Shown: piece after piece, positions 1 through 56,877 of the stretch
Layout: every line of letters starts with the position of its first letter
How positions within the stretch are numbered: the first letter of the stretch is position 1
Origin: a virus
Virus record (IMG/VR): IMGVR_UViG_3300048928_000366
Location: 1-56,877 of that record
Length of the DNA stretch: 56,877 nucleotides
Reading direction: 5' to 3' (one strand)
Position numbers and translations under genes: made by a program
The notes under the pieces: generated by a model
Databases searched by the model: none
What the model was told of the DNA's origin: nothing
What the model saw: the letters and a program-made list of their open reading frames with translations, nothing else

Positions 1-30
1 TTTTTTTTATGGTAATTTCCTTTAACGAAA

Positions 31-91
31 CAAAGTTATATATAAAATCTATATCGTTTGCAAATACTATAGATAAAACTATATAACTTTG
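31..91. promoter_or_regulatory. Dyad-symmetric divergent promoter/operator region between the glycosyltransferase operon (-) and the tail operon (+)
   Basis: Nested inverted repeats: CAAAGTTATATA (31-42) with TATATAACTTTG (80-91), ATCTATA (47-53) with TATAGAT (68-74), and a central TTTGCAAA (57-64). TAACTTTG fits the Bacteroidota -7 box TAnnTTTG on both strands. Confidence 0.55.
38..60 (+). promoter_or_regulatory. Late-promoter-like motif ATATATAAAATCTATA-N3-TTTG (copy 1)
   Basis: The 16-mer is identical to 47798-47813 and related to 13435-13449. It lies about 36 nt upstream of ATG 96. Confidence 0.5.
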
Positions 92-95
92 TTGT

Positions 96-713
96 ATGGC
101 ATTACTGAATGACTGTTCTTCTAATTATTATGCGACGCTTCCGGCGTGTACTCCAAGCTTTACCCTATCCGGGTTAGAGCCGGGTACGATTTATCACTAT
201 TTTATAGAAGATAAGTTCGAGCACATATATCATGAAGAAGTAACAACGGATAGTCAGGGAGTAATGACAGTGCTGGCGTCGGACTTCCCAGATGGGTTCT
301 TTAATCCATACATAGGTCAGCTGAAGATGGATATAATGGAGGGAATGGGCTATTGTGCGCCTGTGGAGTTGACTATTTGCGGTGCCACATTCGACCGTAT
401 TATCATTTCGTTCAAGGATGGTGAGTTCTCAAATGAGATAAACTGTATTGGTACATGCGATGGCGGCACCACGCCCACAACCGGATCATACTATCTGGAA
501 TTTGTAGTAGGTATGTCTCGAATGGAAGGGGGCGACACTGTGTTTCAGGATGATTTGCTGAAGGAGAAGATAGGTGTTAACGTATTTCGCGAAGGGATTC
601 TCCAGGGTAGTAATGGCCCTAATACGGCTGTTTATAGCTCCATAAATGGGACAATAACTTTCATGCCGGCCGTAGAAGATGGTGAACGAATTATAATATC
701 AGAAATATGTTAG
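96..713 (+). CDS. Virion-associated protein with a C-terminal ~70-aa module shared with ORFs 7636-9012 and 18387-18611
   Basis: First ORF of the rightward operon. The C-terminus YYLEFVVG...REGILQ...GTITFMPAVEDGERIIISE aligns by eye with two other virion-region proteins. Confidence 0.55.
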   Translation: MALLNDCSSNYYATLPACTPSFTLSGLEPGTIYHYFIEDKFEHIYHEEVTTDSQGVMTVLASDFPDGFFNPYIGQLKMDIMEGMGYCAPVELTICGATFDRIIISFKDGEFSNEINCIGTCDGGTTPTTGSYYLEFVVGMSRMEGGDTVFQDDLLKEKIGVNVFREGILQGSNGPNTAVYSSINGTITFMPAVEDGERIIISEIC

Positions 714-1000
714 AGACGGTTGTATTCGGGGCTTTATGCGTGCTCGGACTTTACGCGGCAATGGGCGAAGGGATGGTACTTAAGTGGTTGCGTGATCTTT
801 TAGAGCGTGTAACCAATAACCGCATACTGAAGTACATACGTCCTGCCCTTTACGAGTGTCCAATATGCATGGCATCTATCTGGGGTACAGCTGTGTGGCT
901 AATAACTGGGAATACATTCAGTTTACTGTGGGTACTGTATGTGTTCGGTATTGCCGGGTTCAATTATGTGACTATAAACTTGATAAGCGACGATGAATGA
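707..1000 (+). CDS. Small membrane protein
   Basis: Overlaps the upstream stop. Contains hydrophobic segments. Confidence 0.5.
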   Translation: MLETVVFGALCVLGLYAAMGEGMVLKWLRDLLERVTNNRILKYIRPALYECPICMASIWGTAVWLITGNTFSLLWVLYVFGIAGFNYVTINLISDDE

Positions 1001-1212
1001 GAGAATTTCTTTTAAATAATGGCTGGATCATAAGCTATGAGTGCCATTGCGGCGGAGTACATCGGATTGAATTCGTAAAGGGAGAAATCCCTGGAGCAAT
1101 TGTAAAGGTGTATCCAAAAAGGGGTACATGGAGAGCATCGCGTAAGGGCAGAAAGATAGGAAGTGGCGTAACTGATAACCTTGAAATATTCATAAATGGC
1201 CTGGTGGCATAA
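997..1212 (+). CDS. Hypothetical protein
   Basis: ATGA-type overlap with the upstream ORF. Cys/His-containing, 71 aa. Confidence 0.45.
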   Translation: MREFLLNNGWIISYECHCGGVHRIEFVKGEIPGAIVKVYPKRGTWRASRKGRKIGSGVTDNLEIFINGLVA

Positions 1213-1768
1213 AATATTCGGCGGCGGGACTAAGTTCCCAAGGATTGATTACGTGATTAAGGAAGCCTTCTCAGTGAAAGGAACGACCTACTATGAGATG
1301 GAGGACCTATTCAACATGCCATACCAGCGCGCGGCAGCATGCCTGCGTTACTATGCTGAATTTAATATGCGGGTGGATCGGGAGTTCCTAGAAGCTCATG
1401 TACAGGCAGTCGACGAACTGTTGTCGTTCATCCCGGGTAAAGCAATCGACCTTGTGAAGATCAAGCAGCTAAACAATCAGCTGCGCGACCGAATGAACTG
1501 GATTGTCGACGAAGACCTTGCATATAAGCTTGCTTCCGTAGTGTACTTCGACAAGAAGGAAAGTCCAGAAGTGTACGATTCAAAGTATAACCAGGATAAA
1601 ATAGCGCTCTGGAAAAAGGAGATGTCCGCCAAGGAGTTTTTTTTTATGCAGCCGTTGCAAAAGTTAATACCGTTTTTGAAGGAATACGAAGAGAATTTCG
1701 AAACCTATTTGACAGTGACGCGCCAACTAAAGGAAAAGTACCAGGGCGACATTTCATCAGTGCTATAA
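1196..1768 (+). CDS. Tail assembly chaperone (G-like, zero-frame product)
   Basis: Lies immediately upstream of the tape measure gene. Contains a T9 slippery run, and a start-less -1 frame extends past its stop. Confidence 0.6.
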   Translation: MAWWHKIFGGGTKFPRIDYVIKEAFSVKGTTYYEMEDLFNMPYQRAAACLRYYAEFNMRVDREFLEAHVQAVDELLSFIPGKAIDLVKIKQLNNQLRDRMNWIVDEDLAYKLASVVYFDKKESPEVYDSKYNQDKIALWKKEMSAKEFFFMQPLQKLIPFLKEYEENFETYLTVTRQLKEKYQGDISSVL

Positions 1769-1941
1769 AAGAATTAGACGATAACCTGTTCCAACAGGAA
1801 CTCCTACTTTGCGGGGGAGAAGCCGCGAAAATACCTGAGCTTAAAAAGCTGACACTATACGAGTTCTACAAAGCGCTCGACCTCATCTACAAGAAGTCAA
1901 AACAGAATGCCGGCACAGGTAATAATAAAGCTCATTCCTGA
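1196..1941 (+). CDS. Tail assembly chaperone, predicted -1 frameshift fusion (GT-like)
   Basis: The -1 frame is open from 1600 to the stop at 1939-1941 (113 codons) and contains no ATG. The shift would occur at TTTTTTTTT (1637-1645). Confidence 0.45.
1637..1645 (+). other. Putative -1 programmed ribosomal frameshift slippery site (T9)
   Basis: Zero-frame codons are GAG TTT TTT TTT ATG, which allows a T TTT TTT type slip. Confidence 0.45.
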
Positions 1942-4726
1942 CACTTCAGAAATGCCCAGGGCCGAAGAGGCTGTTGCTAGTTTAGCTGGGGTCGATAAAG
2001 AGACGGCAGACCAGATAAAAGCAACAAATAAGGCATTTCAGGATAGAGCAAAGGCAACGCAAACTGCCACTTCTTCAACTGATAAACTTTCCGATGCGGC
2101 TAAAAAGCTAGCAGAGTCTATTGCCGGTGGCGCGATTAATCAAGCTGCTAAGAATATCGACGAGATTGGAAATAAATCAAAAGAGGCGTCTGCAGAGGCT
2201 GTGCTTTTCGCAAAAACTATTGAGGCGGCGAAACAAAAATTAACACAATTATCAACTGGTTCCTCTGAGTTCGATAAACTATCCACAGAGATAGCAGCCT
2301 CAGAACTGGCAATGGCCAATATGGCGGATGAAGCAACAAGTGCGCGCGGTAAGTTGCGGCAATACCGTGAAACCTTATTGCAACTGGAAGATGCTGGACT
2401 GGATGGAACACAGGTATTTGAAGATCTGGCAGTGGCTGCCGGTGAGCTGTCTGACCAAGTGGGTGATACACAGAACAGAATTAAGGTACTTGCTTCGGAT
2501 ACATTCAAATTCGATGTTGCTATACAGGCGGTTGAGGGCGTTACAGGCGCATTCTCCGTGGCACAAGGTGCCGCCGCATTATTGGGTAGTGAAAATGAGG
2601 ATTTACAGAAGGCGTTGCTGAAGGTAAATGCCGCTATGTCCATTCTGCAGGGCCTCCAATCAATTCAAAATATTCTTCAAAAGGAATCTGCGCTCAGTAT
2701 TGGGGCAACTATAGCCTTACAGAAGATCGCCGTTGTGCAAACTAATCTTCAAGCAGCAGCAGAGAGCCGCAATATTATCGTGAGATATGCGGCTATAGCA
2801 GCACAAAGAGCATTAAACTTCGTAATGGCCGCAAACCCGGCCGGCGTTGTATTATTTGCTATTGCGGCACTAGCGACAGGGCTTTATGCACTGACCAGAA
2901 ACACTGATGACGCCGCGGCAGCTCAGGCAAGGCTGAATGAGCAATTGAAATTTGGCGCAGAATTGAATGACGAATTCGTTAAGTCTATTCAAGACGCTGG
3001 GGCGCTTAGACAGGCGCAGCTTAAAGCCCAAAATGCCACCGAGGCGCAATTGGGTACAGCAAGGCTAGCCAATCTTCAATCGCAATTAGTGCAGCAAAAG
3101 ATAATATACGATAGAGCAAATGCCAATTATGCAAAAGTGAATGAGAAGTTTATTGCACTTGGCAAGGATGCAAGTAAAGAAGATGCTGAGAATAGACAAA
3201 ATGCTTATGATTTAGCAAATAAGGCGGCTGAAGATTATTTCAACATACAAAAGCAGCTGGAGATTGAGGGAATAAATCAGCAACAAACAATAAGAGATCA
3301 GGCGTTTAGTGACGCCACGGCGTTGGCACAGGCAAGAATATCGCAGGCAAAGAAAGACAGTAAAGCTGAAATACAGGCTAGGATTGATGCAATACGGGTT
3401 GGACAAGCCGAGCAACTTGCGACACAGGCGCTAACAGATGCTCAAAAAACCAAGCTCATTGCTGACAACCAGAGAGCAATATCTGACCTGACATTGCAGA
3501 TTCAGGAAAAGGGATTTGATGATCAAATAGCATTAGCAAAATCCAAAGCCCTGGAGGAACAGGACTTTCTAAAACGGCTATCATTAGATATAGCTGTGGT
3601 TGAACTACAGGCACAGAGAGATCGGCTTGGAAAGAACGCGGCAGAAGCGCAACTGATTGAAACACAAAAGAACGAAGCTATACGTGCTTTGCGGCAGAAC
3701 TTATTTAAGGAACTTGAAAAAATAGAGGTAACAGAATTCGGGCGCAGCTTGTCGAGGCAGCATGCTTTTGATAAAGCTGTAATACGTGAACAAGTATTAA
3801 CTAGCGCTCAACTTGCACAGGCGAGGTTACAGGCAAGACAACAGGAAAACCAAGCAGCGCTTGACAATAAAGAAAAGCGTCTTCAGGAGGAGAAGGAACT
3901 GAGATACCGCCTCAAAGAGACCGCATTGAATACTGCGTCTTCAATTGCAGGGTCCTTAAATGAAATAGCTCGCAATCAGTCTGATAAAGAACTTTCAATC
4001 GTTCAAGATCGGGAAAATGAAAAACTAAAGGCTCTTCAACAGGCGCTTGATCAAGGGGCTATTTCCCAAGAAGAATATAATCAGAAATCGCAGGCAATTC
4101 AGGCTGAGTATGACCGTAAGTCTCGAGCAATTAAGATAAGAGCTGCACAGCAGGAAAAGCAGCTTGCTCTCTTCCAGGCAGGCATTGCACAATCCCTTGC
4201 TATTTTGGCGGTATTAAAAGATCAGGCAATTCCCCTGGCCGCCAAGCCAATTTTTATTGGCCTAGCAATCGCGCAAGCCTTGGCGCAACTAGCCGCAATA
4301 GCATCAAAGCCTATTCCTGCTTTCAAAACTGGAACTAAGAATGCGCCTGGGGGTATGTCCCTAATCGGGGAAGCAGGTCCAGAGCTTTATTATGCTGACG
4401 GTAAATGGGGATATGCCGCCAGTCCTACCGTTCTCGATCTGCCAAAAGGGTCAAAGGTGATCCCTACCCTGGAGACAGAGAAGATTTTGAATAAATACGA
4501 CATCCCATTGCCGAAGATTCCATCTTACATGGAGAGTCACTATAACAATAAGATTGACTATAGGATGTTGGCAAAACATGTTGGCAGAGAAGTTGGATCG
4601 CAACTGGAAAAATTGCCATTGAGCATCCATGGTTATGATAAAGATGGGCCATGGCAACATATCACGACGGTACAGAATCGTCATCAATTCCTAAGTAAAC
4701 GCTTTGGGAGGAGGCGAAATAGATGA
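1907..4726 (+). CDS. Tail tape measure protein
   Basis: 939 aa, Ala/Gln/Lys-rich coiled-coil composition, hydrophobic segments, C-terminal GEAGPE motif. Follows the chaperone. Confidence 0.85.
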   Translation: MPAQVIIKLIPDTSEMPRAEEAVASLAGVDKETADQIKATNKAFQDRAKATQTATSSTDKLSDAAKKLAESIAGGAINQAAKNIDEIGNKSKEASAEAVLFAKTIEAAKQKLTQLSTGSSEFDKLSTEIAASELAMANMADEATSARGKLRQYRETLLQLEDAGLDGTQVFEDLAVAAGELSDQVGDTQNRIKVLASDTFKFDVAIQAVEGVTGAFSVAQGAAALLGSENEDLQKALLKVNAAMSILQGLQSIQNILQKESALSIGATIALQKIAVVQTNLQAAAESRNIIVRYAAIAAQRALNFVMAANPAGVVLFAIAALATGLYALTRNTDDAAAAQARLNEQLKFGAELNDEFVKSIQDAGALRQAQLKAQNATEAQLGTARLANLQSQLVQQKIIYDRANANYAKVNEKFIALGKDASKEDAENRQNAYDLANKAAEDYFNIQKQLEIEGINQQQTIRDQAFSDATALAQARISQAKKDSKAEIQARIDAIRVGQAEQLATQALTDAQKTKLIADNQRAISDLTLQIQEKGFDDQIALAKSKALEEQDFLKRLSLDIAVVELQAQRDRLGKNAAEAQLIETQKNEAIRALRQNLFKELEKIEVTEFGRSLSRQHAFDKAVIREQVLTSAQLAQARLQARQQENQAALDNKEKRLQEEKELRYRLKETALNTASSIAGSLNEIARNQSDKELSIVQDRENEKLKALQQALDQGAISQEEYNQKSQAIQAEYDRKSRAIKIRAAQQEKQLALFQAGIAQSLAILAVLKDQAIPLAAKPIFIGLAIAQALAQLAAIASKPIPAFKTGTKNAPGGMSLIGEAGPELYYADGKWGYAASPTVLDLPKGSKVIPTLETEKILNKYDIPLPKIPSYMESHYNNKIDYRMLAKHVGREVGSQLEKLPLSIHGYDKDGPWQHITTVQNRHQFLSKRFGRRRNR

Positions 4727-7635
4727 GTCAGTGGAAATTCATATTAATAGATCGTAATGGAGTGCGAACAGAGATTCCTGAGCCGGTGAATTGGGATGAT
4801 CCTGAAATTGTTGTACATAGGGAAACTGAGCATGGATGGCATGGGGTGTTCTTTGACTACGGGTTTGATAAACTGACATTCAATGACCTGGGAGCGACAT
4901 TAATAATGGCCGAATATAATCAATATGGGGTGAACGGTAATATGCATCTGGATATATTATTCCAATGTTCTGAAGATAACCTATTCGATGACTTCTATAA
5001 AGGCGGTAGATTGGCCTTTGATCAATATTCTGATACATGTGGGGATGAATGTAGTGTTTCTGTGGGAATAGAGGATAGTGAAGATATAATGCTGCTCAGG
5101 AACAACTATGACCAGGCAGTTGACCTCAATAAAAATATCGCGTTCGACCAGGTTACTGAACTGACCGATTATGATTTCCTTAATTACGACCAGGAAATAC
5201 CGAGCAGGGGATTGCCGCAATCGACGGGAGGTAAATCACCTGGAGGAGAACATTCTATCTATCCAATTTCAATACAGCTTACCACACCTATAACAGGAAC
5301 GGCAATCAGGGTGCGTCCTGAATTGACGCTTGACCCGGTTTCTGAAATCCCTGTTAGTGATCCGCAAGGTGAGAATAGCTATGCTGTATTTCCACAGACC
5401 GATCCTAATTTATATCCAACTGGATTATCTGCAATCGTAACACCTGCAGAGCGTACTGCATGCAGTAATGGTGTATTTAATTATAAGATACGGCTGAAGG
5501 GACACCTTAGAGAGGTTGCCGATGTGTCCAGGGATATACGCATCCTAATTGATGTGATTAATACACCGTGGTCGGACATTGGTGATCCGACACTTCATGA
5601 AGTAGAGCTCCTTCCTAATACTCATTATGAGGCAGGTGATGGACCGGACATACCGTTTGATGTTTCATTTGAAGGAAGCACATTTATAGAAATTGACAAT
5701 CCATTTATTGCATTTATAAACTTCGTTACATTCTACGGGGTAACAGGCTCTTCTCAGGATCTATATGTAGACTGGGATGAAGAAACAGAGGTAAAGGTAC
5801 AAACCGTCTCAAATTGCTCAGCAACAGATTCCAAAGCATATATGATTAATGAGGCGATAAGCAGAGTTTCAGAGGCCATCACAAACGACAAAATCAGATT
5901 TTATTCTGAATCATTTGGAAGGACAGATAGTCAACCGTATGCAATAAATTATAATCCATGTCAGGGGCTTTTTACTATAACAAACGGTTTAAATATCAGA
6001 AGGAAGTTGCTTATCGATGGTAAACGCCCCGGCTACTTTCTCTCTATGAAAGATATATTCGATGGTTTGAATCCAATTTGGAATATTGGTCTTACGATTG
6101 AGCCAGACCTTAATAGAACTGGATTTAAAAGATTGAGATTTGAACCATGGCGTTTTTTTTATCAGGAAGATGTAGCGGCATGGTTTAACTATGCAACTAA
6201 GGTTACGAGAGAAGTTGATCCATCGAGGCTGTTCAAACAGCTGCAGGTAGGATATAATAAGTGGCAGGCGGAAGGGACAACTGGGTTATATGAATTAATG
6301 ACAAAGCGTCAATATAGAGTCAGTATAAACGCTGATAGTAGTGTTCTTGAACAGTTTACAGAATTCATTTGTTCCCCTTATACTATCGAAATAACAAGAC
6401 GTAAAAGTGAGGATACGGCAGATTGGCAATATGACAATGATACGTTTGGATTCTGCTTGAAAAAAGATGGCTCCAATTATTCCGTAGAGACGTTTTTGGA
6501 CAATGCCACTGATATCACGAATGTGATAGATCCGAACACATGCTATAATGCGCGCATAACGCCCGCACGCAATGCGATGCGCTGGTTCGACTGGGTCATG
6601 CAGGGGCTTCGGAATATTTATGCGGATAGTAAGCTGATATTTTCCAAGGGTGAAGGTAATTATATAGCTTCCTTTCAGACTACATCGTGCAATATAGAGG
6701 GGAAAGTACTGGCTGAAAACGAAGACATAGACCTGACGGACTTTGAAGATCTGCAGGATGCCCGACCGATTACATATGCTGAGTTGGTAACGTTTGAGCA
6801 CCCCATGAACTACAATACATTCAAGCGGATAAAGGATGACCCTACAATCAGGTATAAGTCGTTTGGATATATCTGTAACGGGGTGGAATATGAGGGCTGG
6901 CTTGATGAACTAAGATACCGGCCCATGAAAGGGCAGGCAACAATCACGCTGATTCCAAAGAACAAAACGAAGATTATAGCTCCGCCAGAACCGGAATGCC
7001 TCGCTGAAGTAGCCAATCTTGTGTTCACGCCGAATGGAGACGGTTACATGCTAATCACTTGGGATGCTACAGTTTCCGGCGCAACCTTTTGGCAGTTCAT
7101 AGTTACAAAAGATGGCCAACCCTTCCAGACGCTGAATGTGACCGATACCTCGTTTCAATATGCTAATCTATTGACAGGTAATTATTCTGTTACAGTAATA
7201 CCTTTTTGTGACACTGATTTTCCTGGTGCTAATTATGTGGAGGGCAGCTTTGATATAGCAGCTCCGACATTCGCATTGACGTTGAGTGCTATTTTAACAA
7301 CAGGACGGCAACCACATAATAAGTTGCAGCTTACCGGTACAGGAAGCTTCGCCGCAATGAGCGGGTTTTCCTTTGGCTTTGGACAATGTGTTGATAATAC
7401 GTCAATCCCTGGCCCGGCGACATGTTCGTCATACCCGGGCTCTACTTTCCCGACGCCGCAAGGGTTATTCAGTTTCAATCCCGGAGATACAACTAAGATG
7501 GTGGAAAGTGGTGCAGATACACCTGGTGCGGATTTCGGATTTATAACAAAGGTGGTGTTATTCAATTTAGTGGGTATTACACCAGCCCAGATAACAAAGG
7601 CAGTAGGCCAAACATGGGATTTAGAGTTTATATAA
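4723..7635 (+). CDS. Tail tip / distal tail structural protein with an FN3-like domain
   Basis: 970 aa directly after the tape measure gene (ATGA overlap). The segment LVFTPNGDGYMLITWDA...NYSVTVIPF looks fibronectin type III-like. Confidence 0.55.
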   Translation: MSQWKFILIDRNGVRTEIPEPVNWDDPEIVVHRETEHGWHGVFFDYGFDKLTFNDLGATLIMAEYNQYGVNGNMHLDILFQCSEDNLFDDFYKGGRLAFDQYSDTCGDECSVSVGIEDSEDIMLLRNNYDQAVDLNKNIAFDQVTELTDYDFLNYDQEIPSRGLPQSTGGKSPGGEHSIYPISIQLTTPITGTAIRVRPELTLDPVSEIPVSDPQGENSYAVFPQTDPNLYPTGLSAIVTPAERTACSNGVFNYKIRLKGHLREVADVSRDIRILIDVINTPWSDIGDPTLHEVELLPNTHYEAGDGPDIPFDVSFEGSTFIEIDNPFIAFINFVTFYGVTGSSQDLYVDWDEETEVKVQTVSNCSATDSKAYMINEAISRVSEAITNDKIRFYSESFGRTDSQPYAINYNPCQGLFTITNGLNIRRKLLIDGKRPGYFLSMKDIFDGLNPIWNIGLTIEPDLNRTGFKRLRFEPWRFFYQEDVAAWFNYATKVTREVDPSRLFKQLQVGYNKWQAEGTTGLYELMTKRQYRVSINADSSVLEQFTEFICSPYTIEITRRKSEDTADWQYDNDTFGFCLKKDGSNYSVETFLDNATDITNVIDPNTCYNARITPARNAMRWFDWVMQGLRNIYADSKLIFSKGEGNYIASFQTTSCNIEGKVLAENEDIDLTDFEDLQDARPITYAELVTFEHPMNYNTFKRIKDDPTIRYKSFGYICNGVEYEGWLDELRYRPMKGQATITLIPKNKTKIIAPPEPECLAEVANLVFTPNGDGYMLITWDATVSGATFWQFIVTKDGQPFQTLNVTDTSFQYANLLTGNYSVTVIPFCDTDFPGANYVEGSFDIAAPTFALTLSAILTTGRQPHNKLQLTGTGSFAAMSGFSFGFGQCVDNTSIPGPATCSSYPGSTFPTPQGLFSFNPGDTTKMVESGADTPGADFGFITKVVLFNLVGITPAQITKAVGQTWDLEFI

Positions 7636-9012
7636 ATGGCTATCAGATCACCATATAACAGTTTCGTTGATTTCAATACTGAGATTACAGATTGCCAGGG
7701 GAATACTCGTCAGGCGAAGCTGCCGGTAATTGATCATTATGGTATAAAGTTTCAGATAAAGGTGGAGGATGAGTTAAAATTATTGTCTGAGGTTCTTTAT
7801 GCCGGCGTCCTTAGCGACAATTGTACACTCGAATATGATCCCAATTACGAGGTTATACAGACATGTAACCGATATAAATTTATGGGCACCGGTTCTGTCC
7901 CCATTACAGAGGATATGTTCCCGATCTTAGTCGGGAACTATGCACCAAACTACGGCCAACCACAGATTCCTGCGGGAACATACAATTTATCGGCGTTTTT
8001 ACAGGCAGTGTCTGACGCATATGAAGTTCAAATAGATTCGCTTGATTTCTACGACTGCTGTGAGTTGCCAACGATGAATGGAATCGTAGTTTTCTACAAT
8101 GGTACAGGTTTGGCCCAGGAAATTTCTCTAGAGCAGTTTTGGGGCTACGGATATGTCGATTTCCCTGAAACAGAGATTACTGAATTTGTGGCAGGGGAGT
8201 GCTTTCGCTATGGTATATTGGATGAATCCAAGGCTGTGGTAGGATGTAGCAACTTATTCTATGTATCTACAGATACATGCTATACTTCAGTACTGACATA
8301 TCATAATGAAGAAAATGGTTATGGATTCAGATATGTGATATATGACGATGACGGTGTAGAGAAGATTACTAAAAATCAGATCAGGCTACCGTTCTATTTG
8401 CGGCGCCCTCAATTTACGGTCACAGAGAACATATTCCGCCGGTCGGATGGCGTGAAGCAGCGTACGTCTACACTCATTGAAAAAGATTGGTTGGGAACTG
8501 TTGGATATCTCAGTGCTGATCAGCACGAAAAGTTACTGATAGCGCTAAAACATGATGTAACAGTTGTGCAGAATGACTTCTCTGGGATCAATGCACGCAT
8601 GACGCAGGAAGGGGAATATACCCCCGGATATCCTGATGAATTGAATGTGGCGCTCGTCCCAGCGGAGTTTCGAATTTCAGACTACTCACACAATTATGTA
8701 AACAATAACTGCGGCTTTAACTGCGGTATAGAGTTCGTGGAGGATTGTGATGGCAGTGGGGGAGGGGGCACAACACCATGCCCTGACAAATATTCAATAG
8801 AGTTCACTGTCGGCGGTGCGGAAATGGCAGATGGAGATACTGTATATCAAAACAATAATCTGAAGAATAAGATAGGTGTGGAAGTTTACAGAGAAGGCCT
8901 GCTTCAACATAGTAGCGGGGTCAATAAAGTAGAATACACGGCTGCAACAGGACAAATCACATTTACGCCGGCTGTCTATTCCGGTGAACGCATAGCAATA
9001 ATTGAAGTATGA
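7636..9012 (+). CDS. Tail fibre/baseplate protein carrying the shared C-terminal module
   Basis: 458 aa. The C-terminus YSIEFTVGG...YREGLLQ...GQITFTPAVYSGERIAIIEV follows a CDGSGGGGTTP linker. Confidence 0.5.
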   Translation: MAIRSPYNSFVDFNTEITDCQGNTRQAKLPVIDHYGIKFQIKVEDELKLLSEVLYAGVLSDNCTLEYDPNYEVIQTCNRYKFMGTGSVPITEDMFPILVGNYAPNYGQPQIPAGTYNLSAFLQAVSDAYEVQIDSLDFYDCCELPTMNGIVVFYNGTGLAQEISLEQFWGYGYVDFPETEITEFVAGECFRYGILDESKAVVGCSNLFYVSTDTCYTSVLTYHNEENGYGFRYVIYDDDGVEKITKNQIRLPFYLRRPQFTVTENIFRRSDGVKQRTSTLIEKDWLGTVGYLSADQHEKLLIALKHDVTVVQNDFSGINARMTQEGEYTPGYPDELNVALVPAEFRISDYSHNYVNNNCGFNCGIEFVEDCDGSGGGGTTPCPDKYSIEFTVGGAEMADGDTVYQNNNLKNKIGVEVYREGLLQHSSGVNKVEYTAATGQITFTPAVYSGERIAIIEV

Positions 9013-9854
9013 CAACAGGAATATTGATGATTGCCCTAGGGCATGAGAACTATATTAAGATGGCGGTGAACTTAGCGGCTTCCATCAGGGCAACCAGCCA
9101 GGTGAATATTCATCTGGTGCACGATGGTAAGTTGTCTGAGCTTTCAGAGGCTGAACAAACCCTATTTACAAGCGATTCTTTGCCCGATAATCGACACTGG
9201 CATACTGGACAGTCAGAGGACCCGGTAAAGGCAAAGACGAGGCTATATGACCTTAGTCCGTATGATCGGACATTGTTTCTTGACGTTGATATGATCTGGC
9301 TATTTAGGCCTATTGACGAATTAATAAATGAACTGGAAGGGGTGGATTTTGCAATCATGAATGAGGGACCGATAGAAAAGTGTTATTGGGCTGATCCAGC
9401 TGAGATGCGTACTGTAACGGGAAGCGAAGTGCCGATGCATGTGTTCTATAGCGAGCTGCTTTACTTCGAAAAGTCTGACCAGATGAAGGCTTACTTTAAA
9501 TCGGTTAAAGCTAACTACGACAAGCCGAGGGTAAGGTCCAAAGAATTCGCTGGTAGCCATATGCCGGATGAGTTGGCGTACATTATGGCAAGCCTGCAGA
9601 CTGGCATTCTACCGCATGCGGCCAACTGGTTCCCTGTATACTGGTACCTGCGGGACAAAGCCAATCGTCATTTACAGCCTTATCAGCTGTCGAATATATT
9701 TTATGCCTATAGCATTGGCGGGAATGTAACACCACAGTACGCGAAGGCCCATTACAATAACCTGTCGACTCATTTTGCATCTAAAATGGGTATAAAAAAG
9801 CCGTATCAGGTGCGGGACAAGAGAAGTTACATAGCAACGAGACAAAAATATTGA
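9009..9854 (+). CDS. GT8-like (glycogenin-like) nucleotide-sugar glycosyltransferase
   Basis: N-terminus ILMIALGHENYIKMAVNLAASI and a DxD context RTLFLDVDMIWL. Overlaps the upstream stop and ends 2 nt before the portal ATG. Confidence 0.5.
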   Translation: MTTGILMIALGHENYIKMAVNLAASIRATSQVNIHLVHDGKLSELSEAEQTLFTSDSLPDNRHWHTGQSEDPVKAKTRLYDLSPYDRTLFLDVDMIWLFRPIDELINELEGVDFAIMNEGPIEKCYWADPAEMRTVTGSEVPMHVFYSELLYFEKSDQMKAYFKSVKANYDKPRVRSKEFAGSHMPDELAYIMASLQTGILPHAANWFPVYWYLRDKANRHLQPYQLSNIFYAYSIGGNVTPQYAKAHYNNLSTHFASKMGIKKPYQVRDKRSYIATRQKY

Positions 9855-9855
9855 A

Positions 9856-11823
9856 ATGCCAATTGTTCCGACACCCGATTTATTACAGAAGTATGCCTTG
9901 AAAAGACTTACATATAAAGGCTATCAGGATGCCGTTAACTTATATGAAGACTTACGAGTGCACGCGGACGGGGAGATGCCAAAAGATGTGATAGAAGAAC
10001 GTCGTCCTTCGGAATCTGAAAGGATCAAGGAGTATCGCGAGAAGATATATGTGCCCATTACCGAGGCCACGGTCAGCAAAGTCATTACCTCTCTGTCAAA
10101 AATAAGACGTTCTCAGGATTGGTCAATTGAATATGACGCAAACAAAATACCCGCTAAAGTTGCCGGTAGGAAAGGGGAAACATTGCAGGACTACTGTGAG
10201 AAAAACTATCCTTACTTTAAGTCTGTCACCAATTGGGCATTTTCTGTCCTGTTACGGGCTATGTGCATCGACGCTAATGCTATAGAGGCTATTTGGCCTA
10301 TCAACAAAACACCACAGGCAACGGAGTTCTTGAAACCATTTTCTACAATCTTCCATTCCGACCAGGTTTTGGATTATGCAATGGATGATTATGCGGTTTT
10401 ACTTTCAACAGATATGTATACGTACCGCGACCGCGATCAGATCGAGCGTATGGGAATTGTGATTTATGTAATAAATACCACGCATATACACCGATGGGTA
10501 CAGGTAGATCTCGATTGGAGCATGAGAGAGGAATGGAGATATGAGCACAGGCTCGGATATGCGCCTATTCGCCGGCTTGGTGGAGTATTCTTCCGTAGTT
10601 ACGACAATATCTTCGTGTACAAATCCAGAATACAAGGTATGGTCCCTCGCCTGAAGGAGGCAGCCCGTATCTATAGCGATCTTCAGGCGGAGATTGTGCA
10701 GCATGTTCACAGTGATAAGTGGTTGTTCTCTCAAACTGAGTGCCGGCATTGTTCCGGCAAGGGATATTTGGACGATAGGAATCATGAATGTAATTCGTGC
10801 CATGGCGTAGGGTATGTGTCAACATCTCCATATTCCAATATGGTGCTTCGTCCGCAGACAAACATGGAACAAGGTCAGATACCAACTCCTCCCGCCGGAT
10901 ATATTCAGAAGACGGATGTTGCACTAATGGTAGATAGGATAGACGCACAAGTAGATAAACAGATATACCAGGCGCTGTCCGCAATCAATATGGAATTTCT
11001 CACTAAGGCGCCACTCAATGAATCAGGCGTAGCAAAAGAGGTTGATAAAGACGAACTGAACAACTTCGTTCATTCTGTCGCAGAGGATATAGTCGCCGCT
11101 ATTGACTGGACCTATAAAGTGACTAACGATTACAGGTATAAAGACCTAGTCCCTAGCATGGAGGAACGGGATGGTATGCTTCCATCCATTCCGGTCCCTG
11201 AAAAGTTCGACCTTCTTTCTTCGACATTGCTTCTCGATGATCTAGCAAAGGCAAAGCAAAATGGAATTAACCCTGTAATTCAGAATGAGTTGCAAATAGA
11301 ATATGCAGGTAAGAAGTTTTACAATTCTCCGAAGGTGAAGGACGAGCTTGAGGCGGTGTTCCAGCTGGACCCATTCCCTAACATTAGTGATGAGGAAAAG
11401 ATGACCAGACTTTCAAATGATGGTATCACTCAGATAGATTATGTGATAAGCTCAAATATTCAGCAGTTTGTGCGCCGCGCCATAACTGAAGACGAACAGT
11501 TTGCCTCTAAGTCGCTGCAAGATCGGAAGAAGATCATGGAAAAATATGCTAATGAAATCATACGCAAGAACTCGCCGGCAGCCCAACTGCAGGGAGGTGA
11601 AGGGGATGATCCTGCATCTATGTTGCGTGCATCTGTAGGTGGCTTGACAGGTATGATAGAAATCGTGAAGGCTGTAGCATCGGGCGTATATGATTTAGAG
11701 GCGGCTATAGCATTAGTAAGTCAGCGATTCGGTATTTCAGAAGAAGAGGCCCGTAAGCAACTCGGAACCCCTCAGCTATTAACTGATCCGAATCAGGTAG
11801 ACAAAGTAGCACAATTAACATGA
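9856..11823 (+). CDS. Putative portal protein with an inserted DnaJ-type CxxCxGxG zinc knuckle
   Basis: 655 aa directly upstream of a MuF-like gene. Contains CRHCSGKG...CNSCHGVG. Confidence 0.5.
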   Translation: MPIVPTPDLLQKYALKRLTYKGYQDAVNLYEDLRVHADGEMPKDVIEERRPSESERIKEYREKIYVPITEATVSKVITSLSKIRRSQDWSIEYDANKIPAKVAGRKGETLQDYCEKNYPYFKSVTNWAFSVLLRAMCIDANAIEAIWPINKTPQATEFLKPFSTIFHSDQVLDYAMDDYAVLLSTDMYTYRDRDQIERMGIVIYVINTTHIHRWVQVDLDWSMREEWRYEHRLGYAPIRRLGGVFFRSYDNIFVYKSRIQGMVPRLKEAARIYSDLQAEIVQHVHSDKWLFSQTECRHCSGKGYLDDRNHECNSCHGVGYVSTSPYSNMVLRPQTNMEQGQIPTPPAGYIQKTDVALMVDRIDAQVDKQIYQALSAINMEFLTKAPLNESGVAKEVDKDELNNFVHSVAEDIVAAIDWTYKVTNDYRYKDLVPSMEERDGMLPSIPVPEKFDLLSSTLLLDDLAKAKQNGINPVIQNELQIEYAGKKFYNSPKVKDELEAVFQLDPFPNISDEEKMTRLSNDGITQIDYVISSNIQQFVRRAITEDEQFASKSLQDRKKIMEKYANEIIRKNSPAAQLQGGEGDDPASMLRASVGGLTGMIEIVKAVASGVYDLEAAIALVSQRFGISEEEARKQLGTPQLLTDPNQVDKVAQLT

Positions 11824-11824
11824 T

Positions 11825-12748
11825 ATGGCATCAGAGGAAGACATTTTAAAGGAGATAGGGAAGATAGTAGAGCAATCCGCAGAGAAGTTCAACGCCACTC
11901 AGGTAGAGTCGGATAAACGCGTATTTGATGCTATTTCTGAAAAGCTGAAAGACTTGGATGTTAAGGCCGGGAGAATATCTGTTTCGGTAAAGAATCTAAA
12001 CCTTATCGGTAAAATCGTTAAAGGGCTGCGTAAGACGATATTGGACAAAGAGTATATGTCTAATCTAAAAACATTCATTTCCGCATTTGATGATATTTAC
12101 AAACTGCAGAATCAGTATTTCGGGCTTCTGGAGGAGAAGTTCAAAGTAACGCCACTCCTACAGGCAATCAGAGAGGAGGCTATCGAATCAACTATCCAGC
12201 AATTGACAGATGATAAAGTGAATATAGGTAGTGCGAATGTAAGGGATGTATTGAGGCAAAATATAACGACTGGTGGGAGTTATAAAGATATGATGCAAAC
12301 CATGTCGAAGACTATTATTGGCACTGAAGGACCAGACAAAACTATTTCAGGAGGTATCAGCGCAGCCTCAAAAACTGCTACTATTACATCTGTCGCACAG
12401 TATTCTAGGCACTATAGTGAATCGGTAGCATCTGGATTAAATTTTACTTGGTTCCAATATGTTGGTTCTACCATCACCACAACTAGGTGTTTCTGTCATG
12501 CTATGGTGGAGAAGAGATACTTTCACATTTCTGAAATACCGGACTTATTAAAGGGTAACTTCAAAGAATTTGAAAAAAAGGAATGTGATTTGAACGGCAA
12601 GACAGGATTGCCAGATGGCATGATACCTGGAACCAATGCGAGTAATTTCATGACCTATGCCGGCGGATATAATTGTCAGCATTCTATATTCCCCGTGCCA
12701 GCTTCACGGGTGCCGGCAGAATTAAGGGCACTATTTGAGGTGTCCTGA
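11825..12748 (+). CDS. Minor capsid / head morphogenesis protein (Mu F / SPP1 gp7-like)
   Basis: C-terminal GGYNCQHSIFPV resembles the conserved GGxNCRC motif of the family. Position after the portal fits. Confidence 0.65.
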   Translation: MASEEDILKEIGKIVEQSAEKFNATQVESDKRVFDAISEKLKDLDVKAGRISVSVKNLNLIGKIVKGLRKTILDKEYMSNLKTFISAFDDIYKLQNQYFGLLEEKFKVTPLLQAIREEAIESTIQQLTDDKVNIGSANVRDVLRQNITTGGSYKDMMQTMSKTIIGTEGPDKTISGGISAASKTATITSVAQYSRHYSESVASGLNFTWFQYVGSTITTTRCFCHAMVEKRYFHISEIPDLLKGNFKEFEKKECDLNGKTGLPDGMIPGTNASNFMTYAGGYNCQHSIFPVPASRVPAELRALFEVS

Positions 12749-13040
12749 TAATTATCTCTGGGCCTCGCTCACCTATAATACTAGGGGTGCCGTGTAGAGG
12801 TCCGCAAGACCTGAACTTTGGAATAGGTTGGCTCACAATTATGTGATTTGTTATCTGTGCAGATCGTATCGTCGCGATTATTTGTAAAATCTTAAATGCC
12901 CTTTTCTTTCTTGCTAATTTAGCGATTCTCGGAAATTTCCCATTAGGCATTGCCTTTGCAAGATGGGTGATTGCTGAAGCCGCATTTACCATGTTATTCA
13001 TGATAGCCAGAGCTTTTTGTCTTCTAAGTTCTACATCCAT
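12684..13040 (-). CDS. Hypothetical protein with a GERGPE motif
   Basis: Last ORF of a leftward trio. IIGERGPEIII resembles LIGEAGPELYY in the tape measure protein. Convergent 65-nt overlap with the MuF-like gene. Confidence 0.35.
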   Translation of the reverse strand: MDVELRRQKALAIMNNMVNAASAITHLAKAMPNGKFPRIAKLARKKRAFKILQIIATIRSAQITNHIIVSQPIPKFRSCGPLHGTPSIIGERGPEIIIRTPQIVPLILPAPVKLARGI

Positions 13041-13222
13041 ATGAAGTTTTTAATTTTCCCAAGTATGTTCTTGATTATAGCTTTCTGCTTCTGCTTTCGC
13101 TGTATTTCTCCTGTCTCCGGGTTCACATAAACCTGACACCCCTCACAGGCCATGCCTATGCCATATTTTTCCAGCGGCTTTTCGCAGACTGGACAGTTCT
13201 CAATTTTAGGTGGTTGTTGCAT
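13031..13222 (-). CDS. Small zinc-ribbon protein
   Basis: CPVC...CEGC motifs. Overlaps both neighbours in the leftward trio. Confidence 0.5.
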   Translation of the reverse strand: MQQPPKIENCPVCEKPLEKYGIGMACEGCQVYVNPETGEIQRKQKQKAIIKNILGKIKNFIWM

Positions 13223-13415
13223 CTTGTAAGTTACCCATATTTACCAATATGCGGTACTTACGCAGCATGTTGTAAACAGCCTGGCTATTGCCAAATCGAC
13301 ATCCGCATTCATCAGCTTTTTTTTTCTTATATGCTTCTAATATCACCACAATATCGTCTGGAACATCCACCAGCAACAGATTCTTTTTCTTTTTATCGTC
13401 GCCCATATATATCAA
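13206..13415 (-). CDS. Small putative ribbon-helix-helix DNA-binding protein
   Basis: NLLLVDVPDDIVVILEAYKK has a beta-strand-then-helix pattern. A palindromic operator lies directly upstream. Confidence 0.4.
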   Translation of the reverse strand: MIYMGDDKKKKNLLLVDVPDDIVVILEAYKKKKADECGCRFGNSQAVYNMLRKYRILVNMGNLQDATTT

Positions 13416-13430
13416 TTATATAGCAAAGAT

Positions 13431-13449
13431 ATAGATAAAATCTATTTTG
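13431..13449. promoter_or_regulatory. Perfect palindrome ATAGATAAAATCTAT plus TTTG (late-promoter-like motif, copy 2)
   Basis: Palindrome at 13431-13445. ATAAAATCTAT is shared with 42-52 and 47802-47812. A leftward TATCTTTG -7 box (complement of 13424-13431) abuts it, and a second rightward box TATTTTTG is at 13475-13482. Confidence 0.5.
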
Positions 13450-13506
13450 TAGTAGTCAATGTATAGAAAATATCTATTTTTGTATTGTAATAAACGATCA
13501 CAGCCA

Positions 13507-13995
13507 ATGGCTCAGAAGTATTTAAAGATCATACAGGATAGTATCACGTCATACGTTCCTGATACCAAATTCGTCCGGGACTTCTGGGCAAAACAGAACT
13601 CGCGCCTCGGTAGGAATCGGAACGCCCAGCACGAGATGGTGACTATCATGCCTGCTACTGATGAAGAGGTTGAATTTATGACCAAACCAGTGGCGGATGT
13701 GACACTAACGGATACTATTAAGCCATTCTTGCCAGCCGACGACAAGTTGGATAAACTACAGGCGCAGTTGGAATCTCAACAGGCTCTGATCAATACACTG
13801 ATGGGGAAATTGCTGGAAGCACAAATACCAACGCCTCCAACCACCGTACAGCCTACCGAGGCAAACCAGGTGATAGCTGAAAGTAGTAGCGCCGAGAAGT
13901 ATACTGACACAAAAGTTCCTGAAGCCAGATCCAAACCTGGACCAAAACCTAAAACGAATACCGATGGCAAAGATGAAACCGAAGTCGACGCCTAA
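13507..13995 (+). CDS. Hypothetical head-module protein
   Basis: ATG at 13507 is preferred over the upstream in-frame start at 13459, which lies inside the promoter region. Coiled-coil centre and Pro/Thr-rich tail. Confidence 0.5.
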   Translation: MAQKYLKIIQDSITSYVPDTKFVRDFWAKQNSRLGRNRNAQHEMVTIMPATDEEVEFMTKPVADVTLTDTIKPFLPADDKLDKLQAQLESQQALINTLMGKLLEAQIPTPPTTVQPTEANQVIAESSSAEKYTDTKVPEARSKPGPKPKTNTDGKDETEVDA

Positions 13996-14047
13996 GCCTA
14001 AAAAGCCGTGTTGCGGTCGTTAATTTATTATCAATCAAATTCTTTTT

Positions 14048-14917
14048 ATGCCTATCAAAGTAGGGACACTTTTAAATAATCTGGCAAAGAAGGTAGGGTT
14101 TAATACAGATACCCCGGCCTTTACTGAGTTGTTAAGCGCGAATCTTGAATTACCGGACGACTTGGTATCTTCCCTGGAATCAAGATTATTTACCGAAGAT
14201 GCTGCAAAGAATAACGGAGCCTTAAAGGCTTATTTCTTCAAGCAGGCTTTGGATGGAGTTGACAACAACATCACGCGTGTGATTGAAGAGTTCCAGCTGG
14301 ACGAAGAAAAAAGGAACGAAATCCTTGGCATAAAAAGTACTTATGACAGAGTCCCTGCTCTTGTTAAAACAATACAAGCCCTCGAAGCACAGAAGGCTGG
14401 AGCATCTAGGGGCGATAAAGCAGCCCTTCAGGAGCAGATTAATGAATTGAATAGAGAGAAGGCCCAGCTCGTAAAAGACAGGGATACCGAAATCAGTAAA
14501 ATGAAGGCTCAATATGAGCAGGACTTTACTGATAGCCTTATCAAAACGCGTATAGCATCTACCAACCTGGTAGTCGATCAATTCGACAAGCCTGTGATGG
14601 AAGAGTTTGCATATAAGTTCTTTAACCAGGAACTTGCGACCGCAGACGCCAAGGTCGTTCAAAGAAATGGCGTGCTAAAACTCGTAAAGGCTTCAGATGA
14701 AGCGTTAGACTACTATGCTGATAACAAACCAGTGACTTTCCCAGAGTTTCTGGACGCTACATTGGCAAAACACAAACTCATTGCGGTGAATAAGCCGGCT
14801 CCACCGCCCGGGCCAAATCCTCCTCCACCAAATGGTCCTAATCCTCAAGCAAGACCGGCTAATTCTTCTTTTGCTGCACTAATTGCACAAAGCCAAGCTG
14901 ACTTGCAGAGAACGTGA
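14048..14917 (+). CDS. Putative scaffolding protein
   Basis: 289 aa, helical and charged, with a Pro-rich C-terminus. Lies directly upstream of the capsid gene. Confidence 0.5.
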   Translation: MPIKVGTLLNNLAKKVGFNTDTPAFTELLSANLELPDDLVSSLESRLFTEDAAKNNGALKAYFFKQALDGVDNNITRVIEEFQLDEEKRNEILGIKSTYDRVPALVKTIQALEAQKAGASRGDKAALQEQINELNREKAQLVKDRDTEISKMKAQYEQDFTDSLIKTRIASTNLVVDQFDKPVMEEFAYKFFNQELATADAKVVQRNGVLKLVKASDEALDYYADNKPVTFPEFLDATLAKHKLIAVNKPAPPPGPNPPPPNGPNPQARPANSSFAALIAQSQADLQRT

Positions 14918-14957
14918 TGGCCATTAAGGAGATCATACCTTCTTAATAATTACCAAC

Positions 14958-16085
14958 ATGGCAAACGGTTTTTGCCCCTCCATTCTCGGACAGTTGTCCG
15001 AAATCACCGCATGTAATACCCCCTCACAAAAGATAACGCCTGCAGGTTTCCTGCGTATGCTGCTTGAAAACAAACCAGCAGTTCAGTTGCTTCAACTGGA
15101 TAATGGTAACGGGCACGTGCGCGATGTTCGTTACAAGTACAAAAAGAGAGCGGTGCCTTCGCAGACCTCTACTGAGGATAATTGTGATATCACTTATATC
15201 CCAACCTGGCTTGAAGCCTCCCTGGCGACAACCAATTTCCGGAAGACTGCATTCTTTATTGACGATGCAACAATGGCCCAGTATTGTGCTGACGCTTCTG
15301 CCACTGTTGCAGTTGGCCAACCATCAACCATGTTGATGCAGGAATTCATGCGTGACATCATGAACACCGCTAATGCGCTAATCGGAGCCATCGACCAGGA
15401 CCTGCTTACTCTACAAGCCGTTAAATTCGGTCGTAACCAAGTAACAGGCACCAATGCTGCCCAGACGGTTAACATCCCTAAGGATGCGACACAATACGAC
15501 TTGAATACAGGTATCACAAAGATCCTGGCTGATGCCATGGAAAATGAATTCTGTGGCAACATCAACATCGTAGGTTCCGGATTGATGAACAACTTCACTA
15601 TTCAGCAGCTCGTTTCTTGCTGTAATGCCGCTGGTGTAGATATGAGCCGATTTACTGGCTTCAATTGGTACAATGACCTGTATGCGAAACAGGCATGGGG
15701 AACCAACCAGGTTGGCGTATTCAGTGAGGGTAGTGTCGGGCTGATTGACATCGTTCGCTACAAAGGCTTCCGCGCTGGAGATAAAGGCGTTTCTCAGTTC
15801 TTCACCCTGCCGCTACCGGTAGAATGTCCTCAATGCAACGGTGGATACGATGGCCTCGTGTTCGATGCGCAGCTGAAATACTTCGACTGCCCGCAGGATA
15901 TTGAAAGCGATTGCGATGGTACAGTTCCTATCGAACGTGGACACGCGCTGATCTTGTCAAAGACATTCGGGCTGTTCAACATTCCAACTGATGCGTATCA
16001 GAACGAAGCTATATACAGCGACTGCGGTACGGATCGCCTATCCGGCAACAACGGAACCCTCCGCTACACAATCACTAACAGCTAA
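14958..16085 (+). CDS. Putative major capsid protein
   Basis: 375 aa following the scaffold-like gene. Called from size and position only. Confidence 0.55.
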   Translation: MANGFCPSILGQLSEITACNTPSQKITPAGFLRMLLENKPAVQLLQLDNGNGHVRDVRYKYKKRAVPSQTSTEDNCDITYIPTWLEASLATTNFRKTAFFIDDATMAQYCADASATVAVGQPSTMLMQEFMRDIMNTANALIGAIDQDLLTLQAVKFGRNQVTGTNAAQTVNIPKDATQYDLNTGITKILADAMENEFCGNINIVGSGLMNNFTIQQLVSCCNAAGVDMSRFTGFNWYNDLYAKQAWGTNQVGVFSEGSVGLIDIVRYKGFRAGDKGVSQFFTLPLPVECPQCNGGYDGLVFDAQLKYFDCPQDIESDCDGTVPIERGHALILSKTFGLFNIPTDAYQNEAIYSDCGTDRLSGNNGTLRYTITNS

Positions 16086-16087
16086 TC

Positions 16088-16636
16088 ATGGCGGTTACTC
16101 CTGATATTATCCAGTGCCTTACCGGCTTCATTGGGATTTTGGGTTGTAATGCTCAGGAGCCTGACAGTGGGTTATACATTAACTCACTGCCAGGTATAAC
16201 CATGGAGAAAATCGATAGCATGGCAGATGCTGAACAGGTCACGTATATCGGCGTATGGAAAGAAGTTGAGAAAAGAGCGCTACTGAAATTCCGGACAGCC
16301 CTAATGGCCGGCCTGAATAAGTGCTATCAAATCAACGAACGCACAACCGTTGAGTGTATTGCCTGTGAATTCCGGGATCTCCTTGCGACCTCTTTATGGT
16401 ATGCCTTGGGCCGGGAGCTTATGGATGAGTTGATCTACTCAAACAGAGTTAACCGGTATACAACTATCGATCGAGATGAGGCGAAGGAACTCAGAGATCA
16501 CTATCAGGTAACCTTTGAGGAAGAACTGAAGTATGCGCTGCAGGGAATCAATGTTGAAGCAAGTGATTGTATACAGGATGAAAAGGATTGCCCACAACAG
16601 AACGGGGATATTCATTACCGTGAATCTATGATGTGA
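16088..16636 (+). CDS. Head-tail connector / head completion protein (positional)
   Basis: Starts 3 nt after the capsid gene stop. Confidence 0.4.
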   Translation: MAVTPDIIQCLTGFIGILGCNAQEPDSGLYINSLPGITMEKIDSMADAEQVTYIGVWKEVEKRALLKFRTALMAGLNKCYQINERTTVECIACEFRDLLATSLWYALGRELMDELIYSNRVNRYTTIDRDEAKELRDHYQVTFEEELKYALQGINVEASDCIQDEKDCPQQNGDIHYRESMM

Positions 16637-16637
16637 T

Positions 16638-17207
16638 ATGGACACTACTGTTTCTCAGGTTATTTTCAACTTACAACAGCTTAGCACTAATACTGAACCT
16701 TATATGCGTGCGGTAGTATTGGTTTTGGCTGGAGAGGTAAGACAGCGTATTCATGTAGATGGGAAAAAGGCGAACGGATCTGAAATAGGTAAATATAGTA
16801 GCGGCTACTTGAAATTGAGATCTGGTGATTATGCAAATTCAGAGAAACATACCAAAGGCGCAAAAAAAGGGCAAAATAAGAATGCTGGGACATTTACCGA
16901 TAGAACAATTAGGTTAAATAAGCAGACTGGCGTTTTTACCGGCGAAGATAAAGTTGGTAAGGAACGGCCTAATTATAACCGCGGATCTGATCCTAAAGTA
17001 ATACTCTCATTAACTCGTCAAATGGAGCAAGATTTTGTTCCAATTGCTGAAGGCGATACTTATGGATTGGGGTTTAATAATCCACATAATTTCGACAAGG
17101 CAACATGGAATGAGGAAAGATACAAGGGCGTTTATGACCTCAGTGAAGATGAGATAAAAATAGCAGAGGACACTATAACAGATTATATCAATGGCATTTT
17201 TGGATAA
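16638..17207 (+). CDS. Head-tail joining protein (positional)
   Basis: Tightly coupled ORF in the connector block. Confidence 0.4.
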   Translation: MDTTVSQVIFNLQQLSTNTEPYMRAVVLVLAGEVRQRIHVDGKKANGSEIGKYSSGYLKLRSGDYANSEKHTKGAKKGQNKNAGTFTDRTIRLNKQTGVFTGEDKVGKERPNYNRGSDPKVILSLTRQMEQDFVPIAEGDTYGLGFNNPHNFDKATWNEERYKGVYDLSEDEIKIAEDTITDYINGIFG

Positions 17208-17763
17208 CGTAGTAACAGCGATCAATGACAAAGTAAAGGAAAGCCTAACAGCATTCCCTACATCGCATTACGATGGTATAGCATACCAGTTACCGAAGAA
17301 GGACGGAGACAAGGTGCAATACATCCCTGCACTGATTGATCTGAACGGAGAAGCGAAGTGGGTGACCTTTGACGACCTGCAGGAAATGAATATTTACCAT
17401 CGAATTGTGTCTTCTATTTATTCTCAGGTGAAGCAAGGGAGCTATGGCGATGGATACGATTATTTCCAGCAATCTTATGATATGGATATGGTGGTAATGG
17501 CAAGTAGGAGAAAAGTTCATGTCCAGCCAGATGCTTTAGAAATGGCCATTGCATCCAATATCCCAACTAAGCATAAGATAGATGGGTTCGAATTCGTCAA
17601 CATCACAACCGTTTCTAGCAACTACAATGGAAGGTCAGTATTTCAACAAGAATTTCAAAGCGTAGACTACTTCCTCAAGCCTGAGCATATACTATTATCA
17701 ATACGATACCGTGTTGAATTACGATACCGGAAAGGCTGCATAAGCCTTTGTCAATGTAACTGA
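17191..17763 (+). CDS. Tail completion protein (positional)
   Basis: Overlaps the upstream ORF by 17 nt. Confidence 0.4.
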   Translation: MAFLDNVVTAINDKVKESLTAFPTSHYDGIAYQLPKKDGDKVQYIPALIDLNGEAKWVTFDDLQEMNIYHRIVSSIYSQVKQGSYGDGYDYFQQSYDMDMVVMASRRKVHVQPDALEMAIASNIPTKHKIDGFEFVNITTVSSNYNGRSVFQQEFQSVDYFLKPEHILLSIRYRVELRYRKGCISLCQCN

Positions 17764-17782
17764 ACAGTGAAAAAATAATACA

Positions 17783-18343
17783 ATGGCATCAGTATATTAT
17801 CCCGGTTGTGATACTGAGGATTTACCAGAATACCAGTGCGATCCCTGTGCCGACTATGAGAAGGGACGCGTAAGATCTGCAGGCTTTGTAACAGCTGCTT
17901 ATAAGCCAACACTCGCAGCCAATCCGACAAGCGCGCAACTTTGGGTAACAGGAATTGAAAGCGGTGACATATTAATCATCCCAAAAGTCACTGGCACATT
18001 GGACGCCCCTGACCCAATTACGGGGCCCGGATATGGTGATGATGTAGAAACTGTGCTCGGACGTGACTTTACACTAGCTTTTCGTGATCCAAACTATAAA
18101 GGCAATTGTAACTTCTACAACACTCTCAAGCGGCAAAATGGTAAATGGCACGCTATTTACCGAACCGGCACGCAGACACACATCAGTAATGAAACCGCGA
18201 CGATTGATACACGCGCGCCTATAACGGAGAACCTGGAAGATAACCTGGAATGGAATGTCTCAGCTAAGTGGCGCGGTCAGGATCAACCATGCCCCTTCGA
18301 CACGCCTGCTGATATTTTCGAGTGCTTCGGCCTGATTCCTTGA
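17783..18343 (+). CDS. Putative major tail tube protein
   Basis: 186 aa after the connector genes, followed by a strong intrinsic terminator. Confidence 0.45.
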   Translation: MASVYYPGCDTEDLPEYQCDPCADYEKGRVRSAGFVTAAYKPTLAANPTSAQLWVTGIESGDILIIPKVTGTLDAPDPITGPGYGDDVETVLGRDFTLAFRDPNYKGNCNFYNTLKRQNGKWHAIYRTGTQTHISNETATIDTRAPITENLEDNLEWNVSAKWRGQDQPCPFDTPADIFECFGLIP

Positions 18344-18358
18344 TAAGAACCTCAAATT

Positions 18359-18381
18359 GGCGGCCTAGCGCCGCCTTTTTT
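18359..18381 (+). terminator. Rho-independent terminator
   Basis: GGCGGC-ctagc-GCCGCC stem followed by T6. Confidence 0.7.
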
Positions 18382-18386
18382 GCATT

Positions 18387-18611
18387 ATGGCACTATTGAT
18401 CAACTACACGGTAGGTGATCCCGGAGCGCCTGTTGATGGGGCTACAAACTACTATAATCCTGGACTTGCAGGAAAGAAGATAAAGGTCTTTCGTGAGGGG
18501 CTTTATCAATACAAATCAGGTATCAATAGAATAATTCCAACAGCCTCCGGGACAATAATTTTTATTCCTGCTCAATGGGCGGGAGAGAGAATACGAATAC
18601 AAACTATATGA
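18387..18611 (+). CDS. Free-standing copy of the ~70-aa module shared with ORFs 96-713 and 7636-9012
   Basis: The whole 74-aa protein aligns with the C-termini of the other two (KIKVFREGLYQ...GTIIFIPAQWAGERIRIQ). Confidence 0.5.
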   Translation: MALLINYTVGDPGAPVDGATNYYNPGLAGKKIKVFREGLYQYKSGINRIIPTASGTIIFIPAQWAGERIRIQTI

Positions 18612-21043
18612 GACGGATTATCACTTCGATACTATTGTTATTCCTGACAGTCATTTGTGCAGCGCAGACTGCACCACCAATTTCACAAGGAAGTAAGTAC
18701 TACCAATTTAGAAACTCCGTTCGCATAGACAGTGCATTATTCTTGCCCCGGAGAGATACTTTCATTACTGATGCAAGCTTGAAAGCAGCAGGGATGATAA
18801 CGTACAGGCCTGATGGTACGGTGTGGTATTTTAATGGTAGCTATTGGAATCAAGTGTCGCCTGGGTCTGGAAACTTTATAAAGAATGATACTGTTGGTTA
18901 TCAAAATGCTGGATTTTCTATTTCGCTACCTGGGAAAATAAACTATATCACTGATACAACTGGCCAGCGATATGGTGCGCTAGAAGTTTATCGAACCATA
19001 TCAAACCCGGACTATAAGGCCCCTCAGAATATTAGGTCTGTATTTAGAGTATATTCTACTGAGGCAGGACACGAGGATAAAGAGCTGACAGGAATGTACG
19101 CCGGCCTGCATATTGATGCACTTAATACGCAGCAATATACTAATAACACAGAAGGGATCATCGGTGTAGCGACAACAGTATCAAATTTTGGTAATGGGAA
19201 TATTGCTTTGATGTCCGGCTTCTCTGCTGCTGGCGGTCACAGTTCTACAGCTACAGGCATTATCGACAGGTGGATGTTCTTCCGTGGTACCGGTTATAAC
19301 ACGCATAGTAATCCAGGCAAACTAAATAATTTGGTAGGTGTAGGTTTCGCAAAGCTTACAGCTGGAGGTACTTCAAACATAAATTTTTTGACAGGCATAG
19401 GTGATATTGATGGCGCAACAGGGACTAGACTAATAGGTAATATCCCATGGCCTGCTGGTAATTGGCATATGTTTGATAGTTCTGGATATAAAAGTTATTT
19501 CCGCGGCAGTCTTATGCTAGGCGATTTAACTGATACAACATATAAATTCAGAGTAGCAGGAAGAACATATCTTGACGATACATTAAGAGTACCAAGGGTT
19601 GTTGGAGGAATGATAAACACTGATAAATTAACGTTTAGGAATTATAGCAATAGCTTATCTCCTGTTTCTATAGATAGTAATGGTATTGCATTGGGAACTA
19701 CATCAGGCATTGCAGGTACGCTATTGAACATCAGCAAAATTTATGCAAGCCCTACTACTAACGTTACCTCTATGCGAGTCACTCCACAGGTATACGAAAC
19801 GCTGACAACACATTCAAGTGGTTTAATAGCCGCTACGTTTCAACCGATTATCACGGGAGCAAATAATAAGAGCTGGGGAGCCGGCGCGGTCCAGGGTATT
19901 TCTGTCGCTCCTACGATTTCAGCCGGAGCATCGGGAACTATACCAAACATTTACGCAGAGACAGTCACAAAGACATTTAATGCATCGTCTGCTATTGTGG
20001 ATACGTTTGTCTATAAACGTACATATCCTTCAGCTGAATCTACACCATCAACCGTTAATCATATAATATACGATTTGGTCGGCGTTGGTCTGGGCGTTGG
20101 AGGGCATTGGAGCAGGTACGATGCGACCACGTACAACTCATACTGGGGAACCGGCAATCAGTTGATCAATACCAATTCCGACAATGGTTTCGGTGAAAAG
20201 CTGCAGGTGAATGGTCGTGTGGACGCAAGCAGGGCAACACGCGGCAGTAATCTTATTACAAAAGATCAGTTAGATAGTCTTAGCGCAAGTACTTCAACTT
20301 TCGTGCAAAATTTATCTATTGCAGCAGGTAGTCAAGCAGCGTCTTTTAATATTTCAGGACAGGGGCAGATAGCAGGTTCTAATGCTTATAAAATGTTCCT
20401 GAATAGAGCAAATAGAACAGTAGGCGGTGTTGTAGCTTTTAAGACGGGTACTGATACTAGCGGCTACGTTGGCCTTGGATCACTATTAAGCGACGATGTG
20501 ATGCTGGTTGGTTTAAAAGATGGTGCTGCTATAAGAACACGTGATACATCGAGAATCAGATTTGGTTCTCATTCCCCAGAATACACTTATATGATGGGTA
20601 AAAAGGGCAAGTGGAAAGTAGGCGACAGTGTATTAACTGATCCAACATTACCCTTCGAGGTTGAATCGGCACAGGATACCTCTATTTTGACAGCACACAA
20701 GATCATTGGTAATGGACTGATTAGTAATAGTAGTATCACTGTAAATGGGGGGTATGCCGGTCGTATAGTAACAGTATCAGGGACTAGCTACAGCCCAAAC
20801 GCTTTAGACTGGACAATCATTTGCACCAACACAAATACAGTGACTATAACACTGCCAGACGCAACTACTGCCTCGGGCCGTATTTACCACATAAAGAAGG
20901 GTAATAATAGCGCAAACCCTGTTAACATCAATACTACATCTTCACAGAACATTGATGCGACCACAACGGCGGCAATATCCACCTCATATGGTTTTCTGAC
21001 AGTCGTGTCAAACGGCACTCAATGGTATATCTTAAATAATTAA
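18608..21043 (+). CDS. Large fibre-like / receptor-binding-like protein with an N-terminal signal-peptide-like segment
   Basis: ATG 18608 overlaps the upstream TGA. The N-terminus MRRIITSILLLFLTVICAAQ is signal-peptide-like. 811 aa, Gly/Thr/Ser/Asn-rich. Confidence 0.55.
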   Translation: MRRIITSILLLFLTVICAAQTAPPISQGSKYYQFRNSVRIDSALFLPRRDTFITDASLKAAGMITYRPDGTVWYFNGSYWNQVSPGSGNFIKNDTVGYQNAGFSISLPGKINYITDTTGQRYGALEVYRTISNPDYKAPQNIRSVFRVYSTEAGHEDKELTGMYAGLHIDALNTQQYTNNTEGIIGVATTVSNFGNGNIALMSGFSAAGGHSSTATGIIDRWMFFRGTGYNTHSNPGKLNNLVGVGFAKLTAGGTSNINFLTGIGDIDGATGTRLIGNIPWPAGNWHMFDSSGYKSYFRGSLMLGDLTDTTYKFRVAGRTYLDDTLRVPRVVGGMINTDKLTFRNYSNSLSPVSIDSNGIALGTTSGIAGTLLNISKIYASPTTNVTSMRVTPQVYETLTTHSSGLIAATFQPIITGANNKSWGAGAVQGISVAPTISAGASGTIPNIYAETVTKTFNASSAIVDTFVYKRTYPSAESTPSTVNHIIYDLVGVGLGVGGHWSRYDATTYNSYWGTGNQLINTNSDNGFGEKLQVNGRVDASRATRGSNLITKDQLDSLSASTSTFVQNLSIAAGSQAASFNISGQGQIAGSNAYKMFLNRANRTVGGVVAFKTGTDTSGYVGLGSLLSDDVMLVGLKDGAAIRTRDTSRIRFGSHSPEYTYMMGKKGKWKVGDSVLTDPTLPFEVESAQDTSILTAHKIIGNGLISNSSITVNGGYAGRIVTVSGTSYSPNALDWTIICTNTNTVTITLPDATTASGRIYHIKKGNNSANPVNINTTSSQNIDATTTAAISTSYGFLTVVSNGTQWYILNN

Positions 21044-21045
21044 TC

Positions 21046-21300
21046 ATGACAAAGCTAAGCATTAAAAACACGAAGCATGCCAGCCCATCTTGGATGGTGA
21101 ATTTAACCGGTATCCTTGCGTTGATCACGCCAATTCTTCCCAGTTTAGTTCAAACCATGCCGGGGAGCGTTTCAAATGACACAAAAGAATGGCTGCTATG
21201 GATAATGTCGGCCCTTACGGCACTATCCGGAACCGCTACGATGTTTGCAAAGAAAGATGTAATTGGTGATGGTACACGGCCGCCAAAAGGACCGAAATGA
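21046..21300 (+). CDS. Holin-like membrane protein
   Basis: 84 aa with two hydrophobic helices. First gene of the lysis-position cassette. Confidence 0.4.
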   Translation: MTKLSIKNTKHASPSWMVNLTGILALITPILPSLVQTMPGSVSNDTKEWLLWIMSALTALSGTATMFAKKDVIGDGTRPPKGPK

Positions 21301-21653
21301 TAAAGCGTAGTCATATCTTGATAGTGCTTGCCGCTGTAGGAGTGCTCTGTTTTTATGGAGCACACAAAATGCTACAGCTCAACTGGATTGTTGATGATAC
21401 TTATTTTGCAGTATACTCTGTTGGCATTATGTTTTGGTCATTCAGGATCAGGCTACAGAACATCTCCCTTGCCGATTCGCTCGTCGGTAATATCATTATG
21501 TGGCTTTGCATTTTTAACGTCCTGGACGAATTATTTTCAGCCAATCCAGTAAAGCCGTATAGGCCCTACATAGTAACCATTATCGTAATTATAACCAGCA
21601 TCTACATATACACCAGGCAATGCAGGAAGGAACGGACGAATTCAAAGAGTTGA
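21297..21653 (+). CDS. Membrane protein (lysis cassette)
   Basis: 118 aa, multi-TM, ATGA overlap with the upstream ORF. Confidence 0.4.
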   Translation: MIKRSHILIVLAAVGVLCFYGAHKMLQLNWIVDDTYFAVYSVGIMFWSFRIRLQNISLADSLVGNIIMWLCIFNVLDELFSANPVKPYRPYIVTIIVIITSIYIYTRQCRKERTNSKS

Positions 21654-21937
21654 TCTATAAGATCGCTATTTATATACCGGGGGTGATTATCGGCCTCGCG
21701 GCTAAGCTGAGTCGAATCAACCGGAACAAAAAGCTAACCATGAGAGAAGCATTATTTCAAACAGCAGTAGCCTTTTCCACGGCCTGGGTGGTTTGGTTCC
21801 TGCTCGAATATTGGGGATACTCACGTCTGTCGGCACCAGCAGCGGTAGTGTGTGGACGTTTTGGCGATGAAATAATGATCTTCCTGTGGAAGTATATTAA
21901 GATGAGTATAGAGAATGTAATCAAAGCAATCAAATGA
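21620..21937 (+). CDS. Membrane protein (holin/spanin-like)
   Basis: 105 aa with TM segments. Overlaps both neighbours. Confidence 0.4.
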   Translation: MQEGTDEFKELIYKIAIYIPGVIIGLAAKLSRINRNKKLTMREALFQTAVAFSTAWVVWFLLEYWGYSRLSAPAAVVCGRFGDEIMIFLWKYIKMSIENVIKAIK

Positions 21938-22455
21938 AAAATTATTATGAAGATAAACCACTAGTACCTTACCTGAGGACGACAGTTGAGATGCCAGCAG
22001 TGATTGAGTATCTTAAAAAAGCGGATGCTTCGGCGGAGGTAAAGCGGGCTGCATACGTCATGTTCAGGTTTGAATCCGGGAACGGCAGTAAGGGCCTCAA
22101 TGAAAATTACGTGGGCGCCCAGGCTGACAGCGGGCGGTGGCCTGCTAAGTTCGACGCAGCGATCACCGGAGTAATTCGCAAGGTGGAGAATGGTACCGGT
22201 AAGGAACGTTTATTCCTGCAATTTGCGTCCTTCGGCGCGGGATTGGATTTCCTGCTGGACCGGGTGGAGAGTCGGGGCCTGTATGTTGGAGGACTTGAGC
22301 ATCTAATCACCAAGAAACAAGTCACCGACCCTCTTGGACTGGCCATTGCCTACAAAAAGAGCTGGGTGCATGGCAGTAATAAGTATAAGCCCACGGAGCA
22401 AGATATAGCAATCTTCCTTTCCATATACCGGCAAGCAGAAAAGATATTTTTCTGA
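21934..22455 (+). CDS. Putative endolysin (family not recognised)
   Basis: Follows three membrane proteins at the end of the late operon. The FRFESGNG motif is weakly transglycosylase-like. The functional call is positional. Confidence 0.3.
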   Translation: MKNYYEDKPLVPYLRTTVEMPAVIEYLKKADASAEVKRAAYVMFRFESGNGSKGLNENYVGAQADSGRWPAKFDAAITGVIRKVENGTGKERLFLQFASFGAGLDFLLDRVESRGLYVGGLEHLITKKQVTDPLGLAIAYKKSWVHGSNKYKPTEQDIAIFLSIYRQAEKIFF

Positions 22456-22489
22456 TTTCCTGAACTTAGATTTTGGTTGATAGTACGCG

Positions 22490-22516
22490 GCCGGGTATTC
22501 CTGCCCGGCTTTTTTT
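22490..22516 (+). terminator. Rho-independent terminator ending the late operon
   Basis: GCCGGG-N8-CCCGGC stem followed by T7. Confidence 0.75.
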
Positions 22517-22600
22517 GTTTCTGTTAATATTCTATTAACAAGTAATTACTTATATACAAGTAAATTGCCCATATTCTTAACTCCGTTTAAAACACGAAAA

Positions 22601-22912
22601 ATGAGCACCAATGAAGTTCCGCGTTTCCTTTTGTCGATGGCTCCCAGTAAAGAGATGAAAATTGGCAATATTACAGCCCCTGTGCTTGAACGTTTTATTG
22701 TTCACACTCAACATCCAAGATTTATTGCGAGCCTTGAGCGTATTCCGGGCAGCGATGACGAGATAGACCTTACAGTTATTGCGTATATCGATAAAGAATA
22801 TGCGCAACAAGACATTGATGAAGCATTAGATGCAGCAGTGGAGTTTTACACAGGATTGCAATGGATAAGACACTTCAAAGATTCTTATATAATAGGGTCA
22901 GGACAATCCTGA
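22601..22912 (+). CDS. Hypothetical protein (moron-like, near the att end)
   Basis: ATG at 22601 is preferred over TTG at 22565. The stop lies inside a 12-bp-stem hairpin. Confidence 0.5.
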   Translation: MSTNEVPRFLLSMAPSKEMKIGNITAPVLERFIVHTQHPRFIASLERIPGSDDEIDLTVIAYIDKEYAQQDIDEALDAAVEFYTGLQWIRHFKDSYIIGSGQS

Positions 22913-22918
22913 CCCTAT
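22892..22918. terminator. 12-bp perfect hairpin between convergent genes (possible bidirectional terminator)
   Basis: ATAGGGTCAGGA-caa-TCCTGACCCTAT. No clear T-run follows. Confidence 0.4.
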
Positions 22919-22973
22919 GTCCCTTCCAGATTTGCACCATACATGGATTGTATGTTAGTTTAAAGTAAGTGTA

Positions 22974-23210
22974 TTAGCTATTACCTACTTTCTTCCACCT
23001 ATTATGCTTGCTGTTTGATACGAAGTACTGTTTTATTAAGTCTACGATAGTTGATTCATGAGAATCTACTTCCTCTGTTATTCTTTTTACCTCATGACCT
23101 ATTCTTTCATAGAGGATAGATTTGCCGGCAATTCGTGCCTGGATAATATTTTGATGCGGCAATTTTCTGAGTAATAGTACTTCATTATCTTCAGGGAATG
23201 TGAACATCAT
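22974..23210 (-). CDS. Hypothetical protein
   Basis: 78-aa ORF divergent from the HTH gene. Confidence 0.45.
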   Translation of the reverse strand: MMFTFPEDNEVLLLRKLPHQNIIQARIAGKSILYERIGHEVKRITEEVDSHESTIVDLIKQYFVSNSKHNRWKKVGNS

Positions 23211-23317
23211 AACGAACTTGGATTTGAGGGTTTATACTCCAAATTAGTGAATTTTTCCGACTGTACATGTTTTCGTGTACAAAATTACCGAGCCTATTTT
23301 AGAGCTTTCGGTCACAA

Positions 23318-23536
23318 ATGACCGAAAAGGAACATATAATATTAAAGGCGATCAGAAATAAGATCAAGGAAACCAGGACAAAACAGGGGTTAAGTATAAG
23401 GGCATTGGCGGCGAAGGCAGACATAGACCCGACATTGCTTCATGAATACGAAATAGGTATACGAGATACTAGAAGTTTGAACCTCATACGCATACTGGTA
23501 GCGCTGGACATAGACCTCAGTTCACTTACCGATTAA
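23318..23536 (+). CDS. XRE-family helix-turn-helix transcriptional regulator
   Basis: The pattern RTKQGLSIRALAAKADIDPTLLHEYEIG is a classic HTH_3 pattern. Confidence 0.75.
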   Translation: MTEKEHIILKAIRNKIKETRTKQGLSIRALAAKADIDPTLLHEYEIGIRDTRSLNLIRILVALDIDLSSLTD

Positions 23537-23782
23537 GACATAAATTTAGACATACTTTGAAATTAAAACTTGCAGATCGTCTGTGGTAGCGTGTTTTGTG
23601 GGTTAATGCTAAAATTCCACGTTATGGTACTCAGGTCCATAAAAAGTTAATATTTGTCCTGCCGTGGCCACAGAGCCTATTATTCAATGATTTATCTATT
23701 TTATTTTTCACCTCAAACTGGACATCTTTTGACATCTTTTCCCTAAATTTGGACATACATTTAGACATACACTTAATACGTT
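23536..23782. other. Putative attP region with arm-type GACAT(A/C) repeats
   Basis: ATTTAGACATAC occurs at 23544-23555 and 23759-23770. GACATCTTTT is tandem at 23721-23740, with AGACATA at 23536-23542 and GGACATAC at 23751-23758. The region is directly upstream of int. Confidence 0.5.
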
Positions 23783-24988
23783 ATGCCCAGAACCAGCTCC
23801 ACGTTAGTAGCTAACAATTATATATATGTTAGCTTCAGATGCGACGATGACCGCCTCCGATATCCAACTGGGGTTAAAGATAGTAATTCTCTTGGAAAGT
23901 CCGAATCAAAAAAGATTGAGAAGATTAAAGGACTAATTGACAATTATTCACTTCAATATGAATTACTGGGGCAGCCGGTTAAAAAGGCAGAGCTTGAGTC
24001 CTACCTTGATAGGCTTGTCAAGCCTGATAAGGTTAAAAAGAAATCTGATCGGGATTTTGTCTCTGATCATAAGCGGATGATACAGGCAATGCGGGACGGT
24101 ACGTTGTTAAAGAAAAAAAGCAAAAAGAAATATAGCCCCGCCTCGATAGACCAATATCAACGGATGAGGGAACGATGGGAAGAATGCGCCGCCGACCCTA
24201 CAAGTGGTTTCCTTCTATCCTACGATATGACAATCGAAATATTTCGTAAACTGCTTGTCTGGTTGATTAAAAAGAACTATTCCCAGAATTCGATTTATAA
24301 TATAGTAAACAATCTTGAAATATTTCTAAGGTACGCATATAACGAGGGGTATCACGCAAACAAGATATATGAGCATCGAGAGTTTGCTGTTCCCCAGGAA
24401 GAGTCGGACGCCATAGCTCCAACATATGATGAGGTGATCACCTTATATAATACACCATTTAAAAGAAAGTCAGAAGAGCAGGCGCGCGATCTCTTCGTAT
24501 ATGGTTGTTTTCTTGCACTTAGAGTTAAGGACTTAAACAGAATAAATGAATATAAATTGATAGGTAACGTATATGAGCTATCAACCCAGAAGACTGGCAA
24601 GAAGGTAATTATACCATGTCATTGGATAGGAAGGGAGATATATAATAAGTACAATGGGATAATTCCCACGTTTCTTCGTCAGACTTTTTCACGAATTCTT
24701 CCCCGGATATGTAAGGCGGCTGGCATTACCGGCGAGAAGTTAATTACTATGACGGTCGGAGGGGAGAAAATCGAAAAGTATTACAAACGATGGGATTTGA
24801 TCAGTCCTCACTCGATGAGGCGGTTTTATGCAACCTGGATGTACAGAGATCTACGGCGGCAACCTCGGGAGATAATGGCTATAACTGGTCATGAGTCTGA
24901 AGAATCTTTCTTTAAATACATAAAAATTGAGTTGGAGATGAACGCGCATGAGATTGCAAACGATCCGGCTTTCAAGAAGCCTGTTTGA
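23783..24988 (+). CDS. int: Tyrosine recombinase / phage integrase
   Basis: Catalytic-type motifs LALRVKDL, HSMRRFYAT and GHESEESFFKYI (R...HxxR...H...Y). Confidence 0.9.
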   Translation: MPRTSSTLVANNYIYVSFRCDDDRLRYPTGVKDSNSLGKSESKKIEKIKGLIDNYSLQYELLGQPVKKAELESYLDRLVKPDKVKKKSDRDFVSDHKRMIQAMRDGTLLKKKSKKKYSPASIDQYQRMRERWEECAADPTSGFLLSYDMTIEIFRKLLVWLIKKNYSQNSIYNIVNNLEIFLRYAYNEGYHANKIYEHREFAVPQEESDAIAPTYDEVITLYNTPFKRKSEEQARDLFVYGCFLALRVKDLNRINEYKLIGNVYELSTQKTGKKVIIPCHWIGREIYNKYNGIIPTFLRQTFSRILPRICKAAGITGEKLITMTVGGEKIEKYYKRWDLISPHSMRRFYATWMYRDLRRQPREIMAITGHESEESFFKYIKIELEMNAHEIANDPAFKKPV

Positions 24989-25244
24989 TCTTTTTTAAGT
25001 CTTTTCGCTGCAGGGTGATCTTCTTCCCGACGCGGAATCCATTTATTTTTAATTCCTTCATCCGCCTGCGCATGGTCCGCATGCTGCAGTTCAGCTCAGC
25101 TGCTGCCTGCTCCACTGTGATATCCTCCCAGTCAGATGGCTTCTGGTCTTCCTCTTTTAGTTTACGTAGTGCGCCTTCAACGGACTCACTGATGATAGCA
25201 CGAAACTCTGCTGGCGTTAACTGAATAATTTCTATCTTTTCCAT
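24972..25244 (-). CDS. xis: Excisionase-family HTH DNA-binding protein
   Basis: ITVEQAAAELNCSMRTMRRRMKE...ITLQRKDL resembles MerR/excisionase HTH_17. Convergent with int and last gene of the early operon. Confidence 0.65.
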   Translation of the reverse strand: MEKIEIIQLTPAEFRAIISESVEGALRKLKEEDQKPSDWEDITVEQAAAELNCSMRTMRRRMKELKINGFRVGKKITLQRKDLKKIKQAS

Positions 25245-25312
25245 TGTTCACTGTATTTTTAGTCTGTATTCACTGTTTTTACTCTATAAGTATGGCGTAA
25301 TGTCTATTCCTA

Positions 25313-25651
25313 CTATTTGATATATGATGGAGGCTGTATTTTCAAACCGTGATCTTCTGCAAGTTTTTTCCAATTACGAAGTTTCCATTTTGTAAACATT
25401 GGAATGGATTCGGATTCATATAAGCTGTCTGACAATAACACAATGTGAGATCGCAGCATTGCTGTGTCGCGCTTTAAAGAAGCGTTCTCATTCTGTAAAA
25501 GTTGATTGTTGTGCTCACAGTCTACCACTTGAGATTTCAATTCCTGTTTTCTGTGATCCATTACCACGCAGGATGCGGTAGTAAATATTGACCAGCCTAT
25601 TGAGGTAAACATTACGGCAAAGGTGGCTGTCTGAGTTTTTTTCCTTATCAT
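25313..25651 (-). CDS. Membrane-anchored coiled-coil protein
   Basis: N-terminal TM helix then a heptad-like region. The start codon follows the CAGTGAACA element. Confidence 0.5.
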   Translation of the reverse strand: MIRKKTQTATFAVMFTSIGWSIFTTASCVVMDHRKQELKSQVVDCEHNNQLLQNENASLKRDTAMLRSHIVLLSDSLYESESIPMFTKWKLRNWKKLAEDHGLKIQPPSYIK

Positions 25652-25698
25652 TTGTTCACTGTCCGCTACCGGCGGATGCGGTTTATTAAGTATTGTAA

Positions 25699-25971
25699 TT
25701 AATAATAAAGCTCCTTGATGTAAAGAAAATCTAAACGCTCGGCAATGCTTTGGAAGTTCTCTGAATAACAGTATACCGTTTCGATATAGTCACCGTCTAC
25801 TCTTCGCTCAAGCCCTGTTCTGTAGTGGTACAGTTTCTTATATTCCACCAAACGAGTGGAATCATTAACCTGCTCGATGACTCTGTAGTCTCTTTTAACT
25901 TCAGTTATGTAATAACTATAGCAAGTAACTAGGATGTTTGCTATAAGTACGATTATTAAAAAAGTACGCAT
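25699..25971 (-). CDS. Small membrane protein
   Basis: N-terminal TM helix, 90 aa. Confidence 0.5.
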   Translation of the reverse strand: MRTFLIIVLIANILVTCYSYYITEVKRDYRVIEQVNDSTRLVEYKKLYHYRTGLERRVDGDYIETVYCYSENFQSIAERLDFLYIKELYY

Positions 25972-26004
25972 TGATGTTTTGCCAGTAACCGACTGGCGGC
26001 GGTT

Positions 26005-26259
26005 TTAATTTAATTCTGGATAAAATTCAGCTATCAATCCTGTTGGTGCAGTATATTCTGCGATATACTGCATATAATCAACATACTTAGTTCTGGTTAT
26101 TGTCATAATACATCTGAGGTCATCTTCTGTCTTTGCCAGAACGTCAACTCCATAATTCGGGATATTTCTACCTGGTGATTCTTCAAACCATGACTTCACG
26201 GTTGCGAACTTATAGAGTCCGCTTTTCTTCAAAGGCTTATCCCGTTGCATACCATCCAT
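26005..26259 (-). CDS. Hypothetical protein
   Basis: 84-aa ORF in the leftward operon. Confidence 0.45.
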   Translation of the reverse strand: MDGMQRDKPLKKSGLYKFATVKSWFEESPGRNIPNYGVDVLAKTEDDLRCIMTITRTKYVDYMQYIAEYTAPTGLIAEFYPELN

Positions 26260-26390
26260 TCTATTTTACTTTTTATAAATATTATTTTTTCTGAACTTTC
26301 AAAATACCGGAAAAATCCCCGTCTGAACCTTCACACTTAGCAGATACCTTTGATGCGTACAATATTTTTAACTCAAAATCATAGTGAACA

Positions 26391-26774
26391 ATGAGAAAGA
26401 CTAGTCGTCTTATCGCTACGCTATCTGCTGTAGCATTGATCTTGCTTTGTAGTACTGCCTTCGCCAGCCATGTTACTCCACCCGCAAAAAAGATTGTTGG
26501 TAGGTATGTTTTCAAAAGAACGCCACCAGCCGTCGGATCTTTCGTCAGGGTGTGGGGTACTCCTAATTGCTTTGAACAGTCCAGCACCGGAGACAATCCC
26601 GGGAATCCTCTTTGGTGGGTTAATAAGAAGATGAAAGTATTAAGCGTCTACATTAGTTGCGAAGGCGTGGCAAACGGGTCAATGACCATACAAGCAAATA
26701 CAGCAGGCACCATCTACAGCGCGTATAACGGCTATACAACTACATGGCCATCAGACCAGTGGTCAGCATGGTGA
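26391..26774 (+). CDS. Secreted protein (moron, opposite strand to the surrounding operon)
   Basis: Signal peptide MRKTSRLIATLSAVALILLCSTAFA. It has its own TACCTTTG -7 box (26345-26352) and its own terminator. TAGTGAACA abuts the ATG. Confidence 0.6.
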   Translation: MRKTSRLIATLSAVALILLCSTAFASHVTPPAKKIVGRYVFKRTPPAVGSFVRVWGTPNCFEQSSTGDNPGNPLWWVNKKMKVLSVYISCEGVANGSMTIQANTAGTIYSAYNGYTTTWPSDQWSAW

Positions 26775-26808
26775 TATTATCATAATGCCTACAAGCCCTT
26801 TGTTAAGC

Positions 26809-26833
26809 GCCCCGGCTATCCCGGGGCTTTTTT
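26809..26833 (+). terminator. Rho-independent terminator of the secreted-protein moron
   Basis: GCCCCGG-ctatc-CCGGGGC stem followed by T6. Confidence 0.7.
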
Positions 26834-27007
26834 GTTTCCCGATTGTTTTGTTCTGGTTATACATGGTGGCTCTGAATTAGAATAACTTTGGTCATTCAAA
26901 AGATATGTGTCTTGTAGCCTGTCGAATAACACTAAACAATACCTACATATATCCCAGTGTTTGGTTCCAGGGAATTTTTCCCATTCATGTTGCTGTACTG
27001 TCTCCAT
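26816..27007 (-). CDS. Small Cys-containing protein, paralog of 27207-27428
   Basis: Shares HEWE...C.YC...PPCITR with the neighbouring ORF. Confidence 0.45.
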   Translation of the reverse strand: METVQQHEWEKFPGTKHWDICRYCLVLFDRLQDTYLLNDQSYSNSEPPCITRTKQSGNKKAPG

Positions 27008-27010
27008 CTG

Positions 27011-27232
27011 TTAACCCTCCCATGCATTTGTAGGATATTTATCCGGATTCTTTAATATGTGATGAACCTTTTTCACATCTTTCATGTGAAAGCCTTGTGA
27101 CTTGATCAATCCAATGAACTTTCCCTCGCTGTTATATTGCTCCTTCGTAAGCCATAAGTCAGGCAGATCATGAAACTCTATGATAACAGTAGGGATTAAT
27201 TCTCCCTTAGTGTCCGATTTGTACTTGCTCAT
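27011..27232 (-). CDS. Hypothetical protein
   Basis: 73-aa ORF, tightly spaced. Confidence 0.5.
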   Translation of the reverse strand: MSKYKSDTKGELIPTVIIEFHDLPDLWLTKEQYNSEGKFIGLIKSQGFHMKDVKKVHHILKNPDKYPTNAWEG

Positions 27233-27428
27233 CTGTTTGTGTTTTACGGGTGATGCATTTGGGTGGAATGCCTAATAGGTGATTATAATTTTCATTACTG
27301 TAAATCGGCCTGGCATTTGAACACATTTTCTTTGTTGGGCAATACTTACACTGATAGACAACCACATCTCCCTGTGTATACGCATACTCCCACTCATGCT
27401 TTGTTATCTGTCCTTTCTGTGGCATCAT
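27207..27428 (-). CDS. Small Cys-containing protein, paralog of 26816-27007
   Basis: HEWEYAY...CKYC...PPKCITRK. Confidence 0.5.
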   Translation of the reverse strand: MMPQKGQITKHEWEYAYTQGDVVVYQCKYCPTKKMCSNARPIYSNENYNHLLGIPPKCITRKTQTDEQVQIGH

Positions 27429-27672
27429 TCAGAGCTTTTTGTACATCTTCAAATTGCCCGGCATTTATAACCAAGCAAATAACTATATGAGTGTTTTGCA
27501 GTCCAGACATTTGCTTCCGTATCATTCTCCCTGTCTCATCATCAATACCAAATGTTAACAGACTTCCCTGCTTTACTGATTTACATTCAACGAGCGTATT
27601 AGACAACCGGATGTCTTTACCTTCGTCGGCCATAAGGCCCATAGCCTTGAACTTAATCTCGTTTGGCTTCAT
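27394..27672 (-). CDS. Hypothetical protein
   Basis: ATG at 27672 (TAATG overlap with the upstream stop) is preferred over the longer ORF-track start at 27747. Confidence 0.5.
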   Translation of the reverse strand: MKPNEIKFKAMGLMADEGKDIRLSNTLVECKSVKQGSLLTFGIDDETGRMIRKQMSGLQNTHIVICLVINAGQFEDVQKALNDATERTDNKA

Positions 27673-27908
27673 TACTCTTCCTCCTTTTCCGGGATGTACC
27701 CGTTTTGTTTGAGATAATCGTCTATTGAAAACCCGTTCACGTACCATAGTTCAGCGTCTGTACAAAGCTTTATTAGTGCCTCTGCCTGCATGGCTATTAC
27801 CGCTTGATAAACCTCATATAGTTGCTCATCATTCAGCATCTTGTCATCGATGCTGGTGTGAACAGTTAATGTATTGGCTACTTCTTCTATTCTTTCTTCG
27901 TACGTCAT
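27672..27908 (-). CDS. Hypothetical acidic protein
   Basis: ATG at 27908 overlaps the upstream TAA. 78 aa. Confidence 0.5.
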   Translation of the reverse strand: MTYEERIEEVANTLTVHTSIDDKMLNDEQLYEVYQAVIAMQAEALIKLCTDAELWYVNGFSIDDYLKQNGYIPEKEEE

Positions 27909-28198
27909 TATTCGCCGGTTTTTGATGGTGATGGAATAAGGCCGCGTTTCATCAGATACTCGTTCTTTCCTTCCTCTGTCCATGCATAATTGTCCATCCA
28001 TGCGATCAACTCTTTAACCGTCTCCGCGACCATTGCGCGGGCTTTACTTATGTTTCTATCAACTGTAATATTCCATGCATCACGACATGAATTACTTACA
28101 TCTAACTTTGCTAAAGCCCAATTCGGAAACTCAATATTGGCCAGTATCTCAGCTATCCGCCGTACTTCCTGATCATGCGCGTCGTTTTGTGTGCTCAT
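27908..28198 (-). CDS. Hypothetical protein
   Basis: 96-aa ORF. Its ATG overlaps the TGA of the 28195-28332 ORF. Confidence 0.5.
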   Translation of the reverse strand: MSTQNDAHDQEVRRIAEILANIEFPNWALAKLDVSNSCRDAWNITVDRNISKARAMVAETVKELIAWMDNYAWTEEGKNEYLMKRGLIPSPSKTGE

Positions 28199-28332
28199 GG
28201 TGTTTGATTGTTTTTAAATTTAACGATGATGCCTACGCATGGTACCGGAAAAATGTACAGCCACTTCTTTTTCTTGTCCCAAAAGAAGCCGATCCATAAG
28301 TCATACCATGCGAAGAGAAGGGATATCTTCAT
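28195..28332 (-). CDS. Small membrane protein (WYDLWIGFFWD...LYIFPVP type), below the ORF-track cutoff
   Basis: My own translation gives MKISLLFAWYDLWIGFFWDKKKKWLYIFPVPCVGIIVKFKNNQTP. ATGA coupling to the next gene. Confidence 0.55.
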   Translation of the reverse strand: MKISLLFAWYDLWIGFFWDKKKKWLYIFPVPCVGIIVKFKNNQTP

Positions 28333-28363
28333 GCTATCGCGTATCCCCGCCGGGCTGGTTTAG

Positions 28364-28594
28364 CTAATTTCTATTTTTCAACTCCGATTCAAGGTCCTTA
28401 ATCCAGTCTGTAATGAGCTGTGTGTTGCCATCACCTGATAATTGATCCGCCTCTGTGCCTGTCTTTGCAAATTGCCCTCCCTCTATTGCGTCTGGCACAC
28501 TTTGATTCTTTTCACAATAGATGAAATTATGTTCTGATTCCTGTGCATCTTTAAGTTTATTGATAAGACGATTGAGTTGTATTACGTAATCCAT
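28364..28594 (-). CDS. Hypothetical protein
   Basis: 76-aa ORF. Confidence 0.5.
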   Translation of the reverse strand: MDYVIQLNRLINKLKDAQESEHNFIYCEKNQSVPDAIEGGQFAKTGTEADQLSGDGNTQLITDWIKDLESELKNRN

Positions 28595-28596
28595 CG

Positions 28597-28935
28597 TTAT
28601 GGCTTGAAGCTTAAAAGGCTGTCAGGAGTCGCGCACCAGTGGGTGATATGCTTTGTGTTGAATGACCCGTCAAAGTATATTAAATCGTAGTGTAATTCAA
28701 CCTTGACGCATCGGATTATCACCGGTTGGTTAAGTTCCGGTAGGCGTTCCGTTACAGGTATCCACTTTGGTTGCGCCCATTCGGCCCCGGCGATGAACCC
28801 ATCACGGAAATTAGATTCACAAAATCCCTTACGCATCTCCCAATCAGGCCCTTTAATAGCAGACGATTCTGGATAATGATGTTCCGAATGTCTTAGACAC
28901 GCTGCCTCGGATGCTTCCTGTATTGTCTGGTTCAT
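28597..28935 (-). CDS. DUF551-like phage protein
   Basis: KWIPVTERLPELNQPVII resembles the DUF551 core, recognised by eye only. Confidence 0.4.
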   Translation of the reverse strand: MNQTIQEASEAACLRHSEHHYPESSAIKGPDWEMRKGFCESNFRDGFIAGAEWAQPKWIPVTERLPELNQPVIIRCVKVELHYDLIYFDGSFNTKHITHWCATPDSLLSFKP

Positions 28936-29108
28936 GAGAAAAGTTCTTCTTTTGATACAACAATCTTGTTTTTGTCCTGATACTTCTTAAGACGTTCCAT
29001 GACTTTAAAACTTTCCTTTTCAGTCATGAAGCCGGACAAATAAAGCATTTGTCTTGCCTTGAATGACTGAATGAGTATTTGCTTATTTTCGTCGTTCTTC
29101 TTTGCCAT
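28932..29108 (-). CDS. Small hypothetical protein (58 aa, below the ORF-track cutoff)
   Basis: My own translation gives MAKKNDENKQILIQSF...KEELFS. ATGA overlap downstream. The start is 1 nt after the upstream stop. Confidence 0.5.
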   Translation of the reverse strand: MAKKNDENKQILIQSFKARQMLYLSGFMTEKESFKVMERLKKYQDKNKIVVSKEELFS

Positions 29109-29109
29109 C

Positions 29110-29373
29110 TTACTCGCTCTCCGGGTTTACACCTCCGGCGGTGGTTAGTGATATTATGAATTGCTCAATGTCGTCCTGTAAACATTCAGGCAGAGAGACG
29201 CTGTTAGCGCGATTAAGCAATTTTTTTGCCCTTTCAAGGGATGTTTCCAGCTCCTTTATGTACGGCTGGTTCTCCCTTTTCTGGGTCTCCAGCGCCTGCG
29301 TGAGGGCTGTAACCTGGAGTTTCAGTTCCGCGTTTTCGGCCTGGAGCTGTGCGTTTATGCAGTTATTGCACAT
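29110..29373 (-). CDS. Coiled-coil protein
   Basis: 87 aa with heptad-like Leu/Glu/Lys composition. Confidence 0.5.
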   Translation of the reverse strand: MCNNCINAQLQAENAELKLQVTALTQALETQKRENQPYIKELETSLERAKKLLNRANSVSLPECLQDDIEQFIISLTTAGGVNPESE

Positions 29374-29385
29374 GATTTGCTGATT

Positions 29386-29694
29386 TTAAAATGGTAAACA
29401 GGAGTGATGTTTGTGTTTCGTTTTCCACCAGAGGATTCTCCTTATTTTACCGCAATCTGAGCAACGATCAAAGAGATGGCTGCGAATCATTTTCCAGTAT
29501 AAAGAGACATAGAACCAAATCCATTTTCTGAATGTCTTCAGTGTAAACTGCCACTTGTTGAATTCTTCATCTACTGTCTGGTAATACTCATCCCAATACT
29601 CGTGAGCGTGGCATCTGGTACAGTAATGATAACCTCCGTCCGTATGTTCTGAGATCTTATGTCCAAGTAAAAAGCACTTACAGTTTATTTTCAT
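29386..29694 (-). CDS. Zinc-finger protein
   Basis: Has CTRCH and CSDCG motifs. The CAGTGAACA element abuts the ATG. Confidence 0.5.
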   Translation of the reverse strand: MKINCKCFLLGHKISEHTDGGYHYCTRCHAHEYWDEYYQTVDEEFNKWQFTLKTFRKWIWFYVSLYWKMIRSHLFDRCSDCGKIRRILWWKTKHKHHSCLPF

Positions 29695-29739
29695 TGTTCA
29701 CTGATTTGTTGAAAGAAGGGGAGGCTATGCTCCCGCTTC

Positions 29740-30408
29740 TTATGGTTTTTCGTACACGGTCACTTGCTTCGCCTGCGGTTTTACTTCGTAGGGGTCGTTA
29801 TCCCAATCTGATCCGTGGTGAGATTGGTAGTAACCATCGATGCGCATATAAACGTTATGCTGTGCGAAATGAAATACGTGGCCGATGTCATCTCCCTGTC
29901 CTTCTCCGCCCCAGTCTTTCACCATTTCAACGGTGCCAATGCCTTCTATTTCATCCTCCTCTTCGAGTCCGTCACCAATTTTCTCATTATCCCAACCACC
30001 CATGCGTAAGGCTCCTAAGATCTGTTCGAACGTCAACTTGGCTGATACTGAAGGCGTTTCGCCTGATTCGCTGGTATAGACAACCTGCTCCACTGTTTTA
30101 GGAAAAACCTCGAAAGGAATACCCTTCCACTCTTTACCGCCATAGGAGTCATAGAGTCCGTTTATCTGGACATAAACATTGTCTGGCTGGATGTGTAGGA
30201 CTTTGAAGATTTGTTCTTCATAGCCTTGGAAGCCATCGATATCCTGAAGAATCTTTTCAACTTCTTCATTGCTTTTCTCGAATACAACTGCCACCTGCTT
30301 GTCGAGCATTTTGGACAGTTCTTCCGGGCTGTTTTCTCCCAGCTGCTCAACGGTTATTTTCTTGTCAACCAGCAGTTGAAAGAACCCCATGAATTTTTCT
30401 GATGCCAT
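29740..30408 (-). CDS. Acidic protein with an internal ~40-aa duplication
   Basis: Repeats are HIQPDNVYVQINGLYDSYGGKEW...EVFPK and HFAQHNVYMRIDGYYQSHHGSDW...EVKPQ. Asp/Glu-rich. Confidence 0.5.
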   Translation of the reverse strand: MASEKFMGFFQLLVDKKITVEQLGENSPEELSKMLDKQVAVVFEKSNEEVEKILQDIDGFQGYEEQIFKVLHIQPDNVYVQINGLYDSYGGKEWKGIPFEVFPKTVEQVVYTSESGETPSVSAKLTFEQILGALRMGGWDNEKIGDGLEEEDEIEGIGTVEMVKDWGGEGQGDDIGHVFHFAQHNVYMRIDGYYQSHHGSDWDNDPYEVKPQAKQVTVYEKP

Positions 30409-31144
30409 TTTCGATTTGGTTTTTGTAGTTTATTAAAGGCCGGTCTAAGTGCCGGAAATTCTCCAGGATGAAAAGCGCTTCCCACATCGGCGCGTGGCTC
30501 ATTATGAACTTCTTCAGCATCCAGTAATAAGACGCTTTGTATGATCTGTTTCCCATACGTTCATACGCCATGACGTATACCTCTTCCCGAACCAGGTCGC
30601 ACTTCTCATTGAATGATAATGCGCTAAATTTATCCTCCGATACATCCACCTCGGCGCCATCCTTTAGCACCTTCTGATAGGTAGGTGAAGGATTAATAAG
30701 TGTGTGTAGCCAGTCATGGTCATGCGGGCAGGAAACCGCATTGTTGAAGAAGTCTTCTGCACTCATTGCCAGCTGAGAGCGTTTGTTTTTTCCATGCCAT
30801 TCGTTCCAGTAGTCATACAAACGGTCGAATAGTGGCCGGATGATCTTACAGCCTCTAGCGAACAGAAAGCATATATCGTGCATGTGCTTATCCCAATTTA
30901 TGTTCCAGAAGATATGAGAGCACTTAAGCGTCAGAAGAACATCAGCAGTTACACCATTTAATACCAGATAGTCGTATAATGGCTGGCAGTGTAAAAGCTC
31001 CACTCGTGTTGTTAAGTTGTGCTCTGTCCGGGTATCATCCGAATGGATCAACAGGTCTATATCCTTCGGCTCCCGTGAGAAGTCCGGGAACAGTTCCTTC
31101 AATGCCCTGCTGCCTATGGTGTAAGTTTTATATCTGTTTTCCAT
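30365..31144 (-). CDS. Putative nucleotidyltransferase-fold protein with HD-like His/Asp clusters
   Basis: IGSRAL-x15-KDIDLL fits the minimal NTase G[SG]...DxD pattern. HMHD and HDHD clusters lie downstream. Confidence 0.35.
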   Translation of the reverse strand: MENRYKTYTIGSRALKELFPDFSREPKDIDLLIHSDDTRTEHNLTTRVELLHCQPLYDYLVLNGVTADVLLTLKCSHIFWNINWDKHMHDICFLFARGCKIIRPLFDRLYDYWNEWHGKNKRSQLAMSAEDFFNNAVSCPHDHDWLHTLINPSPTYQKVLKDGAEVDVSEDKFSALSFNEKCDLVREEVYVMAYERMGNRSYKASYYWMLKKFIMSHAPMWEALFILENFRHLDRPLINYKNQIENGIRKIHGVLSTAG

Positions 31145-31781
31145 TGTTAGTGATTGAAGATTGAGGAATGTTCCTTTCAGCCCTTCGTGGCTTCATGTCC
31201 CAGTGATAGTCCAGGTTATAATTATGTGAATTTCCTTCCAGGTCGTATTTGTCCCGGGAGAATGATATCTTGACGAATGTCCGCAGGTTAGGAGCTGTAA
31301 TGTCCTGTACCTTGTGTATACAATATTGATTAAGGCGCAAAAGGCTGCCGTCAGGATAGCGGCGTTCGTTCGCTGACAGGGCCTGCTGCTCCATTTCAAT
31401 CAATGATAGCTGATCATCCGGCGTGATCATGAATCGAGAGTCATTGAAGATGGTACCCAGGCAATCAGACCAGATGTAATTTATGTCGTCAGTCATGAAG
31501 CCATCTGAATGGTATCCAGGACGATTGTACGGACGGCCAGGGAGGTTGAATAACCGTTTCGCGGTGATGTAAACGTATGTGTTCAGGTAAGCATCCGATC
31601 CAAACGTCTCATGGAAGTCCTGTAACGCGATGTCCAAAAGGCTGTCGAAACAGGAAAGGCGCTGCTCAGTCTCTACCGCCACCTGGCCAGATAGCTTTAC
31701 CGGCAGGTATTGGTAGAACATCATCTCTTTACAAGCTACATGGTATGTGCCCAGTGATACTGGTAATTCACCGTACTTCAT
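31128..31781 (-). CDS. Putative Fe(II)/2-oxoglutarate-dependent oxygenase
   Basis: GYHSDGF (HxD) ... CIHKVQDITAPNLRTFVKISF (H-x10-R) fits the facial triad plus 2OG-binding Arg spacing. Confidence 0.4.
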   Translation of the reverse strand: MKYGELPVSLGTYHVACKEMMFYQYLPVKLSGQVAVETEQRLSCFDSLLDIALQDFHETFGSDAYLNTYVYITAKRLFNLPGRPYNRPGYHSDGFMTDDINYIWSDCLGTIFNDSRFMITPDDQLSLIEMEQQALSANERRYPDGSLLRLNQYCIHKVQDITAPNLRTFVKISFSRDKYDLEGNSHNYNLDYHWDMKPRRAERNIPQSSITNNGKQI

Positions 31782-32064
31782 TGTATGACTTTATTATGTT
31801 TTCAAAAACGTACAAGCAAAGTTCCTGGCCTATGAATATTTTACATGTCCCCAAGTAGTATAAGTGTGCAAGAGGTGTTATAATCTCCTGGCCGGTCTTG
31901 TAGCATTCAAAATGACGGGTCATTAGTTCGTTGTCGGTATCATGAATCGCCCAGAGGAATGAATTGCCATCCACTGTATCAACACGAATAATCAACGCAT
32001 GCTTTGGAAGATCAATCGAAAATTTATCCTTAAATGGGATAGGATACTTATAAATTGTTTTCAT
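31768..32064 (-). CDS. Hypothetical protein
   Basis: 98-aa ORF overlapping both neighbours. Confidence 0.5.
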   Translation of the reverse strand: MKTIYKYPIPFKDKFSIDLPKHALIIRVDTVDGNSFLWAIHDTDNELMTRHFECYKTGQEIITPLAHLYYLGTCKIFIGQELCLYVFENIIKSYNEVR

Positions 32065-32414
32065 TGTTCCTTTTTAAGTCGTGATAGTTTAAATCCTTTC
32101 CTTACTGCCCAGTCATGATGTCTTTCCACATAACCATTGCACGGATTGCAGCAGCAAATCATGTTGTCTGTGTTAAGCAAATCTTCGATTGTTGCCTTAC
32201 CTTTAAGGTGATGCATGCCTTGAGACATGCCTGTACACTCAGGAGATCGGATCTTACACGGTACGCCCTGCCAGAGTGGTCGAGTCTTCGCGGAATACTC
32301 CCGGTTTGCCCGCTGCCGCTTCTTCGAGTACTGCGCGATCTTGTACCGCTTCTTCTGCTTGGGCGGCTTGCTTTCCAGTTTAAGTTTCTTCCGGTATTGC
32401 AGGTAGTCGCTCAT
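32061..32414 (-). CDS. NinG/Rap-like or HNH-type nuclease
   Basis: Basic N-terminus, then C..C...HHLKG...CCCNPCN...HH pattern. Confidence 0.4.
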   Translation of the reverse strand: MSDYLQYRKKLKLESKPPKQKKRYKIAQYSKKRQRANREYSAKTRPLWQGVPCKIRSPECTGMSQGMHHLKGKATIEDLLNTDNMICCCNPCNGYVERHHDWAVRKGFKLSRLKKEQ

Positions 32415-32417
32415 TGT

Positions 32418-32741
32418 TCACCGTGTTTTGCCAAATAAGAATTCGTGATCTGTTCCTTTCTGTTGATGGTAGGCCAACCGTCTGTCAAAATCATTCTGAC
32501 CGCTAAATTCCAGCGCCATTTCTACCAGCTTGCTGATCCAATACTCAACCTTTTTGTTTCGTGCCCTAAAGCACTCGCACCGGTCGGTGTCAGTCACGGT
32601 GAATCGGATACCAGTTTCAGGCCCTATACACTGTCCTCCGAACAAGTCTCTATCAACCATAAATTGACAGTTACAGCAGGTGTCGAGTTGGTCAATCTGC
32701 TCCCAGGCATCCTCATAACTGTAGGCTAATCGGGGCTTCAT
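32418..32741 (-). CDS. Hypothetical Cys-rich protein
   Basis: 107-aa ORF. The CAGTGAACA element abuts the ATG. Confidence 0.5.
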   Translation of the reverse strand: MKPRLAYSYEDAWEQIDQLDTCCNCQFMVDRDLFGGQCIGPETGIRFTVTDTDRCECFRARNKKVEYWISKLVEMALEFSGQNDFDRRLAYHQQKGTDHEFLFGKTR

Positions 32742-32781
32742 TGTTCACTGTTTACGAGCTTATCCAGCTCTTTGATCACTG

Positions 32782-33198
32782 TTATGTTTCCTTTATCGTT
32801 ATCCCGTGCACCTTCTTCATTAGCCGGCGCTTCTTGATGTATTCCTGTGTCCTGTGCCCTTTGCAGTCCTCAACAATCGTTTCCCCAGTTTCGACGACGA
32901 TGTAAACGAAGTCGGCGATATACTTGAGTGAATGGGTACCTCCTGTATTCAGCTCGTATTCAACCTGCAGGCGAAGCATTCCTATGAACCCTTTTTTCAG
33001 GAGAAACAGTAACTTGCTGTATCGCTTTGCCTCTCGTTCACTGTCGAACGTGATCCCGTTAACCACTGTCTTCTTATTGCCATACTTTGATCGTCCGTTC
33101 TTCTTTACCGGCTTCTCTGCCTCCTCAAACACCTTCTGGTTTAAGTGAGCTACCTTGCTACGCTTCAGCTCCGACAGGGTCATCGTTGACTTTTTCAT
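32782..33198 (-). CDS. DUF1064-family protein (putative Holliday-junction resolvase-like nuclease)
   Basis: KYGNKKTVVNGITFDSEREAKRY...YIADFVY...ED.KG is the DUF1064 signature as I recall it. Confidence 0.6.
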   Translation of the reverse strand: MKKSTMTLSELKRSKVAHLNQKVFEEAEKPVKKNGRSKYGNKKTVVNGITFDSEREAKRYSKLLFLLKKGFIGMLRLQVEYELNTGGTHSLKYIADFVYIVVETGETIVEDCKGHRTQEYIKKRRLMKKVHGITIKET

Positions 33199-33931
33199 CG
33201 AAGTCGTTTAGGTCTGAAATAGTGATTTCTATATCCCTTATTTTGTGTAGCCCTCGATAGTACGAGCTTTCAATCCTTAGTATCTTCGCGGAAGCGTATT
33301 TCGATTTGAGCATGCCCTCTATAAGCCGGATATTGTTTTCGGTCATGCCAGCGTAAAATGAGTTAGGCGAATCGCTAACAATATCAAACCCTTTGGAAGA
33401 AAACTCCGCAGCTCTATCCTTTGCCTCTTTCTCCGTAGCCTCATTGTAATAGTCTTCTGAGATATGCCCGGATAACTTTGCACTAAGTCCATGGTATTTT
33501 CTGAAGGTAATATCCTGAGAAAATCCAAGTCCCTCAGTATTCCACCAGCGGGAAAACTCATCATCAATGTTTTTAATTCTTTCCCGCAGATCCTCGTTAG
33601 TAACCTTATTACCGAGCATAGCACGCAATGCGCGGTTTTCTTGGTTCACTGACCGGATTTCCTTGTTGCTATCATCCCTCATCTGTTTTATCATACCCTC
33701 TATACCCATCGAGCAAGTAATCTCCTGACAATATGTTTCAAGGCAGTAGGCAAGTGTGTTTTTGAAGCCCAATGTCATTTCTCCTTTTTCTTCCTGTTCC
33801 TGGAAGGTCTTTATAGCCATCACAAAGTTTCCAAGCGCTTCTTTGAACTTCTTCCTCCCAGATTCGTCGAACTGGAATGGTGTAGCATCTTCCGTGATTG
33901 CTGACATTGACGGTAATTGTCTTTCCTGCAT
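33158..33931 (-). CDS. Hypothetical protein
   Basis: 257-aa ORF downstream of dnaB. Confidence 0.55.
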   Translation of the reverse strand: MQERQLPSMSAITEDATPFQFDESGRKKFKEALGNFVMAIKTFQEQEEKGEMTLGFKNTLAYCLETYCQEITCSMGIEGMIKQMRDDSNKEIRSVNQENRALRAMLGNKVTNEDLRERIKNIDDEFSRWWNTEGLGFSQDITFRKYHGLSAKLSGHISEDYYNEATEKEAKDRAAEFSSKGFDIVSDSPNSFYAGMTENNIRLIEGMLKSKYASAKILRIESSYYRGLHKIRDIEITISDLNDFDEKVNDDPVGAEA

Positions 33932-33940
33932 TTGTTTTTG

Positions 33941-35317
33941 TTAAAAAGGTGAATCGTTTGGTTCTGAATAGTTTTGTATCGGCTTCCAGTTACCCGGGAT
34001 CGGCGTGTCATACCCTGGTTTATTAAACCTCATAAAGTTGCCATCGAATTCAAGTTGCACAGTATCCTTTGCACCGTCCCGGTTCTTTGCTACCTTGGCG
34101 TTTACCGTTTTAACTGCACCGAACTGCTCATTATCTGTTTCTTCTGGGGTTAGGAACAGGACAATGTCGGCGTCCTGTTCAATGGCTCCAGATTCTCTCA
34201 GATCGGAAAGAACTGGTTCCTTCCGGCCTCCCTTCTCAATATCACGGCTCATTTGTGATAGAGCGATCACTGGCACACCCAGGTCTTTCGCCATCCCTTT
34301 CAGCTCTCTGGATATCCCAGCAATAACTTGCTCTCTGTTACTTGGTTTCGAATTCTTCGCAGATCCAATTAACTGAAGATAATCTACCATCACACCGTCC
34401 AGCCCGTGCCGAAACTTCATCTGCGTACATTTGCTATGTAGGACCTGGACCGACTGGGAAAAGCTGTCGTCTATGTAGATCGGTAGCTTTGCAAGGTTGG
34501 CCGCAGCATCGTTGAGTATATCCCATTCGTGCATCTGCAGGTGGTTCCTTTGGATCTTCGCGAAGTGAAGACCTGATACAGCCGCCAGGTTACGCTGCAG
34601 AATTTTGTTAGCACTCATTTCTAACGAGAAGAAAGCCATCTTTTTCTGCTTACTGGCCGAATACCGCATTGTCTGCAGGGCGAAAGCTGTTTTCCCGCAC
34701 GAAGGCCGCGCAGCAATGATCACCAACTCCTGTGGCTTGAACCCATAGAAAATGTTGTCTAAATCCGCAAGGCCTGTCTCAATTCCTGAAACTACGTCCG
34801 GCTTTAGTGATTCGATATATCGCAATGTTCCAGTAATTAATCGATCAATCCCGATTAATCCTCCCTGCATGGTGCCTGCCAATAGATTTGTCAGGTCCGT
34901 CTGCAGTTCGTTGATCATCTCGAAGGGATCTTGTGCCCAATCACCAGCGGTTCCGTATGCTTTACCTGCCATTTTCTGTACCTCGCGGGAGAGATATAGT
35001 TCGGCGAGTTTTGCCATATGTACCTCTAAGTTGGCAGAGCTTACAACATCCCTCGTGTATCCGGCCAGCTCACCAGCGGTAATAAGGTGCTCATTTTTCG
35101 ACTTTCTTATCTCTGTCCATATCGTTGTGAGGTCTATTGGTATCCCTGCCTTATATGCCTTTAAAATCGCACTTGCAGTCACTTCGTTCTGTCCCACATA
35201 GAACATCTCCGGTCTAAAGAGAGAGCCAACACGGGCAATTGCTGATTTTTCAAGTAGAATGGCGCCCAAAACAACTCTTTCCAAGTCTTTGTCGAATAGT
35301 ACGTTCGCTTGTGTCAT
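33941..35317 (-). CDS. dnaB: Replicative DNA helicase (DnaB family)
   Basis: Has DnaB N-terminal region, Walker A AARPSCGKTAF, and the motifs SLEMS, DYLQL, ALSQMSR. Confidence 0.9.
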   Translation of the reverse strand: MTQANVLFDKDLERVVLGAILLEKSAIARVGSLFRPEMFYVGQNEVTASAILKAYKAGIPIDLTTIWTEIRKSKNEHLITAGELAGYTRDVVSSANLEVHMAKLAELYLSREVQKMAGKAYGTAGDWAQDPFEMINELQTDLTNLLAGTMQGGLIGIDRLITGTLRYIESLKPDVVSGIETGLADLDNIFYGFKPQELVIIAARPSCGKTAFALQTMRYSASKQKKMAFFSLEMSANKILQRNLAAVSGLHFAKIQRNHLQMHEWDILNDAAANLAKLPIYIDDSFSQSVQVLHSKCTQMKFRHGLDGVMVDYLQLIGSAKNSKPSNREQVIAGISRELKGMAKDLGVPVIALSQMSRDIEKGGRKEPVLSDLRESGAIEQDADIVLFLTPEETDNEQFGAVKTVNAKVAKNRDGAKDTVQLEFDGNFMRFNKPGYDTPIPGNWKPIQNYSEPNDSPF

Positions 35318-36093
35318 GTTAGGCCGATGTTTTTAAGGACTGCGCCGTTACTTCCGCGTGGTTGTGGATTGATGCGAAACTGTTTCAAATCCTGTTTCTT
35401 TAACCAGTTCTGGAAATGAAACCGATAGTCTTTGTCTTGCTTAACAAGTTCCCCTCCAGATTTCAGATACAAATTGAAAGCACCCATAGCATTTGTAAGC
35501 TGCAGTTCACCGATTTTGTTTTGTCGCATTACATGCTCGACGAAGTTTATCTTATCGGCCAAGCAATCAGTAAGCAGGTCATCAATACTCTTCATCACAG
35601 ATCCAGTCGGTGTCGGGTTGTTGCTATTTCCACCTCCACCTCCATTTCCATTTCCTTTCCCTTCCATTTCCTGCGCCGAGCGCCCTACGAGTTCACTATG
35701 TGTTCCCGTAGTGTTAACGGTGTGTCCATCTGAATGCTGTATTATGGCGGATTCTATGATTTGTAACGGAATTGAGTAACGAGCATAACGTTTATCAATA
35801 ACCTGATGTGTATTGAATGTGCGGATTATGTAATAGCTCTCCTGGTTATATTCGAGAGGTATAAGCATCCGGGCATTTACCAGGGTATCAAGCCATTGCT
35901 TTACTTCACTTACTCTTAAATCTTCATCATAAGGAAAGACACGGCTTTTAATGTAAACAGGATTAGATTTAATTACTCCTGCATCGTCCGCAAAGTTGAA
36001 GATGCCGGCAAAAAGTAACCTACAGTCTCTTTTCAAGCGCCCCAACTTTTCATCCTCCCAGAACTCCGGCTTAATTGTCCTAATCTTTGCCAT
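35314..36093 (-). CDS. Replication initiation / replisome organiser protein
   Basis: ATG at 36093 (MAKIRTIKPEFWEDEKL) is preferred. Gly/Asn linker. ATGA-coupled to dnaB. Confidence 0.5.
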   Translation of the reverse strand: MAKIRTIKPEFWEDEKLGRLKRDCRLLFAGIFNFADDAGVIKSNPVYIKSRVFPYDEDLRVSEVKQWLDTLVNARMLIPLEYNQESYYIIRTFNTHQVIDKRYARYSIPLQIIESAIIQHSDGHTVNTTGTHSELVGRSAQEMEGKGNGNGGGGGNSNNPTPTGSVMKSIDDLLTDCLADKINFVEHVMRQNKIGELQLTNAMGAFNLYLKSGGELVKQDKDYRFHFQNWLKKQDLKQFRINPQPRGSNGAVLKNIGLT

Positions 36094-36703
36094 GAAACCT
36101 CCTGCTTTTATGTATAGATAAACTTGTTTCACATAGATTGTAAAACTCCACGCTGTTTCGTCCAAAACTATTCGATTCAGCAGGGTGGTTCCTGAAATGT
36201 ATCTGTTTTATCGCCTCAATTACGCCATCTCCAGTATTCTTTATCCACCTATCAATATATTCCCAGGTACCGGATTCGTCTAATCCTAATTCGTAACAAT
36301 CATTGAAGTCTTTGAAGTCTCGGTACATCTCCGTGCCTGTTACCCTATATATAGTCCATCCGAGCTCGATTAATCTGGAGTCCCTAACATCATCTTTAAT
36401 CTTGTCTTTATGGTATTCTTTACCATCAAGTTCAAGCGCAATTTTGTAGTAAGGATTTCCAAAGTCTAGGAAGTAATTCTCAACCGGGTATTGAGGATAT
36501 AGCGTTATGCCACCTTTACACCTCATGGCATTCCATGCCATCTCCTCTATTGGAGAGAAGAAAAGCGAATAATTGACAACATATACTCCATAGAACTGAG
36601 TTGGGCTTTTCAATGCCAGATCCATTATCTTGTCATGATGAGTTAAGTAGAACTCTTTCAAATCGTTAAGCTGGCTGAAATAATATTCTCTATCCTCAGT
36701 CAT
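36080..36703 (-). CDS. DUF559 / Vsr-like endonuclease-domain protein
   Basis: IALELDGKEYHKDKIKDDVRDSRLIELGWTIYRV matches the DUF559 core pattern. Confidence 0.55.
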   Translation of the reverse strand: MTEDREYYFSQLNDLKEFYLTHHDKIMDLALKSPTQFYGVYVVNYSLFFSPIEEMAWNAMRCKGGITLYPQYPVENYFLDFGNPYYKIALELDGKEYHKDKIKDDVRDSRLIELGWTIYRVTGTEMYRDFKDFNDCYELGLDESGTWEYIDRWIKNTGDGVIEAIKQIHFRNHPAESNSFGRNSVEFYNLCETSLSIHKSRRFHGKD

Positions 36704-36713
36704 GTTCGTTAAT

Positions 36714-36992
36714 TTAAATTCCTGCCTGATATTGAATCAATGAATACTGCTTTATCACCTGACCCGTTCTTGTCTTGATCCATTTATACTGGATCACATG
36801 TCCCATGTGTTTGAGCTCAAACAAACGTGCTCCAAGGCGAGTGCATCGGAAGAGGTTGTAAGCCTGTAGCTGTGTAATGGTCTTACCTTTTTCTAACCAG
36901 GCGAGTATTTTATCTCGCTGGCTTTTAAGTGCCGGTTTGTTGGCTGGGTGAATTCTGTTTTTACTCATCGGACGGATATTTGGATTAATCAA
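36714..36992 (-). CDS. Winged-helix DNA-binding protein
   Basis: KILAWLEKGKTITQLQAYNLFRCTRLGARLFELK is HTH-like. Confidence 0.5.
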   Translation of the reverse strand: MINPNIRPMSKNRIHPANKPALKSQRDKILAWLEKGKTITQLQAYNLFRCTRLGARLFELKHMGHVIQYKWIKTRTGQVIKQYSLIQYQAGI

Positions 36993-37236
36993 TAATGTTC
37001 TTGTTCTTCTGCTTCCCTTTGGCGCCCTTTCGCCAGCGTTTCTCCAACTTACGGCGTGGATGGCTTTTAAACCGCTGGTTGAATATCTCTACCAGAGCTT
37101 CGCCAAACTTCTTGGTAGCGGGGTAGAAGATCTCGTATATCGCTTGGCCGTGCCGGTGCACAATGTTTAGCACCTTGATTTGTGTAAGTACCCCTTTGTG
37201 GTTGTAGGAGACTGTTTGGCCGATTAAATCTGACAT
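36985..37236 (-). CDS. Hypothetical basic protein
   Basis: 83 aa. CAGTGAACG abuts the ATG. Confidence 0.5.
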   Translation of the reverse strand: MSDLIGQTVSYNHKGVLTQIKVLNIVHRHGQAIYEIFYPATKKFGEALVEIFNQRFKSHPRRKLEKRWRKGAKGKQKNKNIID

Positions 37237-37249
37237 CGTTCACTGAGTT

Positions 37250-37462
37250 TTAATAATAGAGGCGGTAAAGCTTATTGTACCATTTTATCATCTGGCTGAG
37301 CGATAGGAAGTGACAACACATATAGTCTAATGCCCCATGCGTTGTTTTCTTTTCGGCGATTAAATCCAAATGGGTTGCATCTCGTATGCGCCAAATGCCT
37401 TTGGTGGAATCCCAAGTGAAGAAGAAGCGGGATCTTACCTTTTTAAGGAGCTTCGTTTTCAT
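37250..37462 (-). CDS. Hypothetical protein
   Basis: 70 aa. CAGTGAACA abuts the ATG. Confidence 0.5.
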   Translation of the reverse strand: MKTKLLKKVRSRFFFTWDSTKGIWRIRDATHLDLIAEKKTTHGALDYMCCHFLSLSQMIKWYNKLYRLYY

Positions 37463-37489
37463 TGTTCACTGAGTTTATGGTGTAAGGGA

Positions 37490-37903
37490 TTAGATACCTA
37501 ATAGCTTGCAGATAAGGCGCAGGTCGTTTATGCAGCGGCATGTACCACTGAATGATTTATCGGCGTGCGTGTGAACTGTTACATTGAACTTCTGGTTTTG
37601 ATTGAAATGCAACGTATAATACAGTCCATTTTTAATCAACTCGTACACATTGTTGTTGTACCCATTTTTACGAAGATATTTCCATCCTTCAGCCTCTATC
37701 TGCTCGGCGGTGAGGTACGGGACACGAACTGTTATATGGGGCTGCATCATTCTTTGCAGGATATTCTGTATAACTATCCCGTTGGCCGGCATTATCCGCG
37801 TAGCCCAGCCGGTATCTTCACCATCTATCCACCTTTTGTGTTCAAACACCAGTCCTGGTCTAATATCCTCCGGCGAGGGCGTGTAATACTTCTGTTCTTC
37901 CAT
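37490..37903 (-). CDS. Hypothetical protein
   Basis: 137 aa. TAGTGAACA abuts the ATG. Confidence 0.5.
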   Translation of the reverse strand: MEEQKYYTPSPEDIRPGLVFEHKRWIDGEDTGWATRIMPANGIVIQNILQRMMQPHITVRVPYLTAEQIEAEGWKYLRKNGYNNNVYELIKNGLYYTLHFNQNQKFNVTVHTHADKSFSGTCRCINDLRLICKLLGI

Positions 37904-37946
37904 TGTTCACTAATTAATGACTAATTAATCTCTAATTGAATTAGAG

Positions 37947-38318
37947 TTAGATTTCGATTTCGATGGGGTAGGTGCCGATGTAGTGATCTTTAGTGCATAC
38001 CTCTTTTTTTAGAGCCTCTTCTTCTGACTCGTAAGGATTTGGCGAGACGGATATTCGTCCGTACAAGCTCCACATATTCACCCACACCGTTTTCTTCTTC
38101 GGAGCCATGAAGAGGTCAATTATGCTATTCGAATTGTCAGATTGTCTACCGTCTTCTTTGCAGTATAGGTATCTTCCTTCTTCAGTGACACCTATCAATG
38201 GATAATGAAAGCTTGATACGCCAGTAAACCTTGTCAGTTGTGACACTTTTTTACCCAATCTTGTTACCACCTGCTCTCCCGCCAATGCTTTCTGCAGGTC
38301 AAAAGGTTTATAGTTCAT
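37947..38318 (-). CDS. Hypothetical protein
   Basis: 123-aa ORF. An 8-1-8 palindrome (37930-37946) lies just after the stop. Confidence 0.5.
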   Translation of the reverse strand: MNYKPFDLQKALAGEQVVTRLGKKVSQLTRFTGVSSFHYPLIGVTEEGRYLYCKEDGRQSDNSNSIIDLFMAPKKKTVWVNMWSLYGRISVSPNPYESEEEALKKEVCTKDHYIGTYPIEIEI

Positions 38319-38593
38319 ACTGTAACTTTTTTAGGTGATTGATTAAAGAGTGATTCGGGAATGGACATCGGAGGCTGGATCTCGCGGAAGTTAGCCTTGT
38401 TGAAAGCTGATGGCGCAGAATATCCAGGATATATTTCAGGGAACTCTGCCAAAAAAATGTGAGTTGAATTGTAGTTTCCGGCATGGGTATATATACCGCC
38501 TTTAACTGGTCCATTGAATTGCTCACCTGAATGCTTTTCTGTCCAAATGCCACTTGTAATACACTCCAAAAGGCTGCCTTCTTGCATGCGCAA
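38315..38593 (-). CDS. Hypothetical protein
   Basis: 92 aa with ATGA overlap to the downstream gene. Chosen over the alternative frame 38308-38553. Confidence 0.45.
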   Translation of the reverse strand: MRMQEGSLLECITSGIWTEKHSGEQFNGPVKGGIYTHAGNYNSTHIFLAEFPEIYPGYSAPSAFNKANFREIQPPMSIPESLFNQSPKKVTV

Positions 38594-38597
38594 TAAT

Positions 38598-39002
38598 TTA
38601 TTTGTTAAAAGTTGCCATTTCCTGTTTCCGTAGACTTATCAAAGTCCGTAACAGCTCGATTTGGTATTTACAATCCTTGTCCTGCTGTTCAATCCAGTTA
38701 ACCAGGTAGTTCAGATCATGGCAATCAGCTTTGATCAACTCATTCATTACAGAAGCTGGCAAGGTAGACCGTTTGGCATCTTTCAGTTGAGTGAGCACGC
38801 TGTTTTTTATTGCCTTATCCCTCCAGTACTTTGCATCTGCCAGCATCTTTCCGGTTGTCGCCATGATTGAGGCGATATGTGTTGACCTGGATACCAGCTG
38901 TTCAGGATCTTCTGTCACTATCTTCATTTTGATAATAGGCTCAAACTCTGTGGCCATCTTCAGGAGATCTTCCGGGCTGATTACGTTCTTTGATAAGTCC
39001 AT
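38598..39002 (-). CDS. Hypothetical protein
   Basis: 134-aa helical ORF. Confidence 0.5.
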   Translation of the reverse strand: MDLSKNVISPEDLLKMATEFEPIIKMKIVTEDPEQLVSRSTHIASIMATTGKMLADAKYWRDKAIKNSVLTQLKDAKRSTLPASVMNELIKADCHDLNYLVNWIEQQDKDCKYQIELLRTLISLRKQEMATFNK

Positions 39003-39004
39003 TG

Positions 39005-39646
39005 TTACTTAATTTGAATGCTTTTCTTTTCCTCAATTGAGGCTCCTGGTATCTTTACGCCAGCCTTCAATTGTTCTTTTATCTTTTCCCTGCTTGCTGA
39101 TGCGGTTACGTTAAAAACAGCCAACACTTCATCGGTTATACCTGCTTCCGCGGCCTCGTCGGACATTTCCGGGTTTACCTGAAAGTCAACTTTCACGTAT
39201 CGGAGGATATTGTCTGCAAAGTCGTCTTTCAGTTCAACGGGAGAGGTCTTGCGATAAGTTATTTTCAGCGTTTCGCTTTCCACCTTGTCGTAACCAAATT
39301 GCTGCATGCCCTCATCAATGAGTTTCCGGAATAGTTCTGATTTCTTGTCCGCTTTCGACTTTAGTGATTGCAGACGCTTGATTTCTGCGGCGATGACATC
39401 AGACTCAGCATCCATCTTTTTGATAACGTAAGCATAGCTAATAGCTTTCTCTTTAAATTCCTTTTCATTGAGTCTGAGGGCAGATAACATCTGTTCAGAG
39501 ATCTCTCCGTCATTTTCTTCAATCTCAGCCAAGAGGGACATATGATCCTGACGAATATTAAAAATTGACTTCTTTGGTTTTGGTGCAGGAGTGGGGTTAT
39601 CCATTTGTTCCCGTTCCTGTTCGAATAGTTCTTTACTGGAAGTCAT
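39005..39646 (-). CDS. Siphovirus Gp157-like protein
   Basis: Acidic coiled-coil protein directly downstream of the annealase gene. Its pattern resembles Gp157 family members as I recall them. Confidence 0.45.
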   Translation of the reverse strand: MTSSKELFEQEREQMDNPTPAPKPKKSIFNIRQDHMSLLAEIEENDGEISEQMLSALRLNEKEFKEKAISYAYVIKKMDAESDVIAAEIKRLQSLKSKADKKSELFRKLIDEGMQQFGYDKVESETLKITYRKTSPVELKDDFADNILRYVKVDFQVNPEMSDEAAEAGITDEVLAVFNVTASASREKIKEQLKAGVKIPGASIEEKKSIQIK

Positions 39647-39650
39647 GACA

Positions 39651-40466
39651 TTATTTTTGTGCCGGAGCGGCAGGTGTAAGTTCCTTTCCTTTAGCTGCGA
39701 TAGCTTTATATACAGAGTTGTCCTTATTGATAAGCTCTTTATACATCTCCTTAATCGTTTTTAGGTCTGACAACTCAGTAGCTTTGTTGATGAGGCTAAG
39801 GCATTCCTTTTTCATTATTTCGTCTGGTGAGTCATCAGATTTTGTTTCTGCTTGTGATTTCTGTTGGCCGTGTGGTTGACCACATTCATTCCAGAATGGT
39901 TCGTCTGTCTTTTTTCTCCACTTCACTTCCTTCTTCTTGACCCCGTTTCTTTCTATCTCTACGAATACCTTAATTGCATACTGTTTTACCCATTCTTTAC
40001 TGAACTGAGGCTGCCATAACTCAGTGGCTACCCCTAAGTCTTTACAACACCTTACAATACAATCAGACTTTGCAGATTCGGAGACACTAGCCCATGATTG
40101 CATTTTATTAGACACATGATACTCAGCCTCCCCAACTGCTTCAGATACATAACACCCACGTATCAGAAGTATGCCATCATAGTAGCATTTATTTGCCCCC
40201 GAATCAACCTTGACATCCTTCTTTACTAATGCCCACTGACCAATTCCAAAAGTTTTATTTAGCTTCATCCGTACGAATGCCTGAGGAAGATATATAAGAC
40301 CGTCAGGCCTTATTTCTACCTGTAGTGGGTCTATTGATTCTTCAAGCAGTTTTTGTTCTTCAGGTGTTACTTTTAGGAGTGATGCGTTTGGATAGAAAGA
40401 TGGTTGCTCGACCATTTCCGGAACCATAACCGCATTTTCCATCGCTGATGTTATTTCTGTTCCCAT
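39651..40466 (-). CDS. Rad52/Mgm101-like single-strand annealing protein
   Basis: YLPQAFVRMKLNKTFGIGQWAL and AKSDCIVRCCKDLGVATELW resemble Rad52-family motifs. Confidence 0.5.
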   Translation of the reverse strand: MGTEITSAMENAVMVPEMVEQPSFYPNASLLKVTPEEQKLLEESIDPLQVEIRPDGLIYLPQAFVRMKLNKTFGIGQWALVKKDVKVDSGANKCYYDGILLIRGCYVSEAVGEAEYHVSNKMQSWASVSESAKSDCIVRCCKDLGVATELWQPQFSKEWVKQYAIKVFVEIERNGVKKKEVKWRKKTDEPFWNECGQPHGQQKSQAETKSDDSPDEIMKKECLSLINKATELSDLKTIKEMYKELINKDNSVYKAIAAKGKELTPAAPAQK

Positions 40467-40492
40467 GTGATTATCAATTTCTATTAAATGAA

Positions 40493-41320
40493 TTATTCAG
40501 GTTTAACTCCAGTGATTTCAGTGAATATTTCCCAGGTAAAGTTTGGCAGCTCATAGAATGCTTTGCGGTTGCTTTCGGACCAATTATGCCAAGCATTCTG
40601 GAATGCTTCTTTAAAAGGAATGTCCTTTAGGTATCCTTCGCAGGTGGTGTGTGATGGATATTTTGCCTTCTCTTCTTCCGTCATGTAAGAGGAAGGTACC
40701 CATTGTTTCGTGTCCACTTGGCAGAGTAAAGAGAACGCCTTGCTGTCTTTGAACTGTTGTTCAGTCCAGTTGGAAGGCTGATTAAAAATGGGAAAGGGGG
40801 CAGATCCGGTGCAGAAAGCGCCGGTGTTCCTGTCGCCGGTGTTACTGTAGCCGGTGTTCCTGTAGCCGGTGTTCCAGGAGCCGGTGTTACTGTCGCCGGT
40901 GTTCCTGTCGCCGGTGTTCCTGTCGCCGGTGTTCCTGGAGCCGGTGTTCCTGTAGCCGGTGTTCCAGGAGCCGGTGTTACTGTCGCCGGTGTTCCTGTCG
41001 CCGGTGTTCCTGTCGCCGGTGTTCCTGTCGCCGGTGTTCCTGGAGCCGGTGTTCCTGTCGCCGGTGTTCGCTAACCCAGTATTGCCTTCTCCTGTATTAG
41101 CAATGCCAGCAGCAAGTAATTTTTCAGGGGTAAACATTTTCAGTATATCGTCCGGACATGCGCCATTCTCAGAACACCAGTCTAAATTGTCTTTTGCAAC
41201 TTGTAGCAGATCTTCTTCTGTTTGAGCGTTTCTGACCCGTCGTAGTTGTTCGTGGCAAGGGTTCTTAGTAGCAAGAATCGCCAATGCCGCCTCTTTAATT
41301 TTGTTGAAGTTATTTTCCAT
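40493..41320 (-). CDS. Pentapeptide-repeat protein (about 20 NTGxx units)
   Basis: NTGDRNTGDRNTGDSNTGSWNTGYRNTGSR is repeated. There are globular N- and C-terminal domains. Confidence 0.7.
   Translation of the reverse strand: MENNFNKIKEAALAILATKNPCHEQLRRVRNAQTEEDLLQVAKDNLDWCSENGACPDDILKMFTPEKLLAAGIANTGEGNTGLANTGDRNTGSRNTGDRNTGDRNTGDRNTGDSNTGSWNTGYRNTGSRNTGDRNTGDRNTGDSNTGSWNTGYRNTGYSNTGDRNTGAFCTGSAPFPIFNQPSNWTEQQFKDSKAFSLLCQVDTKQWVPSSYMTEEEKAKYPSHTTCEGYLKDIPFKEAFQNAWHNWSESNRKAFYELPNFTWEIFTEITGVKPE
40805..41100. repeat. 15-nt tandem coding repeat with a 90-nt higher-order duplication
   Basis: Units of gccggtgttcctgtc type were read directly. Unit pattern DR-DR-DS-SW-YR-SR is followed by DR-DR-DS-SW-YR-YS. 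Confidence 0.85.
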
Positions 41321-41360
41321 ACCTTTGTTTTGAAGTTGTTTTATACAATTTTTAATGGAT

Positions 41361-41389
41361 GGCTCTGTGTTGCTGCACAGGGCCTTTTT
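41361..41389 (+). terminator. Plus-strand-oriented intrinsic-terminator-like hairpin inside the leftward operon
   Basis: GGCTCTGTG-ttgctg-CACAGGGCC (9 bp, one G-T pair) followed by T5 on the plus strand only. Confidence 0.4.
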
Positions 41390-41406
41390 AATGTCTTGAA
41401 CGTGGA

Positions 41407-41841
41407 TTAATATTTGTCTCCGCCTACAGACATTTTCATTTCAACACTTACTTTGTACGTGTTCTGCATGCAGGCAACCGCTCCGTCTACCATAGCTTTA
41501 GCAAATGATGTAGCTCCTTTCTTAGAGGATATTTCCTTTATCACTGCCGCACGGATAATCTCAGTGTTTTCTGCTGCCCATTTCATCATCTCCTGCTTGG
41601 CAGTTTCCTGGATGATGTTTCTAAATACGATGTCCATAAAATTGTGAGTGTTGTCCGAGCTGTATTGACCTTTGTAGCCTTTATCGTTCACTTTGTCATT
41701 GAGACAATGTGCAACGATGGATGCAACTACTTTTTCAGGATCGCCTAAAGCGCGTGTAAGGGCTGATTTAATTTCAGTTTCAACTATCGGCTTCAGTAGG
41801 TCTGGATTCAGGTTGATAGATCCTAGTGATGTATTCGACAT
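41407..41841 (-). CDS. Hypothetical protein
   Basis: 144-aa ORF. The CAGTGAACA element lies 30 nt upstream of the ATG. Confidence 0.55.
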   Translation of the reverse strand: MSNTSLGSINLNPDLLKPIVETEIKSALTRALGDPEKVVASIVAHCLNDKVNDKGYKGQYSSDNTHNFMDIVFRNIIQETAKQEMMKWAAENTEIIRAAVIKEISSKKGATSFAKAMVDGAVACMQNTYKVSVEMKMSVGGDKY

Positions 41842-42169
41842 TTGTAAGATGTTTATGATGGTTTGATAAATTGTTCACTGTTCTTTAAAAGCCAGGCGGC
41901 GGAAGCTTAACACTAACACAACTATGAATAATGTACCTATGCCGCCTGGTTTGCTTTCCTAAAAAGTCCTGTCTCGATCATGTCCACGACACGGTTGTAG
42001 CCTCATGATCGAATAATTGACTACTTCATAACAAAGAGCTTTGGTTAAGATGCAACCGCTTTTCTGCTCAGGATACCGGCTTGTTATCCCCTGCATCTTT
42101 AAATCCCGGATGGTCTGATGACCGTTTTTTCAATAACAACTCGTGAACAGGGCAGGGCTCGAACCTGCA

Positions 42170-42400
42170 TTAAGAACCTACGGCCGGGACACCAGCGCAC
42201 GTCTTATTACCACTTCGACATTGACCACAGAGCAATCTTTTAGGAGCAAAAATCTTTTTAGACTTAGCAGGGCCGAACTTCCACGTCCCCGGCTTCGAAC
42301 AATTCGCACACGTAGTATAGTACGTTGTGTGACCTGTTTTGCGCATGGATATTCTGCGCTTTCTTGCCGCTCGTTCCCGTTTTCCTAAATTCTTTGCCAT
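42170..42400 (-). CDS. Small highly basic zinc-ribbon protein
   Basis: MAKNLGKRERAARKRR..., with CANC...CGQC. Starts 1 nt after the stop of 42402-42605. Confidence 0.4.
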   Translation of the reverse strand: MAKNLGKRERAARKRRISMRKTGHTTYYTTCANCSKPGTWKFGPAKSKKIFAPKRLLCGQCRSGNKTCAGVPAVGS

Positions 42401-42401
42401 G

Positions 42402-42605
42402 TTATCTGTTTACTTTAATGATAGCGTTTACCATTTTCGCCACCTGTCCATTTGCCAGTTTACGTCTGGCCTTCGTCTCCTTCGTCGGAGCATTCCCGGT
42501 GTTCGGTCCGGCACGGCGTTCAGACTCGCCAGTCAAAGAGTTTAAAAGTGCCGGTCTTTCCCGGCTATCAGATGCTTTCGTTTCTTTCCATGAAGTCCAC
42601 AACAT
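42402..42605 (-). CDS. Small charged hypothetical protein
   Basis: 67 aa, coupled to the downstream basic ORF. Coding status uncertain. Confidence 0.3.
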   Translation of the reverse strand: MLWTSWKETKASDSRERPALLNSLTGESERRAGPNTGNAPTKETKARRKLANGQVAKMVNAIIKVNR

Positions 42606-43282
42606 TTTCTGTTGTCACCACGGGCTTACCATTATCCCGAAAAGAAATGCTGTTTAATACCAAGCGTCATGTCGCCCTACTCACATCGTTCTGTCTGTCT
42701 AAGTGGGATGTGGAGAGAGGGGAATCGAACCCCGGCTACCCGTCGATAGCTCTGTCCTAAACATCCCTCCAGATTGCCGGCAGGCCGTCCGGCGGTCTAT
42801 TTATTTTTTCACGAGTAAATCTTCATTCTTACAATTTGGTTTCGATCTTGCTCAGGCCTGTTGTTCACTGTTACATATATAAAACCAGCAGTGATGCTGT
42901 CCTCCTCTTTTTAAGTACCAGCTATAGAGATAGCCGGTTTCCCTTTAAAATTCCACGTTATGAAAAAAGGTTGCTCTCTCCCAACAGAGGATTTCGGTAT
43001 TAACATCTACGCGACGTTGGTTCCTCGTGGGGCAACCATCCCTATTTTCATGTTTGGTTTCTAACGAGAGCAATAAAGCAGGGGAGAGGGAAGATATGGC
43101 TATGAAAAAAGGCATACCCCCTTCCCGCAATGTTTTGCGGTACTGAGGTGGATGGGTTTCTCGCCTAAAACCCTTTCCCGCAATATTTTTGTCCAGTATG
43201 TAAAAGAACTTTCTTTGTTGTGGCAGGAGGTGGATACCTCCCGCGTCCGATCGTCCTATTAACCTATATCTATTGTAGCGTC
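42606..43282 (-). ncRNA. Candidate large structured non-coding RNA (or ori-like structured DNA)
   Basis: 677 nt with no convincing ORF in an otherwise tightly packed operon. Multiple hairpins, a long-range 8-bp helix and direct repeats. One stem has a mismatch on the plus strand that becomes a G-U pair on the minus strand. Confidence 0.3.
42711..42771 (-). ncRNA. Non-canonical tRNA-like element (T-arm plus acceptor-like helix, 61 nt)
   Basis: The minus strand reads TGGAGGG...CGGGGTTCGATTCCCCT-CTCTCCA. It has the T-loop consensus GTTCGAUU and 7-bp acceptor-like pairing, but too few nt for D and anticodon arms. Confidence 0.25.
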
Positions 43283-43513
43283 TTACAGCACCACACAAGA
43301 AGCGCAACAAGTATTGCAAAAAATATTGTTCCTGCGATGCTCAATATCGTGTCCTGTCGTCTCGTGGTCATCTGGTATAATCGTTATTGTATAAATTGAT
43401 AACCGGTATCTTTTTATCAGTTTTTCCAGTATATCCTCCCTGTTCTTCCGACCATTGTATCGCCTGCAGATATTCAGTCCACGCTCATCTTCAAGCCGCA
43501 CAGTTCCTTTCAT
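43283..43513 (-). CDS. Hypothetical protein
   Basis: 76 aa. Starts 1 nt after the upstream stop. Confidence 0.45.
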   Translation of the reverse strand: MKGTVRLEDERGLNICRRYNGRKNREDILEKLIKRYRLSIYTITIIPDDHETTGHDIEHRRNNIFCNTCCASCVVL

Positions 43514-43514
43514 C

Positions 43515-43697
43515 TCAATTCATTTGCTCCGGTTCCAACTCACGCATTTTGCACATGCTAACGCTACGATCGCGAAAAGTGACAGTGTGATCAACATCTT
43601 CTTCAGTGTTATGGTGTTCTTCAGAAACCGGCGTTTTTTCAGCCGCTACGTACAACAAAGCCACTACTATCATTCCTGCACATAATAACCATCCCAT
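43515..43697 (-). CDS. Small membrane protein
   Basis: N-terminal TM helix, 60 aa. Confidence 0.45.
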   Translation of the reverse strand: MGWLLCAGMIVVALLYVAAEKTPVSEEHHNTEEDVDHTVTFRDRSVSMCKMRELEPEQMN

Positions 43698-43709
43698 AGC
43701 CGTGTGTTT

Positions 43710-43949
43710 TTAGATGAACAAATCAGGCAAATCATCTTCCCAGCTCGAAGGCTTGCGCATCCACTTTTTGAATGCCCTCCAAGCTTCCGAGATCCAGAAC
43801 GCTATCAGTATCACCATAGCTGTGTTGGCGAGTAATAAGCACTCCCACATCAGCCGCCAAGGGGCGGATATTGCAACAAACGCGATCAGTGCTATGATCA
43901 TCCCGACAACGATCGGCGCGGTGTAGAGCAGGTTTAAAAGCGTTGTCAC
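43710..43949 (-). CDS. Two-TM membrane protein
   Basis: 79 aa with two hydrophobic helices. Overlaps the yopX-like stop. Confidence 0.5.
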   Translation of the reverse strand: MTTLLNLLYTAPIVVGMIIALIAFVAISAPWRLMWECLLLANTAMVILIAFWISEAWRAFKKWMRKPSSWEDDLPDLFI

Positions 43950-44356
43950 GGTGCGACTGATTTTGGGGTGAGTAAATCGGAATGCTCGAATATATTTCCG
44001 ATAACTGAGGTGTAGGTAAGGATGGATGGTCTGCTTACGTCTCCTTCATTTAATGCCCACTTACCGTCCTCACATTCCACCGCGAACGAAGCGATTGCGT
44101 CTATCCAAACGACGGTTCCAGTGTGGCCTTTTTCTGAATGAAGTATATCACCTTCATAAATGCGTAAGCCGTTTTTATCCTTTAAGCCAGTGCATTGCTG
44201 CCACACAATGCCATCTCCTATTGGTAGGATTAAATTACCTTTGCGTATGTTTTGTGGCTTATCTTCGTGAGATTCCGTCAGGTGCTTATCAAATCCTGTC
44301 CACAAAAATTTATTGTTTTCAGAATCCCATGCGCGAAATCGTATTTGTCTACTCAT
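43946..44356 (-). CDS. YopX-family protein
   Basis: IRFRAWDSENNKF...QCTGLKDKNGLRIYEGDIL is the YopX signature. Confidence 0.7.
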   Translation of the reverse strand: MSRQIRFRAWDSENNKFLWTGFDKHLTESHEDKPQNIRKGNLILPIGDGIVWQQCTGLKDKNGLRIYEGDILHSEKGHTGTVVWIDAIASFAVECEDGKWALNEGDVSRPSILTYTSVIGNIFEHSDLLTPKSVAP

Positions 44357-44411
44357 TTTATTAAGGAATGAAAGGTGAAAAATCAGGTGAAAGAATCCCC
44401 AGGTAAAAAGA

Positions 44412-44741
44412 CTAAGACCCGGTTAGTGTATCGTCTATAATGCAGTTGCGCAAGCAACGTTCTTTATTGATATCTTGCAGGCATCCATCGTACGCTGTAT
44501 TGAACTCCTGTTCATCGATTGGACGCATATAATCCAATTCAAAAGTGGTGTCAGCAAGGTTCTGGACTGTTATGGATCTATATGGATATCTGTCAGGAAG
44601 TGATGTATTAATCACTTGTATGATTGTACCATCCTCCTTAATCGATACATATCTTTTAATGTGAGCGTCAGCGAAGTAAGCAGGAGCATCTATCGTCCCC
44701 TTCTTGTTGCCTAAATATGTTCTGTATATAACGGTGTTCAT
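44412..44741 (-). CDS. Hypothetical protein
   Basis: 109-aa ORF. Confidence 0.5.
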   Translation of the reverse strand: MNTVIYRTYLGNKKGTIDAPAYFADAHIKRYVSIKEDGTIIQVINTSLPDRYPYRSITVQNLADTTFELDYMRPIDEQEFNTAYDGCLQDINKERCLRNCIIDDTLTGS

Positions 44742-44752
44742 AACTCGTGGTA

Positions 44753-44887
44753 TTAATAGATTAAATGAATCAGTTTAAGAAAAAGGCCACACAGCTTCGG
44801 CAGCAACTCAACCAGGCCTGCGTACAACATACCGACGGAACCAAATAACAGGATCGCACATCCGAGACATGGAACCATGTAGCGCAT
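44753..44887 (-). CDS. Small membrane protein (44 aa, below the ORF-track cutoff)
   Basis: My own translation gives MRYMVPCLGCAILLFGSVGMLYAGLVELLPKL.... TAATG overlap with the upstream ORF. Confidence 0.35.
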   Translation of the reverse strand: MRYMVPCLGCAILLFGSVGMLYAGLVELLPKLCGLFLKLIHLIY

Positions 44888-45039
44888 TATTTGCCGTAGT
44901 TGATGAAGTGACGAATAAGGCCGTTAGGTCTTAATAAGACAACAATAGCGGCGCCCAATGCCAGACCAAAACCAACAGACATGTAGTTTGGAATCTGCGG
45001 TACGTAGGTCTGTGTAAGGAAGTTGTATATCGTGTTCAT
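44887..45039 (-). CDS. Small membrane protein (50 aa, below the ORF-track cutoff)
   Basis: My own translation gives MNTIYNFLTQTYVPQIPNYMSVGFGLALGAAIVVLLRPNG.... Confidence 0.35.
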   Translation of the reverse strand: MNTIYNFLTQTYVPQIPNYMSVGFGLALGAAIVVLLRPNGLIRHFINYGK

Positions 45040-45049
45040 GTCCGTGGAT

Positions 45050-45286
45050 TTATTTTGTGGTGATTAATGCGGATTTCTTCTCTTCGATCATTTCCAGGGC
45101 GAGATCAGTTACCTTTTGGTTCCAGTAAGGGTGGCCTTCGCTAAAGTGCTCCTTCACAGTCTGATATCCGATTGGACATCTATCATCCGCAGCCAGATCT
45201 TTCAGAGTGATACGGGCGTTTTTAAGCTGAGCCCTAACACTCTTCTTTGCAACCTTGATCTGTTTCTTTGTAATTGGTATTCTCAT
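45050..45286 (-). CDS. Cro-like first gene of the leftward early operon
   Basis: 78 aa, basic. Divergent from the repressor-like gene across an operator-bearing region. Confidence 0.45.
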   Translation of the reverse strand: MRIPITKKQIKVAKKSVRAQLKNARITLKDLAADDRCPIGYQTVKEHFSEGHPYWNQKVTDLALEMIEEKKSALITTK

Positions 45287-45354
45287 TTTTCCGTAGTTTT
45301 ACGCTTGTTGTAGCCATCTTGGTAGGCTACCTTCGCGTTAACAATACAAATGTA

Positions 45355-45401
45355 TGTTGGAAATTCCAACAAAACAAGTGTTTGTGTTGGAATTTCTAAC
45401 A
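45355..45401. promoter_or_regulatory. Two palindromic operators of the genetic switch
   Basis: TGTTGGAAATTCCAACA (45355-45371, perfect 8-1-8) and TGTTGGAATTTCTAACA (45385-45401), 30 bp apart. A leftward TACATTTG -7 box (complement of 45347-45354) abuts the first. Confidence 0.6.
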
Positions 45402-45436
45402 TTTAGAATTTGTATAAAAAAACAACCCTTAATTAG

Positions 45437-45823
45437 ATGAATCTCAAAGAAGAGTTGAATTCACTGGTGAACGCAGTAAAGTCTTTATATAAAAGCAATG
45501 GCGAGAAGATTACCATTGAGATAATGGCAAAACGAATAGGACTAAGTAGAAGCTACTTTTCCGCACTATTGGGAGGGAGCGAGGAAATAAAACAAAAACA
45601 CATTGATGACTTCAAAGCATATTATAAAGAGGAGTTAGCCGGCAATTTCATTCCAAGCCAGCCAGGCGATTGGAACAATTACAATCTTGCAATGTTAAAG
45701 ATGCTATATCAAAGGGTAGCAAAATCTGAATCGGAGCGACTGGGGCTACCGATAAAGAAGGTGATGGATGAAATGGACGCCGAAACCAAGATAGCATACC
45801 AGGAGTTGGAGCGTGAGAAATAA
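45437..45823 (+). CDS. CI-like HTH repressor candidate
   Basis: ITIEIMAKRIGLSRSYFSALLGG is HTH-like. Divergent from the early operon and co-oriented with the morons. Confidence 0.5.
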   Translation: MNLKEELNSLVNAVKSLYKSNGEKITIEIMAKRIGLSRSYFSALLGGSEEIKQKHIDDFKAYYKEELAGNFIPSQPGDWNNYNLAMLKMLYQRVAKSESERLGLPIKKVMDEMDAETKIAYQELEREK

Positions 45824-46155
45824 AAAATTGACCTTTAGGTGCATACTTATGCTTTAGATTTTTCATAACAATTGTAAGATTGAGGCGTAAGCGGTAAATC
45901 GAATTAGGCATATAGTTTGGTTTTCTGGAATGCATAGCAAAGGATATAGTTCTGGGTTCACTATAACAATAGTTCGCATGCATAGCTAGTCGAAACCTAA
46001 AATTGGTATTGTCCCCGAGATAAAAAATATAATTAAATAGATACTAATTTAAATAAAAGTCCAGAATCTAAACGCAGCGTATCTGCGTTGTGATACGCTT
46101 AACATTCACGTTAACAATTGAGTTAACTAATTATTAACAAAAATAGATACTCCAC

Positions 46156-46689
46156 ATGAAAAGATTGTTACTCCTTGTTTTAATGTTTCCCTCTTTAGCT
46201 ATTGCACAAACGAAAGAAAGGCATAGTAGGGCATATATAGGCGCTATTTTGCATGATTTTGATCAACCAGGGATCTCGCTCGTCAACTCATTTGGAATCA
46301 ACCAATACTTAGGTATTGGGGCCGGCGCGGACCTAACTCGATTCAAGGGGGAGACGATGGTTCCACTCTACGGGGATATACGAATTAAGTATCCAGTCAA
46401 TGCATTTGCTCCTTTTGCGTTTGGGCAATTTGGATATCAATTATATAATGGGAAGACCAGACTTGGACAGGATGTTACTGCTGTGCCTATGGATTCTAAA
46501 ATGAAGGGGAAGTATTTTTACGGCGGTGGCTTGGGGGTGTCTTATAAAGCAAATAAGGTAGGATTCTTCCTGTCATATACACAGAGGGCTTATAGTTTCA
46601 AATACGACAAATTTGATATAAACGGGCGGGATGTTACACCAGACAATCCGAAGAGCGCAGGCATCCTTACATTAGGTCTGATTTTTTAA
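46156..46689 (+). CDS. Outer-membrane beta-barrel protein (moron)
   Basis: Signal peptide MKRLLLLVLMFPSLAIAQ, alternating aromatic/Gly strands, C-terminal ...LTLGLIF. Confidence 0.6.
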   Translation: MKRLLLLVLMFPSLAIAQTKERHSRAYIGAILHDFDQPGISLVNSFGINQYLGIGAGADLTRFKGETMVPLYGDIRIKYPVNAFAPFAFGQFGYQLYNGKTRLGQDVTAVPMDSKMKGKYFYGGGLGVSYKANKVGFFLSYTQRAYSFKYDKFDINGRDVTPDNPKSAGILTLGLIF

Positions 46690-46722
46690 CCTCAAATATA
46701 CATATCATGGACAAATGGTCAA

Positions 46723-46878
46723 ATGATCGCCGTTATTGGCGGCATCGTGCTATTCTTTGCTGCATTCGTTCTCCTAGCACGCTGGGTGTTCAGGGTGGAC
46801 GATATAGTGTTTTACCTGGAAAAGATAAATGAGAAGTTAGCGCAGCAGCAGAATATAGACACCAAAGCGGATTCATGA
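46723..46878 (+). CDS. Small single-TM protein (51 aa, below the ORF-track cutoff)
   Basis: My own translation gives MIAVIGGIVLFFAAFVLLARWVFRVDDIVFYLEKINEKLAQQQNIDTKADS. Confidence 0.4.
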   Translation: MIAVIGGIVLFFAAFVLLARWVFRVDDIVFYLEKINEKLAQQQNIDTKADS

Positions 46879-46984
46879 GTATACATAATTGTGTAAAAGT
46901 GTAATAAAAATGCCGGTAAAACACCCTAAGCGACGGTAAAATGTAAACATTTTGCCGCGTATCCATTATATAATATCTTTGTAC

Positions 46985-47240
46985 AAGTTCTGTATGAGGG
47001 GCCATTGGCTAAGCAAAAGCACCTGCCCGAATAGGAGGGATCACAGGAAGTCGGCACCAGCCATTAATAGTAGTTGAGTCCAAAGGGCTGTGATACGGCC
47101 AGCCACAATGAAATGAATGCATGCAATAGGGGTAGTACCATTTGAATCCTCCTGGAACCAGAAAGCAGAACGTTAATGGAAAAGTATTGGACCGGGGTGT
47201 CCCCGATCGTAAAAGTGCCTGGCAAAAGCCGGGCTTTTTT
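46985..47240 (+). ncRNA. Candidate ~250-nt sRNA in the immunity/moron region
   Basis: TTTG (46951-46954), then 19 nt, then TATCTTTG (46974-46981) fits the Bacteroidota -33/-7 promoter. A strong terminator lies at 47217-47240. There is no credible ORF between them, and internal helices are present. Confidence 0.4.
47217..47240 (+). terminator. Rho-independent terminator
   Basis: GCCTGGC-aaaa-GCCGGGC (7 bp, one G-T pair) followed by T6. It overlaps the stop of the convergent RHH gene. Confidence 0.7.
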
Positions 47241-47439
47241 ATGCCTGGTTGTCAAGATCCTGCTTTATCAGCTCCTCCACCCGCCGGGACCATCCCCGGC
47301 CGTATTTTTTTTTGAAGGCCTTCATGACGGAGGGATGTATGGTAAGCGGGAGCTGAACCCGCTTCTCAATGCCCAATTCTTTCGCAGAATGACGGCCGGC
47401 ACCTTTCCGAGCGCCGCCATAGTTATTATTTTTCTCCAT
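47239..47439 (-). CDS. Ribbon-helix-helix (CopG/Arc-like) protein
   Basis: ATG at 47439 is preferred. GGARKGAGR, then the beta strand VQLPLTIHPSV and helices MKAFKKKYG and WSRRVEELIKQDL. Confidence 0.55.
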   Translation of the reverse strand: MEKNNNYGGARKGAGRHSAKELGIEKRVQLPLTIHPSVMKAFKKKYGRGWSRRVEELIKQDLDNQA

Positions 47440-47466
47440 ATATAGAATTCCCCCGGAGGGGTACAA

Positions 47467-47667
47467 TTAATTTTCAACTACTACTCCTTCAATAATGTCA
47501 TTGTGGATTGTCCGAGCTACAATCTCTCCATCCTCATTTACATAACAACCATCGATTAGATTGTTTTCATATGCCTCCTGAAATGCTGGAGTAAAAGAAG
47601 AGAGCTCTACGAATTTTTCTACTTTGTCAGATGTTGCTGATTCGTGAATTGCGATTTGATTGTTCAT
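47467..47667 (-). CDS. Small acidic protein
   Basis: 66 aa, directly upstream of the RHH gene. Confidence 0.5.
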   Translation of the reverse strand: MNNQIAIHESATSDKVEKFVELSSFTPAFQEAYENNLIDGCYVNEDGEIVARTIHNDIIEGVVVEN

Positions 47668-47797
47668 GATTTTGTGTTTTTGAGGTTTTTGTTTTTCATT
47701 AACAACTCAAAGGTAAGAACATAATTTGAATAAACAAATTATTTTTTCAAGTTTGGTGAATAATATTGGTCTGGTTTGAAGAGTGGTATATTATACC

Positions 47798-47819
47798 ATA
47801 TATAAAATCTATACCTTTG
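47798..47819 (+). promoter_or_regulatory. Late-promoter-like motif ATATATAAAATCTATA-CC-TTTG (copy 3)
   Basis: The 16-mer is identical to 38-53. TACCTTTG (47812-47819) fits TAnnTTTG. The perfect palindrome ATAGATAGTATCTAT (47829-47843) lies between this box and ATG 47847. Confidence 0.55.
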
Positions 47820-47846
47820 TGTAAAATAATAGATAGTATCTATACT

Positions 47847-48971
47847 ATGGATGTCATCTCTGTAAAAATTGACGAGGTTAAATTAAATCCAAATAATCCA
47901 AGGGTGATAAAAGATGATAAGTTTAAAAAACTTGTTCAATCTATTTTGTCTTTCCCTGAAATGCTCGAAATAAGGCCAATCGTGGTGAATGATGAAATGA
48001 TAGTATTGGGAGGCAACATGCGCCTAAAAGCTTGCGAGGCGGCAGGATTAAAAACGGTACCAATCATCAAAGCATCAGACCTTACACCAGATCAACAAAG
48101 AGAATTTATTATAAAGGACAATGTGGGTTTTGGAGAATGGGATTATGAAATGTTGGCAAATGAATGGGAGGAAGACCAATTAGTTGAGTGGGGATTAGAT
48201 ATTCCCATAATTGATGATGAACAAGCTACTCCAGAAGACGATGGCTTTCAGGTGCCAGAAGATGTGCAAACTGATATTGTGCCAGGCGATCTTTTCGAAA
48301 TTGGAGGGCACCGTATATTATGTGGAGATAGCTGCAATATCGATGATGTCGATAGGCTTATGGGCGGAGAAAAAGCAGATCTGGTATTTACTGATCCCCC
48401 CTATGATCTTGAAGATGATTACTCATCGAATTTATTTATTATATCAAAGGAAGATTGCCATGTATTCATAATGAACAGTGACAGGAAGATTATAGAGATA
48501 AGCGCTAAGAATATTGATTATTTCAAGAAAATATATGCTGTAGACTTCCGTCAGGCACGGTTAGTGTCAAACAACCAGCCCATGACTCGTGTTGACTTAA
48601 TAGCGGAGTTTAATAAGGGGAAGGGACGGTTTATCAATACAAATGATGGATTTTCCACACTCATCGAATGCTCAAAGATTCACTCAGACAAAGTTGAATT
48701 AAATCATGGGCACAAGCAGGCAAAAAGGGTCGAACTTCCTGGAAAGTTCATAGAACATTATTCCATAAAAGGAGATATCGTTGTTGACTTGTTTCTTGGT
48801 GCAGGTAGCACATTAATTGCAAGTGAGCAAATGGATAGGACTTGCTATGGAATGGAAAAAGATCCAAAAAATGTTCAGATAATAATCAACAGACTCACAG
48901 AGCACATGAAAAATGACGGGAAGAAGGTAGCAATAAAGCTAAACGGTGAAAAGTATGTGCCTGTGATATAG
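47847..48971 (+). CDS. ParB-like nuclease domain fused to an N6-adenine/N4-cytosine DNA methyltransferase
   Basis: N-terminal ParB/Srx-like region (LNPNNPR..., GGNMRLKA), DPPY motif (LVFTDPPYDL), and C-terminal FxGxG (VDLFLGAGST). ATG 47847 is preferred over TTG 47766. Confidence 0.75.
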   Translation: MDVISVKIDEVKLNPNNPRVIKDDKFKKLVQSILSFPEMLEIRPIVVNDEMIVLGGNMRLKACEAAGLKTVPIIKASDLTPDQQREFIIKDNVGFGEWDYEMLANEWEEDQLVEWGLDIPIIDDEQATPEDDGFQVPEDVQTDIVPGDLFEIGGHRILCGDSCNIDDVDRLMGGEKADLVFTDPPYDLEDDYSSNLFIISKEDCHVFIMNSDRKIIEISAKNIDYFKKIYAVDFRQARLVSNNQPMTRVDLIAEFNKGKGRFINTNDGFSTLIECSKIHSDKVELNHGHKQAKRVELPGKFIEHYSIKGDIVVDLFLGAGSTLIASEQMDRTCYGMEKDPKNVQIIINRLTEHMKNDGKKVAIKLNGEKYVPVI

Positions 48972-49077
48972 GTTAGTTGGTATTATAATATAATAAATAC
49001 CAATCTGATTGATGTTTATATATTGGTTGCCAATTACTTTTGGATTATAAAATAAATTAATCCAAAATCATTTAATC

Positions 49078-49953
49078 ATGAACAACACAGGTATTATATG
49101 GACAGAGGCAACATGGAATCCAATGAGTGGATGCCAAAAAATCAGCCAGGGCTGTAAGTATTGTTATGCTGCTACTTTGGCAGAAAAGTATAACGGCACA
49201 TCTTCATTCCCTCATGGATTTGATTTAACAATTCGAGAGCATAAGTTGAAAGAGCCGTTTAAGCTAAAGTCTCCAACGTTGATATTCGCCAATAGTATGA
49301 GCGACCTATTTTGGGATAAAGTACCAAATGAATACAGGCATAAGGTAGTAGACGTGATAGAGCAAACCCCGCAGCACGAATATCAGGTACTCACAAAGCG
49401 ACCGGATATTATGCTGAAATTCTCAAGAGAACGGAAGCTACCACTCAACTTCTGGGCCGGGACAACAATAGAAGATCAAGCAGCTATGAGTCGGTTGGAC
49501 ATCTTAAAGAAAGTAGACGCGGAAATCAGGTTCATAAGCTATGAGCCACTGATCAGCGCAATTGAATTCAGTAAACAGGATTTATCAGGCATTCAGTGGG
49601 CCATAACCGGAGGAGAAAGCGGAACCCATTTGTGGAATGAGGAGATATGTAACAATAGAGCACTGGTTAGATATAATAGGACAGCCAAGAAATGGGAAGT
49701 AAGAGAGGATCGGGCCAACTGGGTAAGAACAATTCGTGATCATTGCATAGATAAAGGCGTTAAGTTCTTTCATAAGCAATGGGGCGGAAGTTACCCCGAA
49801 GCGGCAGGTAGGCTATTGGATGGTGAATTTTGGAGTGAAATACCGCGCTTGCCAGGAGAGCGGACCAACATAAATAATGATTATTTGAAATGGATAGAGG
49901 GCGGGAAGGTGAAAGAAGGGACTAAAGACAAATTGCTTATTAAAACAATATAA
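49078..49953 (+). CDS. DUF5131 (phage Gp37/Gp68) family protein
   Basis: IWTEATWNPMSGCQKISQGCKYCYA is the family N-terminal signature as I recall it. Confidence 0.7.
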   Translation: MNNTGIIWTEATWNPMSGCQKISQGCKYCYAATLAEKYNGTSSFPHGFDLTIREHKLKEPFKLKSPTLIFANSMSDLFWDKVPNEYRHKVVDVIEQTPQHEYQVLTKRPDIMLKFSRERKLPLNFWAGTTIEDQAAMSRLDILKKVDAEIRFISYEPLISAIEFSKQDLSGIQWAITGGESGTHLWNEEICNNRALVRYNRTAKKWEVREDRANWVRTIRDHCIDKGVKFFHKQWGGSYPEAAGRLLDGEFWSEIPRLPGERTNINNDYLKWIEGGKVKEGTKDKLLIKTI

Positions 49954-49971
49954 TTCGGATATAAAACCGAT

Positions 49972-50361
49972 ATGCCAAGAACGAAAGAGGACATACTGAA
50001 AGATGGTGCAAAAACCAGGTTTTCAAGCTCAAATCAGCCCAAAAACTACAGAGGGTCTACTAAGATGCTGACTGAAATGCTGATGAAGGATTTGGATAGC
50101 AAAAAGGACATTATAATAGAAGGCATAGATGTGTTAACAGGAGAGAAGCGAAAGATACGTGTACCTGTCCCCACAAAGGCTATCATCACCCGAGCGCTGC
50201 TTACCAAGGCAGCAAAGGGTGATGTATATGCTATTAGAGAAGTATTTGATAGGGTAGAGGGCAAAGCGCAGCAAAATATAGATGTAACTACAGACGGAGA
50301 ATCCCTGAACGAGAAGAGGCCGTCTGCAAAGTTGCCTGATGGTACTATACTCGAAATATGA
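49972..50361 (+). CDS. terS: Putative terminase small subunit
   Basis: 129 aa, basic N-terminus. Overlaps the terL start (ATGA). Confidence 0.5.
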   Translation: MPRTKEDILKDGAKTRFSSSNQPKNYRGSTKMLTEMLMKDLDSKKDIIIEGIDVLTGEKRKIRVPVPTKAIITRALLTKAAKGDVYAIREVFDRVEGKAQQNIDVTTDGESLNEKRPSAKLPDGTILEI

Positions 50362-51665
50362 TTTATACGCCAACCGTAGATTTACAGAAAAATCCCAAAC
50401 AGTACGAGTACTTTATTGAGTTGGTAAAGGCTTGTAATGGGATTACTAACTACCGTAAATTCCTGTATGGTGGCGCGATTAGGGGCGGAAAAACCTATGT
50501 TACCTTATGGGATCTAATTTACTTAGCGAACCGATATGAAGGTTCGAAGTGGCATACAATACGAGAAGACTTCCCTGTACTTCAGGCAACTACAATTCCC
50601 TCATTTGAGAAGATTATAAGGGGCTCTACTAATTGGAAGTGGAACCGGGATCGGGCCAATTACTTCGCCTATAACAAAAAGGATTCAAAGATCTTCTTTA
50701 AGGGAGAGAATATCAAGCAGGACCCTGAATTAAATGACTTCTTGGGGCTTGAAACAAATGGTATATTCTGGGAGCAGCTGGAACAGATAAATAAGAAATC
50801 ATATCAGATAGGGAACTCTCGTTGCGGCTCTTGGTATATCGACCCAATGCCACCAGCATTCACCTTTGGGACACTGAATCCTACCCAAAAATGGCCAAAG
50901 GAAGAGTTTTTCATTAAATGGATCAATAACGAATTGCCGCCAGATGTATATTTCCAACACGCTCTGCCTACAGACAATGCTTTTGTGACAGCGGATCAAT
51001 GGGACATATGGGGGCAGATGGATGAGCGATATCAAAAACAGTTCATAGAGGGCGATTGGACCAACTTCGACGAGAAAGATAACCGGTTTGTTTACTCCTA
51101 CTCAGACGACAAGCACCTGGGAGAGCCAGCGCTGGACATCCGCAAGGAGATCTATCTATCATTCGACTTTAACAAGGACCCAATCACCTGCAGCGTATGG
51201 CAGTTCTATGAGGGTAAGATATTCGGTATCGAGCAAATCAAATTAGGTAATTCTAACATATTCGAGCTTTGCGACTACATCAACGTTAACTATCCGCGAG
51301 GAGTGTTCTGGGTAACTGGGGACGCTACCGGTAAAAACAGTTCTGCCCTGGTTAAGGATAACTCTAACTACTATACTGTAATCAAACAGAAGCTGAACCT
51401 CTCTATAACACAGCTTAAAGTGCCGGCTGTTAACCCGTCATTAGAAGAGAATAGAGTGCTCGTAAACGCGATCTTCCACAGGCACCCGATAGTACTGCAC
51501 AAAGAGAAGATGAAGGCCCTTATATGGGACCTGAAGAACGTTCGTGTGGACGTAGAGGGGATGATCATCAAAGAGAACCGTAAAGATCCGGCGCAACAGG
51601 CCGACTGTCTGGATACCTGCCGGTACTTCTTGAATACCTTCTTTAGCTGGTTCCTGAAAGCATAG
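50358..51665 (+). CDS. terL: Terminase large subunit
   Basis: Walker A YGGAIRGGKTY and C-terminal nuclease-like acidic motifs. 435 aa. Confidence 0.8.
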   Translation: MIYTPTVDLQKNPKQYEYFIELVKACNGITNYRKFLYGGAIRGGKTYVTLWDLIYLANRYEGSKWHTIREDFPVLQATTIPSFEKIIRGSTNWKWNRDRANYFAYNKKDSKIFFKGENIKQDPELNDFLGLETNGIFWEQLEQINKKSYQIGNSRCGSWYIDPMPPAFTFGTLNPTQKWPKEEFFIKWINNELPPDVYFQHALPTDNAFVTADQWDIWGQMDERYQKQFIEGDWTNFDEKDNRFVYSYSDDKHLGEPALDIRKEIYLSFDFNKDPITCSVWQFYEGKIFGIEQIKLGNSNIFELCDYINVNYPRGVFWVTGDATGKNSSALVKDNSNYYTVIKQKLNLSITQLKVPAVNPSLEENRVLVNAIFHRHPIVLHKEKMKALIWDLKNVRVDVEGMIIKENRKDPAQQADCLDTCRYFLNTFFSWFLKA

Positions 51666-52482
51666 GAACATTGTTAACTGCCATTTGTATCATCTTTTGG
51701 TTGCCCTCATAAGTAAAATACTGCTCGTAAATGGCCGGTATTGCCCGTTGTTTCCTTATAATCTCTTCTTCGGGTATAGCAGATAGTATCTCATGTACGC
51801 TGTGCGCATTCTCAGCCTCTATAATCACCCCATACTCGTCGAATGGTATATTATGCGGTATTACGAATTCATCGCTTATATAGACCGGAATAGAGCCATA
51901 TTGCAATGCTTCCTGAACCCGGAAGGAAGTAGGGCCGAAACCCCTGGGGCATAGTGTAAAAGTTGACTGCATCAGAACAGAGCAGAAAGCCTGGATACTG
52001 TACTTATGCGTCCGGATTAAAGCGCCTCGTTGGTAAGTCAGCTTAACTAGTTCCTCCCGTATCGGGTGAGTTAGATTCCCAATGAAGTTGTACAGGTACC
52101 GGCGCTTCACTGGCATGTGATAATACTCGTGCGCCTGGGCGATCAGTGGCAGCGGGTAATCCGTCCTGCCACCCGACATGCTGAATACAATGATATCCAG
52201 ATCTTTCAGGTCGTTCTGAATACCGTGGTCGTACTGCACAATCGTGTAATACCGTTTCGACCGATCCAGTCCGTTCAGGAACTTCTGCAGGTCAACCATT
52301 GCCGGCTTGTGCTGCCCGAACTTGTGCCTGCAGTAATATGCTGTCCAGAAGACAGGCAGATATTCGCGATCCTCCGTGCCTAAGTGGTGATTCTCGTAAT
52401 ACCAGCGCTCAAAGTCAGTATGGTTATCCTCTGGATAGCGAAATGGGTGCTTTGGCCGGAACTTCTCTGGTACGTATATCAT
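51643..52482 (-). CDS. Exostosin-like (GT47-like) glycosyltransferase
   Basis: TFTLCPRGFGPTSFRVQEALQYGSIPVYISD resembles the exostosin-family C-terminal motif. Last gene of the leftward operon, with a 23-nt convergent overlap with terL. Confidence 0.5.
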   Translation of the reverse strand: MIYVPEKFRPKHPFRYPEDNHTDFERWYYENHHLGTEDREYLPVFWTAYYCRHKFGQHKPAMVDLQKFLNGLDRSKRYYTIVQYDHGIQNDLKDLDIIVFSMSGGRTDYPLPLIAQAHEYYHMPVKRRYLYNFIGNLTHPIREELVKLTYQRGALIRTHKYSIQAFCSVLMQSTFTLCPRGFGPTSFRVQEALQYGSIPVYISDEFVIPHNIPFDEYGVIIEAENAHSVHEILSAIPEEEIIRKQRAIPAIYEQYFTYEGNQKMIQMAVNNVPMLSGTS

Positions 52483-52688
52483 TTGAAAGGGTTCAAAGGA
52501 GCAGGTAAAACGGTCCGCCCAAACAACTTACCTGACTTATAGATATACAAATTGCCATGAGCGTCATTGACAAGGTTGTAGTATAATTTCAGATGCTTAT
52601 AGATCCTCGGACAGAAAAAAGCCCATGTCGCACGCAAGATATGCAATATGGCTTTTGCGATCAGAATTGATATAATTATTTCTTTCAT
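52479..52688 (-). CDS. Small membrane protein
   Basis: 69 aa with ATGA overlaps on both sides. Confidence 0.5.
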   Translation of the reverse strand: MKEIIISILIAKAILHILRATWAFFCPRIYKHLKLYYNLVNDAHGNLYIYKSGKLFGRTVLPAPLNPFK

Positions 52689-52843
52689 GTTTCTCTTATT
52701 ATTGGTTCAGACATATTCCCGCATTGCGGGCATTCCAGTTCAGTAGTGATCACCGGCCACACAGCAACCCATTGGTGAGTGCAAATAGGGCATTCCACAG
52801 GTGCGGATTGCCATGGACCGGTGTATTCTTCTTCTTGGCTCAT
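52685..52843 (-). CDS. Small zinc-ribbon protein (52 aa, below the ORF-track cutoff)
   Basis: My own translation gives MSQEEEYTGPWQSAPVECPICTHQW...ECPQCGNMSEPIIRET. ATGA overlaps on both sides. Confidence 0.5.
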   Translation of the reverse strand: MSQEEEYTGPWQSAPVECPICTHQWVAVWPVITTELECPQCGNMSEPIIRET

Positions 52844-53133
52844 GCTGCTGTCATTTTTCGATTATCGTATTGGCGTTTCTGCTCCAGAAGATCCTCGAGG
52901 GTTTTATCCTGACAGATGCTAAATATTAAATAGGGGGCAACGATTCCGTCTGTATTAATGGATATACCTATGTAATCGTTTGGGTATAATCCATCTATGT
53001 CCCAGAAGAGCAGTTTGTTTTCACACTCTTCCCCAGGGCCATACGACGTAACGTCTATTGGAGCACCAAAGTGATCAATGATAAGATTGAACGACTGCTC
53101 AGATATATCAATAGGTACTTGGAAAACGGCCAT
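52840..53133 (-). CDS. Hypothetical protein
   Basis: 97 aa. Its ATG overlaps the upstream stop by 1 nt and its stop overlaps the downstream ATG (ATGA). Confidence 0.5.
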   Translation of the reverse strand: MAVFQVPIDISEQSFNLIIDHFGAPIDVTSYGPGEECENKLLFWDIDGLYPNDYIGISINTDGIVAPYLIFSICQDKTLEDLLEQKRQYDNRKMTAA

Positions 53134-53762
53134 TAGTTTACCTTTAAAAGTGATTTACGTATATACCATGCATCTCCCCATGTGCCGCCAGCCCAGTTGG
53201 TTTCTACCCGCTGGAATTCGGTCAGGAACTCGTCCAGGTGGTGAACCTTGGCGCAGCCTTCGTAGACTTCATCTCGGTTGACTTCTGTGTATATGTAGTC
53301 GATACCTTTTAGCGTCTCTGTAGCCCCTTTAAGCACTTCCAGCTCGTATCCCTGCACATCCATCACGAGCAGATTCATGACGCACCTGAATAGCTCGAAT
53401 TCATCCAGGGGGCGTACTTCTACCTCTTCAGTCTCGGTGAACTGGATGGACGGATACTGCTGCAGATGCTTTGCCGGCTTCAGGAGTGAATTGCTCATGC
53501 CTTGGTTGGCTTGCTCGACATTCATGGTAGCAATCCCAAATTCTGCGCCGCAAGCGGAGTTGATGAGAGTAACACCCGGCACCTGACCAAACGTGGCTGT
53601 AAGCACCTCAAAGGCCTTGCTGCATGGTTCAATAAATACCACTTCCGATATGCCAGCGCGCTCGTATTCCGCGTACTCCTGGCCGTAATGGGCACCTACA
53701 TGTATTATTCCATCTATGTTTAGGTTGTACTTTTGTATCGATTCTTTGAAGCTAATCAGCAT
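53133..53762 (-). CDS. FkbM-family methyltransferase
   Basis: IIHVGAHYGQEYAEY...VVFIEP matches the FkbM pattern. ATG 53762 is preferred, giving an 11-nt overlap instead of 119 nt. Confidence 0.65.
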   Translation of the reverse strand: MLISFKESIQKYNLNIDGIIHVGAHYGQEYAEYERAGISEVVFIEPCSKAFEVLTATFGQVPGVTLINSACGAEFGIATMNVEQANQGMSNSLLKPAKHLQQYPSIQFTETEEVEVRPLDEFELFRCVMNLLVMDVQGYELEVLKGATETLKGIDYIYTEVNRDEVYEGCAKVHHLDEFLTEFQRVETNWAGGTWGDAWYIRKSLLKVN

Positions 53763-54276
53763 ATATGAAGGCGATTTTATCGTGAAAGTTTGCCTTGAAT
53801 GGGAATGTGCCCATTTCCCATTGGCCCAGAATTGTCTGCTCAAATGGCAGCCCTTGACTGTAAAACTCATCCCTGCAACAATGCAAATCCTCCACTACAT
53901 AGAATTTAGAAGATCCGATGAGCGAGTACATTGTGATCAACTGGTCTCTGCTGTTATGGCTACCATCATCAATTATGACGTCGAAATGCCTGTTGTTTCG
54001 GAGGTTATACAATATTTCGTGGTCCAGCTGATTACCCTTGATAAACTCTACGCCTGGAATATCAGGGATGGGATGCTCATCAAACAGGTCAAGTACAGTA
54101 ATCTGAGCATCGGGGAATATTTCGCGCCACATCCGGACGCTGTTTCCCTTCTCACACCCTATCTCAAGGATGGAAGTGATTTGCTGCGGGGATGCCAGAT
54201 ACCACTCGTACCATCGAATATACCCATGCGTTGCCTTGTCTGTGCCGTGCTTCTCGGCGATCTCTTGCCAGGTCAT
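53752..54276 (-). CDS. Class I SAM-dependent methyltransferase
   Basis: HGTDKATHGY...ILEIGCEKGNS...VLDL...IIDDGSH is motif I and post-I of sugar-type O-methyltransferases. Confidence 0.65.
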   Translation of the reverse strand: MTWQEIAEKHGTDKATHGYIRWYEWYLASPQQITSILEIGCEKGNSVRMWREIFPDAQITVLDLFDEHPIPDIPGVEFIKGNQLDHEILYNLRNNRHFDVIIDDGSHNSRDQLITMYSLIGSSKFYVVEDLHCCRDEFYSQGLPFEQTILGQWEMGTFPFKANFHDKIAFIYAD

Positions 54277-54277
54277 A

Positions 54278-55012
54278 TTAGTATTTTATTTGAATCCATG
54301 AATCGGGAATGATATCGTCGGTGCACAAATGCGCGTTACCAGGTCCGAACCAGTTGTATTTAGAGGGGCTTACCACCACCTTGTCGGGGTTCTGATTCAG
54401 CCATGCACCCCACCAGGAGAAAGTACTGTTACTGATGATCTGATGTTGGCAGCTGGACATAAGTTCGAGGTCTTCCCGCCCTGTACGGCCTTCTGAGAAG
54501 AACCAATCATAAGCATCATACAATTTTTGGGGCAGCTCGAAGCGCACAAACTTTTTGCACCATTCAATATCATCACTGAAAAACATGAAACGTTCCACCT
54601 CTGCTAAGCCAAGTACACGATGAATTGCTTGGATAAGGAATTCTTTGGTCACCACTGGGTGCTTATCTGGATATTTGAGGTAATCCCCCCTACGAACATG
54701 TATAGCGCATGTCTCGGGGAACACCGGCATCCAATTATATCCGAACGCTTTCAGCACCTCTTCCCGGCAGTGGGCGAAGTAGCGTTCGCTCTGCCAATAG
54801 CCGTCAAGTACCAAGTTGAAATATATGTTTATAAACCCGGATGGTAATTCCTGATATTGATGCCCCTCTTCCCGTATTGTAATAGCACCTCTTGGCGGTA
54901 CAGTTGACAGTTTGTATTCAAATCCCAGTTTTTTTGCATATCCGATAGCCGCCGCCATCTGAAAGAGGTTGTTCCCTAAACGCCCGTACTGTTTAGCGTA
55001 TACTGTGCTCAT
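54278..55012 (-). CDS. GT11-family alpha-1,2-fucosyltransferase-like glycosyltransferase
   Basis: GRLGNNLFQ, HVRRGDY and ISNSTFSWWGAWL match the three GT11 signature motifs. Confidence 0.7.
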   Translation of the reverse strand: MSTVYAKQYGRLGNNLFQMAAAIGYAKKLGFEYKLSTVPPRGAITIREEGHQYQELPSGFINIYFNLVLDGYWQSERYFAHCREEVLKAFGYNWMPVFPETCAIHVRRGDYLKYPDKHPVVTKEFLIQAIHRVLGLAEVERFMFFSDDIEWCKKFVRFELPQKLYDAYDWFFSEGRTGREDLELMSSCQHQIISNSTFSWWGAWLNQNPDKVVVSPSKYNWFGPGNAHLCTDDIIPDSWIQIKY

Positions 55013-55209
55013 ATAATTTCGTCAATAGTGTTACGAATATCCTTCCGGAACTTTTTTGATATTAGACAACAAATAGCAGTCCCTAACAGTATTAGGGGCC
55101 AGATAATATATAGATAGCTTACCTTTCGTATCGGATATCCAAGCAACATTGTCCCTGAAAAGAATAACGCTGTAGAGATTATACTATATATAACAAATAA
55201 ATTATACAT
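55009..55209 (-). CDS. Small two-TM membrane protein
   Basis: 66 aa with ATGA overlap. Confidence 0.5.
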   Translation of the reverse strand: MYNLFVIYSIISTALFFSGTMLLGYPIRKVSYLYIIWPLILLGTAICCLISKKFRKDIRNTIDEII

Positions 55210-55210
55210 T

Positions 55211-55900
55211 CTACCTGAGCGTTTTTATGAGATCCTTTACCTCTGCCGCTTTCTTCATGTTGTAATCGCATTCCTCCAGGAAGCCGCTGCCTTTATGGAC
55301 CCTGTGGAAATATTCCATATCCCGCAGGACGAAGAAGCTGCCGCCGTCTTTCAGCCATAAGTAATTGAACCAGATCGTATCTGTTCCTTTCATTGCCTCG
55401 TTGTACTGGAAGACCCGCAGATACTCCTGCCTGTTGACTACGTAGTTGCAGGTATTGAAAAGGCAGTCGCCAAGTGGCTTACTGATAACCGATTTAGCTG
55501 TTTCTGAATTGATTACCTGGCCGGCAAACTTCCGGTAGTCAAACTGTGGTTTAGCGAAGGACGGGCAGTAAATAAAATCCTTTCGCATCTTGCCGAAAGG
55601 GATAGCATCCAAGTACGAGCCGTCAATCACGTTATCGCTATCAAATAGGATACACCATTCGTTATGTGCGTATTCAATCGCGCGGGCCTTGTTCCGGCTC
55701 ATGCCCAGGTTGCCCTCATTCTGGTAGAACCTGACCTTACCATACCCTGATAGGGTGTAGAAGAGTTGATCCACTACCTCCGGCTTGCTGCAGTCATCGA
55801 CAATCACGATTTCACTAATGCGCGGATCATCCAGTACTTGCCGGAAACTTTCAATAGTTAGGTCGTACCGGTTATATGTTGTTATGCAGAGAGAGAGCAT
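55211..55900 (-). CDS. GT2-family glycosyltransferase
   Basis: LSLCITTYNRYD...IVIVDDCS...LFDSDN shows GT-A fold motifs. Confidence 0.75.
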   Translation of the reverse strand: MLSLCITTYNRYDLTIESFRQVLDDPRISEIVIVDDCSKPEVVDQLFYTLSGYGKVRFYQNEGNLGMSRNKARAIEYAHNEWCILFDSDNVIDGSYLDAIPFGKMRKDFIYCPSFAKPQFDYRKFAGQVINSETAKSVISKPLGDCLFNTCNYVVNRQEYLRVFQYNEAMKGTDTIWFNYLWLKDGGSFFVLRDMEYFHRVHKGSGFLEECDYNMKKAAEVKDLIKTLR

Positions 55901-56118
55901 GATAAATGTAAATTCAAAATGTTATCAATTAAATACTGTTTGGCCTCAGCTGAATTCATGTCACTATAAGGAATAGTTACTTCTCCTTTCGCTGTAATTT
56001 GACCTTTTGTCAATTCAAAGCGTATGATCGTTTCGCATGGTGTTGTGACCTCGCTCCCATATCCGCCCAAAGCAGTGAAACTAGTACTAACGCTTATTAT
56101 TTGGATGTAATTACTCAC
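55882..56118 (-). CDS. Hypothetical protein
   Basis: 78 aa. Overlaps both neighbours. Confidence 0.45.
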   Translation of the reverse strand: MSNYIQIISVSTSFTALGGYGSEVTTPCETIIRFELTKGQITAKGEVTIPYSDMNSAEAKQYLIDNILNLHLSCSLSA

Positions 56119-56729
56119 TTATAGAATCGTTTAGCTTGATTGTTGAAATATTTATAGTTGATATCCATCTTGCATATGTCACTATACCCGAACCGCTGTT
56201 CCGCTGCCTGTGGGTAGACAATGAATGACGGGAACTGGTGCTGCAACGTATGTGCAAACCACACATCAATCGTGTTTGTCCTATCTACTATTTCCGGGAT
56301 CTTCATGTTTTCCGCCAACCACGTAGTCATTTCATCACCATATAATATGGCGTGGGTAGTTACCACTCCCTTTGCCCGATACAGCCAATTACCTACCCGT
56401 TTGAGCGTCTGAGTGGCATTGCCACCCAGATACAACATGCGCCATCTGTCTGGCAGCTCGTTATATGCTTCGAGTAATGCCGGATATGACCTGGTGAAAT
56501 GAACGTCGTCCTCCAATATCAGTATCTGCTTGCCGGCATTCTCCTGAAAAATCCGTTGGTAAGACATGTGTATGCCCTTCATTGGATTCTCATCCTGAAT
56601 AGCCTGGAATCGTTCCACCTCAATACCGAATGCGTCAAACTCCCTCTGAGCAAGTTCCCAGCGGTCCTTCCGGTGATCAAGATTTATGCAGATTGCTTTA
56701 TCAAACATTATTAAATGAATTGGCCCCAT
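56115..56729 (-). CDS. GT25-family (LPS-type) glycosyltransferase
   Basis: AICINLDHRKDRWELAQREF...RFQAI and ILEDDV fit the Glyco_transf_25 pattern. ATG 56729 is preferred over TTG 56735. Confidence 0.6.
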   Translation of the reverse strand: MGPIHLIMFDKAICINLDHRKDRWELAQREFDAFGIEVERFQAIQDENPMKGIHMSYQRIFQENAGKQILILEDDVHFTRSYPALLEAYNELPDRWRMLYLGGNATQTLKRVGNWLYRAKGVVTTHAILYGDEMTTWLAENMKIPEIVDRTNTIDVWFAHTLQHQFPSFIVYPQAAEQRFGYSDICKMDINYKYFNNQAKRFYK

Positions 56730-56758
56730 GTACAATACTGATCGGGGCCGTTTTTTTT
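56722..56758 (+). terminator. Hairpin plus T8 (plus-strand terminator-like); its 5' arm (plus-strand orientation) covers codons 2-3 of the GT25 gene
   Basis: GGCCCC (56722-56727) pairs with GGGGCC (56744-56749) across a 16-nt loop, then T8 (56751-56758). Confidence 0.45.
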
Positions 56759-56877
56759 ATGGTAATTTCCTTTAACGAAACAAAGTTATATATAAAATCT
56801 ATATCGTTTGCAAATACTATAGATAAAACTATATAACTTTGTTGTATGGCATTACTGAATGACTGTTCTTCTAATTA
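56751..56877. repeat. Terminal direct repeat (copy 2), identical to 1-127
   Basis: Read directly. It includes the first 32 nt of the ORF starting at 96. Confidence 0.95.

Follow-up and report, generated by a model that had tools for sequence, protein, structure and literature searches.

The tag (C/T)AGTGAACA, a short sequence that directly adjoins the start codons of some early and accessory genes of a temperate Chitinophaga phage, probably serves these genes as a shared tag for translation control, the host being one that makes no use of Shine-Dalgarno sequences. Its carriers are this phage and at least eight related Chitinophaga phages and prophages (nine genomes), one of which is a prophage in C. 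pinensis DSM 2588. The phage DNA that we analysed, hereafter referred to as the window, is 56,877 nt long; its host, Chitinophaga, is a soil bacterium. Exact phasing to the start codons, co-orientation with the genes, restriction to one class of genes, conservation across nine genomes and a location within a 5'UTR are all observed. An mRNA element of the translation initiation region (an enhancer, an operator or a processing site) is the class of explanation that fits best. Our own tentative reading, to which we assign a probability of about 45%, is that of an mRNA-level start-associated sequence that would act on initiation, as an operator or determinant common to the tagged genes, and in second place as a recombination linker. 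As part of this reading, the motif may be viewed as a functional analogue of the Start-Associated Sequences (SAS) of Cluster K mycobacteriophages, minus their Shine-Dalgarno core.

Distribution of the motif in the window

All copies described in the original prediction were recovered where it had placed them (Table 1), and the counts bear out their enrichment. GTGAACAATG occurs seven times versus 0.17 expected, and none of 100 shuffles contained seven copies (maximum two). At nine gene starts, CAGTGAACA is present with no more than one mismatch, 0-1 nt from the ATG, versus 0.06 expected. When nt -9 to -1 of the 99 called starts are compared with CAGTGAACA, the mismatch distance is bimodal: five starts have no mismatch (0.02 expected), four have one (0.04 expected), none of the 99 has two, and the remaining starts are background.

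Table 1. Motif copies and associated features of the window
Position	Strand	Sequence	Context
25245..25253	-	CAGTGAACA	Abuts ATG 25244 of excisionase-like gene 24972-25244 (phrog_1840 excisionase, E=1.3e-7; HTH_17)
25267..25275	-	CAGTGAATA	Half copy, 22 nt upstream of full copy 25245..25253
25653..25661	-	CAGTGAACA	One A, then ATG 25651 of gene 25313-25651; GC hairpin CCGCCGGTAGCGG directly upstream
26345..26352	+	TACCTTTG	-7 promoter box, canonical for Bacteroidota, 39 nt before ATG 26391 of the moron
26382..26390	+	TAGTGAACA	Abuts ATG 26391 of opposite-strand moron (127 aa, signal peptide)
26809-26827			Terminator-like hairpin
29695..29703	-	CAGTGAACA	Abuts ATG 29694 of gene 29386-29694
32415..32423	-	CGGTGAACA	Abuts ATG 32414 of 117-aa gene 32061-32414; TGA within the motif serves gene 32418-32741 as stop codon
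32739..32785	-	AACAGTGATCAAAGAGCTGGATAAGCTCGTAAACAGTGAACAATG	Intergenic block of 45-47 nt ending at ATG 32741: half copy 32773-32781, 5-bp hairpin, full motif 32742-32750, ATG
37237..37245	-	CAGTGAACG	Abuts ATG 37236 of 83-aa basic-C-tail gene 36985-37236
37463..37471	-	CAGTGAACA	Abuts ATG 37462 of gene 37250-37462
37904..37912	-	TAGTGAACA	Abuts ATG 37903 of gene 37490-37903
39651..40466	-		Mgm101/Rad52-like single-strand annealing protein; adjoins Gam-like gene 39005-39646
41872..41880	-	AGAACAGTGAACAATT	Copy B, 30 nt upstream of ATG 41841
42862..42870	-	CAGTGAACA	Copy A, ORF-poor region, after hairpin and GTTTTATATATGTAA
45347..45354	-	TACATTTG	-7 box of the early leftward promoter; heads ~20-kb minus-strand operon with motif-led cistrons
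45355..45401		TGTTGGAAATTCCAACA, TGTTGGAATTTCTAACA	Palindromic operators between CI-like gene 45437-45823 and early promoter

The copies all lie within 25.2-42.9 kb, each co-oriented with the local gene, and the phage genes that carry one make up only about 10% of the total. Of 45 early minus-strand genes, 27 follow a gap of 3 nt or more, and the motif precedes eight of these 27; it precedes none of the 17 that overlap or abut their neighbor. The moron is the sole carrier among 21 gap-preceded plus-strand genes, and its own TAnnTTTG promoter 39 nt upstream of the ATG places this copy within a 5'UTR. No copy was found at the late or structural gene starts of the window, and the one-mismatch copies inside genes at 33035 and 33643 are background-like.

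Copies A and B stand away from start codons, and each is conserved yet decaying and follows a terminator-like hairpin. Copy B, preceded by a conserved long hairpin with a T-run, is intact in two relatives (L133, L136) and has decayed to CAGTGTACA in L142; copy A is intact in L136 and L142 and has decayed to CAGTTGAACA in L133. This decay and the terminator-like hairpins had no place in the original prediction. As two conserved non-start copies, A and B count against the reading as a start tag.

Conservation among related phages

Across eight of the genomes (167 kb), GTGAAC[AG] occurs 100 times. In 47 of these cases it adjoins the start of an ORF that is 40 aa or longer, GTG starts included, with a spacing of 0 nt in 39 cases, 1 nt in six and 2 nt in two; the other 53 are near chance level (about 41 expected). 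The proposal that the motif follows start codons rather than strand or operon is supported. The motif-led genes of the relatives are mutually unrelated and non-structural. Searching related phages, as had been suggested, thus recovered the motif in eight relatives, and the proposal that it is specific to a phage lineage holds: it precedes unrelated genes in nine related Chitinophaga phages and is absent from late genes and distant orthologues.

The 83-aa gene is motif-led in all eight relatives whose locus sequence spans it, and AGTGAAC plus ATG is invariant in seven of seven aligned genomes; with a scrambled flank upstream and a protein identity of only 46-79%, purifying selection appears to act on the motif. 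The block at 32739..32785 retains 98-100% identity in nine phages despite differing genes on both sides. Gene 32418-32741 is motif-led in the window, whereas its orthologues in L011 and L133 overlap the upstream genes and have no motif; the motif belongs to the junction rather than to the gene. In these same two relatives, the motif before the 117-aa gene falls inside the preceding ORF, at its 3' end (...S-E-Q-stop, with an ATGA overlap). Hence, the claim that an intergenic gap precedes every motif-led gene holds for the window and fails in L011 and L133.

In more distant relatives from the same host genus, the orthologues carry neither the motif nor any other start-associated k-mer, which is why we view the motif as an add-on of one phage lineage; such a distribution is what would be expected of a phage-specified regulon tag. 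Matches to a 14-mer in IMG/VR are single, chance-like copies, and the few host genes flanking the prophages are without the motif.

Mosaic junctions

Homology breakpoints between the relatives concentrate on the motif, and entire genes have been inserted, deleted or replaced from one copy to the next, so that motif sites are also places of gene exchange between phages. This hot spot had not been part of the original prediction. Of 126 blastn HSP ends, 17 fall on motif sites (about two expected), corresponding to 1.5 per motif site versus 0.6-0.8 per other gene start. L001 lacks window positions 37933-37244 (two motif-led genes), and both breakpoints are at motif copies. In L001, a different gene takes the place of gene 32418-32741; L136 and L142 lack this gene, and their 45-nt block joins the 117-aa gene directly. 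Gene 41407-41841 is missing from L133 and L142, the loss starting at copy B. The half copy at 25267..25275 looks like a recombination scar, because it aligns with the full motif of L133, L135 and L139. The Mgm101/Rad52-like protein could plausibly carry out the recombination at the repeated 12-mer, and the phages encode Mgm101/Rad52-like or ERF annealases. In our reading, the repeated 12-mer, which includes the start codon, would secondarily provide a portable homology patch for the in-register swap, insertion or deletion of genes by Rad52-like recombinases.

These same data could be taken to mean that the 12-mer CAGTGAACAATG is primarily a homology patch of the Susskind-Botstein type, kept by crossovers at start codons and devoid of any role in expression. 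We consider this doubtful. A pure linker escapes selection once the event has occurred, yet orthologous copies stay intact while their flanks and proteins (46-79%) diverge, and it is the non-start copies that decay. Moreover, the motif is retained within the 3' end of an upstream ORF and is also present in the 5'UTR of the opposite-strand moron, while other gene junctions are mosaic too without carrying it. A length of 12 bp is also short for efficient annealase-driven exchange.

Start context and proposed mode of action

As originally predicted, the motif is not Shine-Dalgarno-like: CAGTGAACA contains no GGAG, GAGG or AGGA, and a Shine-Dalgarno site was rejected for want of a purine-rich GGAGG-like core that could pair with CCUCC of the 16S rRNA. 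A Bacteroidota sigma-A promoter was rejected as well, since no TAnnTTTG -7 box is found at the motif copies; such boxes are present at PL, int, the moron and elsewhere. The same verdict applies to a CI operator, given that the operators of the early promoter are unrelated palindromes, and to a generic A-rich start context. The CI-PL region contains no motif copy.

Bacteroidia ribosomes are described as Shine-Dalgarno-blind in PMC6847099, and the initiation context given by Baez et al. (2019, PMC6847099) consists of an A at -3 and an A-rich tract at about -10 to -15, without a Shine-Dalgarno sequence. With this Kozak-like context the motif shares the A at -3, the A-rich tract upstream and the lack of a Shine-Dalgarno sequence; however, the context is weak and degenerate, whereas the motif forms a discrete 7-9-mer; it has U at -6 and G at both -5 and -7, positions at which the context favors A. 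Since these nucleotides depart from the positive determinants (A at -6), a simple enhancer is disfavored. The non-motif genes are A-rich at -14 to -10 only, in keeping with the rules of PMC6847099, and five of 90 have ACA at -3 to -1. That the motif merely reflects the ordinary translation-start context of the host, or chance, is effectively refuted: the A at -3 and the upstream A-rich tract would fit, but the seven copies, the bimodal mismatch distance, the rarity of ACA at other genes and the lack of the motif in late genes, related-phage orthologues and the few prophage-flanking host genes do not. Predicted accessibility does not differ between motif-led and other starts.

We infer that the motif most likely acts at the RNA level and that a trans-acting partner exists. 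The motif is a discrete, lineage-specific cis element, placed 0-2 nt from the start codon in some of the non-structural cistrons (early and accessory). It takes up nt -9 to -1, with the generic A-rich tract (-14 to -10) on one side and the AUG on the other; the 30S subunit has to thread this stretch during Shine-Dalgarno-independent initiation in Bacteroidia. Because the motif occupies this stretch, one sequence-specific partner could set or shut all tagged cistrons together. A phage-encoded protein would be the most economical partner, a host factor or an RNA being less likely; the logic would be RegA-like and the anatomy SAS-like. Among about 40 early proteins compared with Pfam and PHROGs, no RegA-like, KH, S1 or other RNA-binding domain was found, and Pfam Translat_reg (RegA family) matched none of these early-region proteins. 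The best partner candidate is the 83-aa basic-tailed protein, whose structure model (pLDDT 54) is unusable. The retention of the motif inside the 3' end of an upstream ORF in L011 and L133 and the decay of the non-start copies count in favor of an mRNA-level function; recombination within the ATG-containing 12-mer could also yield the exact fusion to the ATG, and this counts against it.

The arrangement of the copies might instead reflect a DNA-level site resembling the L5 stoperators, at which a phage DNA-binding protein blocks or modulates RNA polymerase along the early operon. The motif, a 9-mer, is asymmetric, shares the orientation of the local gene in every case and, in the window, is confined to intergenic junctions; the pairs of half copy and copy are 22 and 31 bp apart (about two and three helical turns, the same face of the helix), two copies directly follow terminator-like hairpins away from starts, and the phage encodes several small HTH proteins, including HTH_39 (36714-36968) and xis. 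We nevertheless judge such a site unlikely, as a roadblock offers no rationale for the 0-nt phasing of 39 of 47 copies to the start codon, the early-promoter operators are unrelated palindromes with no motif in the CI-PL region, late genes are free of the motif, unlike the situation with stoperators, and the motif is found on the moron, whose expression from the prophage is expected.

Quite improbable, in our view, is a role in RNA processing, in which an endoribonuclease would cut in or next to GUGAACA and split the 20-kb early transcript into (nearly) leaderless cistron mRNAs, with the upstream hairpins protecting the new 3' ends, as at the RNase III sites of T7 or with RegB of T4. The motif does end in ACA immediately 5' of the AUG, a GC-rich hairpin lies 5-15 nt upstream of about 40% of the copies, window copies occur only after gaps, and the non-start copies come after terminator-like hairpins. 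Such hairpins are, however, frequent in motif-less gaps too (e.g., upstream of ATG 25971), no nuclease candidate was found among the roughly 40 early proteins scanned with Pfam and PHROGs, and the moron transcript is monocistronic already. Furthermore, leaderless mRNAs are uncommon in the single Bacteroidia species studied (PMC6847099).

Comparison with known systems

Like the motif, the Cluster A stoperators (L5 gp71) are asymmetric, about 13 bp or less in length, present in many copies and situated in short intergenic spaces in the orientation of transcription. They match the operator of the early promoter and occupy both genome arms, whereas the motif does neither, and they are not phased to start codons, as the motif is. 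Membership in the L5 type was rejected because the operators at 45355-45401 are unrelated and late genes carry no copies. The operators of T4 RegA, too, lie across or next to the AUG in many early cistrons and follow the logic of a post-transcriptional regulon, but they are degenerate and AU-rich, while the motif is sharply defined, and no RegA-family protein was found among the early-region proteins scanned.

The linkers of mosaic phages (lambdoid boundary sequences, T4-type PeSL) are, like the motif, short conserved sequences between non-homologous genes that bound insertions, deletions and replacements; the motif is indeed a conserved short sequence at non-homologous junctions in related phages. 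Boundary sequences are usually locus-specific, however, whereas the motif is one 12-mer reused at about ten starts per genome. A T4-type PeSL cassette, which combines an early promoter with a stem-loop, was rejected, since the motif copies have no promoter and only some have hairpins.

The closest described analogue is the SAS/ESAS system of the Cluster K mycobacteriophages (Pope et al. 2011, PMC3203893), the function of which was still untested in 2025 (PMC12699233). Both SAS and the motif are short, asymmetric, near-invariant repeats with roughly 10-20 copies per genome. The copies lie just before start codons, in most cases ATG, point the same way with respect to their genes and, in genomes of the temperate siphovirus type, keep to the non-structural half; both repeats are kept across a phage cluster before unrelated gene families and are rare elsewhere. 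The SAS sequence GGGATAGGAGCCC is unrelated to CAGTGAACA: it contains a Shine-Dalgarno core (AGGAG) at 3-7 nt from the start, whereas the motif lacks this core, lies at 0 nt and functions, if our reading holds, in an SD-blind Bacteroidota host. Because CAGTGAACA is without the core of GGGATAGGAGCCC, we regard the motif as an analogue of SAS and not as a member. A subset of SAS copies is preceded by the ESAS, a conserved 17-bp inverted repeat; upstream of about 40% of the motif copies lie GC-rich hairpins whose stems differ in sequence. The coincidence with mosaic junctions is documented here for the motif.

Organization of the phage genome and of its early region

The window represents a temperate phage (see the table), whose leftward early operon encodes a DnaB helicase, a replication initiator, a DUF1064 protein, a Mu Gam-like protein and a Mgm101/Rad52-like annealase, while terminase and structural genes occupy the rest. 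Megablast of the window against INPHARED gave no nucleotide match, and the closest cultured phages as judged by the large terminase infect Bacteroides, Flavobacterium and Cellulophaga and share only 23-26% identity with it. Promoters of the Bacteroidota type (TAnnTTTG) precede int, the early operon (45354), the moron (a gene on the opposite strand) and a few other genes. The two palindromes located between the CI-like gene and the early operon are likely the immunity operators.

Coordinates of the phage features and of the loci compared (L-handles denote related phage or prophage loci)
Feature	Position	Strand	Remarks
Integrase	23783-24988	+	
Excisionase-like HTH protein	24972-25244	-	
Moron unit	26345-26827	+	TAnnTTTG promoter, ORF, strong GC hairpin + T-run terminator; antisense within early operon
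Leftward early operon		-	~20 kb, 45 genes; divergent from CI-like gene
Palindromes TGTTGGAAATTCCAACA and TGTTGGAATTTCTAACA	45355-45401		17 bp each, 30 bp apart; between CI-like gene and early -7 box (45347-45354)
CI-like repressor	45437-45823	+	
Intergenic block AACAGTGATCAAAGAGCTGGATAAGCTCGTAAACAGTGAACAATG	32739-32785	-	45-47 nt; half copy, 5-bp hairpin, full copy, ATG
Same block in relatives	L001:5109-5153; L133:9378-9427; L135:7435-7481; L136:9957-10004; L139:~8165-8208; L141:~523-566; L142:15263-15307		
Motif-bearing clade			L001 (IMG/VR); L011, L133, L139, L141 (Logan assemblies); L135 (GCA_024708845.1); L142 (JGI); L136/L012
L136/L012	CP001699.1, ~4.81-4.83 Mb		Prophage of Chitinophaga pinensis DSM 2588; beside its integrase and host nuo genes

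Two genes of the early region deserve a brief comment. Gene 40493-41320 gives multiple offset blastn HSPs to L136 at 40819-41092, a pattern that indicates internal tandem repeats; its L136 homologue matches DUF7666 and pentapeptide repeats. The HTH_39 winged-helix gene (ATG 36968) possesses a conserved start context of its own, TCCGTCCG followed by ATGAAAA (36969-36976), which is found at the same position in the six family members compared (window, L001, L011, L133, L135, L136); this context is specific to the gene and differs from the motif.

A nine-nucleotide motif abuts the start codons of one class of genes

On re-inspection of the window, all the motif positions reported in the original prediction proved correct. 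The 9-mer CAGTGAACA is present in exactly seven copies, confined to the minus strand and to the interval 25.2-42.9 kb, and the set grows to 11 when one-mismatch variants are added. The 10-mer GTGAACAATG, which combines the motif core with the start codon, likewise occurs seven times, compared with 0.17 expected from 100 dinucleotide-preserving shuffles, none of which reached this number. The proposed concentration at gene starts was borne out when nucleotides -9 to -1 of 99 genes (called simply as longest ORFs) were scored against CAGTGAACA with 0-2 nt of slack: nine starts had zero or one mismatch (0.06 expected), none had two, and the others lay at background. Given this sharply bimodal distribution, the element is either near-perfect or missing at a given start.

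In the early operon, 27 genes stand behind a gap of 3 nt or more, and 8 of these are motif-led; the 17 that overlap or abut their neighbor all lack the motif, as do the late genes of the window. The products are mainly small proteins without assigned function, together with the excisionase. The ninth start copy is on the plus strand, directly before the ATG of the moron, whose 127-aa product has a signal or lipoprotein-like N-terminus (MRKTSRLIATLSAVALILLCSTAFA). Since the moron has its own -7 box, 39 nt upstream of the ATG, and a strong terminator 3' of the gene, its motif copy is part of the 5'UTR of a separately transcribed, monocistronic mRNA. The sole motif-like sequence near any late gene start is a one-mismatch copy, CAGTGAAAA, which occupies 17765-17773 (+) between two genes and lies 9 nt ahead of ATG 17783; chance probably accounts for it.

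Bacteroidia ribosomes ignore Shine-Dalgarno sequences, and an A-rich upstream context is typical of their genes (PMC6847099). Genes of the window without the motif show only an A-rich tract at -14 to -10, and none of the window genes has a Shine-Dalgarno sequence. The motif itself is not a Shine-Dalgarno site, as it lacks a GGAGG-like core, and it is not a generic start context, since ACA occupies positions -3 to -1 in only 5 of the 90 other genes. Its copies lack a TAnnTTTG box, also at the distance that a leaderless promoter would require, and coding starts have no conserved -10 downstream of the GAAC that could serve as an ECF-type -35; promoter function was therefore rejected. An immunity operator is equally rejected, because the palindromes at the early promoter coincide with no motif copy, and the motif matches no known RNA family or tRNA. 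Peptides that would start from the GTG within the motif are 3-58 aa long and unconserved, and a plus-strand antisense sRNA at the orphan copies was dismissed for want of a conserved promoter and of conservation in the antisense flank. Predicted accessibility of motif-led starts does not differ from that of other starts. The motif layout, AACA-GTG-AACA-ATG, resembles a tandem of two start contexts.

The motif is a trait of one phage lineage

Relatives were recovered through protein-anchored searches, and a clade of eight of them carries the element. From the hosts of these relatives, the host of the window phage is very probably a Chitinophaga. Across eight clade genomes (167 kb, excluding L142), GTGAAC[AG] occurs 100 times (about 41 expected); 47 of these copies adjoin an ORF start (ORFs of 40 aa or more), at a distance of 0 nt (n=39), 1 nt (n=6) or 2 nt (n=2), and two of these starts are GTG. 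At L139:14709-14718 the full motif abuts the GTG start of an RNA-ligase gene (CAGTGAACA directly followed by GTG), while at L136:11350-11360 (a YopX gene) and L136:15574 (minus; a signal-peptide moron) AACAGTG itself supplies the GTG start.

In distant relatives, the orthologous starts carry neither the motif nor any alternative start-associated k-mer. What these phages have in common with the motif-bearing clade is the helicase (at 67-68% identity), the 117-aa gene (32061-32414), the 83-aa gene (36985-37236), the DUF1064 protein and even, as L140 (Chitinophaga sp. YR573) shows, the genus of the host. It follows that the element arose within a single phage lineage and is not something that the host ribosome requires. 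A 14-mer scan of IMG/VR yielded single, chance-like copies among the matches listed, and genome-contig searches with the helicase or the 45-nt block pattern gave no match.

Start copies persist while non-start copies decay in some relatives

Several observations speak for selection on the copies that abut a start. At the 83-aa gene, AGTGAAC plus ATG is invariant in all seven aligned genomes, although the 35 nt upstream are mostly scrambled and the proteins are only 46-79% identical. The motif of the 117-aa gene remains intact in L011 and L133, where it is embedded in the final codons of the preceding ORF (...SEQ*, ATGA overlap). Conversely, window gene 32418-32741, which is gap-preceded, has the motif, whereas its L011 and L133 orthologues overlap their upstream genes and retain only GAACA or TAACA; the presence of the motif at a given gene thus depends on gene position.

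Two copies stand apart from any start codon: copy A (42862-42870) and copy B (41872-41880). Each is situated 3' of a terminator-like hairpin and T-run in an ORF-poor region, and they are conserved in some relatives and decayed in others (CAGTTGAACA in L133, CAGTGTACA in L142). Copy B might supply an ATT start, which in the window would share its frame with ATG 41841; this was rejected, as the corresponding frame in L133 meets a stop after four codons. The ORF-poor stretch of the early operon (41880-43300, minus) is partly conserved (e.g., 42454-42538 is ~91-92% identical in L133, L136 and L142). T-arm fragments resembling those of tRNAs occur in it at ~42150-42195, a fragment that recurs in L139, and at ~42705-42745. 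ARAGORN found no tRNA in it and Rfam only a 15-nt partial match to a tmRNA T-arm; non-coding RNAs may reside there, or att remnants derived from tRNAs. The fragment at ~42150 ends in TGTTCAC, complementary to the motif, but a 7-mer match of this kind is expected by chance and a tRNA link was discarded.

Coincidence of the motif with mosaic junctions

The window and its relatives are homologous only in patches, and the ends of the HSPs concentrate on the motif, a coincidence that adds to the original prediction. Seventeen of 126 HSP ends fall within 5 nt of the 11 motif sites (~2 expected), corresponding to 1.5 per motif site versus 0.6-0.8 per other gene start. L001 lacks window segment 37933-37244 with its two motif-led genes, and both breakpoints are at motif copies. 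In L001 an unrelated gene takes the place of gene 32418-32741, which is missing in L136 and L142, where the upstream block adjoins the 117-aa gene; L133 and L142 are without gene 41407-41841, from copy B onward. The half copy at 25267 aligns with full motifs of L133, L135 and L139 and looks like a recombination scar. Clade phages encode Mgm101/Rad52-like or ERF annealases.

One conserved junction is the 45-nt intergenic block (32739-32785), 98-100% identical in nine phages, whatever genes flank it (DUF1064, ParB-like or methylase genes upstream, various genes downstream). It may have a regulatory role of its own, as RNA or as DNA, for instance a nut-like one; it could encode a 13-aa peptide (VIKELDKLVNSEQ*), and its segment GCTCGTAAACA agrees at 9 of 11 positions with the E. 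coli rrn boxA, a weak likeness noticed post hoc. Further short islands of 86-100% identity to relatives, located at gene junctions and with diverged or unrelated flanks (27396-27425, 27668-27722, 26979-27009, 32058-32096, 36936-36981, 38259-38391) indicate that junction-centered conservation is general in the clade and not confined to the motif.

In its behavior the motif resembles the linkers that the modular theory of phage evolution postulates. That it is purely a recombination linker is nevertheless unlikely, because start copies stay intact while non-start copies decay; for the same reason we regard the recombination established at the motif as its consequence or a selected side benefit, and not as its reason for existence.

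A proposed start-associated element at the mRNA level

We infer, with a probability of roughly 0.45, that the motif is a start-associated element acting at the level of the mRNA. Three properties are as expected of a determinant read during initiation: the motif is phased precisely to the start, it persists in coding sequence and 5'UTR alike, and it is confined to one gene class. This fits the original notion of a translation-start element; cleavage or other processing of the RNA at the motif, also proposed there, we consider very unlikely. A factor bound at -9 to -1 would be ideally positioned either to block the 30S subunit or to bring it in. The U at -6 and the G residues at -5 and -7 do not match known positive determinants, which favors an operator with a specific partner over a simple enhancer, and the lineage specificity favors a phage-encoded partner.

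Pfam and PHROGs scans of the early-region proteins revealed no such trans-acting partner, and a PDB profile search produced only spurious matches to designed TIM barrels. The 83-aa protein, with its basic tail (AlphaFold model, pLDDT 54), is always motif-led, which would fit autoregulation. Three small proteins (27207-27428, 73 aa, with CxxC; 29110-29373, 87 aa, a coiled coil; 37490-37903, 137 aa) were found only in motif-bearing loci, the comparison loci being partial, and are candidates for the partner.

More tentatively, the motif may be a lineage-private initiation code in a host blind to Shine-Dalgarno sequences: a 9-10-nt tag fused to AUG, read by a dedicated phage factor or by some part of the ribosome outside the anti-Shine-Dalgarno sequence, that would switch early and accessory cistrons post-transcriptionally. 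As the tag includes the start codon, it would double as an in-register docking site for new genes.

Comparison with known systems and significance

Overall, the predicted observation is confirmed and considerably extended, and its interpretation is partly supported. T4 RegA operators follow a comparable logic, but the scans found no RegA homologue. A DNA-level site akin to the stoperators of phage L5 is quite unlikely, as the motif lacks two of their defining features.

The selection and tuning of start codons by Bacteroidia ribosomes, which do without Shine-Dalgarno pairing, are understood only in part, and a discrete, transplantable 9-mer that abuts AUG in one gene class would be a clean handle on such initiation control. 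The motif also offers a concrete case of a reused linker for in-register exchange of phage genes, an old prediction of the modular theory. With a tag-bearing prophage in the type strain C. pinensis DSM 2588, these questions are open to experiment.

The nearest described system is the Start-Associated Sequence (SAS) of Cluster K mycobacteriophages (PMC3203893), which matches the present element in anatomy, in orientation, in being restricted to one gene class and in its conservation throughout a cluster; its function, a question since 2011, is still without test in later work (PMC12699233). While SAS carries a Shine-Dalgarno core and looks like an extended ribosome-binding site, the present element lacks that core and differs in sequence; it is an analogue of SAS in a different phylum and not a member by sequence. 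Literature searches gave no prior description of such an element in Bacteroidota phages; it is also, as far as we can find, the first SAS-like element outside the actinobacteriophages. An SAS-like element without a Shine-Dalgarno core implies that the phenomenon is not merely an extended ribosome-binding site.

Follow-up and report, generated by a model that had tools for sequence, protein, structure and literature searches.

Genomic context and coding status

The DNA analyzed here (hereafter the window) is a 56,877-nt stretch of viral sequence in which an untranslated tract of approximately 1.4 kb runs along the minus strand from 43273 to 41842, with an upper end that perhaps lies at 43514. 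The tract is larger than the 677-nt interval (42606-43282) singled out by a sequence-only reading, which had described the interval as the largest gap in a tightly packed operon; this is consistent with a crude gene call. The tract is placed within the leftward early operon, with recombination and replication genes downstream, and is kept upstream of the same gene for a 144-aa protein in sister Chitinophaga (pro)phages. In L002, L004, and L008 (L numbers are our labels for compared loci), the homolog of the 144-aa protein is preceded by a gap without gene calls, and each of these gaps contains a tRNA. A homologous cassette is also present in the cultured strain Chitinophaga pinensis DSM 2588, in a prophage at about 4.822-4.833 Mb of CP001699.1 that is intact (unsplit) at this position, and the gap is wholly missing in the more distant relatives L012 and L013. 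Read along the minus strand, the order of elements is a hairpin, the boxA-like AGUUCUUUUACA, AAAAAUAUUG, three hairpin domains, the 17-nt box P2 with the covarying hairpin H1, a Shine-Dalgarno (SD)-like box with the hairpin H2, a long-range helix with a GC hairpin, and finally a tRNA slot (Table 1). On balance, we take the reported interval to be the upstream (5′) part of a leftward-read non-coding RNA cassette in a temperate Chitinophaga phage.

The interval had been called ORF-free. Taken literally this does not hold, as mechanical ORFs exist, for example one of 124 aa with a TTG start (42945-43319, minus strand), but the claim stands in the sense that these ORFs have weak coding scores, match nothing in PHROG or Pfam searches, and are not called as genes in the identical Logan contig L001, from which nothing comparative could be gained. 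Peptides following a conserved ATG in related phages range from 3 to 81 aa and are mutually unrelated. Two further ORFs, both doubtful, abut each other downstream. One (42402-42605) shrinks to approximately 25 codons in L031, although the nucleotides there are 88% identical, and the other (42170-42400; 76 aa, two CxxC pairs) stops within a tRNA remnant. A nucleotide search of INPHARED phages with the interval, in near and distant modes, gave no match; IMG/VR searches seeded with the 144-aa protein or the integrase alone returned no relatives, and one with the exact tRNA-like string found nothing. A scan for sigma-70 promoters gave counts at the level of shuffled sequence and is uninformative for a Bacteroidota host.

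Table 1 Features of the cassette and of the related attachment site in the window
Feature	Position	Strand	Description
U0	43254..43273	-	ATAG-repeat box ATAGATATAGGTTAATAGGA, just past the stop codon that closes the last upstream ORF; unique in the window
T0	43223..43244	-	Hairpin GCGGGAGGU-AUCC-ACCUCCUGC; 9 bp, with a single minus-strand G.U; just 5′ of the boxA-like box
P1a	43199..43210	-	boxA-like AGUUCUUUUACA; agrees with the boxA search consensus at 10 of 11 positions
P1b	43181..43190	-	AAAAAUAUUG; AU-rich punctuation ending at nucleotide 1 of the structured body
D0	43135..43184	-	Helix UUGCGG/CCGCAA around hairpin GGGUUU..AAACCC (43173-43154); partly kept in relatives
D1	43080..43136	-	Hairpin (GCGGGAAGGG/CCCUCUCCCCUGC) with apical CCUUUUUUCAUAGCC; holds the first TATGAAAAAAGG copy
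D3	42971..43073	-	Inserted domain of ~100 nt closed by UUGCUCUC/GAGAGCAA; covarying closing helix
P2	42946..42968	-	Box UUUUUUCAUAACGUGGAAUUUUA; second TATGAAAAAAGG copy, attB-like core
H1	42917..42938	-	Hairpin ACCGGCUAU-cucu-AUAGCUGGU; covariation
SD-like box and H2	42886..42910	-	Purine box AAAGAGGAGGA (42910-42900), H2 CAGCA-ucac-UGCUG (42899-42886), then GUUUUAUAUAUG; kept in 7 loci
Orphan CAGTGAACA copy	42862..42870	-	No ATG after it; its conserved counterpart in L002 and L004 is AACAGTGAACA(A)CAGGCC
Long-range helix	within 42774..42860	-	CAGGCC (42860-42855)/GGCCUG (42786-42781) over a variable spacer; pair series
P5	42794-42774	-	Invariant GC hairpin CGCCGGACGGCCUGCCGGCAA; RNAalifold prediction; ends 3 nt before the tRNA slot
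tRNA-like element 1	42711..42770	-	60-nt acceptor-plus-T-arm remnant
Block D	42541..42715	-	Non-coding trailer, conserved at the nucleotide level, with hairpin GCCGGGAAAGACCGGC (42565-42550) and ACUUUUAAA at its end
tRNA-like element 2	42144..42216	-	Decayed type-II-like tRNA; the doubtful ORF 42170-42400 has its 3′ end within it
attP core	23610..23626	-	Second P2 17-mer, ~160 nt upstream of the integrase gene 23783-24988(+)

The leader

The cassette opens with U0, which by its sequence is possibly a promoter or the site of a regulator. Similar ATAGG-repeat boxes, found by eye, precede the hairpin and leader in L117, L079, L002, L025, L122, and L159. The hairpin T0 that follows takes the position of boxB in rrn leaders, and all related loci, as well as many loci of GOLLD, a large phage RNA, have a hairpin ahead of the leader motif.

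Within P1a, GTTCTTTTACA (43209-43199) agrees with 10 of the 11 positions of the boxA search consensus GYTCTTTAANA (PMC5725501), which may not be the Bacteroidota one. P1a aligns with the canonical AAGTTCTTTGAAT of the sister prophage L004; the equivalent boxA-like strings are GTTCTTTGAAT in L004 and GCTCTTTACAT in L002, and the window's version of the leader (UUUUACA) departs from the canonical UUUGAAU. We refer to P1a as boxA-like on the grounds of this resemblance and its context. A literature search with the boxA variant string returned nothing relevant, and one for a Bacteroidota boxA returned nothing usable. As a canonical Bacteroidota -33/-7 promoter, P1 was rejected for its misfit in spacing and sequence.

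P1b appears to mark the start of structured RNA elsewhere as well, as the motif stops exactly at nucleotide 1 of the tmRNA in L142 and at the 5′ end of GOLLD in GOLLD loci. Copies of the AUUGC type also start domains D1 and D3 in the window. The canonical leader, searched as AGTTCTTTGAAT N0-4 AAATATTG, has 55 exact matches in IMG/VR, mostly 5′ of GOLLD. At least 29 of 54 leader sites lead straight into the GOLLD 5′ signature, one heads a phage tmRNA, and 32 are preceded, at a distance of 20-70 nt, by a Bacteroidota -7 box (TAnnTTTG). Rfam GOLLD matches of 223-327 bits (L126, L130, L127, and L140) begin approximately 390 nt downstream of the leader motif; GOLLD RNAs exceed 800 nt and consist of a 5′ region (residues 1-420), which is variable and sometimes has tRNAs within it, and a 3′ region (PMC12286853). 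Upstream of the window's own leader the canonical TAnnTTTG promoter was not found, so the RNA may be just part of the operon transcript.

Structured domains of the body

The interval as a whole had been described as highly structured, which is not borne out over the full 677 nt, as its folding relative to shuffled sequence is not unusually stable (z = -1.08 minus, -0.14 plus). The description does fit a 307-nt core (43212-42906), for which the deviation is significant on the minus strand only (z = -2.81 minus vs. -1.09 plus). Homologs behave similarly, with a mean z of -2.27 in the sense direction vs. -1.03 in antisense, the signal being strand-specific in most. Where a wobble pair is conserved, it reads G.U on the minus strand, and an A.C mismatch would stand in its place on the plus strand, as had been recognized for the hairpin at 43223-43244. 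The motifs listed by the sequence-only reading were all recovered in place: the hairpins at 43223-43244, 43125-43140, and 43154-43173, the pairing of TTGCTCTC (42971-42978) with GAGAGCAA (43066-43073), the direct repeats at 43119-43136 and 43171-43190, TATGAAAAAAGG at 42959-42970 and 43101-43112, and CAGTGAACA on the minus strand at 42862-42870.

Among the domains, the D0 helix, read from sequence, is UGCGG/CCGCA in L004 and has moved to AUAUUG/CAAUAU in L002. The D1 helix in RNAalifold (columns 124-135/164-175) has one compensatory pair and several G.U pairs, and an apical GCCUUUGUAUGAG homologous to the D1 loop is found in L031, L117, and L079. D3 is missing in L004, and elsewhere its closing helix is UUGCCAG/CUGGCAA (L002), UGAUUGCUC/GAGCAAUCA (L031), or UGAUUGCCA/UGGCAAUCA (L117). 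The D1, D3 closing, and alpha-domain closing helices change on both sides among relatives.

The covariation expected of an RNA, which the sequence-only reading had proposed looking for among related phages, is seen as compensatory pairs in H1, H2, and the long-range helix. In a covariance-model alignment of 31 distinct sequences, 89% of the H1 cells are paired, six of eight pairs are compensatory, and there are 50 double changes vs. 14.6 in shuffles (0/500 as good), all counted in an alignment fitted to the model itself. One H1 pair is G.U in 18 sequences and G-C in 12, and this conserved G.U argues for constraint at the RNA level. H2 has two compensatory pairs across 7 loci and is flagged as terminator-like on the minus strand. 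Hairpins of the H1 type act as ordinary terminators elsewhere in the phage. The long-range helix is 100% paired in 7 loci (GC in 3, GU in 3, AU in 1), vs. 9-49% in slid controls. P5 sits 2-3 nt upstream of the real tRNAs in L002, L004, and L008. A joint pseudoknot of P5 and the long-range helix was rejected by reasoning that no loop nucleotides would remain, and the two are therefore treated as alternatives. P5, the P2 mini-hairpin, and UUGC/GCAA are invariant, and the covariation does not extend to them.

Overall, short boxes are invariant across otherwise diverged phages and the helices adjoining them covary. The body itself is poorly conserved beyond three close relatives, its domains being swapped or absent, and P2-H1 is placed before the leader in L025, L069, and L093. 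The body is a string of swappable modules rather than one single giant ornate RNA. Such plasticity would also fit a region that has no function of its own.

The P2 box and the phage attachment site

The TATGAAAAAAGG repeat is part of a box with the same sequence as the attP core, a connection overlooked by the sequence-only reading. The window contains just two exact copies of the P2 17-mer (42946-42962 and 23610-23626; 0.04 expected), which are direct repeats 19.3 kb apart. Its core is unchanged in 36 loci, and the units on host chromosomes, each a short element made of P2 and its own terminator hairpin, are identical at approximately 34 of 36 positions with flanks included. Host units of this kind lie downstream of carA. 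The integrase-proximal copy is assigned as attP from a prophage-host junction in L124, where phage similarity stops at the core, and from the identical site in L175. It is flanked by six WATGTCY arm repeats (23380-23790; 0.3 expected), vs. none near the copy in the interval, which lies 19 kb from the integrase gene. The interval's copy shares the core with attP and has none of its other features; in sequence terms it is attB-like at most.

Several other roles for these sequences were considered and rejected. An attP at the tRNA-like element does not fit an integrase 18 kb away with its own attP, nor the C. pinensis prophage, which is unsplit there. A gene starting at P2 on the plus strand (ATG AAA AA) would be one of the short unrelated ORFs described above, as a canonical Bacteroidota -33/-7 promoter P2 misfits in spacing and sequence, and its resemblance to a DnaA box or IHF site is weak. 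A TAnnTTTG-like box just ahead of P2 is found only in host copy 2, L008, L040, and L117. A literature search with the P2 string returned nothing relevant.

The tRNA slot

The tRNA-like element that had been suspected in the interval is real (42770-42711, minus strand). Its acceptor stem (GGAGGGA/UCUCUCC) and T arm (GGGG-UUCGAUU-CCCC) are intact and the discriminator is A; the D arm is gone, and GCUA-UCGACGGG-UAGC takes the place of the anticodon arm. ARAGORN reported no tRNA genes and no tmRNA in the window. Against Rfam the element reaches at most 13 bits with the tRNA clan, acceptor stem and T arm alone being intact, and with the tmRNA model only the T arm matched (model positions 348-362, 13 bits).

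Element 1 aligns to the tRNA slot of sister phages, just after the conserved GC hairpin. The slot is occupied by tRNA-Arg in L002, tRNA-Thr in L004 and L031, tRNA-Ile in L008, and tRNA-Cys in L040 and L102. Non-canonical elements are found in L117, L083, L122, L004 (as a second element), and the window, and in these the acceptor stem and T arm are kept through compensatory changes. The tRNA-like element is thus a degenerate occupant of a conserved tRNA slot, which the sequence-only reading had overlooked.

Comparison with known RNAs and elements

The cassette resembles GOLLD (RF02032) in being phage-encoded, large, and non-coding, and in lying beside tRNA genes in a phage or prophage (the window has an integrase gene with attP, and the tRNA slot). 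GOLLD loci of Bacteroidota phages also share its leader, AGUUCUUUGAAU..AAAUAUUG, often with a hairpin ahead. It differs in that the 3′ domain conserved in all GOLLD RNAs finds no match in the window at the gathering score of 150 bits, whereas the control loci L126, L130, L127, and L140 exceed it. The stretch from the leader end to the start of the tRNA-like element (43180-42771) is approximately 410 nt, about half the size of GOLLD (~800 nt or more), and is a chain of interchangeable small domains. In a blastn comparison of the tract with GOLLD loci no similarity was found, the leader motif alone being shared. In Rfam no family reached its gathering score anywhere in the window, and neither GOLLD nor ROOL, the latter by its own covariance model, appeared at E <= 10 over 41600-43600. 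The membership in these families that had been suggested for checking in Rfam was thus not upheld.

The arrangement of a hairpin, a boxA-like box, a spacer, and then a long untranslated structured transcript is also like that of rrn leaders and lambda nut sites (boxB-boxA-boxC; NusB-NusE). The nut sites of phage lambda lie in early operons and permit read-through into delayed-early genes. In contrast to these, no N-like or Q-like protein was identified, and the window's site is 2.2 kb into the operon, away from the promoter; Nus-factor binding at the box is a prediction, for a phylum whose boxA consensus is undocumented in the literature consulted.

Transfer RNAs and tRNA-like structures serve as processing signals in MALAT1-mascRNA of mammals and in bacterial small RNAs derived from tRNA-linked spacers. 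The acceptor-plus-T-arm mini-helix of the window is similarly placed directly 3′ of a structured RNA, with a stable hairpin 2-3 nt before the expected RNase P site. The difference is that sister phages hold a normal tRNA, maybe simply a decoding gene, and that cleavage here is putative. Attachment sites within small-RNA, tRNA, and tmRNA genes offer another parallel, given that the P2 core is the attP core and recurs in host units with their own terminator, but the interval's copy is inside an RNA cassette and is attB-like, not attP-like. Lastly, the promoter-early stem-loop (PeSL) cassettes of T4-type phages place short signals and stem-loops at module boundaries in a hyper-plastic region. Here, too, short conserved signals and stem-loops go along with the swapping of small modules; unlike in PeSL, it is RNA domains and tRNAs that are swapped, not small ORFs, and the helices show covariation at the RNA level.

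Interpretation and alternative explanations

Taken together, covarying helices, a fold specific to the minus strand, conserved G.U wobbles, a leader of the GOLLD type, and a tRNA slot at the end agree with the earlier proposal of a leftward structured RNA of an unknown class. From sequence alone, we lean slightly toward the view that the cassette is a real, leftward, modular structured RNA outside the described families. The alternative with the most weight, unlikely but to be taken seriously, is that decayed tRNAs and ordinary transcription signals (terminators, promoters, and mobile boundary sequences) have been shuffled by recombination as in T4-type PeSL, leaving an RNA body with no function. 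The two degenerate tRNAs, the re-ordered, present, or absent modules (P2-H1 ahead of the leader, no D3 in L004), the plain terminators of the H1 type, and the absence of the gap from distant relatives would all be expected if this were so. Shuffling does not readily account for invariant short boxes amid divergence with covarying helices next to them, a leader common to bona fide large RNA genes, a fold signal that is strand-specific in most homologs, or the fact that what tRNA-like elements retain at several independent loci is precisely the acceptor stem and T arm. An improbable alternative is that P2-H1 works at the DNA level, as an attB-like site used by this phage's integrase or by one from a related phage or satellite, serving cassette capture, exchange of tRNA modules, or integration into a resident prophage. 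This would explain the 17-nt identity with attP, the flanks resembling host attB-type units, the varying tRNA occupant among sister phages, and a half-copy, CCTTTTTTCATA, 142 nt away, which looks like part of a hybrid site. However, three phages conserve the half-copy itself as the loop of a hairpin, the arm-type repeats seen at attP are missing, the C. pinensis prophage is unsplit, and the conserved G.U in H1 favors constraint on RNA. Furthermore, recombination between the directly repeated P2 copies would remove the early region and, with it, the integrase gene.

The remaining alternatives carry far less weight. A replication origin or packaging site, which had been offered as the other reading of the repeats and hairpins, is highly unlikely. 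Direct repeats of AAAAYATTGCGGGAAGGG lie 53 nt apart, recombination and replication genes are close by, and one 40-nt stretch starting at 42798 has 20% GC, but there are only two or three repeat copies and no iteron array, and no array resembling DnaA boxes was seen by eye. The interval is not AT-rich (GC 0.458 vs. a genome mean of 0.432), the repeats form the 5′ sides of helices that covary, and the minimum of the cumulative skew, at 44-45 kb, tracks the switch in gene strand near 45 kb outside the interval, within which there is no local inflection. We give equally little credence to missed genes for small proteins, whether the 34-aa and 14-aa MKKG peptides on the plus strand or the 124-aa, 76-aa, and 67-aa ORFs on the minus strand. 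ATG AAA AAA GG does occur twice on the plus strand, and the 76-aa ORF has its CxxC pairs and abuts its neighbor, but the weak coding scores, the empty Pfam and PHROG searches, the unrelated peptides in relatives, the truncation in L031, the stop inside a tRNA remnant, and the lack of any call in the Logan contig all speak against coding. Least probable of all is a divergent member of GOLLD or ROOL. A phage-borne RNA beside a tRNA(-like) gene with the leader of Bacteroidota GOLLD would suit such a member, yet the family searches, the test for the defining 3′ domain, and the comparison with GOLLD loci were negative, and the body of approximately 410-440 nt falls short of the >800 nt of GOLLD. 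The RNA is not GOLLD and not ROOL.

If the cassette is indeed a modular structured RNA, T0, the boxA-like box, and the AU-rich spacer could form a leader of the rrn/nut type that loads Nus factors, allowing RNA polymerase to cross approximately 1.4 kb of hairpin-rich untranslated RNA without Rho-dependent or intrinsic termination and to reach the recombination and replication genes downstream. The tRNA, or its acceptor-plus-T-arm remnant, would be a cutting signal for RNase P (and RNase Z), with cleavage freeing an upstream RNA that has P5 at its 3′ end. We propose that decoding is dispensable in this arrangement, so that the identity of the tRNA in the slot could vary and its decay be tolerated. 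On the freed RNA, CCUUUUUUCAUA would be displayed twice, in the loop of D1 and in the single-stranded P2 box. Together, P2 and H1 may be a phage copy of the short host unit, which is also the target of this integrase family, and the RNA would thus probably act as a mimic or antisense partner of the host element or of start regions of the AUGAAAAAA type, the least certain step of the scheme. It is possible, though doubtful, that the cassette represents a new class of modular phage RNA that combines a Nus leader of the GOLLD type, release of the tRNA type, and a box copying the host target of the integrase, and that acts in trans. It might do so as a mimic or sponge of a Chitinophaga small RNA, as an antisense to attP/attL/attR transcripts that couples early transcription with the decision to integrate, or by assembling with itself into a particle, as GOLLD and ROOL do.

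The leader shared by GOLLD, a phage tmRNA, and this RNA would, if the reading is true, point to a common and testable mechanism, Nus-factor antitermination, for long untranslated RNAs in Bacteroidota phages, and would provide a simple handle for finding large phage RNAs missed by covariance models. A slot filled by any tRNA or by a bare remnant suggests that some phage 'tRNA genes' are kept for processing and not decoding, which bears on the old question of why phages carry tRNAs. The identity of the RNA box with the att core connects an integration target with a putative family of small RNAs, in a phylum for which knowledge of RNA biology is sparse, and C. pinensis DSM 2588, with its homologous cassette, is an available test system.

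The trailer and a second tRNA-like element

Conservation continues past the tRNA slot into block D. Most of this block falls beyond the reported interval, and it overlaps with the doubtful ORF 42402-42605. Its identity to L031 and L047 is 88% over 147 nt, where the ORF is not preserved, and 73% to L122. Further downstream, tRNA-like element 2 scores 16 bits against the Rfam tRNA model, short of the threshold of 29, and its 3′ end is 90-93% identical to odd tRNAs of L025, L069, and L159.

A leftward RNA cassette precedes the 144-aa gene

The phage genome of ~57 kb has a long leftward early operon, which encloses the interval 42606-43282, and an integrase gene at 23783-24988(+). Directly downstream of the untranslated tract, a 144-aa protein is encoded at 41407-41841(-). 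Homologues of this protein occur in two phage contigs of ~55 kb (L002 and L008), in a Chitinophaga pinensis prophage (L004) and in several shorter contigs, and the host is therefore Chitinophaga, of the phylum Bacteroidota. An uncalled gap of 0.5-1.1 kb precedes the 144-aa gene in three of these, and within every gap are a real tRNA (Arg-ACG in L002, Thr-TGT in L004, Ile-GAT in L008) and non-coding blocks conserved among the gaps by blastn and MAFFT. When IMG/VR, JGI metagenomes and GTDB genomes were scanned for the best-conserved 15-16-mer, further homologues emerged, including L025, L031, L040, L059, L069, L093, L102 and L117 as well as many Chitinophaga genomes.

The sequence-only reading had proposed a leftward structured RNA of unknown class, and the strand bias, the modules and the covariation of H1, H2 and a long-range helix bear this out: the feature is a structured non-coding RNA cassette, modular in build and read leftward, that belongs to no described family. 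All motifs listed in that reading were present at the coordinates it gave, including the hairpin at 43223-43244, whose A.C mismatch on the plus strand becomes G.U on the minus strand. TATGAAAAAAGG lies once in the D1 loop and once in P2, the direct repeats form the 5′ strands of D0 and D1, and the long-range 8-bp pairing is the closing helix of D3.

Features of the RNA cassette and of related loci
Feature	Position	Strand	Remark
ATAG-repeat box	43273-43254	minus
Hairpin T0	43244-43223	minus
P1a	43210-43199	minus	AGUUCUUUUACA
P1b	43190-43181	minus	AAAAAUAUUG
Domain D0	43184-43135	minus
Hairpin D1	43136-43080	minus	loop CCUUUUUUCAUAGCC
D3	43073-42971	minus	inserted domain, ~100 nt, closed by UUGCUCUC/GAGAGCAA
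P2	42968-42946	minus	single-stranded box UUUUUUCAUAACGUGGAAUUUUA
Hairpin H1	42938-42917	minus
Purine box and hairpin H2	42910-42886	minus	AAAGAGGAGGA, H2, then GUUUUAUAUAUG
"Orphan" box	42870-42862	minus	CAGTGAACA
CAGGCC	42860-42855	minus	variable spacer follows
P5	42794-42774	minus	invariant GC hairpin CGCCGGACGGCCUGCCGGCAA
tRNA-like element	42770-42711	minus	three nt after P5
Block D	42715-42541	minus	conserved 175-nt non-coding trailer, extends beyond reported interval
Second decayed tRNA	42216-42144	minus	Rfam tRNA 16 bits; outside reported interval
Hairpin and second CAGTGAACA		minus	immediately 5′ of 144-aa gene, outside reported interval
ATG-abutting CAGTGAACA sites	25253, 25661, 29703, 32423, 32750, 37245, 37471, 37912	minus
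ATG-abutting CAGTGAACA site	26382	plus
CAGTGAACA without adjoining ATG	41880-41872, 42870-42862
Closing helix (D3/alpha-domain set)			window UUGCUCUC/GAGAGCAA; L002 UUGCCAG/CUGGCAA; L031 UGAUUGCUC/GAGCAAUCA; L117 UGAUUGCCA/UGGCAAUCA
10-bp closing helix, another domain			L059 GCGAUGUCUG/CAGGCAUCGC; L025 GCAACGCUGC/GCAGCGUUGC
Leader loci in IMG/VR, L125-L174	e.g. L130 4223-5044, L126 5907-5084, L142 727-1133
tRNA-like genes, 4-bp stem/8-nt loop	L069 1117-1213; L117 ~4268-4345; L083 ~2830-2910 (oriented); L004 4492-4567
Host P2-plus-hairpin units	L092 7750-8040		also L108, L110, L112, L114, L120, L121

Structure is confined to a core and to one strand

The interval had been called highly structured. 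Over the whole 677 nt this did not hold, as folding was no better than in shuffles (z = -1.08 minus strand, -0.14 plus strand), but it did for a 307-nt core at 43212-42906 on the minus strand only (z = -2.81, vs -1.09 on the plus strand). The segment from leader to H1 showed the same bias in eight homologues, with a mean z of -2.27 sense vs -1.03 antisense.

That reading had also tied its proposal to covariation in related phages, which was seen for H1, H2 and the long-range helix. With a covariance model of P2 and H1 (R1), 36 instances were found, of which 31 are distinct. In H1, 89% of cells were paired vs 68.5% in shuffles, in an alignment whose fitting to the model biases it toward the structure, although slid controls (23-50% paired) and the original MAFFT alignment agree. 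Compensatory changes occurred at six of the eight pairs, and both sides had changed in 50 cells vs 14.6 in shuffles, a value reached in 0/500 shuffles. At one H1 pair, 18 sequences have G.U and 12 have G-C; on the opposite strand this pair would be A.C. Seven loci were compared for H2, in which two pairs are compensatory, and for the long-range helix CAGGCC/GGCCUG, which is 100% paired, with one position being GC (3), GU (3) or AU (1). Both sides of the D3 and alpha-domain closing helices vary from phage to phage, and the 10-bp closing helix of another domain has wholly unlike sequences in L059 and L025 with complementarity kept.

Block D, the trailer, shares 88% identity with the otherwise diverged phages L031 and L047 and 73% with a prophage of C. 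chungangae (L122), and at its 3′ end are the hairpin GCCGGGAAAGACCGGC and ACUUUUAAA. Rfam gave no match to the block, and covariation among three sequences was only weak.

The leader is common to GOLLD and tmRNA genes

Canonical P1 was found at the aligned position in the sister prophage L004. The canonical leader, AGTTCTTTGAAT N0-4 AAATATTG, has 55 exact matches in IMG/VR, and 32/54 sites are preceded, at a distance of 20-70 nt, by a Bacteroidota -7 promoter box (TAnnTTTG), often with a small hairpin between. At no fewer than 29 sites the leader continues straight into the 5′ part of GOLLD RNA. Rfam GOLLD matches of 223-327 bits start ~390 nt past the leader in L126, L130, L127 and L140, which fits the published GOLLD 5′ region of ~420 nt that lies outside the Rfam model (PMC12286853). 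In L142, the leader reaches exactly to nucleotide 1 of a tmRNA encoded by a phage. In Bacteroidota phages, P1 is therefore a leader shared by genes for large non-coding RNAs, and it links the cassette to the GOLLD and tmRNA genes that other phages of this phylum carry.

The consensus GYTCTTTAANA is used for finding NusB/NusE sites (PMC5725501), and no mention of "boxA" was found in the GOLLD paper (PMC12286853). P1a in the window (GTTCTTTTACA) matches this boxA consensus at 10/11 positions. The window's leader also resembles rrn leaders, in which hairpin, box and spacer follow in that order. These likenesses suggest that the P1a region may be a Nus-factor antitermination signal. Such a leader would let RNA polymerase cross ~1.4 kb of hairpin-rich untranslated RNA, and in this phage would also allow transcription to extend to the downstream recombination and replication genes.

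A tRNA slot ends the cassette

The cassette ends in a degenerate tRNA, which lies in a slot 2-3 nt from the end of P5 in every locus. The slot holds canonical tRNAs (Arg, Thr twice, Ile, Cys twice) or non-canonical elements, the latter in the window, L117, L083 and L122, and in L004 as a second element with encoded CCA. An acceptor stem of 6-7 bp and a T arm are retained in these non-canonical elements, with sequences that differ but stay complementary. Their D arm has been lost or changed, and where the anticodon arm would be they have a 4-bp stem with an 8-nt loop. Such genes may serve in processing or as unusual decoders; one was called a four-base-anticodon tRNA by ARAGORN. The acceptor stem and T arm form the part of a tRNA that RNase P recognises, and since this part is kept while decoding identity varies, a processing role is favoured and the occupant is probably a cutting signal. 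Cleavage by RNase P at the slot would release an upstream RNA whose 3′ end is protected by the P5 hairpin. On the plus strand, P5 in reverse and the AT-rich spacer form a terminator-like hairpin with a T-run (42771-42809), with no upstream plus-strand gene to terminate.

Over the window, ARAGORN called no tRNA or tmRNA and Rfam gave nothing at gathering score. The only relevant permissive Rfam matches were a tmRNA T-arm (13 bits, 42719-42733(-)) and the second decayed tRNA.

Alternative readings of the tract

Membership of GOLLD or ROOL, even as a divergent form, finds no place here, as Rfam gave no match to either at gathering or permissive score and blastn showed no similarity to GOLLD loci. 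A replication origin, also raised from sequence, is unlikely: interval GC is 0.458 vs 0.432 for the genome, repeats have only two or three copies, and the skew turns near 45 kb, at a gene-strand switch. Protein coding is likewise unlikely. The interval is not strictly ORF-free as had been stated, since mechanical ORFs exist (e.g. 42945-43319(-), 124 aa, TTG start), but none has coding or family support: dicodon scores are zero or lower, PHROG and Pfam gave zero matches, and a Logan contig 100% identical to the window has no gene calls between window positions 43515 and 41842. Of the ORFs further downstream, 42402-42605 retains only ~25 codons in L031 despite 88% identity, and 42170-42400 has its 3′ end within the tRNA remnant at 42144-42216. 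The second CxxC of the latter ORF is encoded by sequence resembling a tRNA D-arm region, which makes it doubtful.

Foremost among the rival readings is one in which the tract is no more than a plastic zone made up of decayed tRNAs and transcription signals, as some relatives have modules re-ordered or missing and the gap is absent in more distant relatives. Set against it are the leader shared with large RNA genes, the strand bias and the helices that covary, and we prefer the structured RNA cassette.

P2 matches the integration-site core and resembles a host element

The cassette contains a copy of the integration-site core. The R1 search of the window found a second copy of CATAACGTGGAATTTTA at 23626-23610, ~160 nt upstream of the integrase gene int; these are the only two copies, vs 0.04 expected. 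Around the 23.6-kb copy are six WATGTCY arm-type repeats, vs 0.3 expected. The phage attP is 23380-23790, with the core GCTAAAATTCCACGTTATGG amid these repeats. Two other loci support this assignment: L175, with a 71% identical integrase, has the identical 40-nt site at equal distance, and in L124 a 58% identical integrase homologue is located at a prophage-host junction, where likeness to the window's site runs from int to TAATGCTAAAATTCCACG, beyond which come a host hairpin and host genes.

In Chitinophaga chromosomes, carA is separated from a convergent aminotransferase gene by two units of P2 plus a hairpin. The second unit, copy 2, is identical in four species: a -7-like box (TATTTTTG) is followed by P2, then by a perfect terminator hairpin with eight U after it. 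It has the look of a small-RNA gene, ~60 nt long and without annotation, and of an attB-type target. The window's P2-H1 is alike at ~34/36 positions, flanks and hairpin position included, and no arm repeats lie near it; P2-H1 is therefore an attB-like copy of the host element within the phage RNA. RNA mimicry or antisense action seems more likely than recombination, because recombination between direct-repeat copies would delete the early region and because the hairpin adjoining P2 is constrained as RNA. P2 may act in trans.

Other features of the operon

At least nine genes, most of them in the leftward operon, have CAGTGAACA or a variant with one mismatch directly next to their ATG, and within one mismatch the window has 24 matches vs 12.9 expected. 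An A-rich run usually precedes this box, and in many cases so does a hairpin with TTTTATA. The box could be for translation initiation in a host not using Shine-Dalgarno pairing or, alternatively, a promoter or processing site giving leaderless mRNAs. At 40493-41320(-), the window encodes a protein with ~20 tandem NTG(D/S/Y)R pentapeptide repeats (phrog_14105), the L004 homologue of which matches Pentapeptide_2 and DUF7666.

Follow-up and report, generated by a model that had tools for sequence, protein, structure and literature searches.

A mobile sugar-enzyme cassette in the structural region of a temperate phage family and its possible role in virion glycosylation

Six soluble enzymes of sugar transfer and methylation are encoded together in a leftward operon of this phage: a GT25-like, a GT2, a GT11 and a GT47/exostosin-like glycosyltransferase, a MycE/TylE-like O-methyltransferase and an FkbM methyltransferase, none with membrane segments. 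In relatives they form a syntenic accessory cassette found at either of two hot spots of the structural region; it appears to be a horizontally exchangeable, glycan-building unit. We tentatively propose, at a little short of an even chance, that it carries out late, cytoplasmic glycosylation of the phage's own virion proteins. The source record (56,877 nucleotides, the whole stretch analysed and hereafter the window) is a complete circular phage of 56.75 kb with a 127-bp end repeat and an integrase gene (23783-24988) that marks it as temperate. It belongs to an uncultured family of tailed, temperate phages of about 55–58 kb, probably with hosts in the Bacteroidota, and a relative was found integrated within a 237-kb contig.

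Operon structure and promoter module

Between 56729 and 51643 the operon comprised 11 minus-strand ORFs whose junctions range from -19 to +1 nt, and both this tight organization and its location between the terminase and tail genes agreed with an earlier sequence-only reading of the genome. The TerL and GT47 genes share 23 bp at their 3' ends. The idea that the operon shares a promoter with the tail operon gained support from a symmetric divergent module (56781-56841) that separates the two and reads CAAAGTTA (-7 box, leftward), ATCTATA-N14-TATAGAT and TAACTTTG (-7 box, rightward), with one mirror half at the start of the sugar operon and the other heading the tail operon. The module is conserved in the related loci L002, L084, L085 and L093, and recurs at 31-91 of the window because of the end repeat. 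A second copy (13424-13482), also present in L092 and L093, heads the head operon (scaffold-like gene, 14048-14917; putative capsid gene, 14958-16085) and has three small antisense ORFs (12684-13406) on its other side. This promoter architecture suggests that the sugar operon is expressed late.

Cassette enzymes and small ORFs

The enzyme families proposed in the earlier reading were borne out by profile, PDB and motif matches. Pfam matches were counted against the gathering score of each family; five enzymes exceeded it, and the class-I methyltransferase was assigned through PHROG and PDB. The first operon gene (56115..56729, minus strand, as for all genes of the operon) encodes a GT25-like glycosyltransferase of 204 aa (PF01755, 9e-9; 35.9 bits against a cut-off of 24; phrog_2835 'glucosyltransferase', 6e-7) with an EDD motif and no TM segment, 60-71% identical to the proteins of L002, L084, L085 and L093. 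The GT2 (GT-A) glycosyltransferase of 229 aa (55211..55900; PF00535, 5.5e-16; 59.4 bits against 23.3) weakly resembles PglI, WcaA and EpsD and is 60-63% identical in relatives. An enzyme of the GT11 family (alpha-1,2-fucosyltransferase type, 244 aa; 54278..55012) matched PF01531 (5.9e-28; 98.4 bits against 23.9) and phrog_2644 (4e-42), and contains the HVRRGDY and SNSTFSWW motifs reported for it earlier. The class-I SAM methyltransferase (174 aa; 53752..54276) had Pfam matches that all fell below the cut-offs, and matched phrog_21658 'methyltransferase' (1e-27) and two sugar O-methyltransferases of the PDB, MycE (3ssm, 3.3e-10) and TylE (8ia9, 1e-5), indicating a MycE/TylE-like core. The FkbM-family methyltransferase (53133..53762; PF05050, 1.2e-17; 65 bits against 22.7; TIGR01444, 8e-17, above its cut-off) most likely starts at the ATG at 53762, giving 209 aa, and not at 53870, to which the ORF extends; this start was adopted from the gene call on a near-identical contig. 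The last gene (51643..52482) encodes a GT47/exostosin-like glycosyltransferase of 279 aa (PF03016, Exostosin_GT47, 6.5e-18; 65.5 bits against 33.4; RXYLT1_C, 6e-9; EXT2 in the PDB, 1.2e-8) that matched no PHROG family.

The other five ORFs are, as had been described, two small membrane proteins, a zinc ribbon and two proteins of unknown function. Hydropathy predicted two TM helices in a 66-aa protein (55009..55209), which had a 28% match in L002 alone, its slot in L084 and L085 being filled by non-TM ORFs, and one N-terminal helix in a 69-aa protein (52479..52688), which had a 46% homologue in L002. The zinc-ribbon protein (52 aa; 52685..52843; CPIC...CPQC, a CxxC...CxxC pattern, with weak zinc-ribbon Pfam matches) had copies in L084 (84% identical) and L085 (62%), placed elsewhere within the cassette. 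A 78-aa ORF with a GTG start (55882..56118) matched no Pfam or NCBIfam family and phrog_13849 weakly, and its position is not conserved in relatives; a 97-aa ORF (52840..53133) matched nothing in Pfam, PHROG or NCBIfam and is absent from L002, L084 and L085. The eleven-gene system described earlier therefore stands as eleven ORFs but not as a functional unit of eleven: since the small ORFs are mostly unconserved in close relatives, that unit is the six enzymes.

Membrane components and sugar donors

In a genome-wide ORF check no ORF had more than three predicted TM segments, so the phage encodes no polytopic membrane protein, which leaves it without a flippase, polymerase, ligase, Gtr protein or acyltransferase, and no priming phosphoglycosyltransferase was found among the ORFs checked for TM segments. 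This bears out the lack of flippase and polymerase noticed earlier. Nucleotide-sugar synthesis genes, also reported missing, were absent among the approximately 50 larger ORFs scanned, a search that covered smaller ORFs in part. Host donors would thus be needed, and the label 'phage-autonomous' was too strong. The predicted product is consistent with a methylated oligosaccharide carrying fucose or a related GDP-sugar residue; the chemistry suggested earlier fits a GT11 with the GDP-fucose motif, a MycE/TylE-like deoxysugar O-methyltransferase, an FkbM enzyme and the GDP-mannose enzymes (GDP-mannose 4,6-dehydratase or GDP-mannose 3,5-epimerase) of sister cassettes.

A very improbable alternative is that the glycosyltransferases act on hydroxymethylated bases of the phage DNA, evading restriction. 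Phage GT-A and GT-B enzymes do make mono- to oligosaccharides on 5hmC, but they cluster with a C5-methyltransferase and 5mYOX or with thymidylate-synthase-like hydroxymethylases (bioRxiv 10.1101/2023.12.21.572611). A ParB::N6/N4 DNA methyltransferase gene lies 3 kb from the cassette, yet C5-methyltransferase, 5mYOX and hydroxymethylase families were unmatched among the larger ORFs scanned, and the cassette lies in the structural, not the replication, module. To our knowledge, none of GT11, GT47 and the sugar O-methyltransferases is a DNA-acting family.

Distribution of the cassette in related phages

The cassette occupied the hot spot between TerL and the tail genes in the window phage, L002, L084, L085 and L093, and that between the p307 and scaffold genes in L141, L143, L147, L145, L125 and the P0079 contig. 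The L084 cassette was interrupted by homing-endonuclease-like ORFs, and the L085 GT11 gene appears split. One relative with a 68% identical TerL lacked the cassette, which is therefore dispensable. Where present, the six enzymes kept their order and reading frames at 56-82% identity, with the structural proteins of the same genomes equally diverged, and this conservation, together with FkbM/GT47 fusions, indicates purifying selection on a putative joint pathway. The same conservation and the repeated fusion argue against a reading that we consider unlikely, in which the acceptor is a cytoplasmic protein of the host, a small molecule or an oligosaccharide in soluble or secreted form, or the cassette is a functionless hitch-hiking element; the endonuclease-like ORFs, the split gene, the loss of the cassette and a prophage GT11 enzyme that fucosylates free lactose in vitro (PMC12748750) would accord with it.

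Other sugar enzymes (GT7, GT2, a GT25::GT1-like fusion, Gmd, FkbM) were present at the same hot spots in 24 of 84 family loci, and these varied sets look like diversifying glycan islands. Non-sugar cargo, namely ThyX and RNA ligase, was found there too. Sugar cargo and structural genes lay on opposite strands in about two thirds of the loci (16 vs 8), as is usual for temperate-phage morons with independent expression. The antisense cargo, the ThyX and RNA ligase genes and the dispensability of the cassette all count against a virion target. They fit the main alternative, remodelling of the host envelope as lysogenic conversion or receptor masking, which we consider possible but less likely than not. 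Here the soluble enzymes would add or cap residues on host lipid-linked intermediates at the cytoplasmic face, destined for LPS/O-antigen, capsule or a Bacteroidota general O-glycan, host flippases and ligases would export them, and the altered surface would block superinfection or the adsorption of progeny to infected cells and debris. The temperate lifestyle of the phage and its integrated relative, an accessory, mostly antisense cassette with its own host-type -7 box, hot spots open to other moron-like cargo and the two small membrane proteins in the operon all fit such a role. Cytoplasmic prophage glycosyltransferases that alter wall glycopolymers are known, such as TarP of S. aureus. Against it stand the missing membrane and priming functions, the poor conservation of the small membrane ORFs in close relatives, and several lineages in which the cassette is embedded among head genes and co-directional with them. 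In unrelated phages it adjoined head or virion genes in the same direction, with the order portal, p307, GT2, GT11, FkbM, GT25, GDP-mannose epimerase and putative capsid genes in L025, a position in L086 that has a head maturation protease on one side and a virion structural protein on the other, and one downstream of an Ig-domain protein in L087. The cassette was thus always inside the structural region, in family loci and unrelated phages, which speaks for a virion target. No Ser/Thr-rich C-terminal extension was seen in the putative capsid protein or the p186 protein, which speaks against one, and the C-termini of these two proteins did not differ by cargo status.

A GT8-fold gene beside the portal gene

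A further glycosyltransferase gene (9009..9854, plus strand) had been called GT8-like. This assignment held by fold but not by sequence profile: sequence searches of Pfam, PHROG, NCBIfam and the PDB gave no match, whereas the AlphaFold model (pLDDT 95.5) matched GT8/GT24 GT-A folds of the PDB in Foldseek (XXYLT1, the UGGT catalytic domain, glycogenin, LgtC, GlyE and WbbM; E 1e-8 to 1e-7). The protein also matched viral GT8-like proteins, its D92-x-D94 was invariant across 31 homologues, and it lacks TM segments like the six cassette enzymes. The gene belongs to the late operon, where it stands translationally coupled between the genes for a 458-aa structural protein and, directly downstream, the portal, and the order p458-GT8-portal-p307 recurs in most of 80 IMG/VR loci. 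It is a core family gene, as well conserved as the portal and kept in the cassette-less L003/L171 and L091. Envelope remodelling leaves this fixed position across the family unexplained.

Homologues in isolated phages and cells

The GT47-like enzyme had 502 homologues; the best 120 of the 502 were all metagenome proteins, about 34 of these being FkbM::GT47 fusions. In isolated phages the enzyme is rare, with four records. GT11 homologues were found in 103 phage records, mostly cyanomyoviruses, with 31-33% identity to the cyanomyovirus counterparts, and the FkbM enzyme was 48% identical to those of cyanophages S-SRM01 and P-SSM2. The closest isolate homologues belong to strictly lytic cyanomyoviruses, so the function is not tied to lysogeny, which weakens the case for an envelope role. 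A search of 185,579 species genomes gave five matches to the GT47-like enzyme, the two best (44-45%) on phage-like contigs and the other three at 29-33% identity; with context read for the two best, no close cell-encoded homologue was found that would signal a glycan locus of a host as a recent source.

Comparison with known glycan systems

Clusters with the same enzyme families side by side occur in cyanomyoviruses (S-SRM01, P-SSM2, S-SCSM1, S-SCSM2R), that of S-SRM01 comprising GT2, a 'putative transferase', FkbM, two alpha-1,2-FucT genes, GT2 and GT25. They are usually read as 'LPS/cell-wall synthesis and modification' clusters (PMC9602691), which favours an envelope role, although their function is putative too (PMC9602691, PMC12801897). 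In those large, lytic, T4-like genomes the neighbours are auxiliary metabolic genes, and the clusters bring along genes for GDP-fucose and other nucleotide sugars. The present cassette, by contrast, lacks donor-synthesis genes, includes a GT47-like enzyme and occupies the structural region of a temperate phage of 57 kb. Bacteroidetes general protein O-glycosylation (lfg-type outer-glycan loci) uses a fucosyltransferase and O-methylated deoxyhexose, and its fucose and 2-O-methyl-rhamnose match the predicted chemistry, again in favour of an envelope role (PMC8698959). That host pathway is, however, lipid-linked, flipped and completed by periplasmic transfer, while the phage has neither flippase nor oligosaccharyltransferase and its cassette matched no NCBIfam equivalog. 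Seroconverting prophages (GtrABC, O-acetyltransferases, Wzy-type polymerases; TarP) are likewise temperate phages with accessory glycan-modifying genes, but they have membrane components that are missing here and use one to three enzymes rather than six embedded in a structural region.

For glycosylation of the virion itself there are precedents. In chlorovirus PBCV-1, glycosyltransferases and a rhamnose 2-O-methyltransferase make a methylated, fucose-containing capsid glycan independently of the host secretory machinery (PMC7019647). The PBCV-1 enzymes (A064R, A075L, A111/114R, A071R) are similarly virus-encoded and soluble, but they are multidomain, belong to a eukaryotic giant virus and build an N-linked glycan on an atypical sequon; the likeness drawn here is one of predicted function. 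Among tailed phages, some of them temperate, mycobacteriophages encode soluble glycosyltransferases together with a methyltransferase: cluster O phages (Corndog) have an O-methyltransferase and three tandem glycosyltransferases with capsid and tail tube decorated, and Che8 and Myrna are grouped with such operons (PMC11600133, PMC12363180, citing Freeman et al. 2023). Those operons glycosylate virions, whereas the present, putative glycosylation cassette has other families (GT11, GT25, GT47), no visible C-terminal acceptor tail and a host that is probably Gram-negative Bacteroidota. For the three enzymes searched by tblastn (FkbM, GT11 and the GT47-like enzyme), mycobacteriophages gave no homologue.

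Comparable GT/FkbM/GT11/GT25 clusters are thus already known from cyanomyoviruses (PMC9602691, PMC12801897), as are virion-glycosylating operons of glycosyltransferases and O-methyltransferases in mycobacteriophages (PMC11600133). If the cassette does modify virion proteins, its six soluble cytoplasmic enzymes would draw on nucleotide sugars of the host, among them a GDP-L-fucose-type donor, to build a short hetero-oligosaccharide and O-methylate it. The acceptor would most likely be at least one virion protein, modified while the structural genes are expressed. The GT8-fold enzyme beside the portal may add a basal or priming sugar that the cassette then extends, and the resulting virions would wear a lineage-specific glycan coat.

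Enzymes of the operon

Eleven ORFs occupy 51643-56729 on the minus strand, neighbours overlapping by up to 19 nt or standing at most 1 nt apart, and five of them score above the curated Pfam cut-offs for glycan-enzyme families. The GT25 glycosyltransferase (GT) ORF matched PF01755 at 35.9 bits (cut-off 24) in two stretches, and relatives score only faintly. The GT2 ORF matched PF00535 at 59.4 bits (cut-off 23.3), with no NCBIfam equivalog reaching its own cut-off. The GT11 ORF matched PF01531 at 98.4 bits (cut-off 23.9; E 5.9e-28) and its translation contains both HVRRGDY, which corresponds to the GDP-fucose-binding motif HxRRxD, and SNSTFSWW. The FkbM methyltransferase ORF, with 53762 as its most likely start, scored 65 bits against PF05050 (cut-off 22.7) and 62 bits against TIGR01444 (cut-off 37.7). 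The GT47-like ORF matched Exostosin_GT47 (PF03016; 65.5 bits, cut-off 33.4) together with RXYLT1_C, and its PDB match to EXT2 (1.2e-8) aligned over the C-terminal ~130 residues only. This enzyme falls in no PHROG family and gave only four hits in phage records. The sixth enzyme, a class-I methyltransferase of 174 aa, lies below the Pfam cut-offs and was assigned by a PHROG methyltransferase family (1e-27). By sequence it also matches deoxysugar O-methyltransferases of solved structure, MycE (3ssm; 3.3e-10 over 91 residues) and TylE (8ia9; 1e-5), enzymes of ~400 aa whose auxiliary domains are absent from the window protein.

All six enzymes lack predicted membrane segments. The remaining ORFs are small: one of 66 aa with two hydrophobic helices, one of 69 aa with one hydrophobic helix, a 52-aa CxxC...CxxC zinc ribbon and two of unknown function. 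The sequence-only reading had described an eleven-gene operon carrying GT25, GT2, GT11, FkbM and GT47 enzymes and a methyltransferase, and this was confirmed by the Pfam, PHROG and PDB matches and by the motifs. A hairpin over the GT25 start codon (GGCCCC-N16-GGGGCC) was no better than those of shuffled sequences (z = -0.99).

Genome context and host

Positions 1-127 of the window are an exact direct repeat of 56751-56877 (127 bp), indicating a circularly closed genome of 56,750 bp in which the operon promoter region runs on into the window start. The genome encodes a tape-measure-like protein (1907-4726), a virion structural protein (4723-7635), a portal (9856-11823), a tyrosine integrase (23783-24988), a DnaB helicase (33941-35317), a Gp157-like protein (39005-39646), an Mgm101/Rad52-type annealase (39651-40466), a ParB::DNA methyltransferase (47766-48971) and a large terminase (TerL; 50358-51665). 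The operon is placed between TerL and the tail operon and is convergent with TerL, their 3' ends overlapping by 23 bp. The early region also encodes a DUF559/MTES_1575 endonuclease-like protein (36080-36703) and a pentapeptide-repeat protein (40493-41320; Pentapeptide_2, 2e-29) that could be a DNA mimic or an anti-defence factor.

A megablast search with the operon found no match among 50,697 phage records, and neither the putative capsid protein nor the GT8-like protein had a homologue among isolated phages, so a cultured model or host is not available. TerL is 23-26% identical to terminases from Bacteroides, Flavobacterium and Cellulophaga phages, and scanning the GTDB species genomes for TerL brought up no prophage. 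The Bacteroidota -7 motif TAnnTTTG occurs at 40 sites genome-wide against about 43 expected, i.e., not above chance; intergenic DNA, which makes up 7.5% of the genome, accounts for 15 of the 40, and 10 of these 15 are correctly oriented and placed 5-70 nt upstream of a gene start. As the sites concentrate in intergenic DNA before gene starts, the host is likely a member of the Bacteroidota. Sigma-70 promoter and terminator scans were at or below chance, TAnnTTTG being informative instead.

Promoter modules

A 61-bp element between the operon and the tail operon (56781-56841) reads CAAAGTTA-N9-ATCTATA-N14-TATAGAT-N9-TAACTTTG, an inverted repeat flanked by two outward-facing -7 boxes that is conserved in five genomes. 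This divergent module has exactly two copies in the genome, the second (13424-13482) separating three small antisense ORFs (12684-13406), which it drives, on its left from the head operon on its right. By its position, the cassette takes its promoter from the mirror half of the same element that stands before the structural operons, and we infer from this that it is probably co-regulated with them, probably late. Within window positions 84-98, the rightward -7 box TAACTTTG ends 5 nt before the annotated ATG (96) of the first tail-operon gene, which has either a leaderless mRNA or a true start further downstream. A related inverted repeat, ATCTAT-N16-ATAGAT with a TAnnTTTG box, is found at 47807-47834 before the packaging operon (ParB::methyltransferase, DUF5131, terminase) and may be bound by the regulator that recognises the two divergent modules.

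The cassette in relatives and in unrelated viruses

A contig nearly identical to the window was found in one public run. Four further relatives, L002 (TerL 83% identical), L084 and L085 (57-58-kb contigs from an NCBI metagenome) and L093, retain all six enzymes in unchanged order and place at 56-82% identity, their structural proteins having diverged to a similar degree. The small ORFs that separate the enzymes vary among these genomes, partial counterparts being limited to the zinc ribbon and the two membrane peptides; most small ORFs were rejected as parts of the pathway as they are not conserved among close relatives. The relative L003 (TerL 68% identical) lacks the cassette, its TerL being followed directly by the first tail-operon gene. 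Together, the differing small ORFs and the absence from L003 indicate that the functional unit is the six enzymes and that it is accessory.

In L084 the cassette genes are interspersed with inserted ORFs that resemble NinG and HNH/NUMOD4 homing endonucleases (5398-5796, 8081-8665), and in L085 the GT11 gene is apparently in two pieces (7505-8250). The cassette attracts selfish elements and decays on occasion.

The six-enzyme cassette occupies the TerL|tail junction in the window, L002, L084, L085 and L093, and a second hot spot, the junction between p307 (a gene of the structural region) and the scaffold gene, in L141, L143, L147, L145, L125 and the P0079 contig. Across the family the p307|scaffold junction ranges from 0.25 to 6.9 kb. 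Other sugar enzymes are frequent cargo there, among them two GT2 genes and FkbM (L104), GT2-like genes, FkbM and a GDP-mannose 4,6-dehydratase (L113), GT7-type galactosyltransferases and a class-I methyltransferase (L112), a GT25::GT1-like fusion, a DXD GT and FkbM (L142 and L101) and a GT2::GT7 fusion (L139), along with the non-sugar genes ThyX (L106) and RNA ligase (L092). Sugar enzymes beyond the GT8-like gene were encoded in at least 24 of 84 family loci, and in those 24 the cargo was antisense to the structural genes in 16 and co-directional in 8. The window itself carries three small antisense ORFs of unknown function at this hot spot (12684-13406).

Versions of the cassette with synteny were also found in the unrelated viral contigs L083, L021, L011, L025 and L086. 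L083 encodes GT2, GT11, the class-I methyltransferase, FkbM and GT47. L025 encodes, on a single strand, portal, p307, GT2, GT11, FkbM, GT25, a GDP-mannose 3,5-epimerase (2e-99 to 8sg0) and then putative capsid genes. The epimerase lies at 5679-6635 in L025 and has a counterpart at 12035-13075 in L011 (2e-99 to plant/bacterial GME structures), which implies GDP-L-galactose or GDP-L-gulose as donors; the GT11-type enzymes of such cassettes may not be strict fucosyltransferases. Because sister cassettes carry this epimerase or Gmd, the donor of the window GT11 enzyme could likewise be GDP-L-Gal or another GDP-sugar rather than GDP-fucose.

The GT47-like enzyme has 502 homologues, of which the best 120 are all unnamed proteins from metagenomes, often encoded on contigs of 52-58 kb. 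FkbM::GT47 fusions make up about 34 of these best 120, a frequency that argues for FkbM and the GT47-like enzyme sharing one substrate. Scanning GTDB species genomes with the GT47 profile yielded five loci. The best, L086 (CALRIT020000001.1, 402 kb, 33% GC), is filed under a Vulcanococcus limneticus MAG, and its cassette is flanked by the genes of a head maturation protease and a virion structural protein. The 20.8 kb retrieved from it (30-38% GC, nearly all large ORFs on one strand) encode the head maturation protease, virion structural proteins and a cassette of GT2, GT11, FkbM::GT47 and GT25, and L086 is probably either a huge phage or a phage-bearing contig assigned by mistake to a cyanobacterial MAG. 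A Saprospiraceae locus (L087; MAG contig, 32-36% GC) is also phage-like. At 7761-10441 it encodes a 623-aa protein that combines three Ig domains with a BNR-like propeller, directly followed by the GT47-like gene, and RecT is encoded on the same contig; L087 is probably another phage with a GT beside a surface protein.

A GT8-fold gene in the structural operon

A further gene directly upstream of the portal (9009-9854, plus strand) had been called GT8-like from its sequence. No profile in Pfam (including Glyco_transf_8), PHROGs, NCBIfam or PDB matched it, so membership of the family by sequence profile was not supported. The fold and a DxD motif were: a model built with 31 homologues reached a pLDDT of 95.5, its best PDB matches by Foldseek were the GT8/GT24-type GT-A enzymes XXYLT1, the UGGT catalytic domain, glycogenin, LgtC, GlyE and WbbM (probability 1.0 and TM 0.5-0.6 for the first four), and D92-x-D94 is invariant in the 31 homologues.

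Relatives of this gene were found at no fewer than 267 loci in an IMG/VR scan. Most of the 80 loci retrieved share the order p458, GT8-like gene, portal, p307, a variable gap, scaffold-like gene and putative capsid gene, with tail genes and TerL upstream. With or without a cassette the GT8-like gene is kept, also in a prophage carried by a 237-kb contig. This conserved order identifies it as a core member of the late structural operon. At two loci a GT2-like gene lies on the same strand, about 1 kb upstream in L105 (~3995) and directly upstream in L110 (~9250), where two tandem GTs are thus found inside the structural operon.

Comparison with known systems

Among systems of demonstrated function, those closest to the cassette are the mycobacteriophage operons and chlorovirus PBCV-1. 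Mycobacteriophage virion glycosylation likewise involves a phage-encoded GT cluster with an O-methyltransferase; there, operons that pair an O-methyltransferase with tandem GTs act on capsid and tail tube (PMC11600133). A tblastn search of the 50,697 phage records with FkbM, GT11 and GT47 gave no mycobacteriophage, and so no homology of these three enzymes to those of Che8, Corndog or Myrna. In PBCV-1, the capsid is glycosylated by virus-encoded GTs together with a rhamnose 2-O-methyltransferase (PMC7019647).

By gene content, the closest systems are the 'LPS/cell-wall' clusters of cyanomyoviruses, in which GT2, GT11, GT25 and FkbM genes are adjacent as in the window. S-SRM01 carries GT2, FkbM, two alpha-1,2-FucT genes, GT2 and GT25 beside GDP-fucose synthesis genes, and the window FkbM is 48% identical to the cyanomyovirus FkbM. 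The role of the cyanomyovirus clusters is only hypothesised (PMC9602691, PMC12801897). What sets the cassette apart from known systems is its place among the structural genes of a small temperate phage, its GT47-like enzyme and its pairing with a family-wide GT8-fold core gene. The window also differs in having no nucleotide-sugar synthesis genes among the ~50 larger ORFs scanned, as noted from the sequence at the outset; the relatives L113, L025 and L011 do have them. Phage glycan clusters are already known, and what is added here is a new phage family and a modular architecture.

Product and acceptor of the pathway

The expected chemistry is fairly well constrained. Soluble Leloir GTs and two sugar-type methyltransferases would build a short O-methylated hetero-oligosaccharide that includes a fucose-type residue from a GDP-sugar, with donors supplied by the host since the window lacks the genes for making them. 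The enzymology underlying the original proposal of a methylated, possibly fucose-containing glycan is sound, and the interpretation as a whole is plausible and unproven.

On present evidence we tentatively favour phage virion proteins as the acceptor, a reading that falls somewhat short of an even chance. It is suggested by the GT8-fold gene fixed inside the late operon, by several unrelated lineages confining their sugar cargo to the structural region (often co-directional with head genes), by the mirrored promoter module, by the nearest isolate homologues being in lytic phages and by the failure to find close cell-encoded homologues in the GT47-profile scan. Export and ligation functions are absent as well. 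The polytopic membrane proteins that define Gtr/Oac/Wzy seroconversion modules (GtrA, GtrC, acyltransferase-3, Wzy) were not found in the window, where no ORF exceeds three predicted TM segments (the maximum, in the tape-measure-like protein), which upholds the initial observation that flippase, polymerase and Gtr genes are missing. This absence also counts against the main rival reading, that the enzymes remodel LPS, capsule or O-glycan intermediates of the host. That reading is of lesser though real plausibility and draws on the temperate lifestyle, on the accessory, mostly antisense and moron-like nature of the cassette and on a predicted chemistry that matches Bacteroidetes O-glycans, in which fucose and 2-O-methyl-rhamnose are present (PMC8698959). 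That DNA is the acceptor is highly improbable. DNA-glycosylating phage GT pathways need a linked C5-methyltransferase and 5mYOX, or a dNMP hydroxymethylase (bioRxiv 10.1101/2023.12.21.572611), and DNA glycosylation was rejected as no Pfam match to these prerequisite base-hydroxymethylation genes was obtained among the larger ORFs scanned.

No acceptor signature was apparent at the C-termini of the putative capsid protein and p186 (a putative tube protein), which are not Ser/Thr-rich and are conserved regardless of sugar cargo. A density of at least 11 Ser/Thr per 25 residues was reached in one region only, in an 822-aa protein. A ~65-aa all-beta module forms the C-termini of a 205-aa and a 458-aa structural protein and a stand-alone 74-aa ORF (522-707, 8797-9000, 18387-18611; 39-49% identity, E 2e-9 to 2e-14). 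Its model is of low confidence (pLDDT 65), and the module could serve as an assembly, decoration or acceptor domain.

A broader proposal, which we consider rather unlikely as a whole, is that two-tier virion glycosylation extends across this entire uncultured temperate family, probably infecting Bacteroidota. The universal GT8-fold enzyme encoded beside the portal would prime structural proteins, and horizontally swappable cassettes of GTs and sugar methyltransferases, inserted at either of two hot spots and expressed from the mirror face of the late promoter modules, would add lineage-specific, host-like (fucosylated, O-methylated) glycans, giving virion 'serotypes'.

Implications

If true, such a two-tier system would be the first outside Actinobacteria phages and giant viruses. 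A virion glycan would mean that protein glycosylation of phage particles is not peculiar to mycobacteriophages and occurs as well in an abundant family of uncultured phages with Gram-negative hosts, which would follow a modular genetic logic, a core GT and exchangeable cassettes, comparable to O-antigen diversity. It would also matter for phage stability, adsorption to mucus or particles, grazing and recognition by the immune system, as well as for the interpretation of phage 'auxiliary' glycan genes in metagenomes. Were the host envelope the target, the cassette would represent flippase-free lysogenic conversion in Bacteroidota. With either target, it offers glyco-engineering a compact toolbox in which soluble GTs are combined with sugar methyltransferases, including a GT47-like enzyme of a type that is rare in bacterial viruses and often fused to FkbM.
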